From: an uncultured archaeon
GTDB taxonomy: Archaea > Asgardarchaeota > Jordiarchaeia > Jordiarchaeales > Jordiarchaeaceae
Reading direction: 5' to 3'
Assembly: GCA_964510585.1 (NCBI GenBank)
Contig: CAZECW010000139.1
Location: forward strand, 3,333 to 35,332
DNA length: 32,000 nt
Positions within the stretch are counted from its first letter, which is position 1, and each line of letters starts with the position of its first letter. A model generated the notes under the pieces. That model saw nothing but the letters and a program-made list of their open reading frames with translations. It was not told the origin of the DNA and made no database searches. The position numbers and the translations under genes were made by a program. Positions 1-32,000 of this stretch are shown in pieces.

Positions 1-418
1 CCGGATTATCCTCGTAGTCGTTTCTAATCATCCATTTTATGGCATCACTCATAGTTCTTACGTGGGTAATTATGCCTGTAGATATTGCTATGGTGTCACC
101 CTCAGGACTATAAAGGGTAAAGCACAGTTCTCCTAACTCTTGGACAATGGGGGAGGCAGATATATTCATAGATGTTTCCCGAGCACTAACTAGGGAGCCT
201 CTAATGAGCGCAAATATCCGCTCGTAAACAAGTGGGTTCTGCTCTTTATATTCTAATTTTTCTAGTCCATAGTATCTCCCCGTTTTCCGGAAGAGTTCCT
301 CGGATTCCTTCAACATTTCTTTTAGGGTTTTACCGTTCCATCCAATTTTTCTGGTTCTCGAGCCTTCTACTCCCTCAATCTCCACCAATTGTGGTTCTCT
401 AACAAAACTTGGCACCAT
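1..418 (-). CDS. acxB: Acetone carboxylase alpha subunit (hydantoinase B/oxoprolinase family), 5' part only; runs off the window start
   Basis: Not in the ORF track; translated by hand from ATG at 418: MVPSFVREPQ...GKTLKEMLKESEELFRKTGRYYGLEKLEYKEQNPLVYERIF...ARETSMNISASPIVQELGELCFTLYSPEGDTIAISTGIITHV...WMIRNDYEDNPG. This closely follows the AcxB N-terminus as I recall it (ARETAKKIAASPIVEQEGELCFTLY...STGIIIHV). The start lies 3 nt after the acxA stop. Confidence 0.9.
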   Translation of the reverse strand, partial: MVPSFVREPQLVEIEGVEGSRTRKIGWNGKTLKEMLKESEELFRKTGRYYGLEKLEYKEQNPLVYERIFALIRGSLVSARETSMNISASPIVQELGELCFTLYSPEGDTIAISTGIITHVRTMSDAIKWMIRNDYEDNP

Positions 419-421
419 TCC

Positions 422-2557
422 TCACTTCCTCCTTATGTGAAATATTCGATACTCATCTAAGTATGCGTAACAGTCTCGGGGCAGAAAGAGGGTGGTGTTG
501 GGAGATTCCACAATCGCCGTACCATTTATTACGTTTCCCGCTTTTAGTAGATCCATTTCGTACACTTCTCCGGGTGACCATTGACCCCTCCAGTAAACGT
601 CTCTCTCACCCTTAAAAGCCTCTTCAGGAGGCTTTGCACCCTTCTTTTTCTCCTTGTACAGTACTGGTTTTTTTAAGGGATACCTTCCAACCCCTATAGC
701 GTATGTTAGGTAGTAACCTGCTTCTGGAAGTTTTGCGCTTCGGGCGTAAATTTTTTCGTAGTGTTTTTCAAAGGTTTCAATTACTTTATCCATATCCTTT
801 CCTGAGAGTATCTTTTCCACGGGGGATGGAAATTCCAAGTCGGTTAGTTGACCTGCGTATTGCATTCGGACATAGGGATGGAAGGTTATTTTTCCCTTCT
901 CACAACCAGCGTCTACTAATTCTTTGAAGCATTCCTCCCTCTGAGAATCCCAGAACCCGGTGACCAGTGAACCAATAAAACTCTTAAAATCATCATTGGC
1001 ATTAGGCCAAATTGGTAGATCCGATGAGCGATCTCTTCTAGCCTCCAGATTTCCACAAGCACAGCCAAAGGCCGAAAAGGCAGCCGCCCAACTGGGAACC
1101 AATACATCCAAAAATGGAATTTCCCGAGTATAGTTTGCTGCCAGAACTGGGCCGCCCCCACCATAGGAAAGCAAAACATAGTCCACAGGTGAATAGCCTC
1201 TTCCCAATATAGCTCCGTAAACTATATCCCTCATCTGGGTCTCAAGTAACTCTACGACTCCCGCAGCAGCATCGTAAGTGTCAAGGCCCAGTTCGGATGC
1301 TACTTGTTTTTCTATCTCTCTATACGCTTTTTCCTTGTTTAGCTTTATTTCTCCGCCTAAGAAGTAGTCTGGATTCAGAACTCCCAGTACAAGCTCACAA
1401 TCGGTGATGGTAGGATACTCCACCCCGCCTTCCTCAAATGAGACTCCGATGCGATAACCAGCGCTGTCTGGACCAATCTCTACTCTCTTTGAGATTGGAT
1501 CCACTCTCACATAGCTTCCCATGCCAGCCCCTCGACTCTCTGTAGCCACCATGGGCAGATTAATCAGAAACCTGCCTATTTCTGGATTGGCTTCAATAGT
1601 GTATTCTCCGTCGGTGATTAGTCCCACATCAAAGCTCGTTCCACCAACATCAGTGCACACAATGTTTCTTAAGCCTAGGACTTCGCCCAAATATTTTCCT
1701 CCAATTATTCCGCCTATGGGACCAGAAGTCATTGAGCGAACCAACTGTTTTGTTTCTATGCTAATTGCACCCCCGTGACTTGACATGATCCGAAGTTCGA
1801 ATCTTGACCCTAGCTTTCTCAACTCCTGATCAATTTTTCTCAGTTGACTTCTTGAGCCTGCAGCTGCGTAGGCTTCTAGAGTTACCACATTCATTCTTGG
1901 AAAATCACCCCTAATAGGATGAAATTCGGAGGCTGTTATGATGGGAATATTCACCTTTCTCTCTGCCAAAACTTTTTGTGCTATTTCCTTAGCTCTGCTC
2001 TCATGAATTCCGTTCCTATAAGAAAAGAGAAAATTAATAACGATAGCCTCAACTCCCAAGTCTAATAGTTCTTTAACAGCTGATTCCACCTCGTGCTCAT
2101 AAAGTGGGATTACAATATCACCCATAACATCTATCCTCTCCCTAACTCCTCGAATGAGCTCCTCGGGTATAAGCGGCTCATTGTGAATGTGGGTGGCAGC
2201 ATGAAACCGATCCTGGTAGGAGTATCCCATATAGGTTTGTTTAGCTCTCTCCAAGCGGAAATAATGCTCCATTCCCTTCGTTACTATGGCTCCCACTTTG
2301 CTGCCTTTCCTCTCAAGAACCCTGTTGAGCATAGTGGTTCCGGAGTAGATAGCAGTTTCGAGGTTGGGAACAGTGTCTTCAGCCTTCATATCCCAGTAAC
2401 TCAAAGCATTGCTCAGCGAGGCCAAGAAACCTATAGACTCATCATAAGGGGTGCTTCGCGCCTTGCCAATGGTAAAGCGGCCTTCCTCATCTATCACTAT
2501 CGTATCAGTCATCGTGCCGCCAGCATCGATTGCCAGGACATTTGGAACCTTTACCAA
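422..2557 (-). CDS. acxA: Acetone carboxylase beta subunit (hydantoinase A/oxoprolinase family)
   Basis: 711 aa with IDAGGTMTD, YSGTTMLNRV, SGPIGG, DVGGTSFDV, GPDSAGYRIGV, LLSYGGGGP, AFSAFG and MQYAGQLTDLE motifs, collinear with AcxA; directly upstream of acxB. Confidence 0.9.
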   Translation of the reverse strand: MVKVPNVLAIDAGGTMTDTIVIDEEGRFTIGKARSTPYDESIGFLASLSNALSYWDMKAEDTVPNLETAIYSGTTMLNRVLERKGSKVGAIVTKGMEHYFRLERAKQTYMGYSYQDRFHAATHIHNEPLIPEELIRGVRERIDVMGDIVIPLYEHEVESAVKELLDLGVEAIVINFLFSYRNGIHESRAKEIAQKVLAERKVNIPIITASEFHPIRGDFPRMNVVTLEAYAAAGSRSQLRKIDQELRKLGSRFELRIMSSHGGAISIETKQLVRSMTSGPIGGIIGGKYLGEVLGLRNIVCTDVGGTSFDVGLITDGEYTIEANPEIGRFLINLPMVATESRGAGMGSYVRVDPISKRVEIGPDSAGYRIGVSFEEGGVEYPTITDCELVLGVLNPDYFLGGEIKLNKEKAYREIEKQVASELGLDTYDAAAGVVELLETQMRDIVYGAILGRGYSPVDYVLLSYGGGGPVLAANYTREIPFLDVLVPSWAAAFSAFGCACGNLEARRDRSSDLPIWPNANDDFKSFIGSLVTGFWDSQREECFKELVDAGCEKGKITFHPYVRMQYAGQLTDLEFPSPVEKILSGKDMDKVIETFEKHYEKIYARSAKLPEAGYYLTYAIGVGRYPLKKPVLYKEKKKGAKPPEEAFKGERDVYWRGQWSPGEVYEMDLLKAGNVINGTAIVESPNTTLFLPRDCYAYLDEYRIFHIRRK

Positions 2558-2943
2558 TTTTTACCACCAATTATTTCCAATCAAAAACAGTTCATAGCTT
2601 ATATGACGAAACTGGTGTTATTTTAATTTAAGTTCCTACTTTTTCATTATTCACAGATATAAAATTATCTCCTGATTTGTCAAGTGGCAAACTCTATAAA
2701 TTTTTTAATATATTTTATTTGTAAATTAAAAAATTTTCAAAAAATTAAGAAAAAATTATAAAAACAAAAATCTAATTCACTTGCATCAATTTAAGGAGTG
2801 TGGTGGCAAAAACGTATACTTCCCGTTTACGGTAAAAAATTCAATTTGGCAAATTTGTCGAAGAATAGAAATCATATCGCAAGACGACTCTAGTGCCCAG
2901 TCAGAAGCGGGATGACAGAAATGTTACTCACGATAATAATTTT

Positions 2944-3576
2944 TTAGTAACCATTGGGCAGGGATTCTACAAATGAGTAGTCTAATTTTATGTTTTCATT
3001 TGCGTTTCCGATGACAGGTACATCGTGGCCTGGTAGGAGTATCTCAACATCCAGCTCTGTTAGTCTTTTTATTGATTTCTTAAGCTCGAGTATGTCGCCT
3101 CCAGGTATGTCTGTGCGCCCCACCCCGTAAGCAAAAATGGTGTCTCCTGAAAAAAGAATCTTTTTATCCGAATTGTATAGACAGATGCTGCCCGGGGAAT
3201 GACCTGGGGTATGGATAACTTTGAAATTCATATTCCCAAGCTGTATTATGTCTCCGTCCTTCAGTTTGACTTGAACCTCAAATCCCGCCTTTTTCTCAAT
3301 GTAGGCTGCCTCGATTTCGTGAATCATTACTTCAGCTGCACAGAAATCCACTACTTCAAGCACTCCACCAATGTGGTCTGGGTGGAAGTGAGTTATTACC
3401 AATTTTTTTATGTTCCGAGGGTCTAGGCCCAGAGATTCAATATCCTTGATGAAGTGGCTCCTGAAATCCCCGGTTAAGCCGGAATCAATTAGTGCCAGTT
3501 CACCCTTGCCAACAACGTAAACGTTTGATCCCCAGGAACGCCCAGGAATCATTGCTATTTGGTCAATTATCTCCAT
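2944..3576 (-). CDS. MBL-fold metallo-hydrolase (glyoxalase II-like)
   Basis: THFHPDHIGG, HTPGHSPGS, LFSGDT and LLPGH motifs. ATG 3576 preferred because AGGGTGA lies upstream; the track starts at GTG 3588. Confidence 0.88.
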   Translation of the reverse strand: MEIIDQIAMIPGRSWGSNVYVVGKGELALIDSGLTGDFRSHFIKDIESLGLDPRNIKKLVITHFHPDHIGGVLEVVDFCAAEVMIHEIEAAYIEKKAGFEVQVKLKDGDIIQLGNMNFKVIHTPGHSPGSICLYNSDKKILFSGDTIFAYGVGRTDIPGGDILELKKSIKRLTELDVEILLPGHDVPVIGNANENIKLDYSFVESLPNGY

Positions 3577-3756
3577 TTCAAATTTCACCCTTTTCTCGGA
3601 AGATTAACTATACAAATACCCAAATACATTTATATTTTCGCCCAGTTTGAGAATCTGGGTTTAGTGGTTTGATTTTTAAGTGCAGGGGAAATGTTATCTT
3701 TAAAGATTTTGATTATCAAATGTTATTCTACCAAAGTGTTGGAGGTTTAGTTAGTT

Positions 3757-4176
3757 ATGCCGAGTGTGGAAGAGCTTTTGGAGAAGGCTAAGGGTTTCTA
3801 TCCTAAACACCCAGACCTTATGAGGCACCTTGAGATAGGAGCGCTATGGGAGTATCATATTCGCCCCTTCACACTGGACAGCAACGATAAACTCATCTTC
3901 CACTTAACGAAGCTCTCCGAGGATGAAATCAGATTTGAACAGGGACCTGCACCAGAAAAGCCAGATTTAATACTTTATTTTACCGAGAACGCCATGGTGA
4001 AACTGGTCGATGAATCAAATGATGCTGACACCTATTATGAGAAGTATCGTGAAATACTCAAAAACCCCGACGTAGGAGTGGAACTAGACTACAAAATAAA
4101 TAAACCCCGCCTAAAACTCTTCAGAATGGGCTACAAAGAATGGGCTGAAACCTACAAGTTCCAAGCTTGGACCTAA
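3757..4176 (+). CDS. Hypothetical protein, possible SCP2 (sterol carrier/lipid-binding) fold
   Basis: 139 aa with a GGAGG RBS. The pattern LWEYHI / LIFHL / IRFEQG / KPDLILYFTENAMVKLV resembles SCP2 strands plus the 'PD-h-x-h...helix' segment. The fold call is pattern-based only. Confidence 0.6.
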   Translation: MPSVEELLEKAKGFYPKHPDLMRHLEIGALWEYHIRPFTLDSNDKLIFHLTKLSEDEIRFEQGPAPEKPDLILYFTENAMVKLVDESNDADTYYEKYREILKNPDVGVELDYKINKPRLKLFRMGYKEWAETYKFQAWT

Positions 4177-4212
4177 ACCAAAAAATTGAGGATTTACCCT
4201 GACTTAGAGCAT

Positions 4213-4485
4213 TTAATAAAATATTTTATCAGATCTTTTCATCTTTAGGTATTCTTCTATGTAGGCTCTTAGCCCTTTTTCTCCAGCGGCTTGGATGGCT
4301 AATTCTTTGTCACCGATTATCTTCAATTCTACTTCGTCTAGGGAGTAGTCGGAATCCAAAGAGTCGTCATTAGCAATATCTACTCTTAGCGAGTTGCCCA
4401 CCCTCACTGTGCACTTCCTTTTCCCCTCTTCAATCCTCGTTACGTATTCCCCTGTGAGGTAATCCCAACCCTTGGTTACCTTCAT
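4213..4485 (-). CDS. Small hypothetical protein
   Basis: GAGGTG RBS 9 nt before ATG 4485 (track starts at 4497); convergent with the upstream gene; no recognisable family. Confidence 0.65.
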   Translation of the reverse strand: MKVTKGWDYLTGEYVTRIEEGKRKCTVRVGNSLRVDIANDDSLDSDYSLDEVELKIIGDKELAIQAAGEKGLRAYIEEYLKMKRSDKIFY

Positions 4486-4706
4486 ATCAAATAACACCTC
4501 TCACAATCTAATCCATTGGGAATAAAAGTATTTTTTCTTTGCCCCTTATCGGATACTGTTTTTGAGAATTTTTCAAACAGAAAATATTTACACCAAATTA
4601 TTTCAACAATTTTACAAATACTTTTTTAAACAAATTTATTAGAACGAAAAATAACAATTTTATATTCTTAGAATTGTGATGGTTTTGGAATATTAGAGGT
4701 GGTTTC

Positions 4707-5353
4707 TTGAGTGAAGTCTTGAATAAAATTGCCAAGTCTATCGAAGAGTTGGATGGAAAAGAAGCCGAGAAATTGGTGAGGAAGGCTCTGGACGAGGGCG
4801 TTGACCCGGTTAAGATTTTGGAGGATGGAATTATAGCCGGAGTCAGAGCCATTGGAGAAAAGTTTGAAAAAAGGAGTACTTTTTAGCCGAACTTTACGAA
4901 GGCGGTGAAATAGCGGAGAAACTGGTGGAAATTGTGGGACCTAGGATACCCAAGGAGGCAGGTGGGGCACGCAAGAGAGTGGTTATTGGCACAGTGCACG
5001 GAGACCTACATGATATAGGTAAGAATCTTGTAGCTATGCAGCTTACCATGGCGGGCTTTGAAGTTAGAGATCTAGGCATAGATGTTCCCGCAATGAGATT
5101 CATCGAGGAGGCGGAGAACTTCAAAGCAGATATTATAGCTATGTCATCTCTCTTGATGGCCACAATGATGAATATGGCAGAAGTTGTGAACCTTCTAAAA
5201 GAGCTTGGCTTGAGAGACAAATACAAAGTACTGGTGGGCGGTGGACCCATAAATCCCGCTTTAGCTCAAATGTTTGGAGCAGACGGATACGCTGAGAACG
5301 CTGTGGAAGCGGTAAAGGTCGCCAAAAAGTTGGTGGGCTTAGGAGGTGCTTAA
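4707..5353 (+). pseudogene. Methyltransferase cognate corrinoid protein (MtmC/MtbC-like), interrupted by a 1-nt frameshift in an A6 run at 4867-4872
   Basis: TTG 4707 (RBS AGAGGTGG) reads MSEVLNKIAKSIEELDGKEAEKLVRKALDEGVDPVKILEDGIIAGVRAIGEKFEK (B12 cap domain) and then stops at TAG 4884-4886. The -1 frame continues KEYFLAELYEGGEIAEKLVEIVGP...GTVHGDLHDIGKNLV (DxHxxG)...SSLL...VGGG. One extra A gives a normal 215-aa protein. This could be a sequencing error rather than a true pseudogene. Confidence 0.85.
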
Positions 5354-5356
5354 AAA

Positions 5357-6727
5357 ATGGTTAGAATAAAAGACATACAGGAAAGAGCTCTAACAGGACC
5401 AGTTATGAAGGAGAGAGAATATGATAAAATGCTTTCCAAAAGGGTTCGCGAATTAGTAAAAGACTACGACATAAAATTTGACATGAACCAGATTATTCCA
5501 GATGACAGTGTGGCTGACGATGTTTTCAAAGCAGGATTCGACCTCCTAATAGACGTAGGCATCTACCATCTGGACACTAACAGGAATATAAAATTCACAG
5601 AGAACGAAATAAAAGAGATGATTAAAAGCCGTCCCAGTGAGGTAAAATTCGGAACCGGCAAAGACCAAATAACAATCAAGAATAGAAAACCCGAGGAAAA
5701 GACGAAACCAGTGATAACCACTGGAGGAGGCATTCTCAGCGAAGACATGTTCCTCCCGATAGTAAAATCCTGCGCGCAAGAACCTACATGTCAGGGAATT
5801 AACGGCTTCAGCTTAATTAGCGCATGGGGCCTAGATAACAAAACGGGAACTCCGGGGGAAATTATGTGTGCCATAGCTGAGGGATTATGGAACAGGGAAG
5901 CTGTAAAAACCGTAGGAAAACCAGGTCTTTATATAGGCTTAGCAGGGGCTAGCGCACTATCACCCGCAGGAGCCATAGCAGCCTTCCACCCTGACGGGTA
6001 CACCAAAGAAAACGCGCAGATACCCATACACCTCTTCAACGAACTCAAACTAACTTGGAGCAGATTCATACTAGCCACATATGCTCGACTAAACGGTATA
6101 GTGCCCTGGACTTCTTACGGTGCGGCCATAGGACTCCTCTTCCGAAATTCTGAGGAGGCATCTGTAGGAGCCATCGCCGCTCTGCTAGCGGAACTAGCCT
6201 ATGGGCAGGGGTCCCTCTGTATGGGCGGCGGCATGGGATCAGATGGCATGGTAATGAGAAGAGAGTCCCTAGCCTCGGGTGCTACTTGCACGTTAGCTTT
6301 GACTAATAATCTTCATGTCCCTGTGGGAGGGGTGGGCGGCGGTGGCGGTTACGCAGGACCTTGCACCGAGATGCGTGTTTACGAAATCGCAATAATAAAT
6401 CTGATGAGTGTAGCATCAGGAGCCGGCTGGCTCTGGTACAGTGGAACTCTAAGAACATTGATTAACTACTGCACTGGTATGGAGGGTAGAATAATGGGTG
6501 AAACAGCCCGCGCCATAGCTGGAATGAAAAGAGCCGACGCCAACGAATTAATAAATAAACTCTTACCCAAAATAGAAGACAAGGAAAACCCGGAAAAAGC
6601 ACCTATAGGTAAGAGCTTCATGGAATGCTATGATATCAAAACCTTAACTCCATCAAAAGAATACACAGACCTCTACGCAAGGGTAAAAAAGGAACTCATA
6701 GATTACGGCATAGAGTACGAGTACTAA
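5357..6727 (+). CDS. mtmB: Monomethylamine methyltransferase MtmB-family protein without pyrrolysine; substrate unknown
   Basis: 456 aa, uninterrupted. FNELK, AGPCTEM, TGMEGRIMGETARAIAG and APIGKSFMECYDIKTLTPSKEY match MtmB segments. There is no in-frame TAG at the Pyl site (GKPGLYIGLAG versus GRPGMGV-O-GP). It lies 3 nt after the corrinoid gene. The symbol denotes family only. Confidence 0.85.
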   Translation: MVRIKDIQERALTGPVMKEREYDKMLSKRVRELVKDYDIKFDMNQIIPDDSVADDVFKAGFDLLIDVGIYHLDTNRNIKFTENEIKEMIKSRPSEVKFGTGKDQITIKNRKPEEKTKPVITTGGGILSEDMFLPIVKSCAQEPTCQGINGFSLISAWGLDNKTGTPGEIMCAIAEGLWNREAVKTVGKPGLYIGLAGASALSPAGAIAAFHPDGYTKENAQIPIHLFNELKLTWSRFILATYARLNGIVPWTSYGAAIGLLFRNSEEASVGAIAALLAELAYGQGSLCMGGGMGSDGMVMRRESLASGATCTLALTNNLHVPVGGVGGGGGYAGPCTEMRVYEIAIINLMSVASGAGWLWYSGTLRTLINYCTGMEGRIMGETARAIAGMKRADANELINKLLPKIEDKENPEKAPIGKSFMECYDIKTLTPSKEYTDLYARVKKELIDYGIEYEY

Positions 6728-6760
6728 TCGCGCTCCAGCAATCCAAAACTTACACACATC

Positions 6761-6773
6761 CACCTCTTTTTTT
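6761..6773 (+). terminator. Probable archaeal oligo-T terminator after the corrinoid-mtmB operon
   Basis: CACCTC-T7 about 35 nt after the stop. The same pyrimidine-rich + T6-7 pattern follows the stops at 11841, 18956, 22352 and 24087. Confidence 0.45.
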
Positions 6774-7177
6774 GCGGTATAATCCCCAAATTAGATTTGT
6801 TAGAAAATATAAATCTTTACAAAAATAGGCCTCGCCTGAATCCAAACTATTAATATATGTAAAAGTTTTTGGTGTAACTCTCTTAATGTTTGAATTTGTG
6901 GAGGGTTTTTTACACCTTTTTCTAAAAGTCGTTTTTTCCTCCTTTTTGCTCAAAGAAACCATTTTATGTCTTCTTTCATAGAGAGACTTTAACTCAAAAA
7001 ACCCAAACATCCTCCAGTTGAACACATTCCAAAAAAGACTTTTTACACGCCCTCATAAGTTCTAGAAATTGATATAAGTTTGGTGCCCTGTCTCTAAACT
7101 TAAAGAATTGTTAACCAGGCATCGTCGCAAACCAATTCCCAAAATTTACCTTGAAAATCAAGGAAGGGTAATATTGT

Positions 7178-9175
7178 TTGGAGGACTCGAAAATGTTGTT
7201 GTTTGACCCCATCAAGATTGGAAGCATGGAGATAAGAAATAGAATATTTTTACCAGCAATGCATTTGGGCTACTGTGTGAATAACTTTGTGGATGATAGG
7301 ATTGTTAATTTCTATGAGGCCCGTGCTAAGGGTGGTGCAGGCTTGATTATGGTTGGCGGCTGCGCCACTGAGCCTCTGGGAACCGGGTTGCCCAACATGA
7401 TGAGTTTAAGTGATGACAAATATATTCCGGGTATGAGGAGATTGGCTGAAGCTATAAAGAGGCATGGATCTAAAGCTGCTGTTCAACTTTTACATGTGGG
7501 TCCACAGACTTGGACTTTTATTCTTGGCACTCAGCCTGTTTCTGCCTCAGCCATAAAGTGTAAGCTGACTGGTGAAATGCCCCGGGAGATGACTATTCAG
7601 GAAATTGAGCAGAGTGTTGAGAATTTTGCTTTAGCGGCAAAGAGGGCTAAGAGTGCTGGATTTGATGCTGTTGAAATCATTGGGGGAGTGGGCTATTTGG
7701 TGGCTCGCTTCTTATCGCCAAGAACCAATGTGCGAAAGGATCGGTATGGGGGAAGCGTTCAGGGAAGAGTCAGGTTTGCAGTAGAGATTATTGAACGTAT
7801 TAAGGAGAAGTTGGGCAGAGACTTTCCCGTGATTTTTAAGCTTTCTGGCGACGAGTTTATGGAGGGTGGAAACACCATTGAAGAAACTAAGGTTATCGCA
7901 AAGGAACTTGAGAAGGCTGGTGCCGACTGTTTTAATGTGGCTGTGGCTTGGCATGAATCCCCTGTCCCTCAAATCACCATGAATGTTCCAAGGGGCGCCT
8001 TTGCCTATCTCGCCGAGAAGGTTCGCGAGGTGGTAAGCGTCCCTGTTATTGCAGGAAACAGGATTAACGACCCCCTTGTTGCTGAGAAGATTTTGAGGGA
8101 GGGCAAGGCAGACATCATCTCTCTAGGTAGAGCGCTCATCGCGGATCCCGAATTTCCAATAAAGGCTAAGGAGGGAAGATTTGCGGAGATCAGGAAATGC
8201 TTGGCGTGTAACCAGGGATGCTTTGATCATGTATTCTCAGCTCAACCAGTGGAGTGCCTAGTCAACCCTGATGTTTCAAGGGAAGCGGAGTACCAAATTA
8301 AACCTGCAGCAAAAAGAAAGAAAGTTTTGATTGCTGGAGGCGGTCCTGCAGGTATGGAGACTGCAAGAGTTGCTAAACTTAGGGGACATGATGTAACCCT
8401 CTATGAGAAGAGCGACAGGCTTGGAGGACAGCTGAGCTGGGCTGCGGTTCCTAAGGAAAGAAGGGAATTGGGAAACCTTGTAGATTACCTAGCGTACCAG
8501 ATGCAGTTACTAAATGTTAATGTAGTTTTGGGGAAGGAGGTTACCCCAGAAGTTGTTAAACAGTTGAACCCGGATGTACTGGTTGTAGCCACGGGAGTAA
8601 ACTGGATTGTACCGGATATACCGGGCGTTGATAGGCCCAATGTGGTAATGGCTCTAGACGTATTGGCTGATAGGGTGTCCGTTGGCAAAAAAGTGGTAAT
8701 TATTGGAGGTGGTGGCGTGGGCTGCGAAACCGGGCTTTACCTTGCGGAGAAGGGTTCCATAGATGCAGAAACCATGCTCTTCCTTGTTAAATGGGGAGCT
8801 ATGGATCTTGAGAGCGCCTACAAGCTGACTAAGAGCAATAAGGAAATTGTGATAGTGGAAATGCTGGACAAAATGGGACAGGATATTGGGGGTAGTACTC
8901 GCTGGACAATACTGAAAAGCCTTTCCCAAAGTGGAGTGAAAATGCTAACAAACTCCAAGGTAAAAGAAATAACCGAGAAGGGTGTAAAGCTGGATAATGG
9001 GGATGTCTTGGAAGCCGACACCGTTGTTATAGCAGTTGGATCAAAGCAGAACAATGAACTCTTCGAAAAAATGAGGGGCAAAGTCCCAGAAATCTATGCG
9101 GTGGGAGACTGCGTAACTCCCAGAAAAGCCATGGACGCAATGCACGAAGCGGCAGCAGTAGCCAGAAAAATATAA
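7178..9175 (+). CDS. fadH: NADH:flavin oxidoreductase, 2,4-dienoyl-CoA reductase (FadH) type: OYE barrel + [4Fe-4S] + FAD/NAD(P) domain
   Basis: GYLVARFLSPRTNVRKDRYGGS carries the FadH Tyr. WHESPVPQITMNVPRGAF matches FadH WHEARIPTI...VPRGAF. CLACNQGC...C is the cluster motif; GGGPAG and GGGGVG are dinucleotide motifs. The start may be ATG 7193. Confidence 0.82.
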   Translation: MEDSKMLLFDPIKIGSMEIRNRIFLPAMHLGYCVNNFVDDRIVNFYEARAKGGAGLIMVGGCATEPLGTGLPNMMSLSDDKYIPGMRRLAEAIKRHGSKAAVQLLHVGPQTWTFILGTQPVSASAIKCKLTGEMPREMTIQEIEQSVENFALAAKRAKSAGFDAVEIIGGVGYLVARFLSPRTNVRKDRYGGSVQGRVRFAVEIIERIKEKLGRDFPVIFKLSGDEFMEGGNTIEETKVIAKELEKAGADCFNVAVAWHESPVPQITMNVPRGAFAYLAEKVREVVSVPVIAGNRINDPLVAEKILREGKADIISLGRALIADPEFPIKAKEGRFAEIRKCLACNQGCFDHVFSAQPVECLVNPDVSREAEYQIKPAAKRKKVLIAGGGPAGMETARVAKLRGHDVTLYEKSDRLGGQLSWAAVPKERRELGNLVDYLAYQMQLLNVNVVLGKEVTPEVVKQLNPDVLVVATGVNWIVPDIPGVDRPNVVMALDVLADRVSVGKKVVIIGGGGVGCETGLYLAEKGSIDAETMLFLVKWGAMDLESAYKLTKSNKEIVIVEMLDKMGQDIGGSTRWTILKSLSQSGVKMLTNSKVKEITEKGVKLDNGDVLEADTVVIAVGSKQNNELFEKMRGKVPEIYAVGDCVTPRKAMDAMHEAAAVARKI

Positions 9176-9288
9176 ATTACAGATAGTAGGCAGAACTCTT
9201 CCAAAGCCAAAATACCTTTGCAGATATTTTGGGGTTGAAGCTGTAAAGTTACCCAAAGATTAATATCTATGAAGGCATTAATAACCCA

Positions 9289-9477
9289 CTTATAACCATA
9301 TTTCGCAGATTCTGCGAAGCTATTTGGGCGATTGTGATTCTCCCGTGTGGTTTTGGGTGTGTGGCTGCGCTTTTCACCAACCCCACACCCTCATTTTCTC
9401 AAAAACTGGAAGCGTGGTAATAAAAGCTTTGCAACTCCACTAAAGAATTCCCAAATCTGCGAAAAATGGGTTATAAG
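9289..9477. repeat. 189-bp intergenic segment bounded by imperfect 23/24-bp inverted repeats
   Basis: 9289-9311 CTTATAACCATATTTCGCAGATT versus the reverse complement of 9454-9477, CTTATAACCCATTTTTCGCAGATT (22 matches, 1 mismatch, 1 gap). A perfect palindrome TTCGCAGA-T-TCTGCGAA lies at 9302-9318. Confidence 0.7.
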
Positions 9478-9501
9478 AGTTAATTTCGGAGCGTGAAATA
9501 T

Positions 9502-10452
9502 GTGTCTGTCTTAACTGCTTGGAGAGAAAAATGTATCATAACCTGTGCCCTTACGGGATCCGCTACTTTTCCCTCCCAGACACCCTACCTACCCATAACA
9601 CCGGACCAGATATCTGACGAGGCAAAAAAGGCCTGCGACGCAGGCGCAGCAGTAGTCCACGTCCACGTGAGAGACCCCAAAACCGGCATGCCCACAGCCG
9701 ACCTAGGCGTGTGGAGAGAAACCCTAACAAAAATAAAGTCAAAAACAGACGTAATAGTCTGCTGCACAACAGGAGGGGGAGCCGGAATGACCCCCGAACA
9801 AAGAATAGCGGTGGTTCCAGAATTCAAGCCAGAAATGTGCTCCTTCAACGTGGAATCAATGAACTTCGCAGTATTCCCCATAGCGGAAAGAATTAAGGAG
9901 TGGAAATATCCCTGGGAAAAACCAGTAGTGGAAATGAGTAAGGGACTGATTTTCCAGAACAGCTTCAAAGACCTCGAAGTATTCTCCAAAACAATGTATG
10001 AAAACAACGTTAAACCCGAACTTGAGATTTATAGCACGAGTGGCATCTGGAATGCGGGAGCCATGCTCCGCTTTGGATGGCTTAAATTCCCCCTGCACAT
10101 GCAATTCGTCCTAGGGGTGCTCGGGGGCACAGGAAACACACCATGGGAACTAATACACTTCTATGACGAAGCCGCCCGACTCTTCGGCACGCAAAACTTC
10201 ACCTGGTCAGTGATCGGAATCGGGTACCCAAGAGAGTTCCACTTGGGAGCCATGGCGGCAATAATGGGAGGACATATAAGAGTTGGGCTAGAGGACAACA
10301 TTTACATAGCCCATAGAGAGTTGGCCAAGAGCAATGCAGAACTAGTCGCCAAGATGGTTAGGATAGTCAATGAACTGGGAAGAGATGTGGCCTCACCTGA
10401 CGAAGCAAGGAAAATGCTGGGACTAAAAGGACTGGACAAGGTCAACTACTAA
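9502..10452 (+). CDS. Beta-keto acid cleavage enzyme (BKACE/DUF849, 3-keto-5-aminohexanoate cleavage family), paralogue 1
   Basis: IITCALTG, Zn-binding HVH, TTGG and HIRVGLEDN (Glu ligand/Asp). Start GTG 9502 chosen because it aligns with the paralogue's ATG; the track starts at 9493. Confidence 0.92.
   Translation: MSVLTAWREKCIITCALTGSATFPSQTPYLPITPDQISDEAKKACDAGAAVVHVHVRDPKTGMPTADLGVWRETLTKIKSKTDVIVCCTTGGGAGMTPEQRIAVVPEFKPEMCSFNVESMNFAVFPIAERIKEWKYPWEKPVVEMSKGLIFQNSFKDLEVFSKTMYENNVKPELEIYSTSGIWNAGAMLRFGWLKFPLHMQFVLGVLGGTGNTPWELIHFYDEAARLFGTQNFTWSVIGIGYPREFHLGAMAAIMGGHIRVGLEDNIYIAHRELAKSNAELVAKMVRIVNELGRDVASPDEARKMLGLKGLDKVNY
9564..9770 (+). repeat. 207-bp near-identical tract shared with 10935-11141
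   Basis: Codon-by-codon comparison of the two BKACE genes shows a single mismatch (9678 C versus 11049 T) in 207 nt. Confidence 0.95.
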
Positions 10453-10488
10453 AAAAACAGCCGCCTTTCTTCTTTTTTGCTGTTTTTT
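10452..10488 (+). terminator. Hairpin/oligo-T terminator after BKACE paralogue 1
   Basis: AAAAAACAGC (10452-10461) and GCTGTTTTTT (10479-10488) form a perfect 10-bp inverted repeat around a pyrimidine-rich loop, immediately at the stop codon. Confidence 0.6.
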
Positions 10489-10872
10489 ATGAAAACTGTC
10501 AGTATTTAGAACAACAGTTGAAAGTCTTTTTGGAGGCGGAGGCTCTACAAACATGTCGCAATAAAAGCAAAACCCATGGTGTTCTTACCAGTTTTCCTAT
10601 TGAAGGGATTAGTCTGAAGCCCAATTAATTCCTATAAGAGTTCTCTGATGCAACCCCTAATTTTCCATACAAGCGTCTTATGAAACCATCACTCTTGCCC
10701 TGTTGATAGATTTTACAATTCGCGTAGAACAAGGGGGAAGAGATTTTCGGGTAATGCGGTGAATGATTACTTTGAGGAGCCAGCAAAAGTTCGATGCAAG
10801 GTACCAATAAATTAATATTTGTCATATTCTTCTAAAAATATGGGTTGGAAGAATTTTTGGAGGTGTGAAGAA

Positions 10873-11841
10873 ATGTCATTTTTAACTGCTTGGAGAGAAA
10901 AATGTATCATAACCTGTGCCCTAACTGGGTCAGTTACTTTTCCCTCCCAGACACCCTACCTACCCATAACACCGGACCAGATATCTGACGAGGCAAAAAA
11001 GGCCTGCGACGCAGGCGCAGCAGTAGTCCACGTCCACGTGAGAGACCCTAAAACCGGCATGCCCACAGCCGACCTAGGCGTGTGGAGAGAAACCCTAACA
11101 AAAATAAAGTCAAAAACAGACGTAATAGTCTGCTGCACAACTGGGGGAGGAGCAGGAATGACAGCCCAGCAGAGAATAGCGGTGGTTCCAGAATTCAAGC
11201 CAGAAATGTGCTCCTTCAACGTAGAATCAATGAACTTTTCAGTGTTCCCACTCGCAGAGAGAATAAAGGAGTGGAAAACTGACTGGGAAAAGCCCCTAGT
11301 AGAGTGGAGTAAGGGAATGATCTTCCAGAACTCATTTGCAGACCTTGAAGTGTTTGCCAAAACTATGTATGAAAACAATGTTAAACCGGAACTTGAGATT
11401 TACAGCAGCAGTGGCGTCTGGAACGCGGGTGCTATGCTCCGCTTTGGATGGCTTAAATTCCCCCTACACATACAATTCGTCCTAGGAGTATTGGGAGGAA
11501 CGGGCAACACACCCTTTGAATTGATGCACCTTTACAACGAGGCTAGCCGACTCTTCGGCACACAAAACTTCACTTGGTCAGTAATCGGAATAGGATACCC
11601 GCAAGAATTCCACCTAGGAGCGATGGCGGCAATAATGGGAGGCCACATAAGAGTGGGCATGGAAGACAACATTTATGTGGGTTACGACCCCGTGAAGAAG
11701 GAGCGTATACTTGCAAAGAGCAACGCTGAACTGGTTGCAAAGATGGTTAAGATAGTTAACGAATTGGGAAGAGATGTAGCTTCACCTGACGAAGCAAGGA
11801 AAATGTTGGGACTAAAGGGATTAGACAAGGTCAACTACTAA
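10873..11841 (+). CDS. Beta-keto acid cleavage enzyme (BKACE/DUF849), paralogue 2
   Basis: Same motifs (HVH, HIRVGMEDN) and a GGAGGTG RBS before ATG 10873 (track starts at 10819). About 24 substitutions plus a 6-aa insertion relative to paralogue 1, by hand count. Confidence 0.92.
   Translation: MSFLTAWREKCIITCALTGSVTFPSQTPYLPITPDQISDEAKKACDAGAAVVHVHVRDPKTGMPTADLGVWRETLTKIKSKTDVIVCCTTGGGAGMTAQQRIAVVPEFKPEMCSFNVESMNFSVFPLAERIKEWKTDWEKPLVEWSKGMIFQNSFADLEVFAKTMYENNVKPELEIYSSSGVWNAGAMLRFGWLKFPLHIQFVLGVLGGTGNTPFELMHLYNEASRLFGTQNFTWSVIGIGYPQEFHLGAMAAIMGGHIRVGMEDNIYVGYDPVKKERILAKSNAELVAKMVKIVNELGRDVASPDEARKMLGLKGLDKVNY
10935..11141 (+). repeat. Second copy of the 207-bp tract
   Basis: Offset of 1371 nt from 9564-9770; one mismatch. 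Confidence 0.95.
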
Positions 11842-11911
11842 AGACAATATACGCTCCCCCTTTTTTATTGGTAAAAAAAGAGAGTTTAATTGTTTCGAAG
11901 AAAGCCACTGA

Positions 11912-12697
11912 TTATAGTTCCCTTAGGGTTCCTTTTAGGTCTATTCGGGTTCTTATTACTTGGAGTTCTTCTTTTGTGGGTGGCTCTGTTTCTGGAACGT
12001 CATCTGGAATTATGAGTTGGAATCCAGTGTTGTTTTTAACCTCTTCGATCGATACTCCTGGGTGTACTGATTTTAGGCGCATTCTTTTGGTCTTTTCTTC
12101 GAAGTCCATTATACAGAGAGGTGTTAATACATATTTGGGGCCTCCTCCAGGTAGGCCTAGTTTTTTTCTGGAGTTTCCCCCGTCTCCCCAGCCTACGGCG
12201 GTTATGTATTCGCATTTGTCCACGAAAATCATTGGGTGGTGCCTCTCAGAGTAGATATAGTAGCGGCCCACGTAGGTTGTTATTGTTGATTGTCCAATGG
12301 CGCCTGGTCCTCGGAACATCAATTTTGGGTACTGTCCGCCAATGCCGAGCAGGTTTATGTTTCCATATTTGTCTATTTGGAGGCCTCCGAAGAAGCTGAC
12401 ATCATACCTTCTTATAGTATCCCAGAGGTGCTCATATTCTGGTACTTCTTCGCAGTATTTGAATCCAGAGTAGTCTGTGACGAATTCAAAACTTTCTATT
12501 TGTTTCACGTCTGAGAAGTTGGCGCGGTAAAACTGTAGCCAGCGCATGTTTGGTGCGTGTGTTAGGTGTGCGAGGAGTACGCCTGCTCTACACGCGGGTA
12601 GGTTGGCTCCTATTAGTACTGTTTCGCCGTCTTTGATTTCTCGGGAGATGAAAGCAGCTAGGAGCTCTCTTATTGAGTAATCTTTGTTTCTGCTCAA
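11912..12697 (-). CDS. Class I CoA-transferase beta subunit homologue (GctB/CatJ/IpdB family)
   Basis: FFGGLQIDKYGNIN, RGPGAIG, SVHPGVSIEEVKNNTGF and TEPPTKEEL motifs; AGGTGA RBS; downstream of the alpha subunit. Confidence 0.85.
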   Translation of the reverse strand: MSRNKDYSIRELLAAFISREIKDGETVLIGANLPACRAGVLLAHLTHAPNMRWLQFYRANFSDVKQIESFEFVTDYSGFKYCEEVPEYEHLWDTIRRYDVSFFGGLQIDKYGNINLLGIGGQYPKLMFRGPGAIGQSTITTYVGRYYIYSERHHPMIFVDKCEYITAVGWGDGGNSRKKLGLPGGGPKYVLTPLCIMDFEEKTKRMRLKSVHPGVSIEEVKNNTGFQLIIPDDVPETEPPTKEELQVIRTRIDLKGTLREL

Positions 12698-12710
12698 TTT
12701 TTTTCACCTT

Positions 12711-13601
12711 CTACCATCTGTATAGAGAGAGGAGTTTCTTCATACCGATTACTTCAAGATACTCTTCGTGTGAATTTGGTTCAAGGATGTATTTTTTGAG
12801 GTACTGGTTGAAGGGCTCAGGGTTTCCCTTTGTGTAAGCCTTGGCCGCCTCCACGTACTCTTTGAGGTGTTCCCTGTCTAAATCGTAGAATCCATCGCTT
12901 GAGAAGGGGTGGGAACCATATGGGGTGGGCACCACCGCATCAACCCCGTAAATCTTTGTTAGGTGTGGGTTTCTCTTTATGTCTTCGTTAGAAACCACTT
13001 TTTCTACTTGAAAGACGCATTTTTTGGAGGCTCTCGCCATTAGAATGTCTGCGTAGGTGTTTCCCACGTACTGTATGTTGCCATATGGGTCGCTCCAGGA
13101 TGCGTGAAGTATGGCTACGTCGAGTTCCAGTGCGGGGACAGCTAGCAATGTTTGTCCCTTTATGGGGTCTTGGAAGTATTTTAGATCGGGGTTAATGTCG
13201 GGCAGGCAGGTGCCAACGCCGCCTAGCCAGGGTAGGAAAGGTAGCCCCTCGGCCGCGGCTCTTAGTGCGGTGCATAGGATTGCTTCGTCGCACTCCCACA
13301 TTTGAATGGTGCCGTCCACTACTGCTTTTCGGAAGAATGGACCTATGGGTGCGAGTGATTCTCCTCCCACGTAAGCAGTGGCCACCTTCTTTGCGACACC
13401 CGCTCCGATCATCAAGTCAATTTCTAGTCCCGCTGCGGGTGAGCCTACTACTGTCAGGTTTTTTACACCGTTCTTAATGATTTGGCGAATTATGGCCATG
13501 GGGTGATTTGCAGTTAGAAGGCCCCCGATGCCTACGGTCATACCGTCCTTTATCATTGAGGCTGCCTCTCTTACACTCATAATGACTTCTTTTCTGGTCA
13601 T
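12711..13601 (-). CDS. Class I CoA-transferase alpha subunit homologue (GctA/CatI/IpdA family)
   Basis: IKDGMTVGIGG...HPMAIIRQI, ECDEAIL...RAAAEGLPFLP, LDVAILHA..SDPYGN and VDAVV..PYGSHP motifs. Confidence 0.87.
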   Translation of the reverse strand: MTRKEVIMSVREAASMIKDGMTVGIGGLLTANHPMAIIRQIIKNGVKNLTVVGSPAAGLEIDLMIGAGVAKKVATAYVGGESLAPIGPFFRKAVVDGTIQMWECDEAILCTALRAAAEGLPFLPWLGGVGTCLPDINPDLKYFQDPIKGQTLLAVPALELDVAILHASWSDPYGNIQYVGNTYADILMARASKKCVFQVEKVVSNEDIKRNPHLTKIYGVDAVVPTPYGSHPFSSDGFYDLDREHLKEYVEAAKAYTKGNPEPFNQYLKKYILEPNSHEEYLEVIGMKKLLSLYRW

Positions 13602-13891
13602 GATAACACCAGCTTCAGATGCTGTTAAAACCCGATATGTGGAATTAGCTTATAAATAAAAGCCCAAAAAATAAAGGATAAAACTAATTTTAGTTAACTC
13701 TGATCATTTGGGACGAAATTTACCGACCGACTTCCACAAATGTCCACCGATATGGCGGAAAAGTGAACCTGTCTGGGTAGCGACCTGAATTATTTTGGTT
13801 AATTGTATGGTGTTCGGCTAATCGCTAGTGCTATTTGTGGAAAGGTTTGCATAGGATTCAGAAGTTACTCATATGGTAAAGTTTTGGCGCA

Positions 13892-15025
13892 TTATGTTTT
13901 TTGTTGTAGGGCGAGGACCGCCGCTTCTATTATTGTTTTTGTGAATTCTTCAAGTGTGAATCCTGTGTAGTCTATTTTGTTACTTTTGAAGGCTTCAACT
14001 ATGGCGTTGCTTATGGCCTTCTCGTTTTCCGCTGATATTCCTTTGAGGGCGTTAACCACTTTTTCCAGACCGTCTGCTGGGGAGAGTAGAAAGTCGCCAG
14101 TTATGAGAATGTCTCTAATCTTTTTGGTCTTGTCTATGGCTACGCTGGCGTTGATAGTTCTTTCTGACTTGTATCTGAAGGTTGCAGCCCTCCAATCGTT
14201 GGGCAGTTTACTGTACCATCTACTCTTGGAAACGCTGGTAACTACATCTTCTGCGGTGAGTTTTTTGAAGCCCTCAGTAATCATTTCTTTTTCTTCCTCG
14301 GTGAAGTTTCCGGGTGCAAATTCCATTCCCAGTTTCTGTTTCACAATGGTTAGCAAGAGATTCTTTACTTCTTCTTCAGTAGGTGTTCTGGGTGCATCCT
14401 TTTCCATGCTACCCGCATACATGGTTACGTCGCGCAACAATTTGTCCTTCAGCTTCTCCTCTGGATAAACATAATAATCTGTGAAGAACTTAACGCTGGG
14501 GGTAAGCCGGTTGATGAAGGTTCCCACCACAACCCCTTTTCCCCAAATTAGGGAAGTGCTTCCACCCAACTTTTTGTCATCTTTTCGAATGTCGCCCGGA
14601 TGACTATAGTAGGCGTCTAAAACACCCACCCTCATGAAGAGTTCTAGAACCACTTCGCCGGCCCAAATCCTCTCAGCCTCCTCCAAATTTGGAAACACGT
14701 CCGTGGTTGTCACCAGTACCGCCGCGATTTGGCCCTTTGGGGCATAGTAGGTGCCAGCTCCACTCTCCCTCCGCCCCACCAGCACACCGTCCCTTTTCAC
14801 AGCCTTGTACCTAATCTCATCCAAGTCCTCATACTTACCCAGGCTCAGTGATTCTTTACCATGAGAAACAAATATAAGCGTGTCTGGAATCTTACCCGCA
14901 TCACGCATCTTGGACAAAACATCAAAAGCCACAAGCAACTCTACACCAGACATATCAGAAACAATTAGTCTCCCCTTAGACTGAGTTCTAAACTTCTTCT
15001 CCCTTCTTTCCAACTGTTCCAACAC
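13892..15025 (-). CDS. lplA: Lipoate-protein ligase A family protein with C-terminal domain
   Basis: VGRRESGAGTYY (RRxSGGG-like), PGDI...DKKLGG (catalytic Lys) and C-terminal ILITGDFLLSP. A GGAGGTG RBS at 15038-15032 favours a start at 15025 or 15022; the track starts at 15040. Confidence 0.78.
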   Translation of the reverse strand: MLEQLERREKKFRTQSKGRLIVSDMSGVELLVAFDVLSKMRDAGKIPDTLIFVSHGKESLSLGKYEDLDEIRYKAVKRDGVLVGRRESGAGTYYAPKGQIAAVLVTTTDVFPNLEEAERIWAGEVVLELFMRVGVLDAYYSHPGDIRKDDKKLGGSTSLIWGKGVVVGTFINRLTPSVKFFTDYYVYPEEKLKDKLLRDVTMYAGSMEKDAPRTPTEEEVKNLLLTIVKQKLGMEFAPGNFTEEEKEMITEGFKKLTAEDVVTSVSKSRWYSKLPNDWRAATFRYKSERTINASVAIDKTKKIRDILITGDFLLSPADGLEKVVNALKGISAENEKAISNAIVEAFKSNKIDYTGFTLEEFTKTIIEAAVLALQQKT

Positions 15026-15587
15026 AAAAAACACCTCCAACTCAAAGAATAAATCTATGTATTATAATCTCCAACCATCTTGGGGCTGTTAATCGTTGAA
15101 ATTAGAGAAAACCTGTTTTTCTCCACTAAGGAATACATTTTCAGTGATAATCAACATATTTATAATTTTTGGAGCAAAGAGGGACAAAATGCAGCTTCTC
15201 CACATTTGTACCGAGCAAAACTAATCCGTTGCGTATAACCGGCCAAAATGTGGGTAGTAGGAGGAAGCGAAACTTACTGACAGGCCTCATATAAATAGTT
15301 TTTTTGTCGATAGTTTTATAAAGAAAACAAATCCAGAGAAACGAAATCCAGAGCATCGTAAATATGAAGTGAAGCGTTACCCCTTTAAATGTGAGGCGTT
15401 AGTGGCTACAGTGATTCCTCCACCAAAAAATCACACGCGAAAAATGGTGACCAAAATTCGTTAAGACGCTGCGAACAGTCTTTTGATTAAACCTTAGAGT
15501 GGAGGAAAACAAAGGCGGAAGACCCAAATAAGCATTCAAACAAAGAATGGATATTTCGTACTATTCTGGATTTAAACCAACTTGGGT

Positions 15588-15625
15588 GAAACCCTATTTT
15601 GAAAAATCAAAACGGGTAGGGTTTC
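15588..15625. promoter_or_regulatory. Nested inverted repeat 42 nt upstream of the thiolase-fold operon
   Basis: GAAACCCTA-TTTTGA-AAAA-TCAAAA-CGGG-TAGGGTTTC forms a 15-bp stem with a 4-nt bulge. Function unknown. Confidence 0.4.
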
Positions 15626-15667
15626 CAGAGGCTGAATAAATTGAATTCCTTTGTAGAGGTTTAAATT

Positions 15668-16810
15668 ATGGATAAAGAAGTAGCCATTGTGGGAGTAGCA
15701 CAAACCAAGTATGAGGAAGAAAAGGCGGATTTACCCTACTCTGAACTAGTTTTCGAAGTCGTCAAAAAACTCCACGACGAGCTGGGAATAACTAAAGACG
15801 ACGTGGGAAGCATAATAACTAGCTCCAACGATTTCAACGACGGAAGAACAATAGCCAGCATGGCCATTCAGGATGCTTTAGGAGCCGTGGGAAAATCGGA
15901 GTCCCGAGTATCGGGAGACGGAGCATTCGCCTATGTCTACGGAGTAATGAGAATACTAGAAGGAACATACGATACAGTGATGGTGGTTTCACACTGCAAG
16001 TGTTCCGAGTCAAACATTTACCTTGTAAACAATTCTATTTTTGAGCCCTACTACCAGAGATGGCTGGGACTAGACCAGGTCTCTTCGGCGGGATTAATGG
16101 CGAACATGTACTCACACAAGTATGGAATCACCCAAGAACAAGCGGCAAAAGTGGCAGTAAAAAACCGCAAAAACGCTCTAAACAATCCCTACGCACATCT
16201 ACAAAAAGCAGTTACAGTCGACGAAGTCCTAAATTCCAAAATGATGGCCTACCCCCTCAAAGAACTAGATCTACCGCCACTCTCGGACGGAGCTGTAGCA
16301 ATGCTCCTAACAAACAAAGAGAAAGCCAAAAAATATACAGACACACCAGTGTGGTTTAAGGGCCACGGCAATTGCACCGACGCCTACTACCTTGGACACC
16401 GCAACATGACCGACCTCATAGGACTAGAACTAGCAGCAAGAGAAGCCTACAAAATGGCGGGAATAAAAAACCCCATGAAGGAAATCGACGTAGCAGAAAT
16501 CTATGAAGCGTTCACCTACCACGAACTAATGAATTATGAAGCCCTAGGACTATGCAAAAAAGGCGAGGGAGGAAAACTCATCGACAGCGGACAAACAGAA
16601 ATGAACGGAACCCTCCCAGTAAACCCCTCAGGAGGCGTACTCTCAAGCAACCCCTCCATGGCCAACGGACTAGTTCGTGTAGCAGAAATCGCACTGCAAC
16701 TAATGGGCAAAGCCGAAAAAAGACAGGTGAAAGACGCCAAAATTGGACTAGCCACAGGAATGAATGGAATCTGCTCCCAAGGAAACTGCGTAATCATATT
16801 AGAAGCATGA
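15668..16810 (+). CDS. ltp4: Thiolase-fold protein lacking the catalytic Cys, Ltp4-like
   Basis: LHDELGITKDDVG, SSNDFNDGR, DVAEIYEAFTY, NPSGGVLSSNPSMANGLVRV and SQGNCVIILE parallel actinobacterial Ltp4 as I recall it. There is no CxS nucleophile (ESRVSGDGA) and no GHP His. Confidence 0.72.
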   Translation: MDKEVAIVGVAQTKYEEEKADLPYSELVFEVVKKLHDELGITKDDVGSIITSSNDFNDGRTIASMAIQDALGAVGKSESRVSGDGAFAYVYGVMRILEGTYDTVMVVSHCKCSESNIYLVNNSIFEPYYQRWLGLDQVSSAGLMANMYSHKYGITQEQAAKVAVKNRKNALNNPYAHLQKAVTVDEVLNSKMMAYPLKELDLPPLSDGAVAMLLTNKEKAKKYTDTPVWFKGHGNCTDAYYLGHRNMTDLIGLELAAREAYKMAGIKNPMKEIDVAEIYEAFTYHELMNYEALGLCKKGEGGKLIDSGQTEMNGTLPVNPSGGVLSSNPSMANGLVRVAEIALQLMGKAEKRQVKDAKIGLATGMNGICSQGNCVIILEA

Positions 16811-16829
16811 AAATGAGGAGATGAAAAAT

Positions 16830-17990
16830 ATGGTAAAACAAAAAGTAGCAATTGTGGCAACCGGCCAAACAAAACACAGAAGCCGAAGAAGAGACGTCAA
16901 CATATCCGAAATGATTTATGAAGCAGTAAAAATGGCCCTAGATGAAGCCCAACTCACACCCAAAGACATAGACGCCGTCGTTATTGGAAACATGGACCAC
17001 TTCGAAGGAATAAACTTCTCCGAAATGTGGACCGGAATAGAATCCGCACCTGGATACCTCAAACCCGTAGTAAAAGTAGCCACAGGGGGAACCACCGGAA
17101 CCTCCCTAGCAGCATACGGATACTACGCAGTAGCCTCTGGAATGTATGACAAAGTACTAGTAGTGGGATGGGAAAAAATAAACGAAGGAGGAGCCACAAC
17201 CGGAATAGTAACAGCCTTCGACGCCAGATGGGAAAGACCCGCCCTAGCCGGGGCACTAGGCCCCCTCGCTCTGATGGCTAGTATGTATATGTGGGAATTT
17301 GGAGTAACACCAGAACAAGCCGCAAAAGTAACAGTCAAAAACAGAAGAAACGCAGCAAATAATCCCTTCGCACACCTGCAACAACCCAACATGACAGTAG
17401 AAGAAGTGATGAACTCACCAGTAATATCGTGGCCCCTAAGACTCCATGATTGTTGCCCGCAGAGTGAGGGTGCTTGTGCGATTGTTTATGCGGGTGAGGG
17501 TGTGGCTAGGAAGATTAGTGATAATTTGGCGTGGGTTAAGGGTGTGGACACGGGGCACTATTATACTTATGGTGGCGATGATGTGATGCATAAGTATCCT
17601 GCGGCCAAGATTGCTTCTACCAGGCTTTACAAGAAGGTGGGTATTAGGAATCCGTTGAAGGATTTGGATGTGGCTGAGGTTTATGAGCCGAGTAGTTGGG
17701 CGGAGCTTATGTGGACTGAGGCTTTGGGTTTCTGTGAGTATGGTCAGGGTGGTAAGTTGTTGGATGAGGGTGTTACTGAGATGGGTGGTGAGTTGCCAGT
17801 GAATCCTTCGGGCGGTGTTATTGCGACGAATCCTATTGGTGCTACGGCGCTTATTCGTGTGGCTGAGGCTGCGATTCAGGTTAGGGGCCTGGGTGGTAAG
17901 CGTCAGGTTCCTGATGTGGAGTTGGCGTTGGCTCATGGTTTCGGTGGTAGTGTTTGGGCGGATCTTATGATTTTGGGTAAGGAGCCTTGA
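16830..17990 (+). CDS. ltp3: Thiolase-fold protein lacking the catalytic Cys, Ltp3-like
   Basis: TGQTK, DHFEGI, AHLQQPNMTVEEVMNS, AEVYEPSSW and NPIGATALIRVAEAAIQV parallel Ltp3. The nucleophile position reads ATGGTTG. A GAGGAG RBS favours ATG 16830; the track starts at 16821. Confidence 0.75.
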   Translation: MVKQKVAIVATGQTKHRSRRRDVNISEMIYEAVKMALDEAQLTPKDIDAVVIGNMDHFEGINFSEMWTGIESAPGYLKPVVKVATGGTTGTSLAAYGYYAVASGMYDKVLVVGWEKINEGGATTGIVTAFDARWERPALAGALGPLALMASMYMWEFGVTPEQAAKVTVKNRRNAANNPFAHLQQPNMTVEEVMNSPVISWPLRLHDCCPQSEGACAIVYAGEGVARKISDNLAWVKGVDTGHYYTYGGDDVMHKYPAAKIASTRLYKKVGIRNPLKDLDVAEVYEPSSWAELMWTEALGFCEYGQGGKLLDEGVTEMGGELPVNPSGGVIATNPIGATALIRVAEAAIQVRGLGGKRQVPDVELALAHGFGGSVWADLMILGKEP

Positions 17991-18004
17991 TTTGAGGTGA
18001 TTTT

Positions 18005-18490
18005 ATGAGTGAGAAGAAGGAAGAGCCTTTTACTATAAATTGGCTTACTGATTTGCCTTATCGTTATGCTTTGGGACCCGTTGCATCGAAGTTCTTTAGG
18101 GTGCTTAAGGAGTCTGGTAAGTTACTGGCGATTAAGTGTAGGAAGTGTGGGAAGGTGTTGTTCCCTCCGAGGTCTGTGTGTGCGGACTGTTTGGTGGAGA
18201 TGACTGTGGATGATATGGTTGAATTGAGTGGTGAGGGTTCGCTGGATGGTTTTACTGTGGTTAATTATCCTTTTGTGGATCCTAATACTGGTGAGACGAG
18301 GCCTTTTCCGTATGGTTATGGTGCGATTAAGTTGAAGGGTACAGATACTTGGATGCTGCATTTTGTCGATGAGACGGATCCTGGGAAGATTAAGCCGGGT
18401 ATGCTGGTGAAGGCGGTGATTAAGCCTAAGAATGAGCGGAAAGGTACTTTAGAGGATATACCCTACTTTAGAGCGGTTGAGAAGAAGTGA
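18005..18490 (+). CDS. DUF35 family Zn-ribbon/OB-fold protein
   Basis: CRKC...FPPRSVCADC, GxLxxFTVV and PFPYGYGAIKL motifs; GAGGTG RBS. Confidence 0.9.
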   Translation: MSEKKEEPFTINWLTDLPYRYALGPVASKFFRVLKESGKLLAIKCRKCGKVLFPPRSVCADCLVEMTVDDMVELSGEGSLDGFTVVNYPFVDPNTGETRPFPYGYGAIKLKGTDTWMLHFVDETDPGKIKPGMLVKAVIKPKNERKGTLEDIPYFRAVEKK

Positions 18491-18515
18491 GATTTCAATC
18501 TGTGGAGGTTTTGTT

Positions 18516-18956
18516 GTGAGTGAGGATAAGTATTTTCATGGTAGGATTAGGGTGCCTTATAGGCATGTTGCTGGTGCTTATGCTGGTCGGTTTATTCAGG
18601 AGATTGGCAATAATAAGAGGATTATGGGTGTGAAGTGTTCCAGATGTGGTAAAGTGTATGTTCCTCCTAGGATGGTTTGTTTTGCGTGTTTTGAGAAAAT
18701 GAAGGAATGGGTCGAAGTTGGCAAGCAAGGTACGGTTAAGGGATTTACGGTGGTTAACTATTCGACGCCAGTTATGCCGTTGAAGCCCCCCTTTGCTTAT
18801 GGGATTATTGAGTTAGATGGTTCAAATACTGGTTTTGTGCACATCATTAAGGAGGGTGACCCCAAGAAGCTGAAGGTTGGCATGCGGGTTGAGGCTGTTT
18901 TCAAGAGCAACCCAGAGGGCAACATTTTGGACATTGAATACTTCAAACCAGTATAG
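18516..18956 (+). CDS. DUF35 family Zn-ribbon/OB-fold protein, second copy
   Basis: CSRC..VYVPPRMVCFAC, GTVKGFTVV, PFAYGIIELDG and GMRVEAVF motifs; GGAGG RBS before GTG 18516 (track starts at 18477). Confidence 0.9.
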   Translation: MSEDKYFHGRIRVPYRHVAGAYAGRFIQEIGNNKRIMGVKCSRCGKVYVPPRMVCFACFEKMKEWVEVGKQGTVKGFTVVNYSTPVMPLKPPFAYGIIELDGSNTGFVHIIKEGDPKKLKVGMRVEAVFKSNPEGNILDIEYFKPV

Positions 18957-19116
18957 TATGCTTCCCCTTTTTCATTTTTTATTTAGATTTTTTGTTTTAG
19001 GGATTGTTTCCCAATTATGTTTGTTTGACGCTCTCTGCGACCAAAAATAGGGGGATTTTTTCGCCAGCAATTAGGTGTAATTTGATTCTCTTCTGAGTAG
19101 GGTAGTTTTTTCATTT

Positions 19117-19803
19117 TTAGGCGATTGTTTTCCACACGAATCTTTGACTCCCAAGAATTAGCAATAGTACTGCTAACAGTATTGGGCTAATTGGGAACAA
19201 GGGTGTGATGAATTGTAGAGTTCCTGTTAGCATAAGTAGGAGTATTACTATTACTGCAAGGAGCGAGAATTGGGCTGCTGTTAGTGTGTAGACAGCTAGT
19301 TTTTCTTTGGGGGTTCCGTTTCTTAATATTTCGCGCATTCTCTTTTTGGCTTCTCCATAGGTTTTGTAGCGGTTTGAGGACGGTAGTCTCCAAGTTCTGA
19401 GCGTGAATAGTAGGTCTCGAAATTCAGCCTCTTTTAAGAGTCTCAAAAGGACCCAGTTGTGTAAATCAATTATTATTAAGGAGAGTGCAAGGGTGAAGAT
19501 TAGAAGTAGTAGCGTCATTTCGGTTATTGTGTTAATTTTGAATAGTGTGATTCGGTTGGAGAGGTACGCGATTCTCACGGTGAAGGTGGTGGCTTCAAGA
19601 TCCCATGGTCCGAAGAGGTTCTGGTAGTATGAGGGTGCGCTGGAAAAGAGGAGAAGCAATTCCAGGGGTATACTAAAAACAGTGGAGAGCGAGAGCCAAG
19701 TGTAGGTGAGAAAGAGGATTGCTCAAGGAATCCATGATAGAAATCCTATCATTACCATTCGTTTGAACGCATTATTTACCTCTAATTCCTCTTCTAGAAA
19801 CAT
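19117..19803 (-). CDS. Multi-pass membrane protein with an in-frame TGA at 19723-19725; possible pseudogene
   Basis: The track ORF (19117-19659) extends upstream in frame as hydrophobic sequence. From ATG 19803 (TAGGAG upstream) it reads MFLEEELEVNNAFKRMVMIGFLSWIP*AILFLTYTWLSLSTVFSIPLELLLLFSS... Confidence 0.6.
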
Positions 19804-19970
19804 TTGATTAGCTCTCCTAGACGCACGCTATTTTTATTCTTCTTTGAGTATAAAAAGTTATTTTGGGTTTGAATGAGACTGGTTTTAGAAAATTTTATAA
19901 CAATGTTTTAACCTAGATTTAGGTTAATGTGTTTCCATAAGACTACTAAAAAGGGTAGGAGTAGAGTGTT

Positions 19971-20984
19971 TTGGTTTCTAAAGGAGAAGAGATGCTAAGA
20001 GAAGATATTGAGAGGGTTCAGGAGCAGAGACTGCAGAGAGAAGTGAAGTACGCTTATAATTATTCTGAGTTTTACAGGAAAAAATTCGCTGATGCTGGGT
20101 TGAAACCTGATGACGTAAAGAGTTTGGATGATTTGTCGAGGATTCCTGTTACCTCCAAGGAGGAGGTTCTATCCAAGTTTAGTGACAGTGATCCTTTTAG
20201 TGGTCGGCTTTGTGTTCCCGTAGATAAGTTGTGGTATATAATTTTACCTCATGAAGCCACGTTGTCTGGCAGACCACTCTACACTGCATATACTTATAAT
20301 GATCGCCGGGTTCTTCTGGAACAGTTGACGCGGTTCTTCCGAATGCTTGGTGTTGGAGCTAAGGATTTAGTTATGACTTCTGGTCAATCTTGGGAGCTTA
20401 CCCCAAGAGTTCTGGAGAGCGCATTCACTATTCAAGAAACGGTTCAGGATAGGTTAGGGTTCATCAACATGCCTTTGGAGGCTTCCCTAGTTTTTATTGA
20501 TATGCCTAGAGCCATTTATCTCGGGGAGCAACTTAAACCGAGAATTTTTTTCACCCTAGTATCATACTTTGATCAGGTCACTCAGGGGATAAAGAGTCAA
20601 AAAAAGGTGCCTAAGGATGTTTTTCAGCCGGAAATAATTGTTCTAAGAGAGTTGATGGATGATATGCGGCTTACAGATGAAAAGCAAAAGGAGTACAAAA
20701 GTGAGTGGGGTAGTGAGTTTTATAGAATGTTGGACGTACAGGATACTGCTTTTCTTGCCATGGAGTGCCCTGAGCACAATGGACTACACGCATGGGAGGA
20801 CATGTTCATCATAGAGGCATTGAGTAATGGAGAACCAGTGGCTGAGGGTAAGAGAGGAAAGTTGACAATAACTAATCTCTGGTCAGAGGCTACACCAGCG
20901 ATAAGGTGGCAAACAGATTACGAAGTGACTTTGGACAAAAAGCGCTGCAAGTGTGGAGGAAACCATCTGAGAATTAAGCTATGA
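19971..20984 (+). CDS. Degenerate phenylacetate-CoA ligase (PaaK)/F390-synthetase family protein lacking the P-loop and C-terminal domain
   Basis: PaaK-like N-terminus (SEFYRKKF...DLSRIPVTSKE) and ECPEHNGLH.WED.F, GKLTITNL, CKCG motifs. The P-loop reads PHEATLSGRP, and the ORF ends right after CKCG. The start may be ATG 19992. Confidence 0.75.
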   Translation: MVSKGEEMLREDIERVQEQRLQREVKYAYNYSEFYRKKFADAGLKPDDVKSLDDLSRIPVTSKEEVLSKFSDSDPFSGRLCVPVDKLWYIILPHEATLSGRPLYTAYTYNDRRVLLEQLTRFFRMLGVGAKDLVMTSGQSWELTPRVLESAFTIQETVQDRLGFINMPLEASLVFIDMPRAIYLGEQLKPRIFFTLVSYFDQVTQGIKSQKKVPKDVFQPEIIVLRELMDDMRLTDEKQKEYKSEWGSEFYRMLDVQDTAFLAMECPEHNGLHAWEDMFIIEALSNGEPVAEGKRGKLTITNLWSEATPAIRWQTDYEVTLDKKRCKCGGNHLRIKL

Positions 20985-21002
20985 AAAAAGGGTTTAGAGT
21001 GG

Positions 21003-22352
21003 ATGTTTATGGTAGATTGGAGAAAATACTGGAACGAGCCAATTGAGACTATATCCAGAAAGGATCTAATGGAACTGCAATTTAAAAGGTTAAAGAAGCA
21101 GTTAAACAACATTTATCATAACTCCTCATATTATAGGGGAGTGATGAGAGAAAGTGGGATTTCGCCAGATGATATAAAGTCATTAGGAGATTTTACTAAA
21201 TTTCCAGTTACCTACAAGGATTCAGTGAGAGAATTGATAAATGCGGGTGACCCCTTCGGCGGCCTATTATGCGTTCCATTTGAAGACATAAAATCTATTT
21301 ATTCCACAACGGGCACTACAGGAATACCTTCAATACATGCTCAGACCAAAGAGGATCAAGAGTACAGCGCAGAGCAAACTGCTAGGCTAACTTGGATGCA
21401 GGGATTTAGGCCAGGAGATGTCCTTTTTTGGCCCCCCGTGAGATGGAACGGGTTCATCTTCGGCGTCACCCCGGGACTAGAAAGAATAGGGGTAGTATCA
21501 ATCACAAATATTTTGTATCCTTTACCCAACTATGCAGACAAAATGGTCTACGCTCTTAAACACCTTCGCCCTGACGTAATGGCAGTACCAATAGTGATAT
21601 TTGACGGGTTTCTAGAATCCTGCAAAAGACTTGGGGAAAAACCCGCTGAAATATGTGAAAGCTTGAGAGCAATTTCAATTGGTTATGGAGATGTTTTAAC
21701 AAATAGCTATCGGCAAAAGTTAATAAAGGAGGCGAGGCTAGAGCCGGAGAAGATTTTTAGTGGCGGTGGGGCAGCGGATACCATGATTCATTTGGCGGAG
21801 TGTGAAGTACGTGAGGGCACTCATATTTGCGAGGATCTTTATTTGGCTGAGATTCTAGATCTGGATACCAAGGAGCCTGTGGGGGAAAATGAAAGGGGCG
21901 AATTGATTCTATCGAATCTTTATATGAGAGGCACCCCACTTATAAGGTGGGGTAGTGAGGATATTTCCACCTTCAGTAGGGAAACTTGTAAGTGTGGTAG
22001 GACTCATGGTAGAGCAACTTGGATTGGTCGAACAGGTTTCCAGCTTAATGTTATGGGTAAATGGATTCTTCCTTTGGATGTTGATGATCTGTTTATAGAT
22101 GTGCCGGAGGCTGCGGGTACTCCCTTTACACTTTTCAAGTATAAGAAGGGCGTGATGGAGAAGCTGAAGATGAAGATGGTTTACGATGGAAGCAAAGGTT
22201 TAACCAAAGAGGAGTTCAGAGCGAAGGTTTCTGGAATTATTAAGGAGAAACTGGGTGTTGAAACCGATATTGAAATAGTGGATTCCATAGACGATTTGCC
22301 CAAAATTGCCCACAAATATAAAAGAGTTGAAGATCTCACCAAAGAAAGTTAA
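21003..22352 (+). CDS. Phenylacetate-CoA ligase (PaaK)-family adenylate-forming CoA ligase
   Basis: YSTTGTTGIP P-loop, GELILSNL, TPLIRW, CKCGRTH...IGR and terminal KYKRVEDL (A10 Lys). Substrate not determinable. Confidence 0.87.
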   Translation: MFMVDWRKYWNEPIETISRKDLMELQFKRLKKQLNNIYHNSSYYRGVMRESGISPDDIKSLGDFTKFPVTYKDSVRELINAGDPFGGLLCVPFEDIKSIYSTTGTTGIPSIHAQTKEDQEYSAEQTARLTWMQGFRPGDVLFWPPVRWNGFIFGVTPGLERIGVVSITNILYPLPNYADKMVYALKHLRPDVMAVPIVIFDGFLESCKRLGEKPAEICESLRAISIGYGDVLTNSYRQKLIKEARLEPEKIFSGGGAADTMIHLAECEVREGTHICEDLYLAEILDLDTKEPVGENERGELILSNLYMRGTPLIRWGSEDISTFSRETCKCGRTHGRATWIGRTGFQLNVMGKWILPLDVDDLFIDVPEAAGTPFTLFKYKKGVMEKLKMKMVYDGSKGLTKEEFRAKVSGIIKEKLGVETDIEIVDSIDDLPKIAHKYKRVEDLTKES

Positions 22353-22551
22353 AATGAAGGCTTAACCCCTATTTTTTTAACTTATTTTTGCCACAGTTGA
22401 GGCCCACTAGAATATGTGTGTGTTTGAATGGTTCAATGCGGTTTTTCCAGGGTGTTTGGGGCGGGGAGCATATTGTTCAAAATGAAATCTTTTTAAATGT
22501 GCTATGGGTAAATTATACTTAGACAACAACGCTGATGGGGTTGTTTAGATA

Positions 22552-23118
22552 ATGTTTGGCAAAAAGGATAAAGAGAAGACGACCGCTGAGAAGATTCGAG
22601 GAGAAGTGAAGAAGCAGTCTACCAGAAATCTTTCAGAGAAAGTTGCCTATCTGGTTCCCGGTTATCATGGATACAAGGCGAAGGAAATACGTAGAGAAGC
22701 GGATAAGGCTCTACGCACCTACATTTACAAGCAGCTTAAGGACTGTAAGAAGGACCTGAATCTTGTGCAGGAGATGCTTGTGGACTACAATGTTGAGAAT
22801 ACTTGGGAGCAGATGGATCGGCTTATGGCTTTGGTGGACAGGGTAGCTGAGAGAATAAATCATGCGGATTATGGTTATAGCGGCTTTTTTGATTCAACAA
22901 AAATTAGGGAGCCGGAACTTGACAGAATGTATGAATTTGACGCAATGATACTGGATGATATTGATGCTTTTCGGGGAGAAATAAAATCCCTTAAAGAGGA
23001 GCTGGAATCAGGCAATTTCGATAATTCTTTTCAGCGTGTCTTTTCACTTAGAAGAACGCTTGACGATATTGACAAAAAATTTGGAGATAGAAGAAGCTAT
23101 ATGCTAGAATTCGTATAG
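22552..23118 (+). CDS. Conserved helical hypothetical protein, operonic with the SPFH gene
   Basis: 188 aa; VPGYHGYKAKEIRREAD...ADYGYSGFFD...ELDRMYEFD is a family pattern I recognise but cannot name. Confidence 0.75.
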   Translation: MFGKKDKEKTTAEKIRGEVKKQSTRNLSEKVAYLVPGYHGYKAKEIRREADKALRTYIYKQLKDCKKDLNLVQEMLVDYNVENTWEQMDRLMALVDRVAERINHADYGYSGFFDSTKIREPELDRMYEFDAMILDDIDAFRGEIKSLKEELESGNFDNSFQRVFSLRRTLDDIDKKFGDRRSYMLEFV

Positions 23119-23139
23119 AAGAATTAGAGGTGAATATTT

Positions 23140-24087
23140 GTGCCAGACTTAATTGAATGGACTGGAGCAGGACCAAAAGACATTGTTTGGAAATATCCAA
23201 ATAACAGACTTTCTTGGGGTTCCACGCTTATTGTACACGAACACCAGGTTGCTGTGTTTTATAGAGACGGAAAGGCCTATGATGTTTTTGGTCCGGGGAG
23301 ACATGTCTTGAGCACCCAAAATCTTCCTGGTCTCTCAAAACTATACAGTACTATGAGAGGATTTAAGAAATCAGAGTTTACTTCAGATATTGTTTTTGTT
23401 TCCACTTCGCAGTTCCAAGGAAAATTTGGCGGAAGAGGCCAAACCCAAGAACTTGCGCCACTAATGTTTCATGGCGCATACTGGTTCAAGGTTGAGGATC
23501 CCAAGCTATTCGTGGTAGAAGTTGTAGGGAACTCAAAGGCATTTACAACCGACGCGGTTAACGAGTTTATTCGAGGTTTTATAGTAGAAAAACTCATTGA
23601 CACATTGGCGGGCTTCACGCTTCGGGATGTTTTCACCCAACTCGATGAGAGTAGCATGAAGGTAAAGACCAAAATCAAAGAACAGTTCGATAGAATCGGA
23701 ATAGACCTAATTGACCTCAAATTTGAGGGAATGGATACTTCACCCGAATATAGGGAGAGGCTATTCTGGCTTCAAACAGGACAGGTACACGCTGACCGCA
23801 TAGCCACCCTAGAAACAACCAAGAGCGCCGCGGAATCGCTAGGAAAAGGAGGCGGAGCCGCAGCAGCAGGGACAGGAATGGTAATAATACCCCAACTTCT
23901 TCAGCAACCCACTGGACCTCAGGTTGCAGTGACAACTTGTCCAAAGTGTGGTGCACAAATTCCTGCCAATGCGCGTTTCTGTAATAACTGTGGAGTTCAG
24001 CTGGGACGCGGGAAAACATGCCCCAAATGTAATGCTCAAGTACCAGCGGGAAGCCGCTTCTGTCCAGAATGCGGAACCAAGATTTAA
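23140..24087 (+). CDS. SPFH (band 7, YdjI-like) domain protein with a C-terminal double zinc ribbon
   Basis: LIVHEHQVAVFYRDGKAYDVFGPGRHVLSTQNLP, FHGAYWFKV, and two CPKC-x10-(R)FCxxCG repeats; GAGGTG RBS. Confidence 0.88.
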   Translation: MPDLIEWTGAGPKDIVWKYPNNRLSWGSTLIVHEHQVAVFYRDGKAYDVFGPGRHVLSTQNLPGLSKLYSTMRGFKKSEFTSDIVFVSTSQFQGKFGGRGQTQELAPLMFHGAYWFKVEDPKLFVVEVVGNSKAFTTDAVNEFIRGFIVEKLIDTLAGFTLRDVFTQLDESSMKVKTKIKEQFDRIGIDLIDLKFEGMDTSPEYRERLFWLQTGQVHADRIATLETTKSAAESLGKGGGAAAAGTGMVIIPQLLQQPTGPQVAVTTCPKCGAQIPANARFCNNCGVQLGRGKTCPKCNAQVPAGSRFCPECGTKI

Positions 24088-24324
24088 AAAGTCAGTCTTC
24101 CCCTTTTTTGGTATCCTAAACTATTTTTATTTTTGAAAACCTGAATAAGCTTGAATCTATTCTGGGAAACCACATAATTAGAATTGTTGGGTTTCAATGT
24201 TTATATGATTTTTCCGAAATAACTTGAATCGTGAGAATTAGGTGAATCTTTGTAGAGTTGGCTACTTTTGGTGAGTAGTATAGAAAAAGGGGAGATGAGG
24301 ATTGAGAATGTGTCTTTTTTAACC

Positions 24325-25131
24325 TTAGATTAGTAGTAGTATTAGGTATTGTTGTACCATTGTGGTTGCCTGTATTAGGAAATATTGGAGAAACAGTAGT
24401 CCGGCGATTAGGAGTAGTATGACTCCGTTTATTAGGTAGTAGGCCTGTGACTGTTTCGAGTCGAGTGTTTTTCTTAATGCGTATTTTTCTTGTTTTGTCT
24501 TCTTTTTCTTTTCTCCTTTTGGCAGGGATACTGTCCACCAGAAATGAACAAGCGCCGTTCCCTGCAGTCTTCTGAATAGCTCCTGACCAGTCATTCCCGA
24601 GACGTAGAAGTCGGCAAGCTCATGTCCAGCCGTTAGGGAACCCCTTTTACTGTGGAGCTCTGCTTCTTTGATTGGGGGGAAGTAATCTAAAAATAGGTGT
24701 GAAGCAGCGCCCAGTGCGAACACGGACATTCCGAGTAGAAGAACGGTGTTAACCGCAGGATTAAATAGCAGCGTTTGAATGGGGTTGCCCACGTTAATTA
24801 CGGTGAACACCATTACAATTGCGGAAAAAATTGCGGGTATTATGCAGGAATGGGTTAGCCAGTCCCTGTGTTGCATCCACATTACGGCTTTATCATAGTC
24901 TGCAATTTCAGAACCAACCAGCACCAGTAATAAGGCCACAACCAGATATATGGGGTCTGCAGAGGATAGTGTACGGGGAAAAGGAATGGGGAACCATGTA
25001 GGAAGGCCTGTTACTCCAAATAGGCTTGCCGGAAGGTAAATAGGTATGCTTAGAAGCCAGTAGTAGTATGCTATTGAGAATGCGATGTAAACTATAATTC
25101 CCGCCGTCAAGTGGTATTTTCTTGCCGCCAT
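24325..25131 (-). CDS. Membrane-bound metal-dependent hydrolase (YdjM/DUF457-like)
   Basis: N-terminal H, ADYD, HRDWLTHS and SHLFLD motifs with several transmembrane segments. ATG 25131 preferred; the track starts at 25149. Confidence 0.72.
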   Translation of the reverse strand: MAARKYHLTAGIIVYIAFSIAYYYWLLSIPIYLPASLFGVTGLPTWFPIPFPRTLSSADPIYLVVALLLVLVGSEIADYDKAVMWMQHRDWLTHSCIIPAIFSAIVMVFTVINVGNPIQTLLFNPAVNTVLLLGMSVFALGAASHLFLDYFPPIKEAELHSKRGSLTAGHELADFYVSGMTGQELFRRLQGTALVHFWWTVSLPKGEKKKKTKQEKYALRKTLDSKQSQAYYLINGVILLLIAGLLFLQYFLIQATTMVQQYLILLLI

Positions 25132-25394
25132 TTTTTGTTTCCTTCCCAACTATTTTTTTAAAACAATATTTGAATAATAGTTTTATGTGCCAGTTGATAT
25201 ATAAGAATTTCTAAATCAGATTTATTTGAATAAAAATTGTGGGCGGGAGACACAATTTAATTTTGATGAATGGAAATTTGGACGCGCATAATTTTTTAGT
25301 AAGTAATTTAACTTATTTAGAGTGAAGCAGAGGTAAGCTGTGAAATTTGCATAAAATGGGACGTGTGTTAGTGAGCGTTAATGGAGGATTCGAA

Positions 25395-26126
25395 ATGCAT
25401 TTTTTAACTAAAGTTGTTACTCAAAAAATTGATGATGCGGTTCATAGAAGGTTTATAAAGTTCTCTGTAGGGGAATTTGAAGGACCAGCAATTAGTGTAA
25501 GCGTTAAAAAGGACAGCATCAGATTTAGGGCTGCTTTCGACTACCAAGACTTTGTTTTAGAATTCATCATAAATAGGGTTCCCAATGTAGAGTGTAGCGT
25601 GAGGGGTAATATTTTTTCAAACCAAGACTTTTCAAGTGAGCTGGAAAAACTCGGAGTAAAGATGAAGAAATCAGGAGCCAACTATAAAGCGAAGATAAAT
25701 ACTAGTGTTCCTTCCGAAAAATTAAGAGAGGTATATAAAAGTATTGGTGATAAATCCACATTTCTCATAAGTATAAAACCCAATTCTGGTTCTTGGAATT
25801 TGGTTATGGGCACAAACTTTCCCAAGCCTTTGGCAGAGGTTAAGGATCCCACCAGTTTCTGTAAGGGAAGGATCGAAGCCAACGCGGAGGTTTTACAATC
25901 TCTTGTGGATGAGCTTGCCCCCGATTTTAGGGACGTGATTCCTTTGCCCTTTAAATCTTTAAACCTGTTTAATACTTATCGCATTAGTGAAATCATGTTT
26001 CCAGAGAATAAGGAAAAGCTGACACCTGCAGAAATAAGGGTGCAATCAAAGAGAAAAGGCGTGCTTTCCAGAACCTTAGAGGTAGACGAGCAAAAGTTTA
26101 AGAGAGAAATTGAATTTTTGGCCTAG
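25395..26126 (+). CDS. Conserved archaeal hypothetical protein
   Basis: GGAGG RBS before ATG 25395 (track starts at 25347); long ORF beginning MHFLTKVVTQKIDDAVHRRFIKFSVGEF; function unknown. Confidence 0.7.
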   Translation: MHFLTKVVTQKIDDAVHRRFIKFSVGEFEGPAISVSVKKDSIRFRAAFDYQDFVLEFIINRVPNVECSVRGNIFSNQDFSSELEKLGVKMKKSGANYKAKINTSVPSEKLREVYKSIGDKSTFLISIKPNSGSWNLVMGTNFPKPLAEVKDPTSFCKGRIEANAEVLQSLVDELAPDFRDVIPLPFKSLNLFNTYRISEIMFPENKEKLTPAEIRVQSKRKGVLSRTLEVDEQKFKREIEFLA

Positions 26127-26135
26127 TAATCTCAT

Positions 26136-26537
26136 TTATTTCAGTGAGAACTGTTTTTTGTATATTGATTCCAAGTTTTTAATGCCAGAACCTATATTTG
26201 ATTTTATTTCTTTTGTTATTTCTATCAGTTTTTCCTCCATATCCTGGAAGGATTCATACTTGCTTATAATCAGCACTACACTTCTTTTCATATCTCCGAA
26301 GTTCAAAAGTTGGCTTAGCACCTTTTTGTCTGATACCTGTAAACTTACTAATTCGTTTGAACTGCTGAGATCGCCCACAAAGTGCATACTAAAAATTTGG
26401 TTAGCGAAGTTGGGCGTTAATGACATATTTTTCGGAAACAAGGCTTCAACCGTTGCTCCGAGCTCACGATCCCATTTTAAAACAGCCAGTCCGAGAGGAA
26501 TACGGTCCACCCCACTTGCCAAAATCACTAATAGCAT
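26136..26537 (-). CDS. Small longin/uDENN-like domain protein (tentative)
   Basis: GLAVLKWDRELGATVEALFP fits the h-h-h-x-(F/W)D-x3-G-x-x-h-x-x-x-(Y/F)P start of longin-type domains. The start could be GTG 26510. Confidence 0.5.
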   Translation of the reverse strand: MLLVILASGVDRIPLGLAVLKWDRELGATVEALFPKNMSLTPNFANQIFSMHFVGDLSSSNELVSLQVSDKKVLSQLLNFGDMKRSVVLIISKYESFQDMEEKLIEITKEIKSNIGSGIKNLESIYKKQFSLK

Positions 26538-26938
26538 TTAATTTCTGATTTTTTTTCTCTCTAAAAGTTTGTTTTCTGTAAAGTTTTTTTCAACCAACTA
26601 CTTTATTGAGCGGGTTCAATCATATATACATAAATAAAATATTTTTTGGTAAAAATAACTCTTTTGGAACCTTTTTCAAAGCGTTGTAGATTTATCGGGC
26701 TACGTTTCCCTCATAAAGCTCTAAATCGCGAAAGAAGCTTTATAAACGCCCCTTTTTTGATACATACCGATCGATTCCACGTTACCTACATTTTGCTAGA
26801 ATAAATTAATAAATCTATTATTTTATTTAGTAACTTATACAAGTGTCTATACCTTCTAGGACTTAAGGGAAAGCTGCAAGCTCGGAAAAAAGAAGCAGAG
26901 TCTATAAGAGGTTATATAAGTGATGGAGGCCTTTTCTA

Positions 26939-27571
26939 TTGGTTGTTTACAGTATCTATATTAAGGACCGCACGGGAAAGACCCTATTTTCCAAAAGTTT
27001 CTCTAACCCATCTATTCCGGGAAGCGTATTTCCGAGCCTTATGACCGCAGCTTTGACCCTATTCACTAAAAACCGTGAAAAGTCTTTCCAGATAGTTCTC
27101 TCCAACATCAAGTTTACAATAGAGGAGTTTAATAGAATTATTTTTATTGCGGCTACCGACACCAAGACGGAGTTTAGAAAAGAACTGTTAAACATTGGAA
27201 CCGCCTTCATCAAGACCTTTGAGGGCAAATTTTTTCTCCTAGGAGATTTACTGAGTGGAATTAGCACGCCGGAGATAGAAGAGTTCGGGTACGTCATCGA
27301 TGAAGAAATTGCAAAAAGTGAGAGGGAGGAAAAACTTAGGAGGAAACCTAAAAGAATTTTGGAAATCTCCAGATTATTAGCTCCAAGAGCCTACGAGAGG
27401 AATGAGATACTAAAAAAATTCGGCAAAGAGGGAATTGACGTACTACTAATTTCCGAAGGAAACTATAGAATAAAACAGATCGCAAAAATTCTAGAAGTAG
27501 ACCAAAGCCTCGTAGAAAAAATAATTAACTTTGCACATTCCCATAACTGGTTAACATTCGTGCCTGAATAG
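26939..27571 (+). CDS. Longin-like N-terminal domain plus C-terminal winged-helix-like domain (tentative)
   Basis: SIYIKDRTGKTLFSKSF...IIFIAATD...LLNIGTAFIKTF has longin/sigma-adaptin-like topology. The C-terminal YRIKQIAKILEVDQSLVEKIINFAHSHNWLTF is wHTH-like. Confidence 0.6.
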   Translation: MVVYSIYIKDRTGKTLFSKSFSNPSIPGSVFPSLMTAALTLFTKNREKSFQIVLSNIKFTIEEFNRIIFIAATDTKTEFRKELLNIGTAFIKTFEGKFFLLGDLLSGISTPEIEEFGYVIDEEIAKSEREEKLRRKPKRILEISRLLAPRAYERNEILKKFGKEGIDVLLISEGNYRIKQIAKILEVDQSLVEKIINFAHSHNWLTFVPE

Positions 27572-27707
27572 AAATCCTAAATTTTTAACACACCACACTT
27601 TGCGGTGATTAAGTTAGGAATTCCTTCAACAGGTTCAATGCATTTAGGGGAAAAGTTTTATATCTGACTCGTATAATTGTTCTTCCGCAATTGTTTTTTG
27701 AGGTGGA

Positions 27708-29129
27708 TTGAGACTTGGAAACATAGTCGTAATGAAATTCGGTGGGAGTTGTTTAAAAGACTCTGCGTCATTCCATCGAATTTCGCAAATTTTGAAAGAT
27801 TATTCCAAAAACGAGTTAGTGCTGGTTTCTTCTGCCCTCTATGGAGTCACCAATAGCCTCATAGATTTATCCAAAAAGGCAGAAAGCCACAGCCCAAATG
27901 TAGAGAATGAATTCAAGTTGTTAAGTGATAAGCATACATCACTAATTGATAATATTCTTAAGGGCGAAGCTAGGGAGAAGGCTTCTTTGGAAGTTCAGAG
28001 AGAACTGGTTGAACTGAAAACTGTTCTGAAGGACATTTGGGATTTTGGTTTAAAACCTCAAAAGCTGGATTTGGTTTCCAGTTTCGGTGAAAGACTTTCC
28101 ACAATTATTCTCCACAGATACTTGGAGGCAAAGGGTTTCAGGTCGGTTTACGTAAGCTCCTATGACTTGATTTATACCACAAGCGAAGCTCAAAACGCAC
28201 TCCCCATCCTTGAGAAAACTGAACAAAAGGTGAAGGAGATTATACTCCCACTCTTGTCTGAGGGAAAAATACCTGTGGTAACCGGATTCTTTGGCAGAGA
28301 CAAACAGGGTAACGTGACCCTTCTGGGTAGGGGTGGAAGCGACTTCACCGCAACTATACTAGCATACAGCCTTAAGAATGAGAACAACGATGTGAAGGTT
28401 GTACTCTGGAAGGATGTAGATGGTTTACTCACGGCTAATCCCAAATTAGAACCCAGGGCGCATATCATAAGAGATATATCATATGCTGAGGCGAAAGAAC
28501 TGGCTTTCTTTGGAGCCAAGCTGCTTCACCCCCTATGTGTGTTTCCCGTTGAGAAAAAGGGTATCGCAATAGAAATTCGAAACTTTGACAATCCAAATCC
28601 AGACAGATACACCAGAATATCTAAGGGCATAAAAACAAAGGAGAGCGTGGTCAAGGCAATAGCGGAAATGAAGAATGTCAACATGATAACAGTGGAAGGA
28701 GAAGCTATGGTTTCGAGGCCAGGAACCGCCGCAAAGCTATTCGACCTGATGGGTAAAAACAATGTTAACATAATAATGATATCCCAATCATCATCCGAAA
28801 ATAACATAACATTTCTTGTTAGCGATGAGGATAAAAACAAAGCGATTAAGGCGCTAAATTGGTCACCCTTCTTCGGAAAAGAGTGGGTTAATGTAGAAAT
28901 GGAAGACGATGTAAGCCTAATAAGCGTTATAGGGGCAGGGATGAAAAACACTTATGGAGTTGCGGGAAGAATCTGTTCAGCCTTAGGAAGAGCCAAAGTA
29001 AACATAAGAGCCATCGCCCAAGGTAGTAGCGAGCTTAACATCTCCCTAGTAATATCAAGAAACGACCTTGAGAAAGCCGTTCGGGCCATCCACCAAGAGT
29101 TTAACCTACACGAAGACGAAGAAAAATGA
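27708..29129 (+). CDS. lysC: Aspartate kinase with two ACT domains
   Basis: VMKFGGS, SFGERLS, LLGRGGSDFTA, WKDVDGLLTANP, EAKELAFFGAKLLHP and ISQSSSE motifs. Confidence 0.95.
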   Translation: MRLGNIVVMKFGGSCLKDSASFHRISQILKDYSKNELVLVSSALYGVTNSLIDLSKKAESHSPNVENEFKLLSDKHTSLIDNILKGEAREKASLEVQRELVELKTVLKDIWDFGLKPQKLDLVSSFGERLSTIILHRYLEAKGFRSVYVSSYDLIYTTSEAQNALPILEKTEQKVKEIILPLLSEGKIPVVTGFFGRDKQGNVTLLGRGGSDFTATILAYSLKNENNDVKVVLWKDVDGLLTANPKLEPRAHIIRDISYAEAKELAFFGAKLLHPLCVFPVEKKGIAIEIRNFDNPNPDRYTRISKGIKTKESVVKAIAEMKNVNMITVEGEAMVSRPGTAAKLFDLMGKNNVNIIMISQSSSENNITFLVSDEDKNKAIKALNWSPFFGKEWVNVEMEDDVSLISVIGAGMKNTYGVAGRICSALGRAKVNIRAIAQGSSELNISLVISRNDLEKAVRAIHQEFNLHEDEEK

Positions 29130-29272
29130 ACTCAAAAAACAAACGAAATAAAAAATATTACCAATCATTGAAACATCACAATTTTTCAAAACTTAAACAG
29201 GGAGTGAGGAAGAACAAACCCTAAAATAATTGAACCTAATAGTTGATACGTTTTTCATGGAGGAGTTGCTTT

Positions 29273-29758
29273 ATGAGAATGATACTGGAAATAGAGCTAG
29301 CCGATGAGCCTGGACAGCTAATTAAAGCTTTGGAGCCCATCTCAAAATTTGGGGGAAACATTAGAGAAATAGCGCATCTAAGGGACCAGAAAAAGGGGAA
29401 TAAGTTGCCGGTATCGATAACCTTTGACCTCGACAGACAAGAAGACCTAGATAAAATTACTCATGCCATAAAGAATCAAAACGTTCTAATTATAAACGCG
29501 GGACCGGTAAAGAGCATATGCAAAAGGACAGTAATACTTGTGGGTCACGTTTTTGCCACAAATATCAAGGATACAATAGACAGAATTTTGGAGAAAAAAG
29601 TCGTTGTAAAGGAAGTCACGGCCCGTATAAAGCGTCCAGAAGAAGTTTCAACAGTAAAGTTCCAATTAGAGGCGGAGACCGAGGAGAAACTGGATGAAAT
29701 AATTGAAATCCTCAGAGGAGTGGGAGCGGAAAAAGATCTATTCGTTGTATGGAGTTGA
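29273..29758 (+). CDS. ACT-domain protein, typical archaeal partner of homoserine dehydrogenase
   Basis: IELADEPGQLIKALEPISKFGGNI...LVGHVF motif; GGAGGAG RBS before ATG 29273; lies immediately before hom. Confidence 0.85.
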   Translation: MRMILEIELADEPGQLIKALEPISKFGGNIREIAHLRDQKKGNKLPVSITFDLDRQEDLDKITHAIKNQNVLIINAGPVKSICKRTVILVGHVFATNIKDTIDRILEKKVVVKEVTARIKRPEEVSTVKFQLEAETEEKLDEIIEILRGVGAEKDLFVVWS

Positions 29759-29764
29759 ACCTAA

Positions 29765-30763
29765 TTGAAGATGGCACTTGTAGGATTTGGAAATGTGGGC
29801 AAAGCAGTAGTCCAAGTTATGCTGGAGAAAAGAGAAGTTCTCCAGAGAATCGGTTTTAATCCAGAAGTTGTAGCCATACTGGAAAAGGACGGAAGCTGGA
29901 TTGATGATAAGGGATTAAAACTCCAAGAAATTCTTTCCCTGGGGAAATCTTCTCCAGCTTGGAAAAGTAACACTGTCTCCAAGGAGATTATTCCAGAGCT
30001 TGACTGTGAACTGATAGTGGAAATGACTGTAACAAACATTGAAAATGGAGAGCCCGGATTAACCCACATCAAGGAAGCGCTTAACAGTGGTAAGGATGTG
30101 GTTACTTCAAATAAGGGGCCCCTGGTTCTGGCCTTCCCCGAGTTAATGGATATAGCAGAAAAAAAGCACAGAATCTTGCTCTATGAGGCCACTGTTGGAG
30201 GAGCTATACCCCTCTTCCATGTGGCGAGGGAAGCCCTCCTTGTAAACGAGATAATATCCATTACTGGGATTTTAAACGGGACCTCTAACTACATTCTCAC
30301 AAAGATGACCGAGGAGAGGATTTCGTTTAACGCAGCTCTCAGAGAAGCTCAAGAGAAAGGTTACGCAGAAGCGGATCCCACCTATGATATTGAAGGAATA
30401 GACGCCGCAGCCAAACTGGTGATTCTAGCCAACGGCATACTCAAAATGAAGAGAAGGTTTAATGAAGTTCAAATACAGGGTATAACTAAGGTCACACCAG
30501 AGATGATTGAACTAGCGATGGAGGATGGATACCTAGTTAAGCACATAGGATATGTAGATAGGAATAGAATAGAAGTTATGCCCCGCCTCATCCCACAGGG
30601 TTCACCACTGGCTGTTGGAGGCACTCTAAACGTTATCTCTTTTCACACCGATGTAGCCGAGGACATCACTCTCATCGGCAGAGGCGCGGGTCCAAGAGAG
30701 ACCTCCAGCGCAATCTTGGGAGATATTCTCTACATTAATAAGATTAGGAAAAGTGAAAGGTAA
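29765..30763 (+). CDS. hom: Homoserine dehydrogenase
   Basis: GFGNVG, VVTSNKGP, YEATVGGAIP, GILNGTSNYIL and GYAEADPTYDIEGIDAAAK motifs. Confidence 0.95.
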   Translation: MKMALVGFGNVGKAVVQVMLEKREVLQRIGFNPEVVAILEKDGSWIDDKGLKLQEILSLGKSSPAWKSNTVSKEIIPELDCELIVEMTVTNIENGEPGLTHIKEALNSGKDVVTSNKGPLVLAFPELMDIAEKKHRILLYEATVGGAIPLFHVAREALLVNEIISITGILNGTSNYILTKMTEERISFNAALREAQEKGYAEADPTYDIEGIDAAAKLVILANGILKMKRRFNEVQIQGITKVTPEMIELAMEDGYLVKHIGYVDRNRIEVMPRLIPQGSPLAVGGTLNVISFHTDVAEDITLIGRGAGPRETSSAILGDILYINKIRKSER

Positions 30764-30778
30764 AAGGTCGGAACATTA

Positions 30779-32000
30779 ATGGATTCAGATTCATGGTTGG
30801 AGTGCATAAATTGCCGCACAAAATATGACGCCAAAAAAATAATCTACACTTGTGAAAAATGTGGACATCTTCTAGACGTGAAGTATGGGAACCTAGAAAA
30901 GGCTCTAGACGGTGACTGGAAGAAGAGACCCATCTCAGTTTGGAAGTATTCTCCCTTCTTGCCAAAACTGAAGCAAGTTATAAGCCTGAATGAGGGAAAA
31001 ACCAATCTCTACCACTGTACTAACCTGTCGGATAAATTGGGGATAAATAACCTGTGGGTCAAGAATGAAGGGGAAAACCCTACGGGAAGCTTTAAAGATA
31101 GGGGGATGACCGTGGGTGTTTCTGTGGCCAAAAGTTTGGGGAGCAGAGTAGTAGCGTGCGCCTCCACTGGTAATACATCAGCATCATTGGCAGCCTATGC
31201 CTCTAAAGCCAAAATGGCCTGCGTGGTTTTCATACCCTCTGGAAAAATTGCCTTGGGAAAACTAGCCCAAGCAATGATGTACGGCGCCTTTGTTCTAGCT
31301 ATTAAGGGTAACTTTGACGAAGCTTTGGAATTGGTTCAGAAGTCATGTGAAAGGTTCCATATGTATTTACTCAACAGTCTAAACCCCTACCGCCTCGAAG
31401 GGCAAAAAACAATCGGATACGAAATAGTTGACCAGCTAAACTGGGAAGTACCTGATACAATTATTCTCCCCATAGGAAATGCGGGAAACATAAGCGCAAT
31501 TTATAAGGGTTTACTTGAATGGAAGGAAATCGGGTTAATAGAAAAAATTCCCAGAATGATAGGGATACAGGCTGAGGGTGCAGCACCAATTGCTGAGGCT
31601 TACAAGAAGGGAGAAAAAACAGTTACATTTGTGGAAAAGCCGGAAACCATAGCGACGGCAATCAGGATAGGGAAGCCCGTAAACTGGGAAAAAGCACTCA
31701 GAGCAATATACGGAACAAAGGGCCTCGCTGAGACCGTAAGTGACTATGAAATTCTAGAAGCCCAAAAGATGCTGGCAAGAACAGAGGGAATATTTGTGGA
31801 ACCCGCCTCCGCATCCTCAATAGCGGGCTTAAAGAAACTAATCGATAATAAAGTGATCGACAGAGACGAAAGAGTAGTTTGCATAACAACTGGGCATGGA
31901 TTAAAAGATCCAGACACAGCAATTAAATCCTGCGAGGAAGTAATACAGGTCCAAGCAGACATCACAGATATTGAAAAGACGCTAAATAAAATTTTGGCGG
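30779..32000 (+). CDS. thrC: Threonine synthase, nearly complete; stop lies beyond the window
   Basis: Not in the ORF track; translated by hand from ATG 30779: CINC...CEKC, KNEGENPTGSFKDRG (PLP Lys), ASTGNTSASLAAY, PIGNAGN, EPASAS and ITTGHGLKD. The frame is still in register at 32000. Confidence 0.95.
   Translation, partial: MDSDSWLECINCRTKYDAKKIIYTCEKCGHLLDVKYGNLEKALDGDWKKRPISVWKYSPFLPKLKQVISLNEGKTNLYHCTNLSDKLGINNLWVKNEGENPTGSFKDRGMTVGVSVAKSLGSRVVACASTGNTSASLAAYASKAKMACVVFIPSGKIALGKLAQAMMYGAFVLAIKGNFDEALELVQKSCERFHMYLLNSLNPYRLEGQKTIGYEIVDQLNWEVPDTIILPIGNAGNISAIYKGLLEWKEIGLIEKIPRMIGIQAEGAAPIAEAYKKGEKTVTFVEKPETIATAIRIGKPVNWEKALRAIYGTKGLAETVSDYEILEAQKMLARTEGIFVEPASASSIAGLKKLIDNKVIDRDERVVCITTGHGLKDPDTAIKSCEEVIQVQADITDIEKTLNKILA

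Follow-up and report, generated by a model that had tools for sequence, protein, structure and literature searches.

A candidate CoA-dependent catabolic gene set with altered catalytic residues in the Asgard genus Jordarchaeum

A pair of CoA-transferase-fold (CoT) proteins, a thiolase-fold/DUF35 tetrad and a FadH-type flavoenzyme encoded close together in an Asgard genome may act jointly in an uncharacterised CoA-dependent catabolic pathway, with a neighbouring MtmB module standing apart. This is the best explanation of the gene order and active-site residues described here, and we give it an even chance of being right. The pathway substrate would most likely be a carboxylic acid with a branched or alicyclic skeleton that blocks ordinary beta-oxidation. 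Two PaaK-type ligases probably belong with the same set.

A mosaic locus

The window is the whole stretch of DNA that was analysed (32,000 nucleotides). Within 22 kb it carries a corrinoid protein with an MtmB homologue, the CoT pair, the thiolase-fold/DUF35 set, an SCP2-fold protein, the FadH-type flavoenzyme and the PaaK-type ligases (Pfam/NCBIfam):

2-418, running past the window edge, minus strand: hydantoinase B, start only (Pfam Hydantoinase_B)
422-2557, minus: hydantoinase A (Pfam Hydantoinase_A, Hydant_A_N, Hydant_A_C)
2944-3588, minus: metallo-beta-lactamase-fold hydrolase (Pfam Lactamase_B, 131 bits)
3757-4176, plus: SCP2-fold protein, 139 aa (AlphaFold model and Foldseek)
4707-5353, plus: corrinoid (B12-binding) protein, from TTG (Pfam B12-binding, 94 bits; DxHxxG present)
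5357-6727, plus: MtmB-family methyltransferase (MT1), pyrrolysine-free (Pfam MtmB, full-length, 280 bits)
7178-9175, plus: FadH/NCR-type Fe-S flavoenzyme with OYE and pyridine-nucleotide-disulphide oxidoreductase domains (Pfam Oxidored_FMN, Pyr_redox_2)
9493-10452, plus: beta-keto acid cleavage enzyme (BKACE), first (Pfam BKACE, 335 bits)
10819-11841, plus: BKACE, second (Pfam BKACE, 328 bits)
11912-12697, minus: CoT beta subunit (CoA_trans; 13-nt gap to alpha)
12711-13601, minus: CoT alpha subunit (CoA_trans)
13892-15040, minus: very divergent LplA-like gene, lipoate-protein-ligase fold (Pfam LplA-B_cat, 49 bits)
15668-16810, plus: thiolase-fold subunit a, without thiolase catalytic residues
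16821-17990, plus: thiolase-fold subunit b, without thiolase catalytic residues
18005-18490, plus: first DUF35 protein, four-Cys zinc ribbon
18477-18956, plus: second DUF35 protein, four-Cys zinc ribbon
19971-20984, plus: PaaK-type ligase, short form without C-terminal domain (NCBIfam PaaK)
21003-22352, plus: PaaK-type ligase, full-length form (NCBIfam PaaK)

All gene elements named in the initial annotation were recovered in their places (Pfam/NCBIfam; SCP2 by fold), and its suggestion of an Asgard host is borne out. Loci 90-98% identical come from Candidatus Jordarchaeia, Freyarchaeota or Jordarchaeum, and sequence identity confirms that the window belongs to the Asgard genus Jordarchaeum. 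The two tandem BKACE genes, the LplA-like gene, hydantoinase A/B and the metallo-beta-lactamase-fold hydrolase had not been named before.

The window comprises at least five transcription units in a mosaic arrangement. The modules form separate units on mixed strands with gaps of 290-1014 nt, which counts against a joint pathway, and no enoyl-CoA hydratase (ECH), acyl-CoA dehydrogenase (ACAD) or SDR gene was found in the window (Pfam/NCBIfam), though a related bacterial operon has all three. The hydantoinase A/B family takes in acetone/acetophenone carboxylases, caprolactamase and oxoprolinase; the best NCBIfam matches here are ApcC (377 bits) and CapA (355 bits), both far under cut-off, and paralogues on three other contigs show no linkage to BKACE or thiolase-fold genes. 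The 139-aa ORF has no match in Pfam or NCBIfam. Its AlphaFold model (pLDDT 94) finds nearly exclusively SCP2 proteins or SCP2-like domains among its top Foldseek PDB matches (probability 1.0, TM 0.45-0.6). It is a member of an Asgard-wide family that has no Pfam model, for every one of its 202 homologues that bears an organism name is from an Asgard archaeon; in Loki/Thor-type contigs the homologue lies immediately downstream of an aldehyde dehydrogenase gene.

Altered active sites and related enzymes

Do the CoT-fold and thiolase-fold proteins retain the catalytic residues of their families? In the CoT beta subunit, the Glu is lost, with Ala opposite Glu54 of GctB. Glu106 of the alpha subunit aligns with the IpdA Glu105 position, where PDB 6CO6 has Glu and 6COJ has Ala. 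This alpha Glu is kept in 121 of 121 close homologues; among 32 Asgard CoT pairs it is found only where the beta subunit lacks its Glu, and in none of the 14 complete pairs that retain the beta Glu. The active-site layout is of the IpdAB type, in line with the earlier comparison to IpdAB, and for IpdAB itself the loss of the beta Glu is a published argument against a transferase role (PMC5380842). In overall score, however, the alpha and beta subunits are nearer to glutaconate CoA-transferase (GctAB, 143 and 120 bits) than to IpdAB (124 and 47 bits).

The tetrad genes are tightly packed, with gaps of 10, 14 and -14 nt. Subunits a and b both lack the nucleophilic Cys, the His and Cys of HDCF and the His of GHP; they have YEAF and YEPS instead of HDCF, and NP instead of GHP. 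The loss of these residues excludes thiolase activity. In both proteins a Tyr occupies the first HDCF position, which is the catalytic-base site of the Ltp2 and Sal aldolases, where the motifs read YDHF and YDCY (PMC12329534). The pair had been labelled Ltp4-Ltp3: its non-thiolase character and the Tyr at the Ltp2/Sal base position stand, but the labels express an analogy at the level of fold rather than demonstrated orthology. In NCBIfam, thiolase-domain families give the best matches, and lipid-transfer-protein models fall below cut-off. In a tree, the two subunits fall into two strongly supported clades apart from canonical thiolases, each of which mixes members from the window, from the acidobacterial operon described below and from another Asgard family (G021). 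By analogy, we predict that the tetrad forms a retro-aldolase-like complex that cleaves C-C bonds without thiolysis.

Against PDB entries the FadH-type flavoenzyme scores highest with E. coli 2,4-dienoyl-CoA reductase, at 442 bits, followed by 2-naphthoyl-CoA reductase at 399 bits. The tandem BKACE genes share 87-89% identity; in NCBIfam both come closest to 3,5-dioxohexanoate:acetyl-CoA acetone transferase, at 367 and 361 bits (cut-off 430), and PDB 3LOT is matched at 343 bits. The two ligases score 114 and 158 bits against NCBIfam PaaK models, far under cut-off. About seven such short-plus-long pairs exist in the genome, and in one genome (G004) the pair is degraded at the corresponding locus.

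Conservation of the modules across lineages

At five loci in Acidobacteriota, a single tight operon, whose genes overlap or nearly touch, unites the CoT pair with the thiolase/DUF35 tetrad and a FadH-type OYE. The order is VOC, Amidohydro_2, ECH, thiolase-fold a and b, two DUF35, ACAD, FAD oxidoreductase, CoT alpha and beta, FadH-type OYE, TetR, ACAD, SDR, VOC, PaaK-like ligase or ScoAB-like CoT, and a fused CoT; the PaaK-type ligase is present in two of the five loci, and BKACE is absent from the operon. Identity to the window proteins is 52-55% for CoT alpha, 50-51% for CoT beta, 55-57% for subunit b, 42-44% for subunit a and 38-41% for the OYE. Because they are co-operonic in Acidobacteriota, the three modules are probably functionally linked, and their clustering is, on gene order, above chance. 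For the FadH-type enzyme the link is one of analogy and not orthology, since its closest relative is a paralogue in its own genome (contig C149, 62% identity).

Close copies of the CoT pair occur in four of 400 Asgard genomes, all Jordarchaeum (four species). More than 100 proteins are CoT homologues at 49-60% identity, and the few that bear organism names are bacterial; the pair was probably acquired from bacteria. Close relatives also adjoin class III CoA-transferases, amidohydrolases, a molybdenum hydroxylase and pyrimidine-catabolism-like genes, in neighbourhoods without thiolase-fold genes; with such different gene contexts, the family is not specific to a single pathway.

Co-occurrence of the gene set across Asgard genomes had also been raised, and the set was not found together in other Asgard genomes. 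Parts of it recur. In G021, 13 kb hold BKACE, ACAD, subunits a and b, DUF35, ACAD, SCP2 and a FadH-type OYE. In the genome under study, contig C60 carries NMO, BKACE, ECH, two DUF35, subunits b and a, ECH, a fused CoT, ADH, two Amidohydro_2 and a ligase, so that a BKACE paralogue and a BKACE homologue both adjoin thiolase-fold/DUF35 sets. Of the genome's six tetrads, two have one of the five BKACE loci no more than 5 kb away, an outcome with a probability of about 0.003 under random placement by our own rough estimate. The genome has 24 thiolase-fold genes, eight CoT pairs, six BKACE, five OYE and more than 20 PaaK-like genes, and this strong expansion of all the families makes chance adjacency more likely.

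The corrinoid protein is the cognate partner of the MtmB homologue, which starts 3 nt past it. The match of the corrinoid protein to the NCBIfam MtgC/MtbC-type corrinoid model is confined to the C-terminal domain; in this assembly a 1-nt frameshift within the A6 run at 4867-4872 interrupts the gene, with the cap-domain frame upstream, and orthologues at three of three other loci have one extra base and are intact. The MtmB homologue has no in-frame TAG (5357-6727) and no NCBIfam match; against M. barkeri MtmB (1L2Q) it scores 184 bits, with Ala opposite the Pyl residue. Its orthologues at 90-98% identity are confined to Jordarchaeum, the next relatives being 29-39% identical.

The MtmB module had been counted as part of the convergent set, a view that gene order in relatives does not sustain. 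In the sister species Jordarchaeum madagascariense it adjoins the thiolase tetrad while the reductase-BKACE-CoT block is missing, and at 37 loci in other lineages the corrinoid gene is the sole partner kept. By this comparison the module is separable from the rest of the set, and its clustering with the other modules is therefore not above chance. The LplA-like gene (28 bits against PDB LplA; 13 paralogues in this genome) stays beside the MtmB homologue in a genome without the CoT pair (G002), and in three further genomes a copy 24-26% identical is convergent to an MtmB paralogue. From these neighbourhoods it is a conserved companion of MtmB homologues in Jordarchaeales and not of the CoT pair. 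The corrinoid/MtmB pair and its LplA-like neighbour would form a separate methyl-transfer module, whose place beside the catabolic set is incidental.

A candidate pathway and its substrate

From the gene content, catalytic-residue changes and cross-domain synteny observed, we infer a series of reactions. A PaaK-type ligase would form the CoA ester, and the FadH-type enzyme would reduce or form a conjugated enoyl- or dienoyl-CoA. The Cys-less thiolase-fold heteromer, held by its DUF35 zinc-ribbon partners, could then carry out retro-aldol cleavage of a 3-hydroxyacyl-CoA, as Ltp2 and Sal do, with the Tyr of subunit b as base. The missing CoA-carrying beta Glu and the IpdA-type alpha Glu argue for the CoT pair as a hydrolase or lyase, modelled on IpdAB, that would act on CoA esters of the beta-keto or enoyl type, rather than a CoA-transferase. 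The two BKACEs may convert free beta-keto acids and acetyl-CoA to acetoacetate and a shortened acyl-CoA.

What might the substrate be? Convergence on a polycyclic or branched lipid had been proposed; the CoT, thiolase-fold and FadH-type modules are probably linked in function, and their convergence makes a hindered (branched or cyclic) acyl-CoA reasonable, but a steroid substrate is not demonstrated. The IpdAB-type layout of the CoT pair and the Ltp2/Sal-type Tyr of the thiolase-fold pair agree with the earlier proposal, and the only KstD-family gene of the genome, located elsewhere, adjoins a paralogous MtmB/corrinoid/MtrH set. However, no window protein reaches the equivalog cut-off of any steroid enzyme in NCBIfam: lipid-transfer-protein models give 114-201 bits where the cut-offs are 419-469, and the BaiCD model gives the FadH-type flavoenzyme 526 against 825. 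With the overall affinity of the CoT pair to glutaconate CoA-transferase, the varied contexts of its relatives and the massive paralogy of every family, a steroid is an improbable substrate.

Part of the gene set behind the preferred reading, a joint pathway for a hindered carboxylic acid, has a conserved and unstudied operon counterpart in soil bacteria. Jordarchaeum itself has adjacent enzymes that lack the catalytic residues normal for their families and resemble the unusual bond-breaking enzymes that bacteria apply to steroids.

Gene content of the region

There is good evidence that the window encodes a linked, non-canonical C–C-cleaving pathway for a hindered acyl-CoA, acquired in part from bacteria; its substrate may be a steroid, a terpenoid, a branched isoprenoid acid or a reduced aromatic. 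The source genome, G000, comprises 3.78 Mb in 217 contigs, and the window corresponds to G000:C139:3333-35332. The initial annotation had placed it in a probable Asgard archaeon, and this is confirmed by the titles of loci with 90-98% identical MtmB homologues, which read Candidatus Jordarchaeia, Freyarchaeota or Jordarchaeum madagascariense. The MAGs of Jordarchaeum come from hot-spring sediments. Pfam and NCBIfam scans gave the following gene map.

Genes of the region (window coordinates, strand)
2-2557, minus: hydantoinase B/A
2944-3588, minus: MBL hydrolase
3757-4176, plus: 139-aa ORF with no Pfam match
4707-5353, plus: corrinoid protein
5357-6727, plus: MtmB homologue
7178-9175, plus: FadH-type OYE/Fe-S flavoenzyme
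9493-10452 and 10819-11841, plus: two genes for beta-keto acid cleavage enzymes (BKACE)
11912-12697 and 12711-13601, minus: CoA_trans beta and alpha (the CoT pair)
13892-15040, minus: LplA-like gene
15668-16810 and 16821-17990, plus: two thiolase-fold genes (subunits a and b)
18005-18490 and 18477-18956, plus: two DUF35 genes, forming a tetrad with the thiolase-fold genes
19971-20984 and 21003-22352, plus: two PaaK-like ligases

Past 22.5 kb the genes are ordinary (an SPFH protein, aspartate kinase, homoserine dehydrogenase and threonine synthase). Tight coupling is confined to four groups: the corrinoid and MtmB genes (3 nt apart), CoT alpha and beta (13 nt), the tetrad (10, 14 and -14 nt) and the ligase pair (18 nt). 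The remaining intergenic gaps measure 290-1014 nt.

The flavoenzyme is closest to E. coli 2,4-dienoyl-CoA reductase (FadH), its best PDB match, and then to 2-naphthoyl-CoA reductase. Its score with the NCBIfam BaiCD model, 526 bits, is below the cut-off of 825, and mycofactocin OYE_2 and bilirubin reductase give similar scores. Pairs of a short PaaK-like ligase, lacking the C-terminal domain, and a long one occur about seven times in the genome (contigs C196, C82, C150, C67, C195 and C70); the pair of the window locus (19971-22352) survives only as fragments in G004, a genome of the same genus. Many of the genus-level matches in the genome search bear one in-frame TAA, TGA or TAG.

The 139-aa ORF had been read as an SCP2-like protein. 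A predicted model of high confidence (pLDDT 94) has as its best PDB matches almost exclusively SCP2 proteins and SCP2-like domains, so the assignment stands at the level of the fold. Recognition needed a fold search, as BLASTP against the Pfam-positive SCP2 protein of another archaeal genome, G021, found no match. No Pfam model describes the family, which is spread across Asgard; all homologues bearing organism names are Asgard archaea. In two other lineages the gene is preceded, at a distance of 5-11 nt, by an aldehyde dehydrogenase gene and not by a methyltransferase gene (L096 6001-6441; L097 6001-6414).

Active sites of the CoT pair and the thiolase-fold subunits

Is the CoT pair a CoA-transferase? 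Both adjacent genes match Pfam CoA_trans, and IpdA/IpdB and GctA/GctB are among their PDB matches. GctAB of Acidaminococcus fermentans (PDB 1POI) is the best match overall, with 143 bits for alpha and 120 for beta against 124 and 47 for IpdAB, which argues against orthology with IpdAB; the homologues likewise carry the database name "glutaconate CoA-transferase". However, the beta subunit has Ala at Glu54 of GctB and lacks an ESG or EAG motif. A single Glu-to-Ala difference between the IpdA structures 6CO6 (wild type) and 6COJ (variant) was used to locate the position of interest in alpha; in alignments, window Glu106 pairs with the Glu changed in 6COJ, where GctA has Gln. We take this Glu to be the catalytic Glu105 of IpdA. 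Because the Glu54 of GctB is replaced by Ala and the Gln of GctA by Glu106, transferase function is unlikely. In IpdB of RHA1 the equivalent of Glu54 is Gly57, and the missing Glu was used to argue against a transferase role of IpdAB (PMC5380842).

IpdAB of Mycobacterium tuberculosis and Rhodococcus jostii (PDB 6CO6, 6CO9 and 6CON; PMC5380842) is a hydrolase that cleaves ring C of cholesterol. It shares with the window pair the class I CoA-transferase-fold heterodimer, the absence of the beta Glu and the presence of the alpha Glu. The likeness of the Glu-less pair to IpdAB drawn in the initial annotation is therefore upheld by the residues and weakened by the higher GctAB scores: judged by both, the pair has an IpdAB-type residue layout and is not an IpdAB orthologue. 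Unlike IpdAB, it has no KstR2-type neighbourhood, its close relatives lie in several unrelated contexts, and a hydrolase of this type would be a candidate activity only. Genes of the HIP pathway (fadD3, ipdC, ipdF, echA20, fadE30-33 and kstR2) were not found in the window; an acidobacterial operon with an orthologous CoT pair, described below, holds ECH, ACAD, SDR and TetR genes.

The same residue pattern is found in other pairs. The beta Glu is absent from four of the eight CoT pairs in G000; three of these four have the alpha Glu, in place of which Asn or His is found in the four canonical pairs. Across 32 Asgard CoT pairs the alpha Glu occurs exclusively where the beta Glu is absent, a count in which independence is overstated because the pairs are related. 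The alpha Glu is retained, within a (W/F)EC(D)E motif, by all 121 closest homologues of CoT alpha; none of their beta partners examined has the transferase Glu.

Where did the pair come from? CoT alpha has more than 1200 homologues, and the best 120 are 49-60% identical; few of these carry names, and those named are all bacterial, from Terriglobales, Acidobacteria and Chloroflexota. Among 400 Asgard genomes, a close copy is present in four Jordarchaeum species only. Such close bacterial relatives, together with this narrow Asgard distribution, suggest that the pair was acquired from bacteria. Other contexts of CoT homologues contain class III CoA-transferases, amidohydrolases, a molybdenum hydroxylase and pyrimidine-like genes, and as these contexts differ, the family is not bound to a single substrate.

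In the thiolase-fold subunits, the nucleophilic Cys of the 7YVY and 6HSJ thiolases is replaced by Val (subunit a) and Gly (subunit b), the HDCF motif by YEAF and YEPS, respectively, and the His of GHP by Asn. The Tyr in the first motif position is conserved in all b-type paralogues; the third is occupied by Ala or Pro and has neither the His nor the Cys of the known motifs. The second catalytic residue is Cys304 (in YDCY) in Sal and Tyr344 in Ltp2. Each of the two DUF35 genes directly downstream combines zf-ChsH2 and OB_ChsH2_C (Pfam) and has four Cys. Of the 24 thiolase-fold genes in the genome, 15 are non-canonical in this way, among them six a-b pairs that are each accompanied by two DUF35 genes. 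Actinobacterial Ltp3/Ltp4 likewise comprise two different thiolase-fold subunits encoded side by side. In a maximum-likelihood tree, canonical thiolases stand apart from two strongly supported clades, a and b, each of which holds window, other Asgard and acidobacterial members.

Ltp2-ChsH2(DUF35) (PDB 6OK1) and Sal-Shy(DUF35) (PDB 9MYR; PMC12329534) resemble the window proteins in the Cys-less SCP2-thiolase fold, the motif-first Tyr and the DUF35 zinc-ribbon partners. In Ltp2 (YDHF) and Sal (YDCY) this first-position Tyr is the catalytic base (PMC12329534). The window differs from both in its motifs and in its DUF35 proteins, which are free-standing and not fused to a hydratase. The initial annotation had labelled the tetrad Ltp4-Ltp3-DUF35-DUF35, and the Cys-less fold, the Tyr and the two DUF35 genes agree with that label. 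By contrast, lipid-transfer-protein models (PRK07937, PRK08256, PRK06059 and PRK07855) score 114-201 bits against cut-offs of 419-469, and the top NCBIfam models are thiolase-domain families, PRK08313 giving 286 and 381 bits against 514. Orthology with Ltp3/Ltp4 is thus unsupported. Ltp2 itself scores 89-97 bits, compared with 131-177 for true thiolases and the Cys-less 4YZO.

Linked and separable modules

Which of these genes belong together? In five of nine inspected contexts of CoT homologues (L089, L090, L093, L098 and L099) the same tight operon of about 18 genes was found, for which a literature search returned no description. Its hosts are Acidobacteriota, the named records being Terriglobales and Acidobacteria MAGs, and in two loci it is preceded by a TonB-dependent receptor. 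The order is VOC, Amidohydro_2, ECH, thiolase-fold a and b, two DUF35 genes, ACAD, FAD oxidoreductase, CoT alpha and beta, FadH-type OYE, TetR, ACAD, SDR, VOC, a PaaK-like ligase or ScoAB-like CoT, and a fused CoT. The operon thus shares with the window an orthologous CoT pair, an orthologous tetrad and a FadH-type enzyme, as well as a PaaK-type ligase in two loci, at identities of 55-57% for subunit b, 42-44% for subunit a, 52-55% for CoT alpha, 50-51% for CoT beta and 38-41% for the OYE. Its CoT and thiolase-fold proteins have the same residue peculiarities. Unlike the window, it is one co-directional unit and adds ECH, two ACADs, SDR, two VOCs, Amidohydro_2, FAD oxidoreductase and TetR; BKACE, MtmB/corrinoid and hydantoinase genes are absent from it. 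Because their counterparts are co-operonic in Acidobacteriota, the CoT pair, the tetrad and a FadH-type enzyme probably act in one pathway, and this shared operon is the strongest evidence for it.

NCBIfam scans of ten operon genes returned generic names, none of them an equivalog-level name indicating a substrate. The VOCs resemble methylmalonyl-CoA epimerase (101 bits against 115), and there is a weak CrtI/HpnE-family match; both would be compatible with methyl-branched or isoprenoid-derived acids and are non-diagnostic.

Within the genus, G004 carries the entire window arrangement apart from the lost ligases. G002 (Jordarchaeum madagascariense, about 90% identity) has kept the SCP2-like, corrinoid, MtmB and LplA-like genes and the tetrad, and lacks the reductase-BKACE-BKACE-CoT block, while G005, a complete genome, has none of these copies. 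The expected co-occurrence of the gene set across Asgard was accordingly not found, as the set is absent from other Asgard genomes and even from G005. Partial assemblages do occur: a cluster in G021 contains BKACE, tetrad, ACADs, an SCP2 protein and a FadH-type gene, and one on contig C60 of G000 contains BKACE, ECH, tetrad, fused CoT, ADH, Amidohydro_2, NMO and a ligase. G021 also has the classical archaeal trio of thiolase, DUF35 and HMG-CoA-synthase-like genes (L022 825-3521); the distance from this trio is about 2 kb to a BKACE gene and about 5 kb to the BKACE/ACAD/Cys-less-thiolase cluster.

The corrinoid protein and pyrrolysine (Pyl)-free MtmB homologue were correctly recognized at the outset. 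The homologue belongs to the MtmB family, is full length without a TAG codon, carries Ala at the site that is pyrrolysine in M. barkeri MtmB, and adjoins the corrinoid gene, which in this assembly (TTG 4707 to 5353) is split by a 1-base frameshift at an A6 run (4867-4872). The orthologues in three related genomes have one extra base at this run and are intact; the frameshift is either an assembly error or a genuine inactivation. EmtA and AbeA are Pyl-free MtmB homologues that act on steroids, EmtAB and AbeABC being corrinoid-dependent steroid A-ring methyltransferases (10.1101/714501; PMC11912376), the latter partnered by a 3-ketosteroid-1-dehydrogenase (PMC11912376). MtqBC, whose methyltransferase is an MtmB-family MT1, acts on tetramethylammonium and choline (PMC13044021). 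All three systems resemble the window in the Pyl-free MtmB-family MT1 gene adjoining a corrinoid gene. In contrast to the Abe system, the window holds no MT2, activase or KstD gene in Pfam and NCBIfam scans, and orthologues of its MtmB homologue are confined to one genus, the nearest other relatives being 29-39% identical. A pattern-based scan of species genomes, which is blind to distant relatives, found no Denitratisoma or Sterolibacterium locus.

The MtmB homologues of 37 loci in other lineages (Actinomycetota, Dehalococcoidia, Bathyarchaeia, Hadarchaeota, other Asgard lineages and more) are accompanied only by corrinoid proteins, and in Jordarchaeales by the LplA-like gene too; none of the 37 loci outside the genus has a thiolase, CoT or BKACE gene beside the MtmB homologue. 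The MtmB module is thus separable. The convergence of modules proposed in the initial annotation therefore probably holds for the CoT pair, tetrad and FadH-type gene, which the operon links, and is unsupported for the MtmB module, as both G002 and the 37 loci indicate. The very divergent LplA-like gene (13892-15040, minus strand) keeps its convergent orientation to MtmB homologues throughout Jordarchaeales, including loci that have no CoT pair (L011-L013, L019, L035 and L046). LplA-like paralogues number 13 in the genome; besides the window gene, at least one (C32) is found about 3 kb away from a corrinoid gene.

The BKACE genes (9493-11841) form a tandem duplicate encoding 87-89% identical proteins, and a separate upstream region of about 320-370 nt precedes each copy. 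Both are full-length DUF849/BKACE TIM-barrels (Pfam 335 and 328 bits over 1-274 of 274). The closest NCBIfam model for both is 3,5-dioxohexanoate:acetyl-CoA transferase (NF053538), a triacetate-cleaving enzyme of phloroglucinol degradation, at 361-367 bits, short of the 430-bit cut-off. Another family member with the full-length domain is Kce (PDB 2Y7D), which acts in lysine fermentation, and the best structural relative is the uncharacterised 3LOT. The CoT pair as an acetoacetate CoA-transferase serving BKACE is ruled out by the absent beta Glu; BKACE-adjacent CoT pairs in G009 and G016 are canonical and retain it. In G009 a similar BKACE-BKACE arrangement faces such a Glu-containing pair. 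Catabolism of carnitine or another quaternary amine by BKACE and MtmB was dropped, since the triacetate model scored best, no betaine transporter or MT2 was found, and the modules are separable.

Candidate substrates

A search of the genome for ketosteroid dehydrogenases, which the initial annotation had called for, found one KstD-family gene, outside the window and below cut-off (451 bits against 789 for the 3-ketosteroid-delta-1-dehydrogenase model); the 14 control genomes of the search include no steroid degrader. This single-copy gene lies on contig C208 with genes for a corrinoid protein and MtrH (MT2), and the set is probably head to head with an MtmB paralogue at the start of contig C212 (G000:C208:212-3578 and G000:C212:3-1052; also L035, L036 and L046). 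The module genes are contiguous in G006-G008 and G002, and the module is conserved in Jordarchaeales. The C212 paralogue is Pyl-free and 36% identical to the window MtmB homologue. An 82%-identical Jordarchaeales orthologue of the KstD gene scores about 451 bits also with 4-oxocyclohexanecarboxylate dehydrogenase, a non-steroid enzyme. By gene content, the module, which lies outside the window, resembles the Abe system: its component set is that proposed for AbeABC and KstD in anaerobic estrogenesis.

Could the window modules be functionally unrelated, and adjacent merely because paralogous catabolic genes are abundant? Their families are massively paralogous in the genome, the block content varies within the genus (G002 without reductase-BKACE-CoT, G004 without the ligases, G005 with none), and gaps are long and strands mixed; the union of CoT and thiolase/DUF35 orthologues and a FadH-type gene in one tight operon of several Acidobacteriota, and a BKACE/tetrad/FadH association repeated in another Asgard family, make this very unlikely. 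The opposite reading, that of the initial annotation, takes the whole 22 kb with the MtmB module as a single island through which a steroid, hopanoid or other polycyclic terpenoid would be degraded anaerobically. C-methyl transfer would proceed as with EmtA/AbeA, a ring would be opened as by IpdAB and the side chain cleaved as by Ltp3/4, with a ring reductase like BaiCD and an SCP2 protein as lipid carrier. The statements there on EmtA as a Pyl-free MtmB homologue and on IpdAB in steroid ring opening are correct (10.1101/714501; PMC5380842). Several observations agree with such an island: the IpdAB-type residues of the CoT pair, the Cys-less thiolase-fold pair with its aldolase-type Tyr, the confirmed SCP2 fold, the steroid-acting Pyl-free homologues EmtA and AbeA, the only KstD gene of the genome with corrinoid protein and MtrH, probably adjoining an MtmB paralogue, and the epimerase-like VOCs, TetR, ACADs, ECH and SDR of the operon, which recall the KstR2 regulon. 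Nevertheless, a steroid substrate is not borne out at any equivalog threshold, the lipid-transfer-protein, BaiCD and KstD models all falling well below. GctAB outscores IpdAB, the MtmB module is separable, with the corrinoid partner alone retained in the 37 loci, and G005 and other Asgard genomes lack the gene set. Moreover, KstD relatives use simple cyclohexanones; the KstD-like gene scores equally with 4-oxocyclohexanecarboxylate dehydrogenase; the SCP2-fold family is Asgard-wide and found elsewhere behind aldehyde dehydrogenase; and tetramethylammonium and choline are also MtmB-family MT1 substrates (PMC13044021). We consider such an island highly improbable. There is also little chance that Jordarchaeum degrades a polycyclic isoprenoid, with steroid-, hopanoid- or similar rings, without oxygen by means of the KstD-type module and the window genes together. 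In that scheme, KstD-like, Pyl-free MtmB-type, corrinoid and MtrH proteins would remove an angular methyl group and feed it to the Wood-Ljungdahl pathway, in the manner of AbeABC of Phosphitispora, and the IpdAB-type hydrolase, thiolase-fold/DUF35 lyase, FadH-type reductase and BKACEs would then open the rings and remove branched side chains.

Two non-polycyclic substrates were also weighed. For plant-derived aromatic acids (methoxylated phenylpropanoids, polyphenols), MtmB/corrinoid would demethylate, PaaK-type ligases activate aryl acids and the FadH/NCR-type enzyme reduce a cinnamoyl-type bond or the aryl-CoA ring; non-oxidative shortening of the side chain would fall to a hydratase and the thiolase-fold lyase, opening of the reduced ring to the CoT-fold hydrolase and splitting of triacetate-like beta-keto acids to the BKACEs. 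The phloroglucinol-pathway model heading the BKACE matches, 2-naphthoyl-CoA reductase as second-best PDB match of the flavoenzyme and ligases of the phenylacetate-CoA ligase family all fit, as does an operon of peat and soil Terriglobales, behind a TonB-dependent receptor in two loci, that contains Amidohydro_2, a family including aromatic-acid decarboxylases and lactonases. On the other hand, the literature on characterised MtmB-family enzymes shows no O-demethylase (10.1101/714501; PMC13044021; PMC11912376), phloroglucinol reductase, cyclohydrolase and benzoyl-CoA-type reductase were not seen in the window, and the BKACE scores are under cut-off; aromatic acids are an unlikely substrate. A bypass for beta-methyl-branched, isoprenoid-type acyl chains is quite unlikely. 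It would run from hydration through thiolase-fold retro-aldol cleavage to a methyl ketone, then by ATP-dependent carboxylation with hydantoinase A/B, in the manner of acetone carboxylase, to a beta-keto acid that BKACE would cleave with acetyl-CoA. All three enzyme types lie inside 19 kb, BKACE repeatedly adjoins thiolase-fold tetrads, and the epimerase-like operon VOCs suit methyl-branched CoA esters; but the window has no hydratase, and the hydantoinase score with carboxylase models is very low (377 bits against a cut-off of 1500). Nor is a link of hydantoinase A/B to BKACE or thiolase-fold genes supported elsewhere: its loci on C131, C52 and C46 are not near such genes, and the bacterial operon and the G021 and C60 loci are without it.

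What would a linked pathway for a hindered acyl-CoA mean? Were a relative of the eukaryotic ancestor to use a steroid or hopanoid, this would be of wide interest, though such a substrate goes beyond the present evidence. If the linked pathway is real, a CoA-transferase fold turned hydrolase and a thiolase fold turned aldolase would not be actinobacterial specialities; both enzymes would be parts of a widespread, unstudied pathway of soil Acidobacteriota and an Asgard archaeon, where it probably arrived by transfer. The bacterial operon offers a culturable proxy in which to search for the substrate. In current metabolic reconstructions of Asgard archaea, the heavily expanded genes annotated as "glutaconate CoA-transferase" and "acetyl-CoA acetyltransferase" are assigned to the hydroxyglutarate pathway and beta-oxidation, and the real roles of these genes would become a testable target.

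Follow-up and report, generated by a model that had tools for sequence, protein, structure and literature searches.

The steroid side-chain aldolases Ltp2-ChsH2(DUF35) (PDB 6OK1) and Sal-Shy(DUF35) are thiolase-fold proteins that have a DUF35 partner and lack the nucleophilic Cys, and the Tyr at position 1 of their HDCF-equivalent motifs (YDHF in TcLtp2 and YDCY in CtSal) is the catalytic base (PMC12329534). In actinobacterial sterol catabolism, two adjacent, different thiolase-fold genes and two DUF35 units are found together in Ltp3/Ltp4 and their double-DUF35 protein in Rhodococcus rhodochrous and M. tuberculosis (Rv3521-Rv3523). Ltp3 and Ltp4 themselves are not known to have been characterized biochemically. 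In PMC6593523, which cites Wilbrink 2012, they are genetically assigned aldol-lyases for branched (C24) side chains. The acetone carboxylase AcxABC of Xanthobacter autotrophicus (PDB 5M45 and 5SVB) consists of three subunits, with a PF08882 gamma subunit and the Mn(II) ligands E89, H150, D153, and H175 in the alpha subunit (PMC12250083), and the characterized three-subunit acetone carboxylases use acetone and butanone only (PMC13677872). The BKACE family (PF05853) includes Kce of lysine fermentation (2Y7D) and a triacetate-cleaving enzyme. The Atu/Liu pathway solves the problem of beta-methyl branches with a biotin-dependent geranyl-CoA or methylcrotonyl-CoA carboxylase and a lyase.

General features of the locus

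The window, a 32,000-nt stretch of a Jordarchaeia/Freyarchaeia genome (GCA_964510585.1, CAZECW010000139.1:3333-35332), originates from a hot-spring Asgard archaeon. Positions 1 to 18956 contain AcxABC genes (the gamma gene lying outside), two tandem BKACE genes, and a cassette of two thiolase-fold and two DUF35 genes, with all modules intact. Domain matches and residue alignments confirmed the three modules named in the first-pass annotation, i.e., AcxABC, two BKACEs, and a Cys-less thiolase-fold/DUF35 complex. Instead of a single operon, the genes make up five or more transcription units, which lie on both strands; the gaps between units are 320 to 630 nt long, with repeat elements in two of them. 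No enoyl-CoA hydratase (ECH) gene is present in the window, and the island contains no ACAD or hydratase gene. Since no PF01039 carboxyltransferase (methylcrotonyl-CoA-carboxylase type) was found in the genome, beta-methyl branches, if such substrates are used, would need a biotin-free route, and any such route would be mechanistically different from the Atu/Liu pathway.

The thiolase-fold/DUF35 cassette

The cassette consists of four genes:

15668 to 16810, plus strand: Thl1, thiolase fold, deletion of the nucleophile loop, YEAF motif, Asn instead of the GHP His
16821 to 17990, plus strand: Thl2, thiolase fold, Gly instead of the Cys, YEPS motif, Asn instead of the GHP His
18005 to 18490, plus strand: DUF35a, zinc ribbon and OB fold (domain match)
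18477 to 18956, plus strand: DUF35b, zinc ribbon and OB fold (domain match)

The DUF35 genes overlap by 14 nt and lie directly downstream of the thiolase-fold pair. Nine canonical HDCF thiolases encoded elsewhere in the genome possess the nucleophilic Cys, the HDCF acid/base Cys, and the GHP His; alignment to them revealed that Thl1 and Thl2 have lost all three. The nucleophile site carries a 3-residue deletion in Thl1 and a Gly in Thl2, as in Sal (PMC12329534). Like the motifs of Ltp2 and Sal, the HDCF-equivalent motif starts with Tyr in both proteins, and this Tyr is kept in all eight Thl2-type sequences versus two of six Thl1-type sequences. Thl2 is probably the catalytic subunit and Thl1 a non-catalytic partner. 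The third motif position is Ala in Thl1 and Pro in Thl2 instead of the Cys of Sal; Cys304, the acid of Sal, has no counterpart in the cassette and Tyr344 of Ltp2 has no clear one, and thus aldolase chemistry is not assured. The cassette further differs from Ltp2 and Sal in being a predicted heteromer of two thiolase-fold proteins and in its motifs (YEAF/YEPS versus YDHF/YDCY), and Thl1 and Thl2 match 6OK1 with 89 to 97 bits only. Among NCBIfam models, the unnamed subfamily PRK08313 fits the pair best (381 bits, below its cut-off of 514).

At least six cassettes with a pair of different thiolase-fold genes and a double DUF35 are present in the genome. The likeness to Ltp3/Ltp4 is one of gene arrangement, and unlike the actinobacterial system, the cassette has an archaeal host and its DUF35 units are two separate genes. 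Taken together, the cassette most likely encodes an Ltp3/Ltp4-like retro-aldolase acting on 3-hydroxyacyl-CoAs, a predicted chemistry.

BKACE genes and their pairing with the cassette

Three genes upstream of the cassette belong to the same part of the island:

7178 to 9175, plus strand: OYE/FadH-type Fe-S flavoenzyme reductase, 665 aa (domain matches)
9493 to 10452, plus strand: BKACE1, 319 aa, PF05853 335 bits
10819 to 11841, plus strand: BKACE2, PF05853 328 bits, a recent tandem duplicate

The two BKACEs are 89% identical, exceed the PF05853 cut-off of 24.8, and cover profile positions 1 to 274, corresponding to a full-length TIM barrel. Their metal-binding HVHVRDP (HxH) and RVGLED (GLED) motifs align with those of 3LOT and 3E49 and are shared with the triacetate-cleaving enzyme and with Kce, in which they provide the Zn ligands. 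Of the NCBIfam models, that for 3,5-dioxohexanoate:acetyl-CoA acetone transferase (NF053538) comes nearest, matched at 367 bits by BKACE1 and 361 bits by BKACE2, below its equivalog cut-off of 430. Triacetate-type relatives in Geoglobus and on a bacterial contig (56 to 58% identical) adjoin a PF04199 cyclase gene, whereas BKACE1 and BKACE2 adjoin the thiolase-like cassette. In total, the genome contains six BKACE genes. A single copy occupies this position in a close relative (locus L037) and in a related strain, in which 10455 is joined to 11858.

The neighborhood of BKACE and the cassette is conserved. Thl2 orthologues are 72 to 75% identical across Asgard classes, and a second Asgard family (f9) has orthologous cassettes of all four genes. 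Of 17 informative f9 loci, 14 have BKACE next to the cassette, and of 19 loci, 14 have an ECH and 5 an adjacent OYE. The BKACE-cassette pairing also occurs at three further loci (L038, L122, and L123, the last also with an OYE) and, within the genome itself, in an independent paralogous operon (C60), which has the order Amidohydro_2, ADH, CoAT, ECH, Thl, Thl, DUF35, DUF35, ECH, BKACE. Cassette-adjacent BKACEs come from three distinct clades that share about 40% identity with each other. These observations strongly link BKACE to the cassette. At a bacterial locus (L124), the cassette (Thl2 60% identical) is likewise accompanied by an OYE and by a Glu-less CoA-transferase-fold pair (50% and 47%). 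Co-occurrence of the cassette with ECH, ACAD, an IpdAB-like pair, and OYE-type reductases (L124) resembles the sterol setting of Ltp3/Ltp4; a conserved BKACE neighbor sets the cassette apart, and we found none described for the actinobacterial genes.

The CoA-transferase-fold pair

Between the modules lies a gene pair with the CoA-transferase fold:

11912 to 12697, minus strand: CoA-transferase-fold beta subunit, IpdB-like, catalytic Glu absent
12711 to 13601, minus strand: CoA-transferase-fold alpha subunit, IpdA-like, Glu106 at the site of the 6COJ mutation

The best PDB match of the pair overall is glutaconate CoA-transferase (1POI). The position of GctB Glu54 is occupied by Arg in the beta subunit, the E-x-G Glu being kept in four other pairs of the same genome, and Glu106 of the alpha subunit aligns to the position where 6CO6 has Glu and 6COJ has Ala. 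A Glu-less beta subunit combined with the essential alpha Glu is also kept in L037 and bacterial L124, and it is shared with the ring-cleaving hydrolase IpdAB (6CO6/6CON). This signature suggests that the "CoA-transferase" between the modules is probably no transferase. An alternative candidate identity for the pair is an AibAB-type decarboxylase (5MZW).

The acetone carboxylase-type enzyme

The left edge of the window carries two of the three Acx genes:

2 to 418, minus strand: Acx alpha subunit (HyuB type), N-terminal 139 codons, the rest lying left of the window
422 to 2557, minus strand: Acx beta subunit (HyuA type), 711 aa, with Hydant_A_N, Hydantoinase_A, and Hydant_A_C domains

On the contig, the complete alpha gene spans 1501-3753 (750 aa) and the gamma gene 972-1487 (171 aa; PF08882, 147 bits), outside the window. 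The co-directional order beta-alpha-gamma is that of acxABC. The alpha subunit matches that of the Xanthobacter enzyme (XaAC; 5M45/5SVB) over its full length with 690 bits versus only 134 bits for acetophenone carboxylase (Apc) delta, and all four Mn ligands are kept in invariant columns of the alignment (E98/H159/D162/H184, corresponding to E89/H150/D153/H175 of XaAC). Unlike the Xanthobacter enzyme, the window Acx resides in an archaeon and is one of three divergent paralogous sets, among which it scores highest against XaAC (690 bits, versus 615 and 537 for the others). Phylogenetic analysis placed it inside a bacterial clade (99/97 support) on a long branch, with about 47 to 52% identity to the bacterial enzymes; the other two sets group with Asgard sequences. 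The window Acx is most likely a bacterial-type three-subunit ketone carboxylase, with ATP-dependent acetone or butanone carboxylation as the predicted activity.

Linkage of Acx to the other modules

The first-pass annotation had joined the modules into a biotin-free beta-methyl bypass, in which the cassette would cleave a 3-hydroxy-3-methylacyl-CoA to acetyl-CoA and a methyl ketone, Acx would carboxylate the ketone to a beta-keto acid, and BKACE would convert the latter with acetyl-CoA to a shortened acyl-CoA and acetoacetate. The enzyme assignments hold and the chain is chemically coherent, without gaps. In its favor, the three enzyme types lie intact within 19 kb of a genome in which no PF01039 was found, the three Acx sets could differ in ketone range, and aldol cleavage of C24-branched sterol side chains is reported for Ltp3/Ltp4 (PMC6593523, citing Wilbrink 2012). 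However, Acx was found at none of the 19 orthologous cassette loci, and the two other modules were found together at none of 165 Acx loci (8 Asgard, 77 genome, and 80 metagenome loci), which included BKACE in three, thiolase-like genes in three, and DUF35 in one. Gene neighborhoods with all three modules are thus rare, the outcome that the first-pass annotation itself had named as speaking against the bypass. In L037, BKACE and the cassette occupy the same site and Acx is absent, and Acx gamma is nowhere to be found in six cassette-bearing genomes that are 91 to 100% complete.

At the genome level, Acx gamma and the cassette do co-occur: among 201 Asgard genomes, 18 have both, 9 Acx only, 6 the cassette only, and 168 neither. 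For f9, an odds ratio of 4.6 was obtained (p = 0.03, uncorrected for phylogeny). This co-occurrence is confounded by phylogeny, though it could reflect a real metabolic connection; in one genus (g32), two genomes have both, four Acx only, and five the cassette only. The bypass also conflicts with the canonical three-subunit type of the window Acx, whose characterized members do not take long methyl ketones, with the missing hydratase, and with the separate transcription units. Only BKACE and the cassette travel together in other genomes, and therefore the bypass is only partly supported: the BKACE-cassette link stands, and Acx as the middle step is not supported. Operation of the full chain in the genus is considered unlikely, with a facultative Acx hand-off being possible there.

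The acetone specificity of canonical Acx would instead suit a shunt for leucine or isovalerate, in which hydration of 3-methylcrotonyl-CoA gives 3-hydroxyisovaleryl-CoA, the cassette releases acetone and acetyl-CoA from it, Acx converts acetone to acetoacetate, and BKACE takes no part. Freyarchaeia have been predicted to ferment amino acids and peptides (PMC11291895), and a methylcrotonyl-CoA-carboxylase-type carboxyltransferase was not found in the genome. However, Acx-cassette synteny is lacking outside this genus, the island has neither ACAD nor hydratase, and the conserved BKACE-cassette pairing would be left unexplained. The shunt is considered quite improbable.

Stepwise assembly of the island

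Comparison with relatives showed that the island, which contains two anchor genes, is a stepwise-assembled accessory mosaic:

2944 to 3588, minus strand: MBL-fold hydrolase (glyoxalase II-like), anchor gene present in every genome of the genus
13892 to 15040, minus strand: LplA-like protein, 382 aa, second anchor gene
2764 to 2840, no strand assigned: short repeat element in the Acx/MBL gap, with at least eight further genome copies, often at contig ends
9294 to 9472, no strand assigned: MITE-like insert of about 180 nt between OYE and BKACE1, with repeat copies elsewhere

In one genome (G038), which has no Acx gamma, MBL alone lies next to LplA. Another (G028) has B12-MtmB-LplA-cassette without OYE, BKACE, and CoAT, and L037 has OYE-BKACE-CoAT-LplA-cassette without Acx and B12/MtmB. 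The block borders carry MITE and IS remnants. The MITE-like insert has seven more copies in the genome at about 90% identity and dozens in genomes of the same genus, and it is absent from a related strain, whose contigs join 9295 to 9484; in the related strain, 200 other letters also replace 2672-2940.

The window Acx type occurs only in this genome, G056, G064, and G082, all of which have the BKACE-OYE-CoAT block at the locus, and G028 and G038 have neither. This pattern would fit an acetone salvage, in which acetoacetate from BKACE decarboxylates spontaneously in the hot spring and Acx recaptures the acetone, so that the modules would be linked by a shared product and not by a ketone of the aldolase. 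Acetoacetate is thermally labile, the habitat is a hot spring, and the six BKACE genes of the genome are matched by three Acx sets. However, the four carriers are close relatives, BKACE-rich genomes without Acx exist, and the cycle would be energetically costly because each turn converts ATP to AMP. The probability of such a salvage appears low.

Proposed function of the island

On a modest balance of probability, the stepwise-assembled island comprises two functionally separate units, one with the cassette aldolase and BKACE and the other an independent Acx. The first (7178-18956), with the OYE reductase, two BKACEs, the IpdAB-like pair, the LplA-like protein, and Thl1-Thl2-DUF35-DUF35, would be the form that a conserved catabolic gene cluster of Asgard archaea takes at this locus. 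Its cassette heteromer would cleave a 3-hydroxyacyl-CoA to acetyl-CoA and a carbonyl compound, and BKACE would convert a free beta-keto acid and acetyl-CoA to an acyl-CoA and acetoacetate. Because the cassette would release the acetyl-CoA that BKACE uses, the two may share and recycle it. The substrates may be non-standard acyl chains, i.e., branched, oxygenated, or alicyclic ones. The second unit, AcxABC at the left edge, would have been inserted next door independently and may feed the same acetoacetate pool. The association of BKACE with an Ltp3/4-like cassette represents a new conserved gene cluster of Asgard archaea.

Gene order of the island

The window makes up 32 kb at the right-hand end of a 35.3-kb contig (C139:3333-35332) from a 3.78-Mb, 96% complete archaeal genome; the names of near-identical public proteins and contigs assign it to Candidatus Jordarchaeia/Freyarchaeota from hot springs. 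Gene order was obtained from an ORF listing and Pfam/NCBIfam scans.

Genes of the island (window coordinates unless marked contig)
Contig 972-1487, outside the window, minus strand: Acx gamma
2-418 in the window, continuing past the left edge, minus strand: Acx alpha
422-2557, minus strand: Acx beta
2944-3588, minus strand: MBL-fold hydrolase
3757-4176, plus strand: 139-aa unknown protein
~4706-5353, plus strand: corrinoid protein, frameshifted
5357-6727, plus strand: MtmB homologue, pyrrolysine-free
7178-9175, plus strand: OYE/FadH-type reductase
9493-10452, plus strand: BKACE1
10819-11841, plus strand: BKACE2
11912-13601, minus strand: CoA-transferase-fold (CoAT) pair
13892-15040, minus strand: LplA-like protein
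15668-16810, plus strand: Thl1
16821-17990, plus strand: Thl2
18005-18490, plus strand: DUF35a
18477-18956, plus strand: DUF35b

The three modules that the first-pass annotation had linked, acetone carboxylase (Acx), beta-keto-acid cleavage enzyme (BKACE) and the thiolase/DUF35 cassette, are all real in the ORF listing and the Pfam/NCBIfam scans. They occupy both strands and no fewer than five transcription units, with gaps of 320 to 630 nt.

Several other genes of the region have features of their own. The corrinoid (B12-binding) gene (4706-5353, plus strand) has its N-terminal ~60 codons in one frame, with a stop just after GEKFEK, and the remainder in another frame from KKEYFL; its orthologues in two related genomes (G064 and G028) are uninterrupted and 215 aa long. 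The frameshift may reflect a sequencing error in a homopolymer, decay into a pseudogene or programmed frameshifting. The gene of the MtmB-family protein (5357-6727, plus strand; PF05369, 280 bits) lacks an in-frame amber codon, and none of the NCBIfam models matched the protein. It invariably forms a pair with the corrinoid protein, and in G028 the pair directly adjoins the LplA-cassette block. LplA-like genes (lipoate/biotin ligase fold) are expanded to ~12 copies (e.g., 13892-15040, L001:16-864, and on contigs C189, C134 and C193), and they recur around the island (up to four in locus L037) and near the C189 BKACE. Downstream of the cassette lies a PaaK-like ligase pair (19971-22352, plus strand), a 337-aa N-domain-only copy followed by a 449-aa full-length copy, which is repeated at many loci of the genome (21 to 25 tblastn hits).

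The thiolase-like cassette

Thl1 and Thl2 were aligned with the nine canonical thiolases of their own genome, which bear the motifs N-x-C-[AS]-S, HDCF/HDAF and GHP. In Thl1, the nucleophile site is a three-residue deletion, HDCF is replaced by YEAF, and the GHP His by Asn; in Thl2, the Cys is replaced by Gly, HDCF by YEPS, and the GHP His again by Asn. Every catalytic residue is thus lost, which rules out ordinary beta-oxidation thiolases for 15668-17990. The motif Tyr of both proteins occupies the catalytic-base position of TcLtp2 (YDHF) and CtSal (YDCY), and the nucleophile position of CtSal is Gly, as in Thl2 (PMC12329534). The acid residue (Cys) of Sal is absent from Thl1 and Thl2, and for that of Ltp2 no clear equivalent emerged. 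The Tyr is kept in all eight Thl2-type sequences of the genome versus two of six Thl1-type sequences, which indicates that Thl2 is probably the catalytic subunit. With its Cys-less site and Tyr at the base position, the cassette remains a probable retro-aldolase, as first proposed.

At least six Thl-Thl-DUF35-DUF35 cassettes occur in the genome. The paired thiolase-fold genes and double DUF35 recall ltp3/ltp4, which, according to a passage of PMC6593523 citing Wilbrink 2012, encode aldol-lyases acting on sterol side chains branched at C24. Some Thl2 orthologues of a second Asgard family (f9) have one or two in-frame stops and slightly lengthened matches (G170:C7:116707-117885, G134:C105:25523-26707, G173:C2:124010-125203, and in G128, G040 and G146); these may be tRNA-type mini-introns.

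Conserved pairing of BKACE with the cassette

BKACE as the conserved partner of the cassette is well borne out by a paralogous operon, the f9 loci and the diversity of the BKACEs involved. The operon, on contig C60 of the same genome, encodes on a single strand Amidohydro_2, Zn-ADH, a fused CoAT, ECH, Thl, Thl, DUF35, DUF35, ECH and BKACE. The orthologues in f9, a family with one member labelled Hodarchaeota, share 72 to 75% (Thl2), 76 to 80% (Thl1), 59 to 62% (DUF35a) and 70 to 71% (DUF35b) identity with the window's proteins. Among the 19 f9 cassette loci examined, 17 were informative, and a BKACE directly adjoins the cassette in 14 of these. ECH is found in 14 of the 19 loci and the OYE reductase in 5, with ACAD, a second cassette, AFOR, Fe-ADH and SCP2 as frequent further neighbours; neither Acx nor a CoAT-like pair occurs in any of the 19. 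BKACE1 homologues (83 to 89% identical) also adjoin cassettes on long metagenome contigs. Cassette-adjacent BKACEs fall into three clades that are ~40% identical to each other, which indicates that the pairing arose or was kept repeatedly. In addition, a bacterial contig (L124) carries ECH, a cassette (Thl2, 60%), ACAD, an OYE reductase and a CoAT pair (50% and 47%) that lacks the Glu.

More distant BKACE relatives (56 to 58% identical) in Geoglobus acetivorans and on a bacterial contig (L040:9215-10933 and L041:10001-12473) adjoin a PF04199 cyclase-family gene and fit the triacetate (phloroglucinol-pathway) enzyme, the nearest NCBIfam model. Although these relatives fit, a phloroglucinol pathway was not adopted for the island, which contains no cyclase or reductase gene of that pathway.

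The CoA-transferase-fold pair

The 11912-13601 pair might have been an ordinary acetoacetate CoA-transferase, and this was ruled out because the beta-subunit Glu is missing. The best solved relative of the beta subunit is GctB (1POI), and an Arg aligns to its catalytic Glu54; the Glu is kept in four other CoA-transferase pairs of the genome, which makes the GctB alignment trustworthy. Glu106 of the alpha subunit aligns to the exact position that is Glu in chain 6CO6_A and Ala in chain 6COJ_A, and that is Gln, Asn or His in GctA and the true transferases of the genome. We take PDB entries 6CO6 and 6COJ to be IpdAB. The pair thus bears the IpdAB signature, by which it is unlikely to activate acetoacetate.

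Acetone carboxylase

The alpha subunit gave a full-length match of 690 bits to the alpha subunit of Xanthobacter acetone carboxylase (XaAC; 5M45/5SVB), versus 134 bits to acetophenone carboxylase delta. All four Mn(II) ligand positions of XaAC alpha (E89, H150, D153 and H175; PMC12250083) are kept, and the gamma subunit matches PF08882 (147 bits). Given the gamma subunit, the left-edge genes are predicted to encode a bona fide three-subunit Acx; this subunit, together with the kept Mn ligands and the 690-bit alpha match, rules out a generic hydantoinase/oxoprolinase. Three-subunit acetone carboxylases characterised so far accept only acetone and butanone, and longer ketones are substrates of an Apc-like enzyme with a different subunit composition (PMC13677872).

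Two further complete three-subunit sets occur in the genome (C131:8724-13618 and C52:894-5836), 42 to 45% identical to the window's. Similarity to XaAC is highest in the window's copy (690 bits versus 615 and 537). In a maximum-likelihood tree, its alpha subunit lay on a long branch within the clade of all 24 bacterial sequences (99/97 support), and the C131 and C52 paralogues grouped with Asgard sequences, each in a different clade; the C131 type also occurs in f9. When metagenomes were scanned with AcxB of the window as the sole query, 51 pattern matches and no relatives were obtained; a scan with alignment yielded relatives all at ≤52% identity, with no intermediates of the window's Acx type. 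The neighbours of the Asgard-clade Acx in f9 (Band 7, OMP decarboxylase-like, M28 peptidase, ACAD and PGM) did not hint at any pathway. Of the 80 metagenome Acx loci, 9 (L145-L147, L150, L155, L159, L161, L165 and L166) have an SCP2-domain gene no more than 10 kb from the Acx genes, an association for which no description was found in the literature.

Linkage of the carboxylase to the cassette

The first-pass annotation had placed Acx between the cassette and BKACE, carboxylating a ketone released by retro-aldol cleavage. Gene neighbourhoods lend this middle step no support. Beyond its absence from all 19 f9 cassette loci, eight Acx loci of other Asgard families had no BKACE, Thl, DUF35 or CoAT homologue within ±20 kb. 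Within ±10 kb of the 77 closest genomic relatives (45 to 52% identical, all bacterial), BKACE occurred twice and Thl-like and DUF35 genes once each, never together; over the same ±10 kb around the 80 metagenome Acx loci, BKACE occurred once and Thl-like genes twice, again never together.

Of 201 Asgard genomes, 27 have Acx gamma and 24 have the Thl2 orthologue, with both in 18, Acx only in 9, the cassette only in 6 and neither in 168. Co-occurrence thus exists at genome level, but shared descent confounds the raw association, as both genes are almost wholly restricted to one and the same pair of families. For f9 by itself the odds ratio was 4.6 (p = 0.03, uncorrected), and one genus (g32) comprised two genomes with both, four with Acx only and five with the cassette only. 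The six cassette-only genomes are 91 to 100% complete. Neither Acx nor the cassette depends on the other, and a looser metabolic link may exist.

The window's Acx is of bacterial origin and belongs to the canonical type, which disfavours the carboxylase step; for small ketones (acetone and butanone) the step is possible. No PF01039 carboxyltransferase is encoded in the genome; a biotin-dependent solution for beta-methyl branches was therefore not found. The Freyarchaeia genome paper contains nothing on acetone, thiolase or acetoacetate, and no paper in the literature searched deals with the carboxylation of such ketones of isoprenoid origin under anaerobic conditions, methyl ketones included. 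Rontani and colleagues reportedly worked on 6,10,14-trimethylpentadecan-2-one, which is a lead only.

History of the island

The full arrangement is present in three genomes of the same genus (G056, G064 and G082; 91 to 93% DNA identity). G028 has B12-MtmB-LplA-cassette without OYE, BKACE and CoAT, and locus L037, from a relative, reads LplA-LplA-MBL-hyp139-OYE-BKACE(single)-CoAT-LplA-IS1595 fragments-LplA-cassette, without Acx and B12/MtmB. In the complete genome G038, only MBL directly beside LplA is found, and Acx gamma is nowhere in the genome. Repeat elements lie at block borders (2764-2840 and a ~180-nt MITE-like insert at 9294-9472), the latter with seven further copies in the genome at ~90% identity and dozens in same-genus genomes. 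In contigs from two hot-spring runs, labelled metatranscriptomic and probably DNA, position 9295 is followed directly by 9484, and 10455 by 11858, which indicates a related strain with neither the insert nor the BKACE duplication (single BKACE). These runs bear on structure and not on expression, and their thin coverage of the Acx genes carries no weight here. The modules were assembled stepwise at a hypervariable site, with the carboxylase joining this island late and separately. At the contig start, left of the window (L001:1-140), a repeat that recurs at many contig ends (91 tblastn hits) occupies the first ~130 nt; it cuts short an LplA-like gene whose G064 counterpart is intact (364 aa).

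Proposed mechanism and implications

For the cassette and BKACE, we infer that acetyl-CoA recycling is the most economical mechanism. BKACE would spend acetyl-CoA, the free beta-keto acid gaining CoA and acetoacetate being released; a hydratase and the aldolase would then cut the chain, giving back acetyl-CoA, and in fuller clusters the aldehyde from cleavage would pass to AFOR or ADH.

A joint reading, which we consider rather improbable, would be that of an undescribed conserved pathway in at least two classes of Asgard archaea with an Acx add-on in the window's genus. An Ltp3/4-like retro-aldolase complex and BKACE would recycle acetyl-CoA while cleaving branched or isoprenoid-derived chains, e.g., of archaeal or plant lipids, using no thiolysis, biotin or net ATP, with ECH, ACAD, OYE reductase, aldehyde:ferredoxin oxidoreductase, alcohol dehydrogenase and SCP2 as neighbours; a horizontally acquired, bacterial-type ketone carboxylase would convert the beta-methyl-branch ketone to the beta-keto acid for BKACE. 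Proximity is insufficient ground for accepting the three-step biotin-free branch-removal scheme.

Each enzyme type is already known, and the tight cross-class pairing of BKACE with a Cys-less Ltp3/Ltp4-like thiolase/DUF35 heteromer was not found in the searchable literature. The cassette is unusually conserved, with Thl2 72 to 75% identical across Asgard classes and 60% identical to the bacterial copy, which suggests an important and so far unstudied cleavage of carbon-carbon bonds in Asgard organic-matter metabolism. It also offers a tractable route to the actual function of Ltp3/Ltp4-type enzymes, which bears on mycobacterial sterol catabolism.

Follow-up and report, generated by a model that had tools for sequence, protein, structure and literature searches.

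Pyrrolysine-free homologues of the methylamine methyltransferase MtmB form an already known class of about a thousand members. In the library searched they fall into 917 clusters at 50% identity, and only EmtA, AbeA and MtqB have an assigned function. EmtA is the catalytic subunit of the estradiol C-10 methyltransferase of Denitratisoma spp.; its physiological direction is methylation, and the reaction is reversible (PMC7448270). AbeA of Phosphitispora sp. TUW77 is an androgen C-19 demethylase, the substrate:corrinoid methyltransferase (MT1) acting on 1-dehydrotestosterone (PMC11912376). MtqB is a tetramethylammonium/choline methyltransferase (PMC13044021), and indicates that the MtmB family departed from methylamine chemistry more than once. 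In a preliminary description of the locus analysed here, EmtA had been taken as the point of comparison. It is a relevant relative, but not the sole characterised one, as MtqB and AbeA are known too.

The window, as the whole analysed stretch of 32,000 nucleotides is called here, derives from a hot-spring Asgard archaeon of the Jordarchaeia. It carries an intact and strongly conserved gene of this class, whose product is denominated MT1 below (Table 1). It is fairly probable that this protein acts as MT1 in a methyl-transfer system dependent on cobalamin but not on pyrrolysine, belonging to the EmtA-containing branch and not to the pyrrolysine methylamine or MtqB branches.

Table 1. Features of the MT1 locus, with positions in the window
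Feature	Position	Strand	Basis
139-aa protein of an Asgard-wide family, predicted SCP2 (sterol/lipid carrier) fold	3757..4176	+	AF2 pLDDT 93.7
Cognate corrinoid protein, MtmC-like (B12-binding_2 cap + B12-binding, DxHxxG motif)	4707..5353	+	B12-binding E 8e-27 on 3' part
MT1, pyrrolysine-free MtmB-family substrate:corrinoid methyltransferase, EmtA-containing clade, Gly-rich barrel loops	5357..6727	+	456 aa; Pfam, PDB, model, trees
Oligo-T run, likely archaeal terminator	6767..6773	+	40 nt past MT1 stop, read from sequence
FadH/NCR-type FMN + FAD flavoprotein (OYE domain + Pyr_redox_2)	7178..9175	+	Pfam; PDB 1ps9 E 3e-131, 6qkg E 3.5e-118

MT1 and the EmtA-containing clade

The MT1 reading frame has no internal stops. 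Residues 3-452 of the product align to positions 2-450 of the Pfam MtmB profile PF05369 (E 3.2e-83, 280.5 bits, cut-off 25), and M. barkeri MtmB is matched in the PDB with E 3e-53 (1l2q/1nth). The AF2 model (pLDDT 96.5) is an MtmB-type TIM barrel, which Foldseek superimposes on 1tv2, 1l2q and 1nth with E 3e-37, TM 0.93 and an rmsd of 1.9 A. The frame contains no TAG, and hence no in-frame UAG for Pyl202; that MT1 is a pyrrolysine-free MtmB homologue lacking an amber codon, as initially described, is confirmed. A true Pyl-MtmB (L057) features one TAG at the pyrrolysine place.

Counting along the alignment to the PDB MtmB, Pyl202 (the X in G-V-X-G) corresponds to Ala196 of G-L-A-G. In the MAFFT L-INS-i alignment the loop is moved by two residues, and pyrrolysine corresponds to G194. 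The equivalent residue in MT1 is thus either Ala or Gly, with an uncertainty of two positions. Replacement of E205 by A198 and of E259 by S253 is stable across both alignments, and E229 is replaced by P in the alignment to the PDB MtmB; both Pyl-MtmBs examined have all three Glu. We take these to be the catalytic acids around pyrrolysine in MtmB, a role reportedly dealt with by Hao and colleagues in 2002 and 2004. The replacement of pyrrolysine and of the three Glu had been proposed from a hand alignment, and L-INS-i did not restore the acids. In the host genome, which is 96% complete, the search for pyrrolysine machinery was negative, the best PylS_Cterm match scoring 42 bits (cut-off 178) and the best PylB match 55.7 bits (cut-off 348), in agreement with the reported lack of pyrrolysine in Jordarchaeia (Sun et al. 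2021, PMC9723677). It is reasonable to infer from the residues replaced that methylamine activation by MT1 is unlikely.

In phylogenetic trees that included Pyl-MtmB, EmtA and other non-pyrrolysine proteins, as suggested in the preliminary description, MT1 falls in a clade with EmtA (SH-aLRT 99.8 and UFBoot 100 in IQ-TREE, 0.998-0.999 in FastTree). The clade hosts the EmtA proteins of D. oestradiolicum and of Denitratisoma sp. DHT3 (P0186, that is B9N43_10325, the emtA gene product; bioRxiv 10.1101/714501) and relatives from Chloroflexota. Pyl-MtmB (L057) and the MtqB-like proteins (L059-L061, P0067) are found outside it, the latter being so labelled by taxon (Methanosarcinaceae) and motif. 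Of the three characterised pyrrolysine-free enzymes, EmtA is the one that the trees include. Within the clade, MT1 forms with P0003, P0014 and P0004 a subclade separate from EmtA, composed of Jordarchaeum and two metagenomic lineages. Identity among EmtA-like proteins is 68-78%, and MT1 is only 32-33% identical to EmtA, against 30% to Pyl-MtmB; MT1 is thus not an EmtA orthologue. The branch extends with MT1 into Asgard archaea, and the residues marking it can be defined. MT1 and EmtA have in common W234, P250-W251, S253, R263, Y282 and the motif N-x-Q-I-x-I-H (219-225), which suggests a non-amine substrate. Given these shared residues, the losses of E229 and E259, common to the whole EmtA-containing clade, are a clade trait and not a peculiarity of MT1; the two Glu are rare among non-pyrrolysine members generally. 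The idea of a remodelled active site holds for the replacements as such, not for a remodelling private to MT1, since E229 to P and E259 to S are shared with EmtA.

What distinguishes MT1 is glycine. The segment PVGGVGGGGGYAGPCTEM (residues 322-339) is found in place of MtmB ...GNQYYPCAGPCTEM, and three barrel loops (192-206, 286-300, 321-334) contain 16 Gly in 44 residues. The same loops feature a median of 5 Gly (sd 2.2) in 175 family members, the next-highest value being 10, and only the 90% orthologue, found within the genus only, equals MT1. The Gly richness is far beyond chance, and MT1 is the Gly outlier of the family. In the AF2 model Gly runs lie on the predicted barrel strands 288-294 and 323-326, a placement consistent with a wider cavity. 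The larger pocket initially deduced from one Gly-rich segment is accordingly borne out as to Gly content, and as to size is consistent with the model. Three Gly-lined barrel segments suggest a bulky substrate. Because MT1 groups with EmtA and its barrel is unusually Gly-lined, it probably demethylates a bulky compound rather than methylamine.

The gene pair and its surroundings

A corrinoid protein gene is found upstream of MT1 in the window as well as in relatives at 90%, 51%, 49% and ~41% identity. As the oligo-T run past MT1 is followed by an AT-rich spacer of 450 nt, the two genes plausibly form a two-gene unit. The product of the 139-aa gene located further upstream has no Pfam match and 202 homologues, nearly all from Asgard archaea; the top Foldseek matches of its model are all of SCP2 type (E 8e-6 to 1e-3, TM 0.45-0.59). 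This gene still adjoins the pair in J. madagascariense.

The flavoprotein gene opens a block of 7.2 kb (6728-13922) with no counterpart in J. madagascariense, where the corrinoid protein and MT1 pair is retained; the gene thus probably belongs to a separate unit. That MT1 is coupled to the flavoprotein was considered and rejected. The flavoprotein shares no more than 38-41% identity with two OYE-type proteins encoded beside a Chloroflexota EmtA-like gene, its best PDB matches are FadH and naphthoyl-CoA reductase, and oligo-T run, spacer and absence from J. madagascariense all set it apart. A steroid-specific role of the neighbouring thiolase-like, DUF35 and CoA-transferase genes was likewise not supported, as the PDB matches are generic (4yzo, benzoylsuccinyl-CoA thiolase, archaeal thiolase) and GctA matches the CoA-transferase at least as well as IpdA. 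No KstD-type, SDR or emtCD genes were found in the window.

The block also bears on a doubtful alternative, by which MT1 would demethylate quaternary or other amines, as MtqB does with tetramethylammonium and choline, or as the MttB-type betaine demethylases, and would pass osmolyte methyls to the Wood-Ljungdahl pathway. For MtqB, a pyrrolysine-free MtmB homologue, activity on amines has been demonstrated, Freyarchaeia/Jordarchaeia are predicted to be quaternary-amine methylotrophs, and BKACE genes are located 2.7 kb downstream of MT1. According to Bastard and colleagues (work of 2014), the BKACE family is said to include a dehydrocarnitine cleavage enzyme. The BKACE block, however, is missing in J. 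madagascariense in spite of the presence there of the gene pair. Moreover, the MtqB-like proteins are excluded from the clade of MT1, which has 99.8/100 support, and the pocket loops of MT1 are rich in Gly and Ala, in contrast to the Met/Cys/aromatic set reported for MtqB. Demethylation of a bulky, non-amine compound remains the preferred reading.

The corrinoid protein gene of the window is frameshifted. One nucleotide is missing from the run A4867-A4872, so that frame 1 meets a stop (TAG 4884-4886), and the remainder continues in another frame to TAA 5351-5353; MT1 starts 3 nt on. Orthologues of 215 aa are intact in other loci (L023/L029, L026 and L027), that of L026, a sister strain, lying at 7349-7993. 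The deletion is found at depth 60 in contigs of the probable source run (X1) and in a run from another study (X3), and is real in this strain. Contigs of run X4 have one A more in the A-run. Those of run X2 break exactly there, a possible sign that the two alleles coexist. A programmed frameshift was discarded, since the frame is intact in three relatives and recoding is therefore not conserved here; slippage along the A-run is conceivable. The corrinoid protein/MT1 module may be impaired in this strain, unless slippage occurs at the A-run or another of the ~16 small corrinoid proteins of the genome takes over.

These lesions may be read as marks of a decaying or inactive remnant, an accessory module being lost and deprived of present function, and this reading is about as doubtful as that of an amine demethylase. 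In addition to the deletion, a TAA stop interrupts MT1 at codon 84 in the isolate QZM_A3 of the same genus, and the complete one-contig genome of another member (G039) has no MT1 orthologue. Frameshifted corrinoid gene, nonsense codon and missing gene together indicate that the module is dispensable. MT1 is however intact in the window, and dN/dS across five Jordarchaeum orthologues, window copy included, is 0.025-0.038, denoting strong purifying selection. The lesions differ, and are recent and strain-specific; the possible coexistence of A-run alleles and the availability of other corrinoid proteins also weigh against a remnant. A functional methyltransferase is the favoured interpretation.

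Partners in trans and a proposed reaction

UroD/MtaA, MtrH and RACo/RamA domains are missing in the window, and all matches in the genome are on other contigs. The absence from the window had been correctly noticed in the preliminary description, but it is not telling, because 18 UroD-type, 4 MtrH-type and 2 RACo/RamA genes are found elsewhere. Candidates for the MT2 and the reductive activator of a three-component system are hence present in the genome, outside the window. In two relatives the partners are close: mtrH lies directly after MT1 in the 49% relative (L024), and a RamA fragment adjoins P0014. The methylated substrate would be bound by MT1 at the C-terminal opening of the TIM barrel, and presented there to Co(I) of the corrinoid protein whose gene ends 3 nt before MT1. 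The resulting methyl-Co(III) protein would be unloaded by an MT2 encoded elsewhere, most likely by MtrH-type transfer to H4MPT, as with the 49% relative, and the methyl group would enter the Wood-Ljungdahl pathway. Co(II) would be re-reduced by RamA, also encoded elsewhere.

Some hints on the substrate come from a paralogue cluster found in the same genome (contigs C212/C208), in which an MtmB-like MT1 gene is divergent from an operon encoding a KstD-like protein, a corrinoid protein and MtrH. The paralogue belongs to the same major clade and is 34-37% identical to the window MT1; the corrinoid proteins are 44% identical. The KstD-like neighbour is a catalytically complete homologue of 3-oxosteroid delta-1-dehydrogenases, and the layout of the cluster resembles, by analogy, AbeABC. 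MtrH of the cluster is a candidate shared MT2. KstD-type dehydrogenases adjoin the basal Asgard paralogues and, in Chloroflexota, the EmtA-like group (locus L030), two groups that bracket MT1. A clade-wide steroid context was nevertheless rejected, as no KstD-type gene is next to P0017 or P0034. Peptide ABC transporter, sensor kinase and Ldh_2 genes are found next to other members of the broad clade. As these contexts are unrelated, clade membership does not fix the chemistry of MT1.

A ring-bound methyl group, in an enone or phenol type compound needing redox activation, is a speculative substrate for MT1. A wider and distinctly tentative hypothesis, possible rather than probable, is that Jordarchaeia (Freyarchaeia) host an archaeal counterpart of AbeABC. 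A KstD-type dehydrogenase would produce a cross-conjugated cyclic dienone, from which an EmtA-clade MT1 would strip the methyl bound to a ring carbon onto the corrinoid protein, with aromatisation, and MtrH would deliver it to H4MPT. The window gene would be a second, genus-specific variant, with a cavity widened by Gly to host a bulkier steroid-, terpenoid- or quinone-like substrate. Because the KstD homologue, corrinoid protein and MtrH of the paralogue cluster accompany an MT1 of the EmtA clade, anaerobic aromatising C-demethylation in archaea becomes a testable hypothesis; if true, methylotrophy in non-methanogenic archaea would gain a new class of methyl donors.

Unlikely, and more so than the alternatives above, is that MT1 works in the direction of EmtA, moving the methyl of methyl-cobalamin to a C or O nucleophile of a phenol-like acceptor as a first catabolic step. 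MT1 shares its clade with EmtA, which is physiologically methylating if reversible, the operon has no MT2 gene, and CoA-ester catabolic genes are nearby. For the organism, however, an anaerobic and acetogen-like methylotrophy is predicted, with H4MPT, the Wood-Ljungdahl pathway and many MtrH/UroD MT2s (PMC9723677). The closest relative with a known context has mtrH directly downstream, which would point to demethylation. We know of no pyrrolysine-free enzyme having monomethylamine as physiological substrate. That MT1 is a true monomethylamine methyltransferase managing without pyrrolysine is highly improbable in spite of its family membership and of the weak activity, a trace of 11 nmol/min/mg, measured for the pyrrolysine-free MtqB (PMC13044021), because MT1 has other residues in place of pyrrolysine and of the three Glu around it, and is placed outside the Pyl-MtmB branch.

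Comparison with known methyltransferases

MT1 resembles MtmB of M. barkeri (1L2Q/1NTH) in fold, length, AGPCTEM motif and order of genes with the corrinoid protein, at 29% identity. It differs in having no UAG or pyrrolysine and other residues at E205, E229 and E259, in the lack of pyrrolysine machinery in the genome, and in its branch of the tree. Like MtqB of Methanococcoides methylutens Q3c, it is an MtmB homologue that lacks pyrrolysine and is paired with a corrinoid protein of its own. The clades are different, identity to the MtqB-like proteins of a Methanosarcinaceae MAG is ~29-31%, and the pocket reported for MtqB is absent. Chloromethane CdmB is a UroD-family enzyme and not relevant to MT1.

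The window MT1 differs from the paralogue, which is conserved over two families of the order, in being genus-restricted and devoid of a KstD-like neighbour. EmtA and AbeA are similarly pyrrolysine-free TIM barrels of the MtmB family that pair with MtmC-like corrinoid proteins, and a RamA-type activation is expected for all. Unlike these, MT1 is archaeal, comes from a hot spring, and has no adjoining KstD, SDR or emtCD genes. EmtA shares with MT1 the major clade and its marking residues. In contrast to EmtA, MT1 belongs to a separate subclade, and retains AGPCTEM and a long loop (~13 residues), where the EmtA group has sequences of the N-A-W-R-T-P-L type and a 13-residue deletion. Three Gly-rich segments complete the difference, and make MT1 an extreme Gly-lined pocket variant.

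Placement of MT1 in the MtmB family

MT1, the substrate:corrinoid methyltransferase encoded in the window, is matched end to end by Pfam MtmB (E 3.2e-83) and, in a HMMER search of the PDB, by the M. barkeri MtmB structures (E 3e-53). The AlphaFold2 model, obtained with 80 homologues as input, is very confident (pLDDT 96.5, pTM 0.95); its superposition against MtmB 1TV2/1L2Q/1NTH gives a TM of 0.93 and an rmsd of 1.9 A, at a sequence identity of 29%. The MT1 ATG is found 3 nt past the stop of the corrinoid protein gene and 8 nt past a GGAGGTG motif, and an oligo-T run is present 3' of the MT1 stop. Spacing, motif and T run suggest that corrinoid protein and MT1 form a two-gene unit. A dN/dS of 0.025-0.038, calculated on five Jordarchaeum orthologues, indicates that the MT1 gene is held under strong constraint.

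Exhaustive HMMER searching (E<=1e-3) yielded 917 clusters at 50% identity, few of which are near relatives of MT1 (51, 50, 43-37% identity). EmtA itself (P0186, corresponding to B9N43_10325, and P0213) was included in the trees, and a genuine Pyl-MtmB and five Pyl-free paralogues from one Methanosarcinaceae MAG (G001, loci L057-L062) served as comparison set. The Pyl-MtmB has a single TAG; three of the five paralogues are MtqB-like, and are located in tandem or nearby. FastTree and IQ-TREE (LG+F+G4) are concordant. MT1 falls in a clade (SH-aLRT 99.8 / UFBoot 100) hosting EmtA, EmtA-like proteins of Binatia, Deltaproteobacteria and Bryobacterales, Chloroflexota relatives and the second paralogue of the same genome, which confirms EmtA as a relevant relative, as indicated in the preliminary description. 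Pyl-MtmB and MtqB-like proteins fall outside. Within the clade, MT1 forms a subclade with P0003 (90% identity), P0014 (51%) and P0004 (49%). In pairwise comparison MT1 is 32% identical with EmtA, 30% with Pyl-MtmB and 29-31% with MtqB-like proteins.

The ORF has no amber codon, as initially described. Pyl202 of MtmB corresponds to A196 (G-L-A-G) in the HMMER alignment; the Pyl loop moves by two residues in the MAFFT alignment, where the position is taken by G194, and a small residue is thus found at the Pyl position under both. E205, E229 and E259, also reported as replaced, correspond in the HMMER alignment to A198, P and S253. The replacements on which a remodelled active site had been proposed are therefore real, but those of E229 and E259 are clade traits, since MT1 keeps the signatures of the EmtA clade: N-x-Q-I-x-I-H (219-225), W234, L239, P250-W251, S253, R263, Y282 and G285. 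MT1 differs from the EmtA group in retaining AGPCTEM and a loop of ~13 residues.

The glycine richness is genuine and stands out in the family. The run at 322-339 replaces MtmB '...NQYYPCAGPCTEM', and loops 192-206, 286-300 and 321-334 include 16 Gly in total, against a median of 5 (sd 2.2) and a next-highest value of 10 over 175 family members. Two glycine runs correspond to barrel strands 288-294 and 323-326 in the AlphaFold2 model, and would fit a widened central cavity. The original finding is real and its reading largely right: MT1 is a new, unusually glycine-lined variant, hosted by an Asgard archaeon, on the EmtA-containing branch.

Corrinoid partner and genomic context

Loci nearly identical to the window (98% protein identity) are found in MAGs labelled Candidatus Jordarchaeia or Freyarchaeota, and the 90% MT1 orthologue is from Ca. 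Jordarchaeum madagascariense. The public runs holding this stretch are hot-spring and hydrothermal metagenomes. PylS and PylB were not found in the genome (96% complete), in agreement with Sun et al. 2021 (PMC9723677). The same genome is well stocked with components of corrinoid methyl transfer; it encodes 2 MtmB-like, 3 Pyl-free MttB-like and 18 UroD-family proteins, along with ~16 small corrinoid proteins, 4 MtrH and 2 RamA genes. As initially noted, a domain search of the window detected neither MT2 (the methyltransferase that unloads the corrinoid protein) nor activator domains.

Coordinates of MT1, its neighbours and related clusters
Feature	Position	Strand	Remarks
Predicted SCP2-like protein, 139 aa	3757-4176	+	no Pfam match; AF2 model pLDDT 93.7
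Corrinoid protein gene	4707-5353	+	1-nt deletion in A-run 4867-4872; premature TAG 4884-4886
MT1, MtmB-family methyltransferase	5357-6727	+	456 residues, no internal stop
Catabolic block	6728-13922		7.2 kb, downstream of MT1; FadH/NCR-type flavoprotein, tandem BKACE genes, CoA-transferase pair
Cluster, genome of the same order	L071:4566-9340		MtmB-like gene divergent to FAD_binding_2 protein, corrinoid protein and MtrH operon
Cluster, J. madagascariense	L072:3033-8100		arrangement as in L071
Own-genome cluster	C212:3-1043 (L002)		MT1 paralogue
Own-genome cluster	C208:230-3545 (L073)		KstD-like, corrinoid protein, MtrH

The A-run of the corrinoid gene is one base shorter in the window strain than in its relatives (GAGAAAAAG in three MAGs, A7 in a close relative). 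Contigs from X1, which is probably the source run (depth 60), carry the deletion, as do those from X3, a run of another study; the extra A is present in a 95-99% relative (X4), and contigs of X2 end exactly at the A-run. Taken together, the runs indicate that the lesion is real DNA, of strain level, and no conserved recoding site. Judging from the sequence, a -1 slip at the A-run would bring back the F-E-K-K-E-Y reading of the relatives. The MT1 orthologue of isolate QZM_A3 has TAA at codon 84 (L028:475-477) in place of the Glu codon of the other four, owing either to a nonsense mutation or to faulty assembly of the 'curated' scaffold.

The pairing of corrinoid protein and MT1 is kept in relatives. 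In the 49% relative mtrH comes after MT1, with an Ldh_2 dehydrogenase preceding, and a RamA gene adjoins in the 51% relative. The 139-aa protein is a conserved upstream neighbour of the pair within the genus. Its family (43-54% identity) spans Loki-, Thor-, Hermod-, Hod- and Freyarchaeota, and only SCP2 sterol/lipid-carrier folds match its model. It may represent a lipid-binding protein shared throughout the Asgard archaea. The 7.2-kb block is found in three sister strains and is precisely missing in J. madagascariense, so that an LplA-like gene comes directly after the MT1 stop in that genome. A complete catabolic module has thus been gained or lost as one indel; being absent there, it was not counted as part of the MT1 system.

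A paralogue cluster with a KstD-like gene

The strongest lead toward the chemistry is provided by the paralogue cluster. The MtmB-like gene at L071 is 37-39% identical to MT1, and the top PDB matches of the adjacent flavoprotein are the 3-oxosteroid delta-1-dehydrogenase AcmB (7P18, E 3e-108) and then KstD1; KstD-like proteins of the Asgard clusters match AcmB at E 1e-105 to 3e-108. In the window's own genome the cluster is divided over two contig ends, the starts of C212 and C208. In alignment, its KstD-like protein keeps Tyr/Tyr/Tyr/Gly at AcmB Y118, Y363, Y536 and G540, the catalytic positions of KstD1/AcmB. In a 301-genome Asgard sample, KstD orthologues (81-100% identity) were found only in two families of the order, adjoining an MtmB-like gene in 6/6 carrier genomes. 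Protein queries of G039, a one-contig, 100% complete genome of the same genus, detected no MT1 homologue at E<=1e-20, and likewise no KstD orthologue; both methyltransferase modules appear accessory within the genus. In the paper collection searched, no work was found that connects Asgard archaea with Emt/Abe systems or with ketosteroid dehydrogenases, or that describes this cluster.

A Chloroflexota EmtA-like gene (L030) is located among a KstD-like gene, two OYE-type and two SDR genes. A proteobacterial MAG from activated sludge has an EmtA-like locus in which a 658-aa ORF (L035:6028-8004) upstream of emtA has B12-binding domains at the C-terminus only (residues 424-612), and may be a corrinoid protein with a miscalled start or a fusion protein. 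This locus also includes divergent RACo and TetR genes and, downstream, a gene for a TonB receptor.

Possible function and known systems

KstD-linked groups bracket the MT1 subclade in the tree, but unrelated neighbours are found beside other clade members, and ring-methyl chemistry is accordingly an unlikely, minority possibility for MT1. The reading that we moderately favour is that of an MT1 that works without Pyl, takes the methyl group from a bulky donor other than methylamine, and feeds an MtrH/H4MPT route.

Pyl-free MtmB homologues are a class known for long, and 1,061 were included in a tree in a 2026 study. Those that have been characterised are MtqB, EmtA and AbeA. Tetramethylammonium and choline are the substrates of MtqB (PMC13044021). 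EmtA, encoded without an amber codon and ~30% identical to MtmB, methylates estradiol at C-10 (bioRxiv 10.1101/714501, PMC7448270). AbeA is the MT1 of 1-dehydrotestosterone C-19 demethylation and acts with AbeB and AbeC, the latter handing the methyl on to THF (PMC11912376). The conserved Asgard cluster of EmtA-clade MT1, KstD-like, corrinoid protein and MtrH genes is similar to bacterial AbeABC plus delta-1-dehydrogenase.

Follow-up and report, generated by a model that had tools for sequence, protein, structure and literature searches.

Organization of the locus

The gene pair described here comes from a hot-spring Asgard archaeon and lies in a 32,000-nucleotide stretch of DNA, referred to below as the window. 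The pair and its neighbors are listed in window coordinates.

7178..9175, (+): OYE/FadH/BaiCD-type flavin enoate or dienoyl-CoA reductase (Pfam Oxidored_FMN and Pyr_redox_2); conserved cluster
9493..11841, (+): two tandem BKACE genes, convergent with the beta subunit gene (Pfam BKACE, 4e-100 and 4e-98); conserved cluster
11912..12697, (-): beta subunit gene, 261 aa; GctB-type fold that lacks the nucleophile Glu; intact ORF
12711..13601, (-): alpha subunit gene, 296 aa, GctA/IpdA-type CoA-transferase fold; intact ORF
13892..15040, (-): divergent LplA-like gene, the next one upstream in the same orientation (Pfam LplA-B_cat, 1e-12); position kept in all Jordarchaeial relatives
15668..18956, (+): two SCP2-thiolase-fold genes, then two DUF35 (OB-fold) genes (Pfam and PDB sequence matches); conserved cluster

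The reductase gene, like the BKACE, thiolase-fold and DUF35 genes, is read from the (+) strand. The window also has a PaaK-like ligase, and the pair sits in a cluster whose synteny is conserved across Jordarchaeia/Freyarchaeota genomes.

Both subunits match Pfam CoA_trans (PF01144; alpha, 4.5e-31; beta, 9.5e-15). Among PDB sequences, the alpha subunit matches GctA (1.1e-40, 143 bits), IpdA (6.3e-35, 124 bits), and AibA (7.8e-23), and the beta subunit matches GctB (8.5e-34, 120 bits), IpdB (1.6e-11, 47 bits), and AibB (~1e-9). Overall, both subunits resemble GctAB of Acidaminococcus fermentans (PDB 1POI) most closely in sequence, and its subunit sizes and gene order are the same. The AlphaFold model of the beta subunit (pLDDT 85) gives query-normalized TM-scores of 0.75-0.79 to GctB, AibB, and IpdB in Foldseek, the best being GctB (1POI_B, 0.79). 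The three fit about equally, so the fold comparison cannot discriminate among them. The Pfam and PDB matches, the beta model, and the complex model described below all agree with the two-subunit alpha/beta fold of the family I Gct branch. The gene pair encodes a heteromeric enzyme with a family I (glutaconate) CoA-transferase fold.

The beta subunit lacks the nucleophile glutamate

In the Gct branch, a Glu of the beta subunit (Glu54 in GctB) is the nucleophile on which the acyl-glutamyl anhydride and the CoA thioester are formed. The corresponding segment and the nearby Glu residues are encoded at these positions.

12518..12556, (-): beta A48-N60, APNMRWLQFYRAN, the segment where canonical family I enzymes bear the nucleophile Glu; the equivalent here is Q55
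12449..12496, (-): beta E68-E83, including E68, E71 (in IESFEF), and E83; candidate auxiliary acid/base residues

The original prediction held that this nucleophile is absent. The segment that it quoted is real, and no alignment places a Glu at the site. The counterpart of GctB Glu54 is Q55, or falls within F56 to R58, depending on the alignment: pairwise phmmer gives R58, while the family profile and MAFFT both give Q55. The MAFFT alignment included true IpdB together with four canonical paralogues encoded in this genome, and in it Q55 shares a column with an IpdB Gly. In RHA1 IpdB, Gly57-beta is the equivalent of the lost nucleophile Glu (PMC5380842). Because the MAFFT alignment reproduces this published equivalence, Q55 is the best assignment. 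The GctB-type nucleophile is thus missing, as it is in IpdB.

A search at E<=1e-5 yielded more than 1600 relatives, of which the best 120 were examined. Position 55 is S, A, G, V, or Q in all 121 family sequences and Glu in none (0/121); position 58 is Glu in a single sequence of the 121. Both subunit genes have pN/pS values of 0.06-0.13 against five relatives, and strong purifying selection acts on both. Given this constraint and the more than 1600 relatives, the loss of the beta Glu is not an accident of one gene.

Nucleophile loss is a classical mark of a pseudoenzyme, and entry 9CQ2, a CtfAB structure in which Asp replaces the nucleophile Glu, bears the title of a hydrolase. The pair could on these grounds be an acyl-CoA thioester hydrolase, or a catalytically dead pair that binds CoA esters. 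This is highly improbable. In addition to the purifying selection, both subunits keep a set of polar residues unchanged from phylum to phylum, the pair holds a fixed position in a conserved cluster, and thioester hydrolysis would waste the energy of the CoA ester in an anaerobe.

The remaining beta Glu residues differ in conservation. E83 is Glu in 120 of 121 relatives and aligns with a Glu of true IpdB (VEGW). E68 is kept in 89/121 and E71 in 75/121, and the latter count argues against E71 as a family-wide nucleophile. Residues 71-74 are at the subunit interface in the complex model. An extra segment of ~12 residues (F70-Y81) distinguishes this beta subunit from IpdB, where it is absent. At four conserved positions of the beta subunit, the archaeal clade has a residue other than that of the family consensus (R77S, T57Y, W81Y, and F101S).

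The alpha subunit carries an IpdA-type glutamate

The alpha subunit has the following motif.

13284..13295, (-): alpha E103-C104-D105-E106 (ECDE); E106 is the counterpart of the IpdA catalytic Glu and the proposed general base

A match between alpha ECDEAIL and the IpdA segment EMDEGM, which carries the catalytic Glu, had been proposed by eye. The alignments bear this out: E106 aligns with the IpdA Glu, and the reference motifs quoted with it (APDCHIIVESG in GctB and EMDEGM in IpdA) are correct. The IpdA residue aligned with E106 differs between two deposited structures, being E in 6CO6 and A in 6COJ, where it is the depositors' mutation. Crowe et al. (2018) are said to have assigned the Glu altered in 6COJ as the catalytic base.

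Of the 121 family members, 118 have Glu at position 106, 119 have Glu at position 103, and 109 have Asp at position 105. The residue equivalent to E106 is Gln in GctA, Gly in AibA, and Asn or His in the canonical pairs of this genome. Among the groups compared, the E-x-D-E-[G/A] motif is common to the family and true IpdA only. The same genome encodes four pairs that retain the beta Glu, with N/H at the alpha position, and four pairs without the beta Glu, three of which have the alpha Glu.

AibA/AibB, the 3-methylglutaconyl-CoA decarboxylase of Myxococcus xanthus (PDB 5MZW and variants), is a solved member of the same fold that also lacks the nucleophile and has a beta Glu near its former site. 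AibB has Cys56 in place of the lost Glu, and its Glu72 is adjacent (PMC7756340). The pair could then decarboxylate a CoA ester of the glutaconyl (vinylogous beta-keto) type, for example in the breakdown of methyl-branched isoprenoid acids, and in a pairwise alignment beta E71 does pair with AibB Glu72. The profile alignment moves E71 to AibB Ser71, however. The family has S/A/Q where AibB has Cys, AibA has Gly where the family and IpdA have a conserved Glu, and AibAB has the weakest sequence similarity of the three solved relatives. A decarboxylase of this type is very unlikely.

Model of the alpha/beta complex

The predicted alpha/beta complex scores 0.92, with 0.00 for the best control. Of 80 solved complexes, 58 attain that mark, as against 2 of 110 mismatched pairs; since similar complexes have already been solved, the pass shows likeness rather than binding. 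Contacts agree between runs at 95% or more, and partner pLDDT is 88 or higher. The output consists of interface residue lists, with no ligand contacts. Alpha residues 103-108 lie at the interface and touch the beta glycine loop 133-139, and beta residues 56-57 are at the alpha/beta interface as well.

Relationship of the family to IpdAB

IpdAB (Rv3551/Rv3552 in M. tuberculosis; also in RHA1) is the COCHEA-CoA ring-C hydrolase of steroid catabolism, with structures in PDB entries 6CO6, 6CO9, 6COJ, and 6CON. The archaeal pair resembles it in its two-subunit family I fold, the lost beta Glu, the alpha E-x-D-E-G motif with the catalytic Glu, and the beta Glu aligned to E83. In the alpha tree, which was built without GctA and AibA, the family is sister to true IpdA (98/89), and the partners of Glu-less beta subunits form one clade (98/93). 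An AibA candidate from a Myxococcota genome was rejected for this tree, being GctA-like and not AibA. In the beta tree, IpdB is a very long branch; four groups stand at an unresolved base, and the tree speaks neither for nor against a link to IpdB.

The suggestion of an IpdAB-like enzyme therefore holds for the alpha Glu, the Glu-less beta subunit, and the sister position to IpdA, but not as orthology to Rv3551/Rv3552. The family is a separate clade, alpha identity to true IpdA is 33%, the context differs, and three actinobacterial genomes (Mycobacterium, Nocardioides, and Actinomadura) each hold a family member together with true IpdAB.

Family members occur in Rokubacteria, Acidobacteriota, Betaproteobacteria, Binatia, Chloroflexota, Actinomycetota, and Jordarchaeia. 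Cultured hosts include Nocardioides halotolerans DSM 19273 and Actinomadura sp. KC345. A literature search found no enzymology for any family member, and the papers found on "IpdAB-like" enzymes covered just steroid work and ThnP. The pair is part of a large and unstudied family placed beside IpdAB.

Gene neighborhood and possible transferase functions

Bacterial family members are also found next to acyl-CoA catabolic genes, namely SDR, AMP-ligase, SCP2-thiolase, DUF35, ACAD, OYE, and BKACE. The OYE-type reductase of the window is 38% identical to the reductase adjoining a family member in an Acidobacteriia contig. An "IpdC-like" label for this reductase was rejected, since IpdC is known as a nitronate-monooxygenase-type flavoenzyme and not as an OYE. 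One further neighborhood cluster (cluster 1, a 342-aa ORF at 36 loci with no Pfam match) was set aside as most likely an antisense artefact of high-GC genomes. A scan of the window found no crotonase (EchA20-type), acyl-CoA dehydrogenase, 3-hydroxyacyl-CoA dehydrogenase, or FadD3-type ligase. With no crotonase or either dehydrogenase in the window, a complete pathway cannot be drawn.

BKACE yields acetoacetate, which normally requires a true CoA-transferase, so a transferase role would fit the neighborhood. BKACE pathways occur together with acetoacetate CoA-transferases in the operons for lysine fermentation. The pair could thus be a true CoA-transferase that acts between molecules and whose nucleophile has moved (to alpha E106, beta E71, or beta E83), for example one that activates the acetoacetate released by BKACE. 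Two adjacent, conserved BKACE genes lie beside it, 18 of 69 family loci have a BKACE no more than 6 kb from the pair, the nearest overall sequence is a real transferase, and the complex model has several interface carboxylates. In NCBIfam, the BKACE proteins score best with the 3,5-dioxohexanoate:acetyl-CoA type (367 and 361 bits), below the cut-off of 430. The BKACE beside betaproteobacterial members is 23% identical to that of the window, so the link is not orthologous, and BKACE was rejected as an orthologous family-wide partner. Moreover, the genome already owns four canonical pairs with the beta Glu, and E71 is poorly kept. We know of no family I enzyme with a nucleophile in the alpha subunit. 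Purified IpdAB, which has the same alpha Glu, shows no CoA-transferase activity (PMC5380842). Taken with these points, a relocated nucleophile is unlikely.

Transfer could instead be intramolecular, with CoA shuttled between the carboxyls of a dicarboxylic mono-CoA ester and the substrate carboxylate acting as the nucleophile. The precedent is ThnP (culture N47) from anaerobic naphthalene degradation, a family I enzyme of alicyclic CoA ester catabolism in which the conserved Glu is Gly; it performs solely intramolecular transfer, and the substrate's own carboxylate has been proposed as the nucleophile (PMC11659651). Ring-opened catabolites are typically dicarboxylyl-CoA esters, and the neighbors of the pair are catabolic acyl-CoA genes. 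ThnP, however, is a single-chain enzyme of the Cat1 subgroup with no alpha Glu counterpart described (PMC11659651), whereas the archaeal enzyme is a two-subunit pair of the Gct type. A substrate-assisted mechanism also leaves the near-invariant alpha Glu common to IpdA unexplained. We consider intramolecular transfer distinctly unlikely.

Proposed function

The chances are about even that the pair is a water-using enzyme that cleaves C-C bonds in, or hydrates, a CoA ester. We infer the hydrolysis, the binding of a CoA ester, the activation of water by E106, the C-C cleavage, and the class of substrate. In this proposal, CoA transfer by the glutamyl-anhydride ping-pong route would have been lost. 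An acyl-CoA would bind at the alpha/beta interface, and alpha Glu106 would act as the general base that adds water. A beta-oxo or enoyl CoA ester would then be hydrated, or split at a C-C bond by a retro-Claisen or retro-aldol reaction, or both, in the manner of IpdAB. Several points count against the hydrolase. The overall sequence is nearer to the true transferase GctAB than to IpdAB, though the pair departs from GctAB at both sites (Q55 for GctB Glu54, and alpha Glu106 for GctA Gln). In addition, beta E71, at the interface, or the conserved E83 could be an alternative catalytic carboxylate. The acetoacetate-yielding BKACE neighbors and the archaeal departures from the beta consensus also weigh against it.

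A cyclic or branched acyl-CoA is the probable substrate, one that the conserved neighbors would also process, namely the OYE-type reductase, the thiolase-fold and DUF35 proteins, BKACE, and the PaaK-like ligase. A steroid ring intermediate is not demonstrable as the substrate. The host is an archaeon, and the window holds no KstR2-type steroid gene set and no steroid ring C/D (KstR2-regulon) context. More tentatively, the family as a whole may consist of CoA-ester C-C hydrolases for non-steroid substrates. The archaeal member would then belong to a conserved, oxygen-free C-C-breaking set that dismantles cyclic or methyl-branched (isoprenoid-like) acids, a set that would include a thiolase-fold aldolase with DUF35, BKACE, a ketone carboxylase, and the OYE reductase.

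Implications for annotation and metabolism

Genes of this family usually carry the annotation "glutaconate CoA-transferase subunit A/B" or "CoA synthetase." This annotation is very probably wrong for this family of more than 1600 proteins. As a result, metabolic reconstructions of soil bacteria and Asgard archaea assign CoA transfer where a C-C cleaving or hydrating step is more likely. Several members have cultured hosts, which makes the question of function directly testable. To our knowledge, IpdAB is so far the sole characterized hydrolase of this fold and is known just from steroid catabolism. If a sister family does act in non-steroid contexts, an active site with an alpha Glu instead of a beta Glu would be a general catalytic solution, and the family would give a handle on undescribed anaerobic breakdown routes.

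Fold of the two subunits

The alpha and beta genes lie close together on the minus strand, with the beta gene starting 13 bases downstream of the alpha gene.

12711-13601, minus strand: alpha gene, 296 aa, Pfam CoA_trans match
11912-12697, minus strand: beta gene, 261 aa, Pfam CoA_trans match

Both proteins score far under the curated NCBIfam cut-offs for 3-oxoacid and acetate CoA-transferase subunits. Against sequences of solved structures, alpha matches glutaconate CoA-transferase GctA (1POI; 1.1e-40), IpdA of the IpdAB steroid-ring hydrolase (6.3e-35), and AibA of 3-methylglutaconyl-CoA decarboxylase (7.8e-23). Beta matches GctB (1POI; 8.5e-34), IpdB (1.6e-11), and AibB (about 1e-9). Modelled with AlphaFold (pLDDT 85), beta resembles GctB, AibB, and IpdB to about the same degree (query-normalised TM-scores 0.75-0.79).

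Loss of the beta-subunit glutamate

The pair was originally predicted to lack the catalytic Glu of the beta subunit. The segments quoted for this are present in the translations, and the GctB and IpdA motifs cited with them proved correct in alignments to the structure sequences. The counterpart of GctB Glu54 is R58 by pairwise phmmer and Q55 by both the family profile and a MAFFT alignment that took in three true IpdB and four canonical betas of the same genome. In the latter, the IpdB Gly falls in the Glu column. The canonical Glu corresponds to Gly57-beta in IpdAB (PMC5380842), and because the MAFFT alignment reproduces this equivalence, Q55 is taken as the counterpart. Neither residue is Glu; among 121 family sequences, Glu is found at position 55 in none and at position 58 in one. 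ThnP is another Glu-less family I enzyme (PMC11659651), and by analogy the pair could be an intramolecular transferase, which is quite unlikely.

More than 1600 beta relatives are found at E<=1e-5. Two close relatives are 86-88% identical in the relatives list (95-97% in Jordarchaeial genome contigs), and the next best, drawn from many bacterial phyla, are ~50-58% identical. The invariant polar residues of beta are H44, D75, E83, Q107, D109, N113, N115, R129, and H153. Compared with five relatives, pN/pS is 0.06-0.13 in the alpha and beta genes, so the Glu-less protein is functional rather than in decay. It is highly improbable that the pair is a thioesterase or catalytically dead. Judged from sequence, the absence of the Glu is a family trait under selection.

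A glutamate in the alpha subunit

The proposed match between alpha ECDE and the catalytic-Glu segment of IpdA was borne out. Alpha E106, in the motif E103-C-D105-E106, aligns with the sole residue that differs between 6CO6 (E) and the variant 6COJ (A). This position is Gln in GctA and Gly in AibA. Counted over the best 120 alpha relatives, Glu occupies position 103 in 119/121 sequences and position 106 in 118/121, and Asp occupies position 105 in 109/121. Among the groups compared, E-x-D-E-[G/A] is common only to IpdA and the query family. A decarboxylase of the AibAB type is very unlikely, as AibA lacks the alpha Glu.

The source genome encodes eight Gct-type pairs, split evenly by presence or absence of the beta Glu. 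Four betas have the canonical motif (e.g. ...IIFEAGG...), and in their partner alphas the E106 position is Asn or His. Three of the four partners of Glu-less betas carry Glu there, so the two changes, beta Glu lost and alpha Glu gained, go together.

Contigs of other Gct-type pairs in the source genome
Glu-less: C118, C211, C101
Canonical: C193, C10, C129, C40/C29

The C211 pair adjoins an SDR, a DUF35 protein, and a methylmalonyl-CoA-mutase-like gene. A crotonase, an AMP-ligase, and a Ras-family small GTPase are encoded near the C118 pair.

Predicted complex

The predicted complex of alpha, beta, and CoA scores 0.92 (best control 0.00), a mark reached by 58/80 solved complexes and 2/110 mismatched pairs. 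Runs agree in >=95% of contacts, and partner pLDDT is >=88. Because like complexes are already solved, this result shows likeness and not binding. In the model, alpha 103-108 would face beta 133-139, a glycine-rich loop that follows invariant R129. Two further beta segments lie at the modelled interface: 56-57, adjoining the site once held by the nucleophile, and 71-74.

Gene neighborhood

Four further archaeal contigs keep the gene order: PaaK-like ligase genes, an unknown 180-aa gene, two DUF35 and two SCP2-thiolase-fold genes, then an LplA-like gene, alpha, beta, BKACE genes, an OYE-type reductase, and an MtmB-like methyltransferase. The window also holds the following.

2-2557, minus strand: genes for hydantoinase B (partial) and hydantoinase A, of the kind seen in acetone/acetophenone carboxylases and oxoprolinases
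4925-6727, plus strand: B12-binding protein, then full-length MtmB-family methyltransferase, pyrrolysine-free since there is no in-frame stop
9493-10452 and 10819-11841, plus strand: two tandem BKACE paralogues
13892-15040, minus strand: divergent LplA-like copy
15668-17990, plus strand: two SCP2-thiolase-fold proteins, without Cys at the thiolase nucleophile position (by eye)
18005-18956, plus strand: two separate DUF35 proteins
19971-22352, plus strand: 337-aa protein without a Pfam match, then 449-aa protein with weak AMP-binding (PaaK-like) matches

The best NCBIfam match of the BKACEs is the 3,5-dioxohexanoate:acetyl-CoA enzyme of phloroglucinol breakdown (367 and 361 bits, cut-off 430). 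BKACE releases acetoacetate, which would suit a true transferase whose nucleophile has moved elsewhere, with the carboxylates of beta E71 and E83 as candidates; this reading is unlikely. For the stretch 15668-18956, PDB relatives include SCP2-thiolases, BbsB, Ltp2, and PhlC. The 337-aa and 449-aa proteins cluster together by BLAST, and both are kept in relatives. The LplA-like copy is directly upstream of the pair in every Jordarchaeial relative. The LplA/LplB catalytic domain is strikingly expanded for an archaeal genome of 3.8 Mb, with 17 matches, most of them in open frames 350-400 aa long.

At 69 bacterial family loci, the commonest neighbors in a 6-kb range around the pair are SDR (31/69), AMP-ligase (21/69), SCP2-thiolase (21/69), FAD_binding_2 oxidoreductase (18/69), BKACE (18/69), acyl-CoA dehydrogenase (15/69), a short citrate-synthase-like protein (15/69), DUF35 (13/69), and OYE (13/69). 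The theme is acyl-CoA catabolism, with no single pathway. The window's BKACE shares only 23% identity with the betaproteobacterial one.

Relation to IpdAB and proposed reaction

True IpdA/IpdB were taken from a Mycobacterium MAG (match to M. tuberculosis 6CON: 589 and 477 bits), and Nocardioides and Actinomadura supplied further orthologues. In a maximum-likelihood alpha tree that left out GctA and AibA themselves, partners of Glu-less betas form one clade (98/93), within which IpdA, a long branch, is sister to the query family (98/89). Within its family, the query falls in a small, deep-branching archaeal clade. The base of the beta tree is unresolved.

The query family is not IpdAB itself. 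Alpha is 33% identical to true IpdA, beta is far closer to GctB than to IpdB in sequence matches, and one or two family members occur in addition to true IpdAB in each of three actinobacterial genomes (Mycobacterium, Nocardioides, and Actinomadura). The cultured Nocardioides halotolerans (L087/L091) and Actinomadura sp. KC345 (L088/L090) each have two family alpha genes within ~6 kb, with true IpdA elsewhere in the genome.

The original suggestion of an IpdAB-like hydrolase stands in part, as a likeness, given the sister position of IpdA and the shared motif, and not as membership. The best-supported reading, a plausible one drawn by analogy, is an IpdAB-like water-adding enzyme. Alpha E106 would act as the base, and water would be added to a CoA ester, leading to its hydration and/or C-C cleavage by a retro-Claisen or retro-aldol step. 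On the alpha tree, this Asgard archaeal pair would represent an as yet uncharacterised family that is sister to IpdAB.

Follow-up and report, generated by a model that had tools for sequence, protein, structure and literature searches.

The four-gene cassette described here most plausibly encodes a heteromeric, non-thiolytic retro-aldol lyase which would supply a BKACE enzyme with acetyl-CoA and perhaps also with a beta-keto acid, a reading to which we give a probability of roughly 55%. The cassette comes from a hot-spring Asgard archaeon, described as anaerobic, and occupies positions 15668-18956 of the window, i.e., the whole stretch of 32,000 nucleotides that was analyzed. Complex formation, chemistry, direction of the reaction and substrate are what we infer from the gene set, the residue pattern, phylogeny, synteny and gene fusion presented below.

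Architecture of the cassette

The cassette comprises two SCP2-type thiolase-fold genes, A (P0001) and B (P0002), and two DUF35 genes, D1 and D2, all on the plus strand and separated by 10, 14, and ~25 nt; the cassette of two thiolase-fold and two DUF35 genes proposed in the initial annotation is borne out by ORFs and Pfam. Subunit A (15668..16810; 380 aa) is the probable Ltp4-side paralog, assigned from Pfam, motifs and tree, and subunit B (16821..17990; 389 aa) is the Ltp3-side paralog, assigned from NCBIfam, motifs, tree and structural model. Pfam domains Thiolase_N and Thiolase_C_1 can be found in both A and B (E 2e-38 and 9e-33). D1 (18005..18490; 161 aa), with a C4 zinc ribbon and an OB fold, and D2 (18516..18956; 146 aa) are 39% identical and both harbor zf-ChsH2 and OB_ChsH2_C, which together correspond to DUF35. 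Regarding D2, translation most likely starts at GTG 18516 instead of TTG 18477 of the mechanical ORF, as a GGAGGT ribosome-binding site lies upstream (18505-18510) and the resulting 146 aa agree with the lengths of orthologs (146-152 aa), in which conservation begins after residue 15 of the longer ORF. The predicted structure of B (pLDDT 85.9) matches SCP2-type thiolases and DUF35-partnered relatives with TM 0.81-0.87 and displays the five-layer thiolase fold (TM 0.86 to zebrafish SCP2-thiolase), also indicated by Pfam. Six cassettes of this A-B/DUF35 kind can be found in the genome.

Catalytic positions of the thiolase-fold subunits

Catalytic positions were read from alignments to the canonical thiolase paralogs of the genome and to solved thiolases. 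These alignments agree with the initial annotation that the nucleophilic Cys is absent from both A and B and that Asn occupies the position of the GHP His. The loop of the nucleophile region is deleted in A (VSG---DGAF), and B has a Gly at the nucleophile position (ATGGTTG). The HDCF motif of SCP2 thiolases becomes YEAF in A and YEPS in B ('aevYEPss' of P0002 aligning with 'ielHDCfs' of 6hsj), and the GHP motif becomes S-NP and T-NP, respectively, with a one-residue deletion in each. Neither protein retains the nucleophilic Cys, the His and Cys of HDCF, or the His of GHP. The genome also encodes about ten canonical thiolase paralogs, with both His in all ten and the nucleophilic Cys in nine. 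Judged by these residues, thiolase chemistry is excluded for A and B, the Cys being gone and the His being replaced by Tyr and Asn.

Both proteins had also been credited with a Tyr at the position of the catalytic Tyr of Ltp2. The equivalence is correct according to a published motif alignment, in which HDCF is equated with the YDHF motif of Ltp2 and the YDCY motif of Sal, whose Tyr is the catalytic base (PMC12329534); the Tyr is invariant in B orthologs but variable in those of A. ATGGTTG, Y-E-P, and TNPIGAT are invariant among the B orthologs (n=22), whereas the A orthologs (n=24) have Y (13), S (6), or F (4) at the Tyr position. Across many phyla, B has Tyr in 74/75 loci, Asn in 75/75, and Gly at the nucleophile position in at least 64/75, and other polar residues are invariant as well at an overall identity of 48-56%. 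At the Tyr and Asn positions of B, the A proteins of the same 75-locus set exhibit the combinations Y/H (30), Y/N (12), H/N (8), S/N (5), and C/N (5). Since Tyr and Asn are near-invariant in B, whereas the Tyr of A varies, only B looks catalytic: B is probably the catalytic subunit, with Tyr288, Asn337, and a Gly at the site of the thiolase Cys, and A is probably a non-catalytic or auxiliary partner. A Cys is retained at the nucleophile position in a sub-clade of B, which includes three paralogs of the genome.

Comparison with retro-aldolases and DUF35-partnered thiolases

The proven retro-aldolases TcLtp2-ChsH2(DUF35) (6OK1) and CtSal-CtShy(DUF35) (9MYR) resemble the cassette in associating a Cys-less SCP2-thiolase fold with DUF35 partners, and the B model matches both with TM 0.82-0.83. 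As in Ltp2 and Sal, Tyr comes first in the HDCF-equivalent motif of B (YEPS), as it does in the YEAF of A, where the position is variable. The second catalytic residue of these enzymes (Tyr344 or Cys304) is missing: the third motif position is Pro in B and Ala in A, the equivalent of Ltp2 Tyr344, ~50 residues downstream of the motif, is Asn in the cassette, and that of Sal Cys304 is Pro290. In addition, Ltp2 and Sal are homodimers whose DUF35 domain is carried by the preceding MaoC hydratase, whereas the cassette has stand-alone DUF35 proteins and two different thiolase-fold genes. Sequence matches of A and B to Ltp2/Sal reach E 1e-24 to 1e-27, compared with 1e-46 to 1e-51 for ordinary thiolases, and the Tyr common to B and Ltp2/Sal may be convergent.

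DUF35-partnered thiolases, which like the cassette have a stand-alone DUF35 protein, are close structural matches (TM 0.84-0.87), but unlike A and B they keep Cys, HDCF/HDAF, and GHP and carry out thiolysis or condensation. No HMG-CoA synthase gene lies beside the cassette. The top PDB sequence match (E 7e-51, 4e-46) is ST0096 from Sulfolobus tokodaii (4YZO), a 'thiolase-like protein' which also lacks the nucleophilic Cys but, unlike A and B, retains both His, those of HD and of GHP, in the alignments as printed.

Relationship to Ltp3 and Ltp4

While the cassette had been identified as Ltp4-Ltp3-DUF35-DUF35, this holds for the gene set and, in the case of B, for the grouping in the tree, but not for the family scores. 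P0002 reaches 381 bits against PRK08313 (NF006180, Ltp3), below the cut-off of 514 and nevertheless its top family by ~120 bits; P0001 reaches 200.7 bits against PRK07937 (NF005924, Ltp4), below the cut-off of 419 and ninth among its matches. Ltp3/Ltp4-like reference copies were those of the Streptomyces clavuligerus plasmid NZ_CP065257, scoring 713 bits (PRK08313) and 550 bits (PRK07937), both above the cut-offs, and of the Tsukamurella plasmid NZ_LR134446, flanked by EchA19/FadD19-like genes and by a P450 and a steroid thiolase. As A and B both score under the NCBIfam cut-offs, they are, by this measure, superfamily relatives of Ltp4 and Ltp3 rather than orthologs.

In the tree, the B clade includes the Ltp3-like references with a support of 99/97 (SH-aLRT 95), and the Ltp4-like references fall in the A clade (94/84; SH-aLRT 95 and 81), but on a very long branch (1.55); a post hoc constraint of the Ltp4-like proteins into the B clade was rejected (p-AU 0.012). 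B is 41-42% identical to the Ltp3-like references and exhibits their motif set, namely no Cys, Y-x-P, and x-NP with a one-residue deletion, the small residue at the Cys position being Gly in B and Ala in the references. A is 27-30% identical to Ltp4-like proteins and by BLAST nearer to Ltp3-like ones. With Ltp4-like proteins it shares a remodelled D-G-A nucleophile region, three residues shorter in A, and it differs from them at the HDCF-His position (Tyr in A, His in Ltp4-like proteins) and at the GHP position (Asn in A, His in the S. clavuligerus copy).

The system Ltp3 (Rv3523)-Ltp4 (Rv3522)-tandem-DUF35 (Rv3521) belongs to actinobacterial C24-branched sterol side-chain degradation, where the literature treats Ltp3-Ltp4 as a heteromeric aldol-lyase releasing acetyl- or propionyl-CoA and leaving a carboxylate, the support for this label being genetic, from knock-outs (PMC6678751, PMC6593523). 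Common to this module and the cassette are two distinct Cys-less thiolase-fold genes adjoining two DUF35 units, and here a single operon unites an A-type and a B-type gene with a pair of DUF35 units. The layout had been likened to Rv3521-ltp4-ltp3; the kinds of genes are indeed the same, with DUF35 separate, but the two DUF35 genes come after A-B, whereas the actinobacterial units form one fused gene before. The context differs as well: Ltp3/Ltp4 belong to a sterol cluster, whereas the cassette is accompanied by BKACE, PaaK-like ligases, and a CoA-transferase-fold pair devoid of the catalytic Glu.

Distribution and gene neighborhood

Two tandem BKACE genes (9493-10452 and 10819-11841, plus strand; Pfam BKACE, E 4e-100 and 4e-98) have as their best NCBIfam match 3,5-dioxohexanoate:acetyl-CoA acetone transferase, below its cut-off; they are unfused, and three opposite-strand genes lie between them and the cassette. 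A glutaconate-CoA-transferase-fold pair with an IpdAB-like signature (11912..13601, minus strand; Pfam CoA_trans) has GctAB (1poi) and then IpdAB (6co6, 6con) as best PDB matches. Its beta subunit lacks the catalytic Glu (FYRANF vs FEAGG or VESG in relatives), and in its alpha subunit C-D-E aligns with M-D-E of IpdA. Downstream of the cassette and on the same plus strand, a PaaK-like N-domain-only paralog (19971-20984) is followed by a full PaaK-like CoA ligase (21003-22352); this pair, which is far under the cut-off of the NCBIfam PaaK models and whose look-alikes in the atlas are clusters of the phenylacetate-CoA ligase family, also follows the cassette in loci L029 and L080.

Members of the orthogroup (72-99% identity) turned up only in the Jordarchaeia genus of the window and in one Lokiarchaeia-type family. 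In the wider set, A and B adjoin in 67 of the 75 usable loci, and their trees mirror each other. D1 orthologs come after B in Asgard loci, and D1 is fused as the N-terminal half to D2 in three Lokiarchaeia-type genomes (L064, L066, L067), resembling the fused Rv3521-like actinobacterial protein. Of the diverse loci, 40/80 have BKACE no more than 7 kb away, as do 19/23 Asgard ortholog loci, and in three bacterial genomes (L174-L176) a DUF35-BKACE fusion directly follows the A-B pair. Other neighbors in the 80 diverse loci are ACAD (34/80), ECH (29/80), and CoA ligase (34/80). With three query sequences, a nearby 3-hydroxyacyl-CoA dehydrogenase or SDR was encountered in just 9/80 diverse and 2/23 Asgard loci, a scarcity which is expected if a keto intermediate is bypassed.

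Proposed function and alternatives

By analogy with Ltp2-ChsH2 and Sal-Shy, the four gene products would form a single complex, an A-B heterodimer with two flanking zinc-ribbon/OB proteins of the DUF35 type. As no subunit has an acyl-accepting Cys or the two His, this complex would not perform thiolysis. Tyr288 of B, at the position of the Ltp2/Sal base, would deprotonate a 3-hydroxyacyl-CoA at its 3-hydroxyl, and Asn337 of B, at the GHP-His position, would together with backbone amides stabilize the acetyl-CoA enolate. Cleavage between C2 and C3 would generate acetyl-CoA and a carbonyl compound (aldehyde, ketone or beta-keto acid), the beta-keto acid arising from a substrate with a carboxymethyl branch, such as has been proposed for Ltp3-Ltp4; an aldol addition in the opposite direction would be equally possible. 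A would be an obligate, catalytically degenerate partner, and acetyl-CoA, possibly with the beta-keto acid, would pass to the neighboring BKACE to give acetoacetate and a shortened acyl-CoA.

Arguing for the retro-aldol lyase are the Tyr of B at the site of the proven Ltp2/Sal base, the asymmetric constraint on B and A, the obligate A-B adjacency with mirrored trees and two DUF35 units, the kinship of B with Ltp3-like and, probably, of A with Ltp4-like proteins, the proximity of BKACE and its fusion to DUF35, and the ACAD, ECH, and CoA ligase neighbors. Against it, B lacks a general acid candidate since the second Ltp2/Sal catalytic residue is missing, Ltp2 and Sal are further from A and B in sequence than ordinary thiolases, and the Cys-bearing B sub-clade implies that the ancestral chemistry of the family may not be aldol cleavage; the knock-out origin of the Ltp3/Ltp4 label and the separation of the unfused BKACE genes from the cassette also count against it.

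The same observations can be read otherwise. It is unlikely, for instance, that the complex is a Cys-independent thiolase or Claisen enzyme, in which CoA would directly attack acetoacetyl-CoA or another 3-ketoacyl-CoA, cleaving or forming it without an acyl-enzyme, and which would fill the thiolase slot of BKACE/CoA-transferase operons of the lysine-fermentation type. In several bacterial operons and an archaeal one, A-B pairs are flanked by BKACE and a Glu-intact glutaconate-type CoA-transferase, with no canonical thiolase in view, and a DUF35-containing archaeal thiolase/HMGCS complex, in which DUF35 helps form the CoA site, is among the PDB matches. However, both oxyanion-hole/base His are also gone, and we know of no thiolase-fold enzyme working in this way without a Cys nucleophile. 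The ten or so canonical thiolase paralogs leave no thiolase gap to fill, and the 'CoA-transferase' pair of the window lacks its catalytic Glu, so that acetoacetyl-CoA is possibly not made here.

More doubtful is a decarboxylase, whose Tyr/Asn pocket in B would act on a malonyl-type or beta-carboxylated acyl-CoA, a weak activity of TbSLP and of ketosynthase relatives without the Cys, and supply acetyl-CoA or acyl-CoA to BKACE. An Asn at the site of the second His is reminiscent of KAS III/CHS enzymes, which have a His-Asn decarboxylation pocket. TbSLP, a Cys-less, Tyr-bearing (YDCF) homolog matching the B model with TM 0.81, decarboxylates malonyl-CoA slowly, but it is argued to be more likely an aldolase, and Sal does not decarboxylate (PMC12329534). 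A carboxylated substrate would moreover have no obvious source, as a carboxyltransferase (PF01039) was not found in the 96%-complete genome and biotin carboxylases adjoin the cassette in 2/80 loci. The loss of every classical catalytic residue, the plain degeneracy of A at active-site positions, and the BKACE or SCP2 domains borne by DUF35 adaptors in some bacteria would suit a non-catalytic scaffold, with A and B as pseudo-enzymes binding acyl-CoA or lipid and DUF35 adaptors holding BKACE and hydratases together; this is the least probable reading, since the invariance of Tyr288, Asn337, and many polar residues of B across phyla is unexpected for a mere scaffold, and orthogroup members from two Asgard classes still share 72-80% identity.

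As a tentative extension of the retro-aldol lyase, and a rather doubtful one, the A-B/DUF35 lyase and BKACE could constitute a two-step chain-shortening module, without thiolase or 3-hydroxyacyl-CoA dehydrogenase. In this Asgard archaeon, the module would be part of an anaerobic route, as yet undescribed, for acids of the isoprenoid, steroid or naphthenic type. From a hydrated acyl-CoA, either beta-branched or alicyclic, the lyase would release acetyl-CoA and a ketone or beta-keto acid, and BKACE would re-use the acetyl-CoA to convert the beta-keto acid to acetoacetate and a shortened acyl-CoA. Other members of the route might be the IpdAB-like Glu-less CoA-transferase-fold pair, a ketone-carboxylase-like HydA/HydB pair, a BaiCD-like flavoenzyme, and a pyrrolysine-free MtmB homolog.

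Implications for annotation and metabolism

That BKACE recurs next to such cassettes, with a fusion in some bacteria, hints at an undescribed non-thiolytic shortening of acyl chains, which bears on how branched or cyclic lipids are turned over anaerobically. The asymmetry between a probably catalytic B and a degenerate A provides a concrete hypothesis for Ltp3/Ltp4 of mycobacterial and rhodococcal sterol degradation, and thiolase-fold aldolases are also interesting as C-C bond-forming biocatalysts. With regard to annotation, thousands of anaerobic bacterial and archaeal genes labelled acetyl-CoA acetyltransferase would be incapable of being thiolases, and Asgard metabolic reconstructions counting A/B-type genes as beta-oxidation or mevalonate thiolases would be wrong there. 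Such mislabelling had been predicted from the window and is indeed encountered: JGI calls orthologs 'acetyl-CoA C-acetyltransferase', and one NCBI record is labelled 'propanoyl-CoA acyltransferase'.

Gene content and distribution of the cassette

The cassette of two Cys-less thiolase-fold proteins and two DUF35 proteins described in the initial annotation is confirmed by the open reading frames (ORFs), the Pfam matches and the residue alignments. Four co-directional ORFs, separated by 10, 14, and about 25 nt, occupy positions 15668-18956 (+ strand). The first two encode A (P0001, 380 aa) and B (P0002, 389 aa), both matching Thiolase_N and the SCP2-type Thiolase_C_1, and the last two encode D1 (P0003) and D2 (P0004), each with the ChsH2 zinc ribbon and OB fold of DUF35. 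D2 most likely starts at the GTG at 18516, downstream of a GGAGGT site, giving a protein of 146 aa, an ortholog-like length. The best available, as yet unproven, reading of the cassette is an Ltp3/Ltp4-like heteromeric retro-aldolase, which we infer can be refined to a catalytic B, an auxiliary A, and a functional coupling to the beta-keto-acid cleavage enzyme (BKACE).

The host, an Asgard archaeon from a hot spring, belongs to the Jordarchaeia / 'Freyarchaeota' group, and a sequencing-run search found the DNA of the window in hot-spring metagenomes of several studies; no RNA run was listed for it in that search. The genome carries the set of one A, one B, and two DUF35 genes at six loci, plus two lone B-type genes. 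The orthogroup of the window cassette (≥72% identity) is found in four of the five other genomes of the genus and in about 23 of the 41 genomes of one Lokiarchaeia-type family, and was not found in the remaining families among the 201 genomes of the phylum searched. The next best matches are paralogs at 56% identity. B-type relatives with 41-56% identity occur in Syntrophaceae and other Thermodesulfobacteriota, Spirochaetota, Actinomycetota, Chloroflexota, Bacillota, Acidobacteriota, Methanobacteriota, Archaeoglobaceae, and Nitrososphaerales, where D2-A-B-D1 is the usual gene order. Three Lokiarchaeia-type genomes encode D1 and D2 as a single fusion protein of 319-332 aa (L064:6846-7805, L066:6851-7849, L067:6851-7849), the order from N- to C-terminus being that of the separate genes.

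A 627-nt intergenic region (15041-15667) separates the cassette from a divergent LplA-like gene. It is 90-92% identical within the genus, and two islands, at about 15116-15174 and 15303-15368 (the latter containing a TTTATAAA box), are 85-89% identical in a Lokiarchaeia contig; a promoter or regulatory function of these islands is possible. Rfam gave no match in this region, nor did Rfam and tRNA scans of the whole window.

Catalytic residues and the roles of A and B

The alignment of A and B covered solved structures and the genome's 22 other thiolase-fold paralogs of SCP2 type. Ten of these paralogs are canonical; all ten keep GHP and the HD of the HDCF position, nine have retained the nucleophilic Cys (ENACxSG-like), and the full HDCF is present in seven. 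In A, the nucleophile loop is deleted (VSG---DGAF) and the two remaining motifs read YEAF and S-NP, while B has ATGGTTG, YEPS, and T-NP at the three thiolase motifs. The SCP2-thiolase structure 6hsj pairs 'ielHDCfs' with 'aevYEPss' of B, and 'kgHPlga' with 'at.NPiga'. The absence of the nucleophilic Cys, the Asn replacing the GHP His and the retained Tyr, as initially read in both proteins, are thus correct. HDCF of the SCP2 thiolases corresponds to YDHF in Ltp2 and YDCY in Sal, two proven thiolase-fold retro-aldolases with DUF35 partners, in which the motif Tyr is the catalytic base and the acid is Tyr344 (Ltp2) or Cys304 (Sal) (PMC12329534). The proposed equivalence with the catalytic Tyr of Ltp2 is therefore real by the published motifs, although neither known second catalytic residue is present.

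ATGGTTG, Y-E-P, and TNPIGAT are strictly conserved in B across 22-24 orthologs (72-99% identity), while the Tyr position of A is occupied by Tyr (13), Ser (6), or Phe (4) and varies even inside the genus. Over 75 A-B loci from many phyla, Tyr is found in 74 and Asn in all 75 B proteins, with Gly (at least 64), Cys (about 7), or Ala (2) at the nucleophile position; the A proteins of the same loci show at least 11 different combinations of residues at the two His positions and are strongly conserved outside these active-site positions. From this asymmetry, we conclude that B is the putative bearer of the active site and A an obligate, probably catalytically degenerate partner. Three B-type paralogs of the genome (L017, L016, and L015, on contigs C38, C193, and C12, respectively) have Cys at the nucleophile position (ATCGTTG) and lack both His (YNP, TNP). 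This Cys-keeping sub-clade is also found in Dehalococcoidia, Myxococcota, Methanolliviera, and others, and may catalyze a different chemistry from the Gly-bearing proteins that form the majority.

The structural model of B (pLDDT 85.9) is confident apart from two loops, residues 61-75 and 123-128. Both carry invariant B-specific motifs and may be ordered only within the complex. With TM values of 0.81-0.87, the fold is matched by SCP2-type thiolases and by all relatives partnered with DUF35; Ltp2 and Sal rank behind true thiolases. The complex prediction of A and B with D2 as partner scored 0.74, and the control with B replaced scored 0.84.

Relationship with Ltp3 and Ltp4

Two trees, of 27 and 89 sequences, were built with annotated actinobacterial plasmid copies as Ltp3 and Ltp4 references together with the canonical thiolases of the genome; the relation to Ltp2 and Sal is drawn from E-values of PDB matches, from fold scores, and from motifs in the literature. 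In Streptomyces clavuligerus, the reference module consists, in order, of a tandem-DUF35 protein (339 aa), a member of the Ltp4 family PRK07937 (550 bits, cut-off 419), and a member of the Ltp3 family PRK08313 (713 bits, cut-off 514). In Tsukamurella, the same trio adjoins EchA19- and FadD19-like genes, a P450, and a steroid 3-ketoacyl-CoA thiolase.

All B-type proteins group with the Ltp3-like references (99/97; SH-aLRT 95), and all A-type proteins with the Ltp4-like references (94/84; SH-aLRT 95). A separate clade (99/97; SH-aLRT 98) unites nine of the ten canonical paralogs, and the tenth joins it less securely. Forcing the Ltp4-like proteins, which lie on a long branch, into the B clade was rejected in a post hoc test (p-AU 0.012). 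The A and B clades have matching internal topologies, and therefore the cassettes were duplicated and moved as units. B shares 41-42% identity and the motif set with Ltp3-like proteins, whereas A shares 27-30% identity with Ltp4-like proteins. The window A and B both score below the respective NCBIfam cut-offs and, by these sequence criteria, are members of a wider A/B superfamily and not Ltp3/Ltp4 orthologs.

Association with BKACE

The gene order shared by the window and its closest relatives is two BKACE genes, a CoA-transferase-fold pair and the LplA-like gene on the other strand, A-B-D1-D2, and then two PaaK-like genes, the first for an N-domain protein and the second for a ligase. In the Lokiarchaeia-type family, a BKACE gene is immediately upstream of A or divergent from it, and the surroundings encode ACAD, enoyl-CoA hydratases, Fe-ADH, SCP2, a phytoene-desaturase-like flavoprotein, and an FNR-like protein. 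Neighbors were counted within 7-9 kb at 80 diverse loci and 23 Asgard ortholog loci. BKACE was found at 40/80 and 19/23 of these, respectively, ACAD and AMP ligase each at 34/80 and 11/23, ECH at 29/80 and 16/23, and a 3HCDH or SDR dehydrogenase at 9/80 and 2/23. The two tandem BKACE paralogs of the window (9493-10452 and 10819-11841, + strand) have the triacetate-cleaving 3,5-dioxohexanoate:acetyl-CoA acetone transferase as best NCBIfam match (367 and 361 bits, cut-off 430). Three of the six BKACE copies in the genome adjoin A-B cassettes.

DUF35-BKACE fusions of 470-524 aa (Pfam matches: OB_ChsH2_C at residues 74-138, BKACE at 188-467) are encoded in two Leptospirales and one deltaproteobacterial MAG (L174:170-1582, L175:6550-8124, L176:788-2230), immediately following A, B, and an SCP2-SCP2-DUF35 protein. 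In every solved DUF35 complex, the DUF35 adaptor couples enzymes of consecutive steps (PMC12329534). Taken with this adaptor role, the fusion suggests that a metabolite passes between the A-B enzyme and BKACE; we argue that this would most simply be acetyl-CoA, the co-substrate of BKACE. In the literature that could be searched, no paper names BKACE with DUF35, nor BKACE in Asgard archaea.

Ltp3-Ltp4 is described in reviews, on genetic evidence only, as a heteromeric aldol-lyase acting after carboxylation and hydration, releasing acetyl- or propionyl-CoA and leaving a carboxylate (PMC6593523, PMC6678751). By its structure, this carboxylate is a beta-keto acid. A carboxymethyl-branched A-B substrate, as proposed for Ltp3-Ltp4, would thus yield acetyl-CoA and a beta-keto acid, i.e., both substrates of BKACE. 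The genome offers no evident supply of such substrates, because no biotin-dependent carboxyltransferase (PF01039) was found in the 96%-complete genome. An Atu/Liu-like route, with a biotin carboxylase before cleavage, was rejected as a general explanation, given this absence and a carboxylase adjoining only 2/80 loci. One such rare Atu/Liu-like locus, in a Bacillota MAG (L120:9856-12884), has D2-A-B-D1 followed by ACAD, biotin carboxylase, carboxyltransferase, ECH, and BKACE.

Other neighboring genes

The glutaconate-CoA-transferase-fold pair (11912-13601, - strand) was considered as an acetoacetate-activating enzyme, a reading dropped for this window, its beta subunit lacking the catalytic Glu: it has FYRANF, versus VESG/FEAGG in GctB and bacterial operon homologs. 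This Glu is kept by the homologs in bacterial A-B operons. In addition, C-D-E of the alpha subunit aligns with M-D-E of IpdA, and IpdAB ranks second to GctAB among the PDB matches. The pair in this window may therefore act as an IpdAB-like (retro-Claisen) hydrolase and not as a CoA-transferase.

A Hydantoinase_A/Hydantoinase_B pair (2-2557, - strand, and 1849-3516 of the full contig, G000:C139) lies at the left edge of the window, about 13 kb from the cassette. Its best NCBIfam matches, acetophenone carboxylase ApcC and caprolactamase alpha, are far below cut-off, and no HydA homolog was found within 7-9 kb of the cassette at any of the 80 diverse and 23 Asgard ortholog loci, nor any counterpart of the pair close to the cassette of other genera; a link between a ketone carboxylase and the cassette is speculation.

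The PaaK-like pair (19971-22352) comprises an N-terminal-domain-only protein (337 aa) and, 18 nt further, a full-length CoA ligase (449 aa). It is kept with the cassette in the related loci L029 and L080 and is missing in L079. The gap between D2 and this pair (18957-19970) is about 800 nt longer than in a Lokiarchaeia relative and about 77% identical within the genus, versus 98-99% for the flanking proteins; it contains a very hydrophobic 180-aa ORF (19117-19659, - strand) with no Pfam match. A sharp shift in strand composition crosses the operon (about 16000-20000), the AT skew passing from +0.21 in the 16-18 kb bin to -0.14 in the 18-20 kb bin and the GC skew from 0.10 to 0.33.
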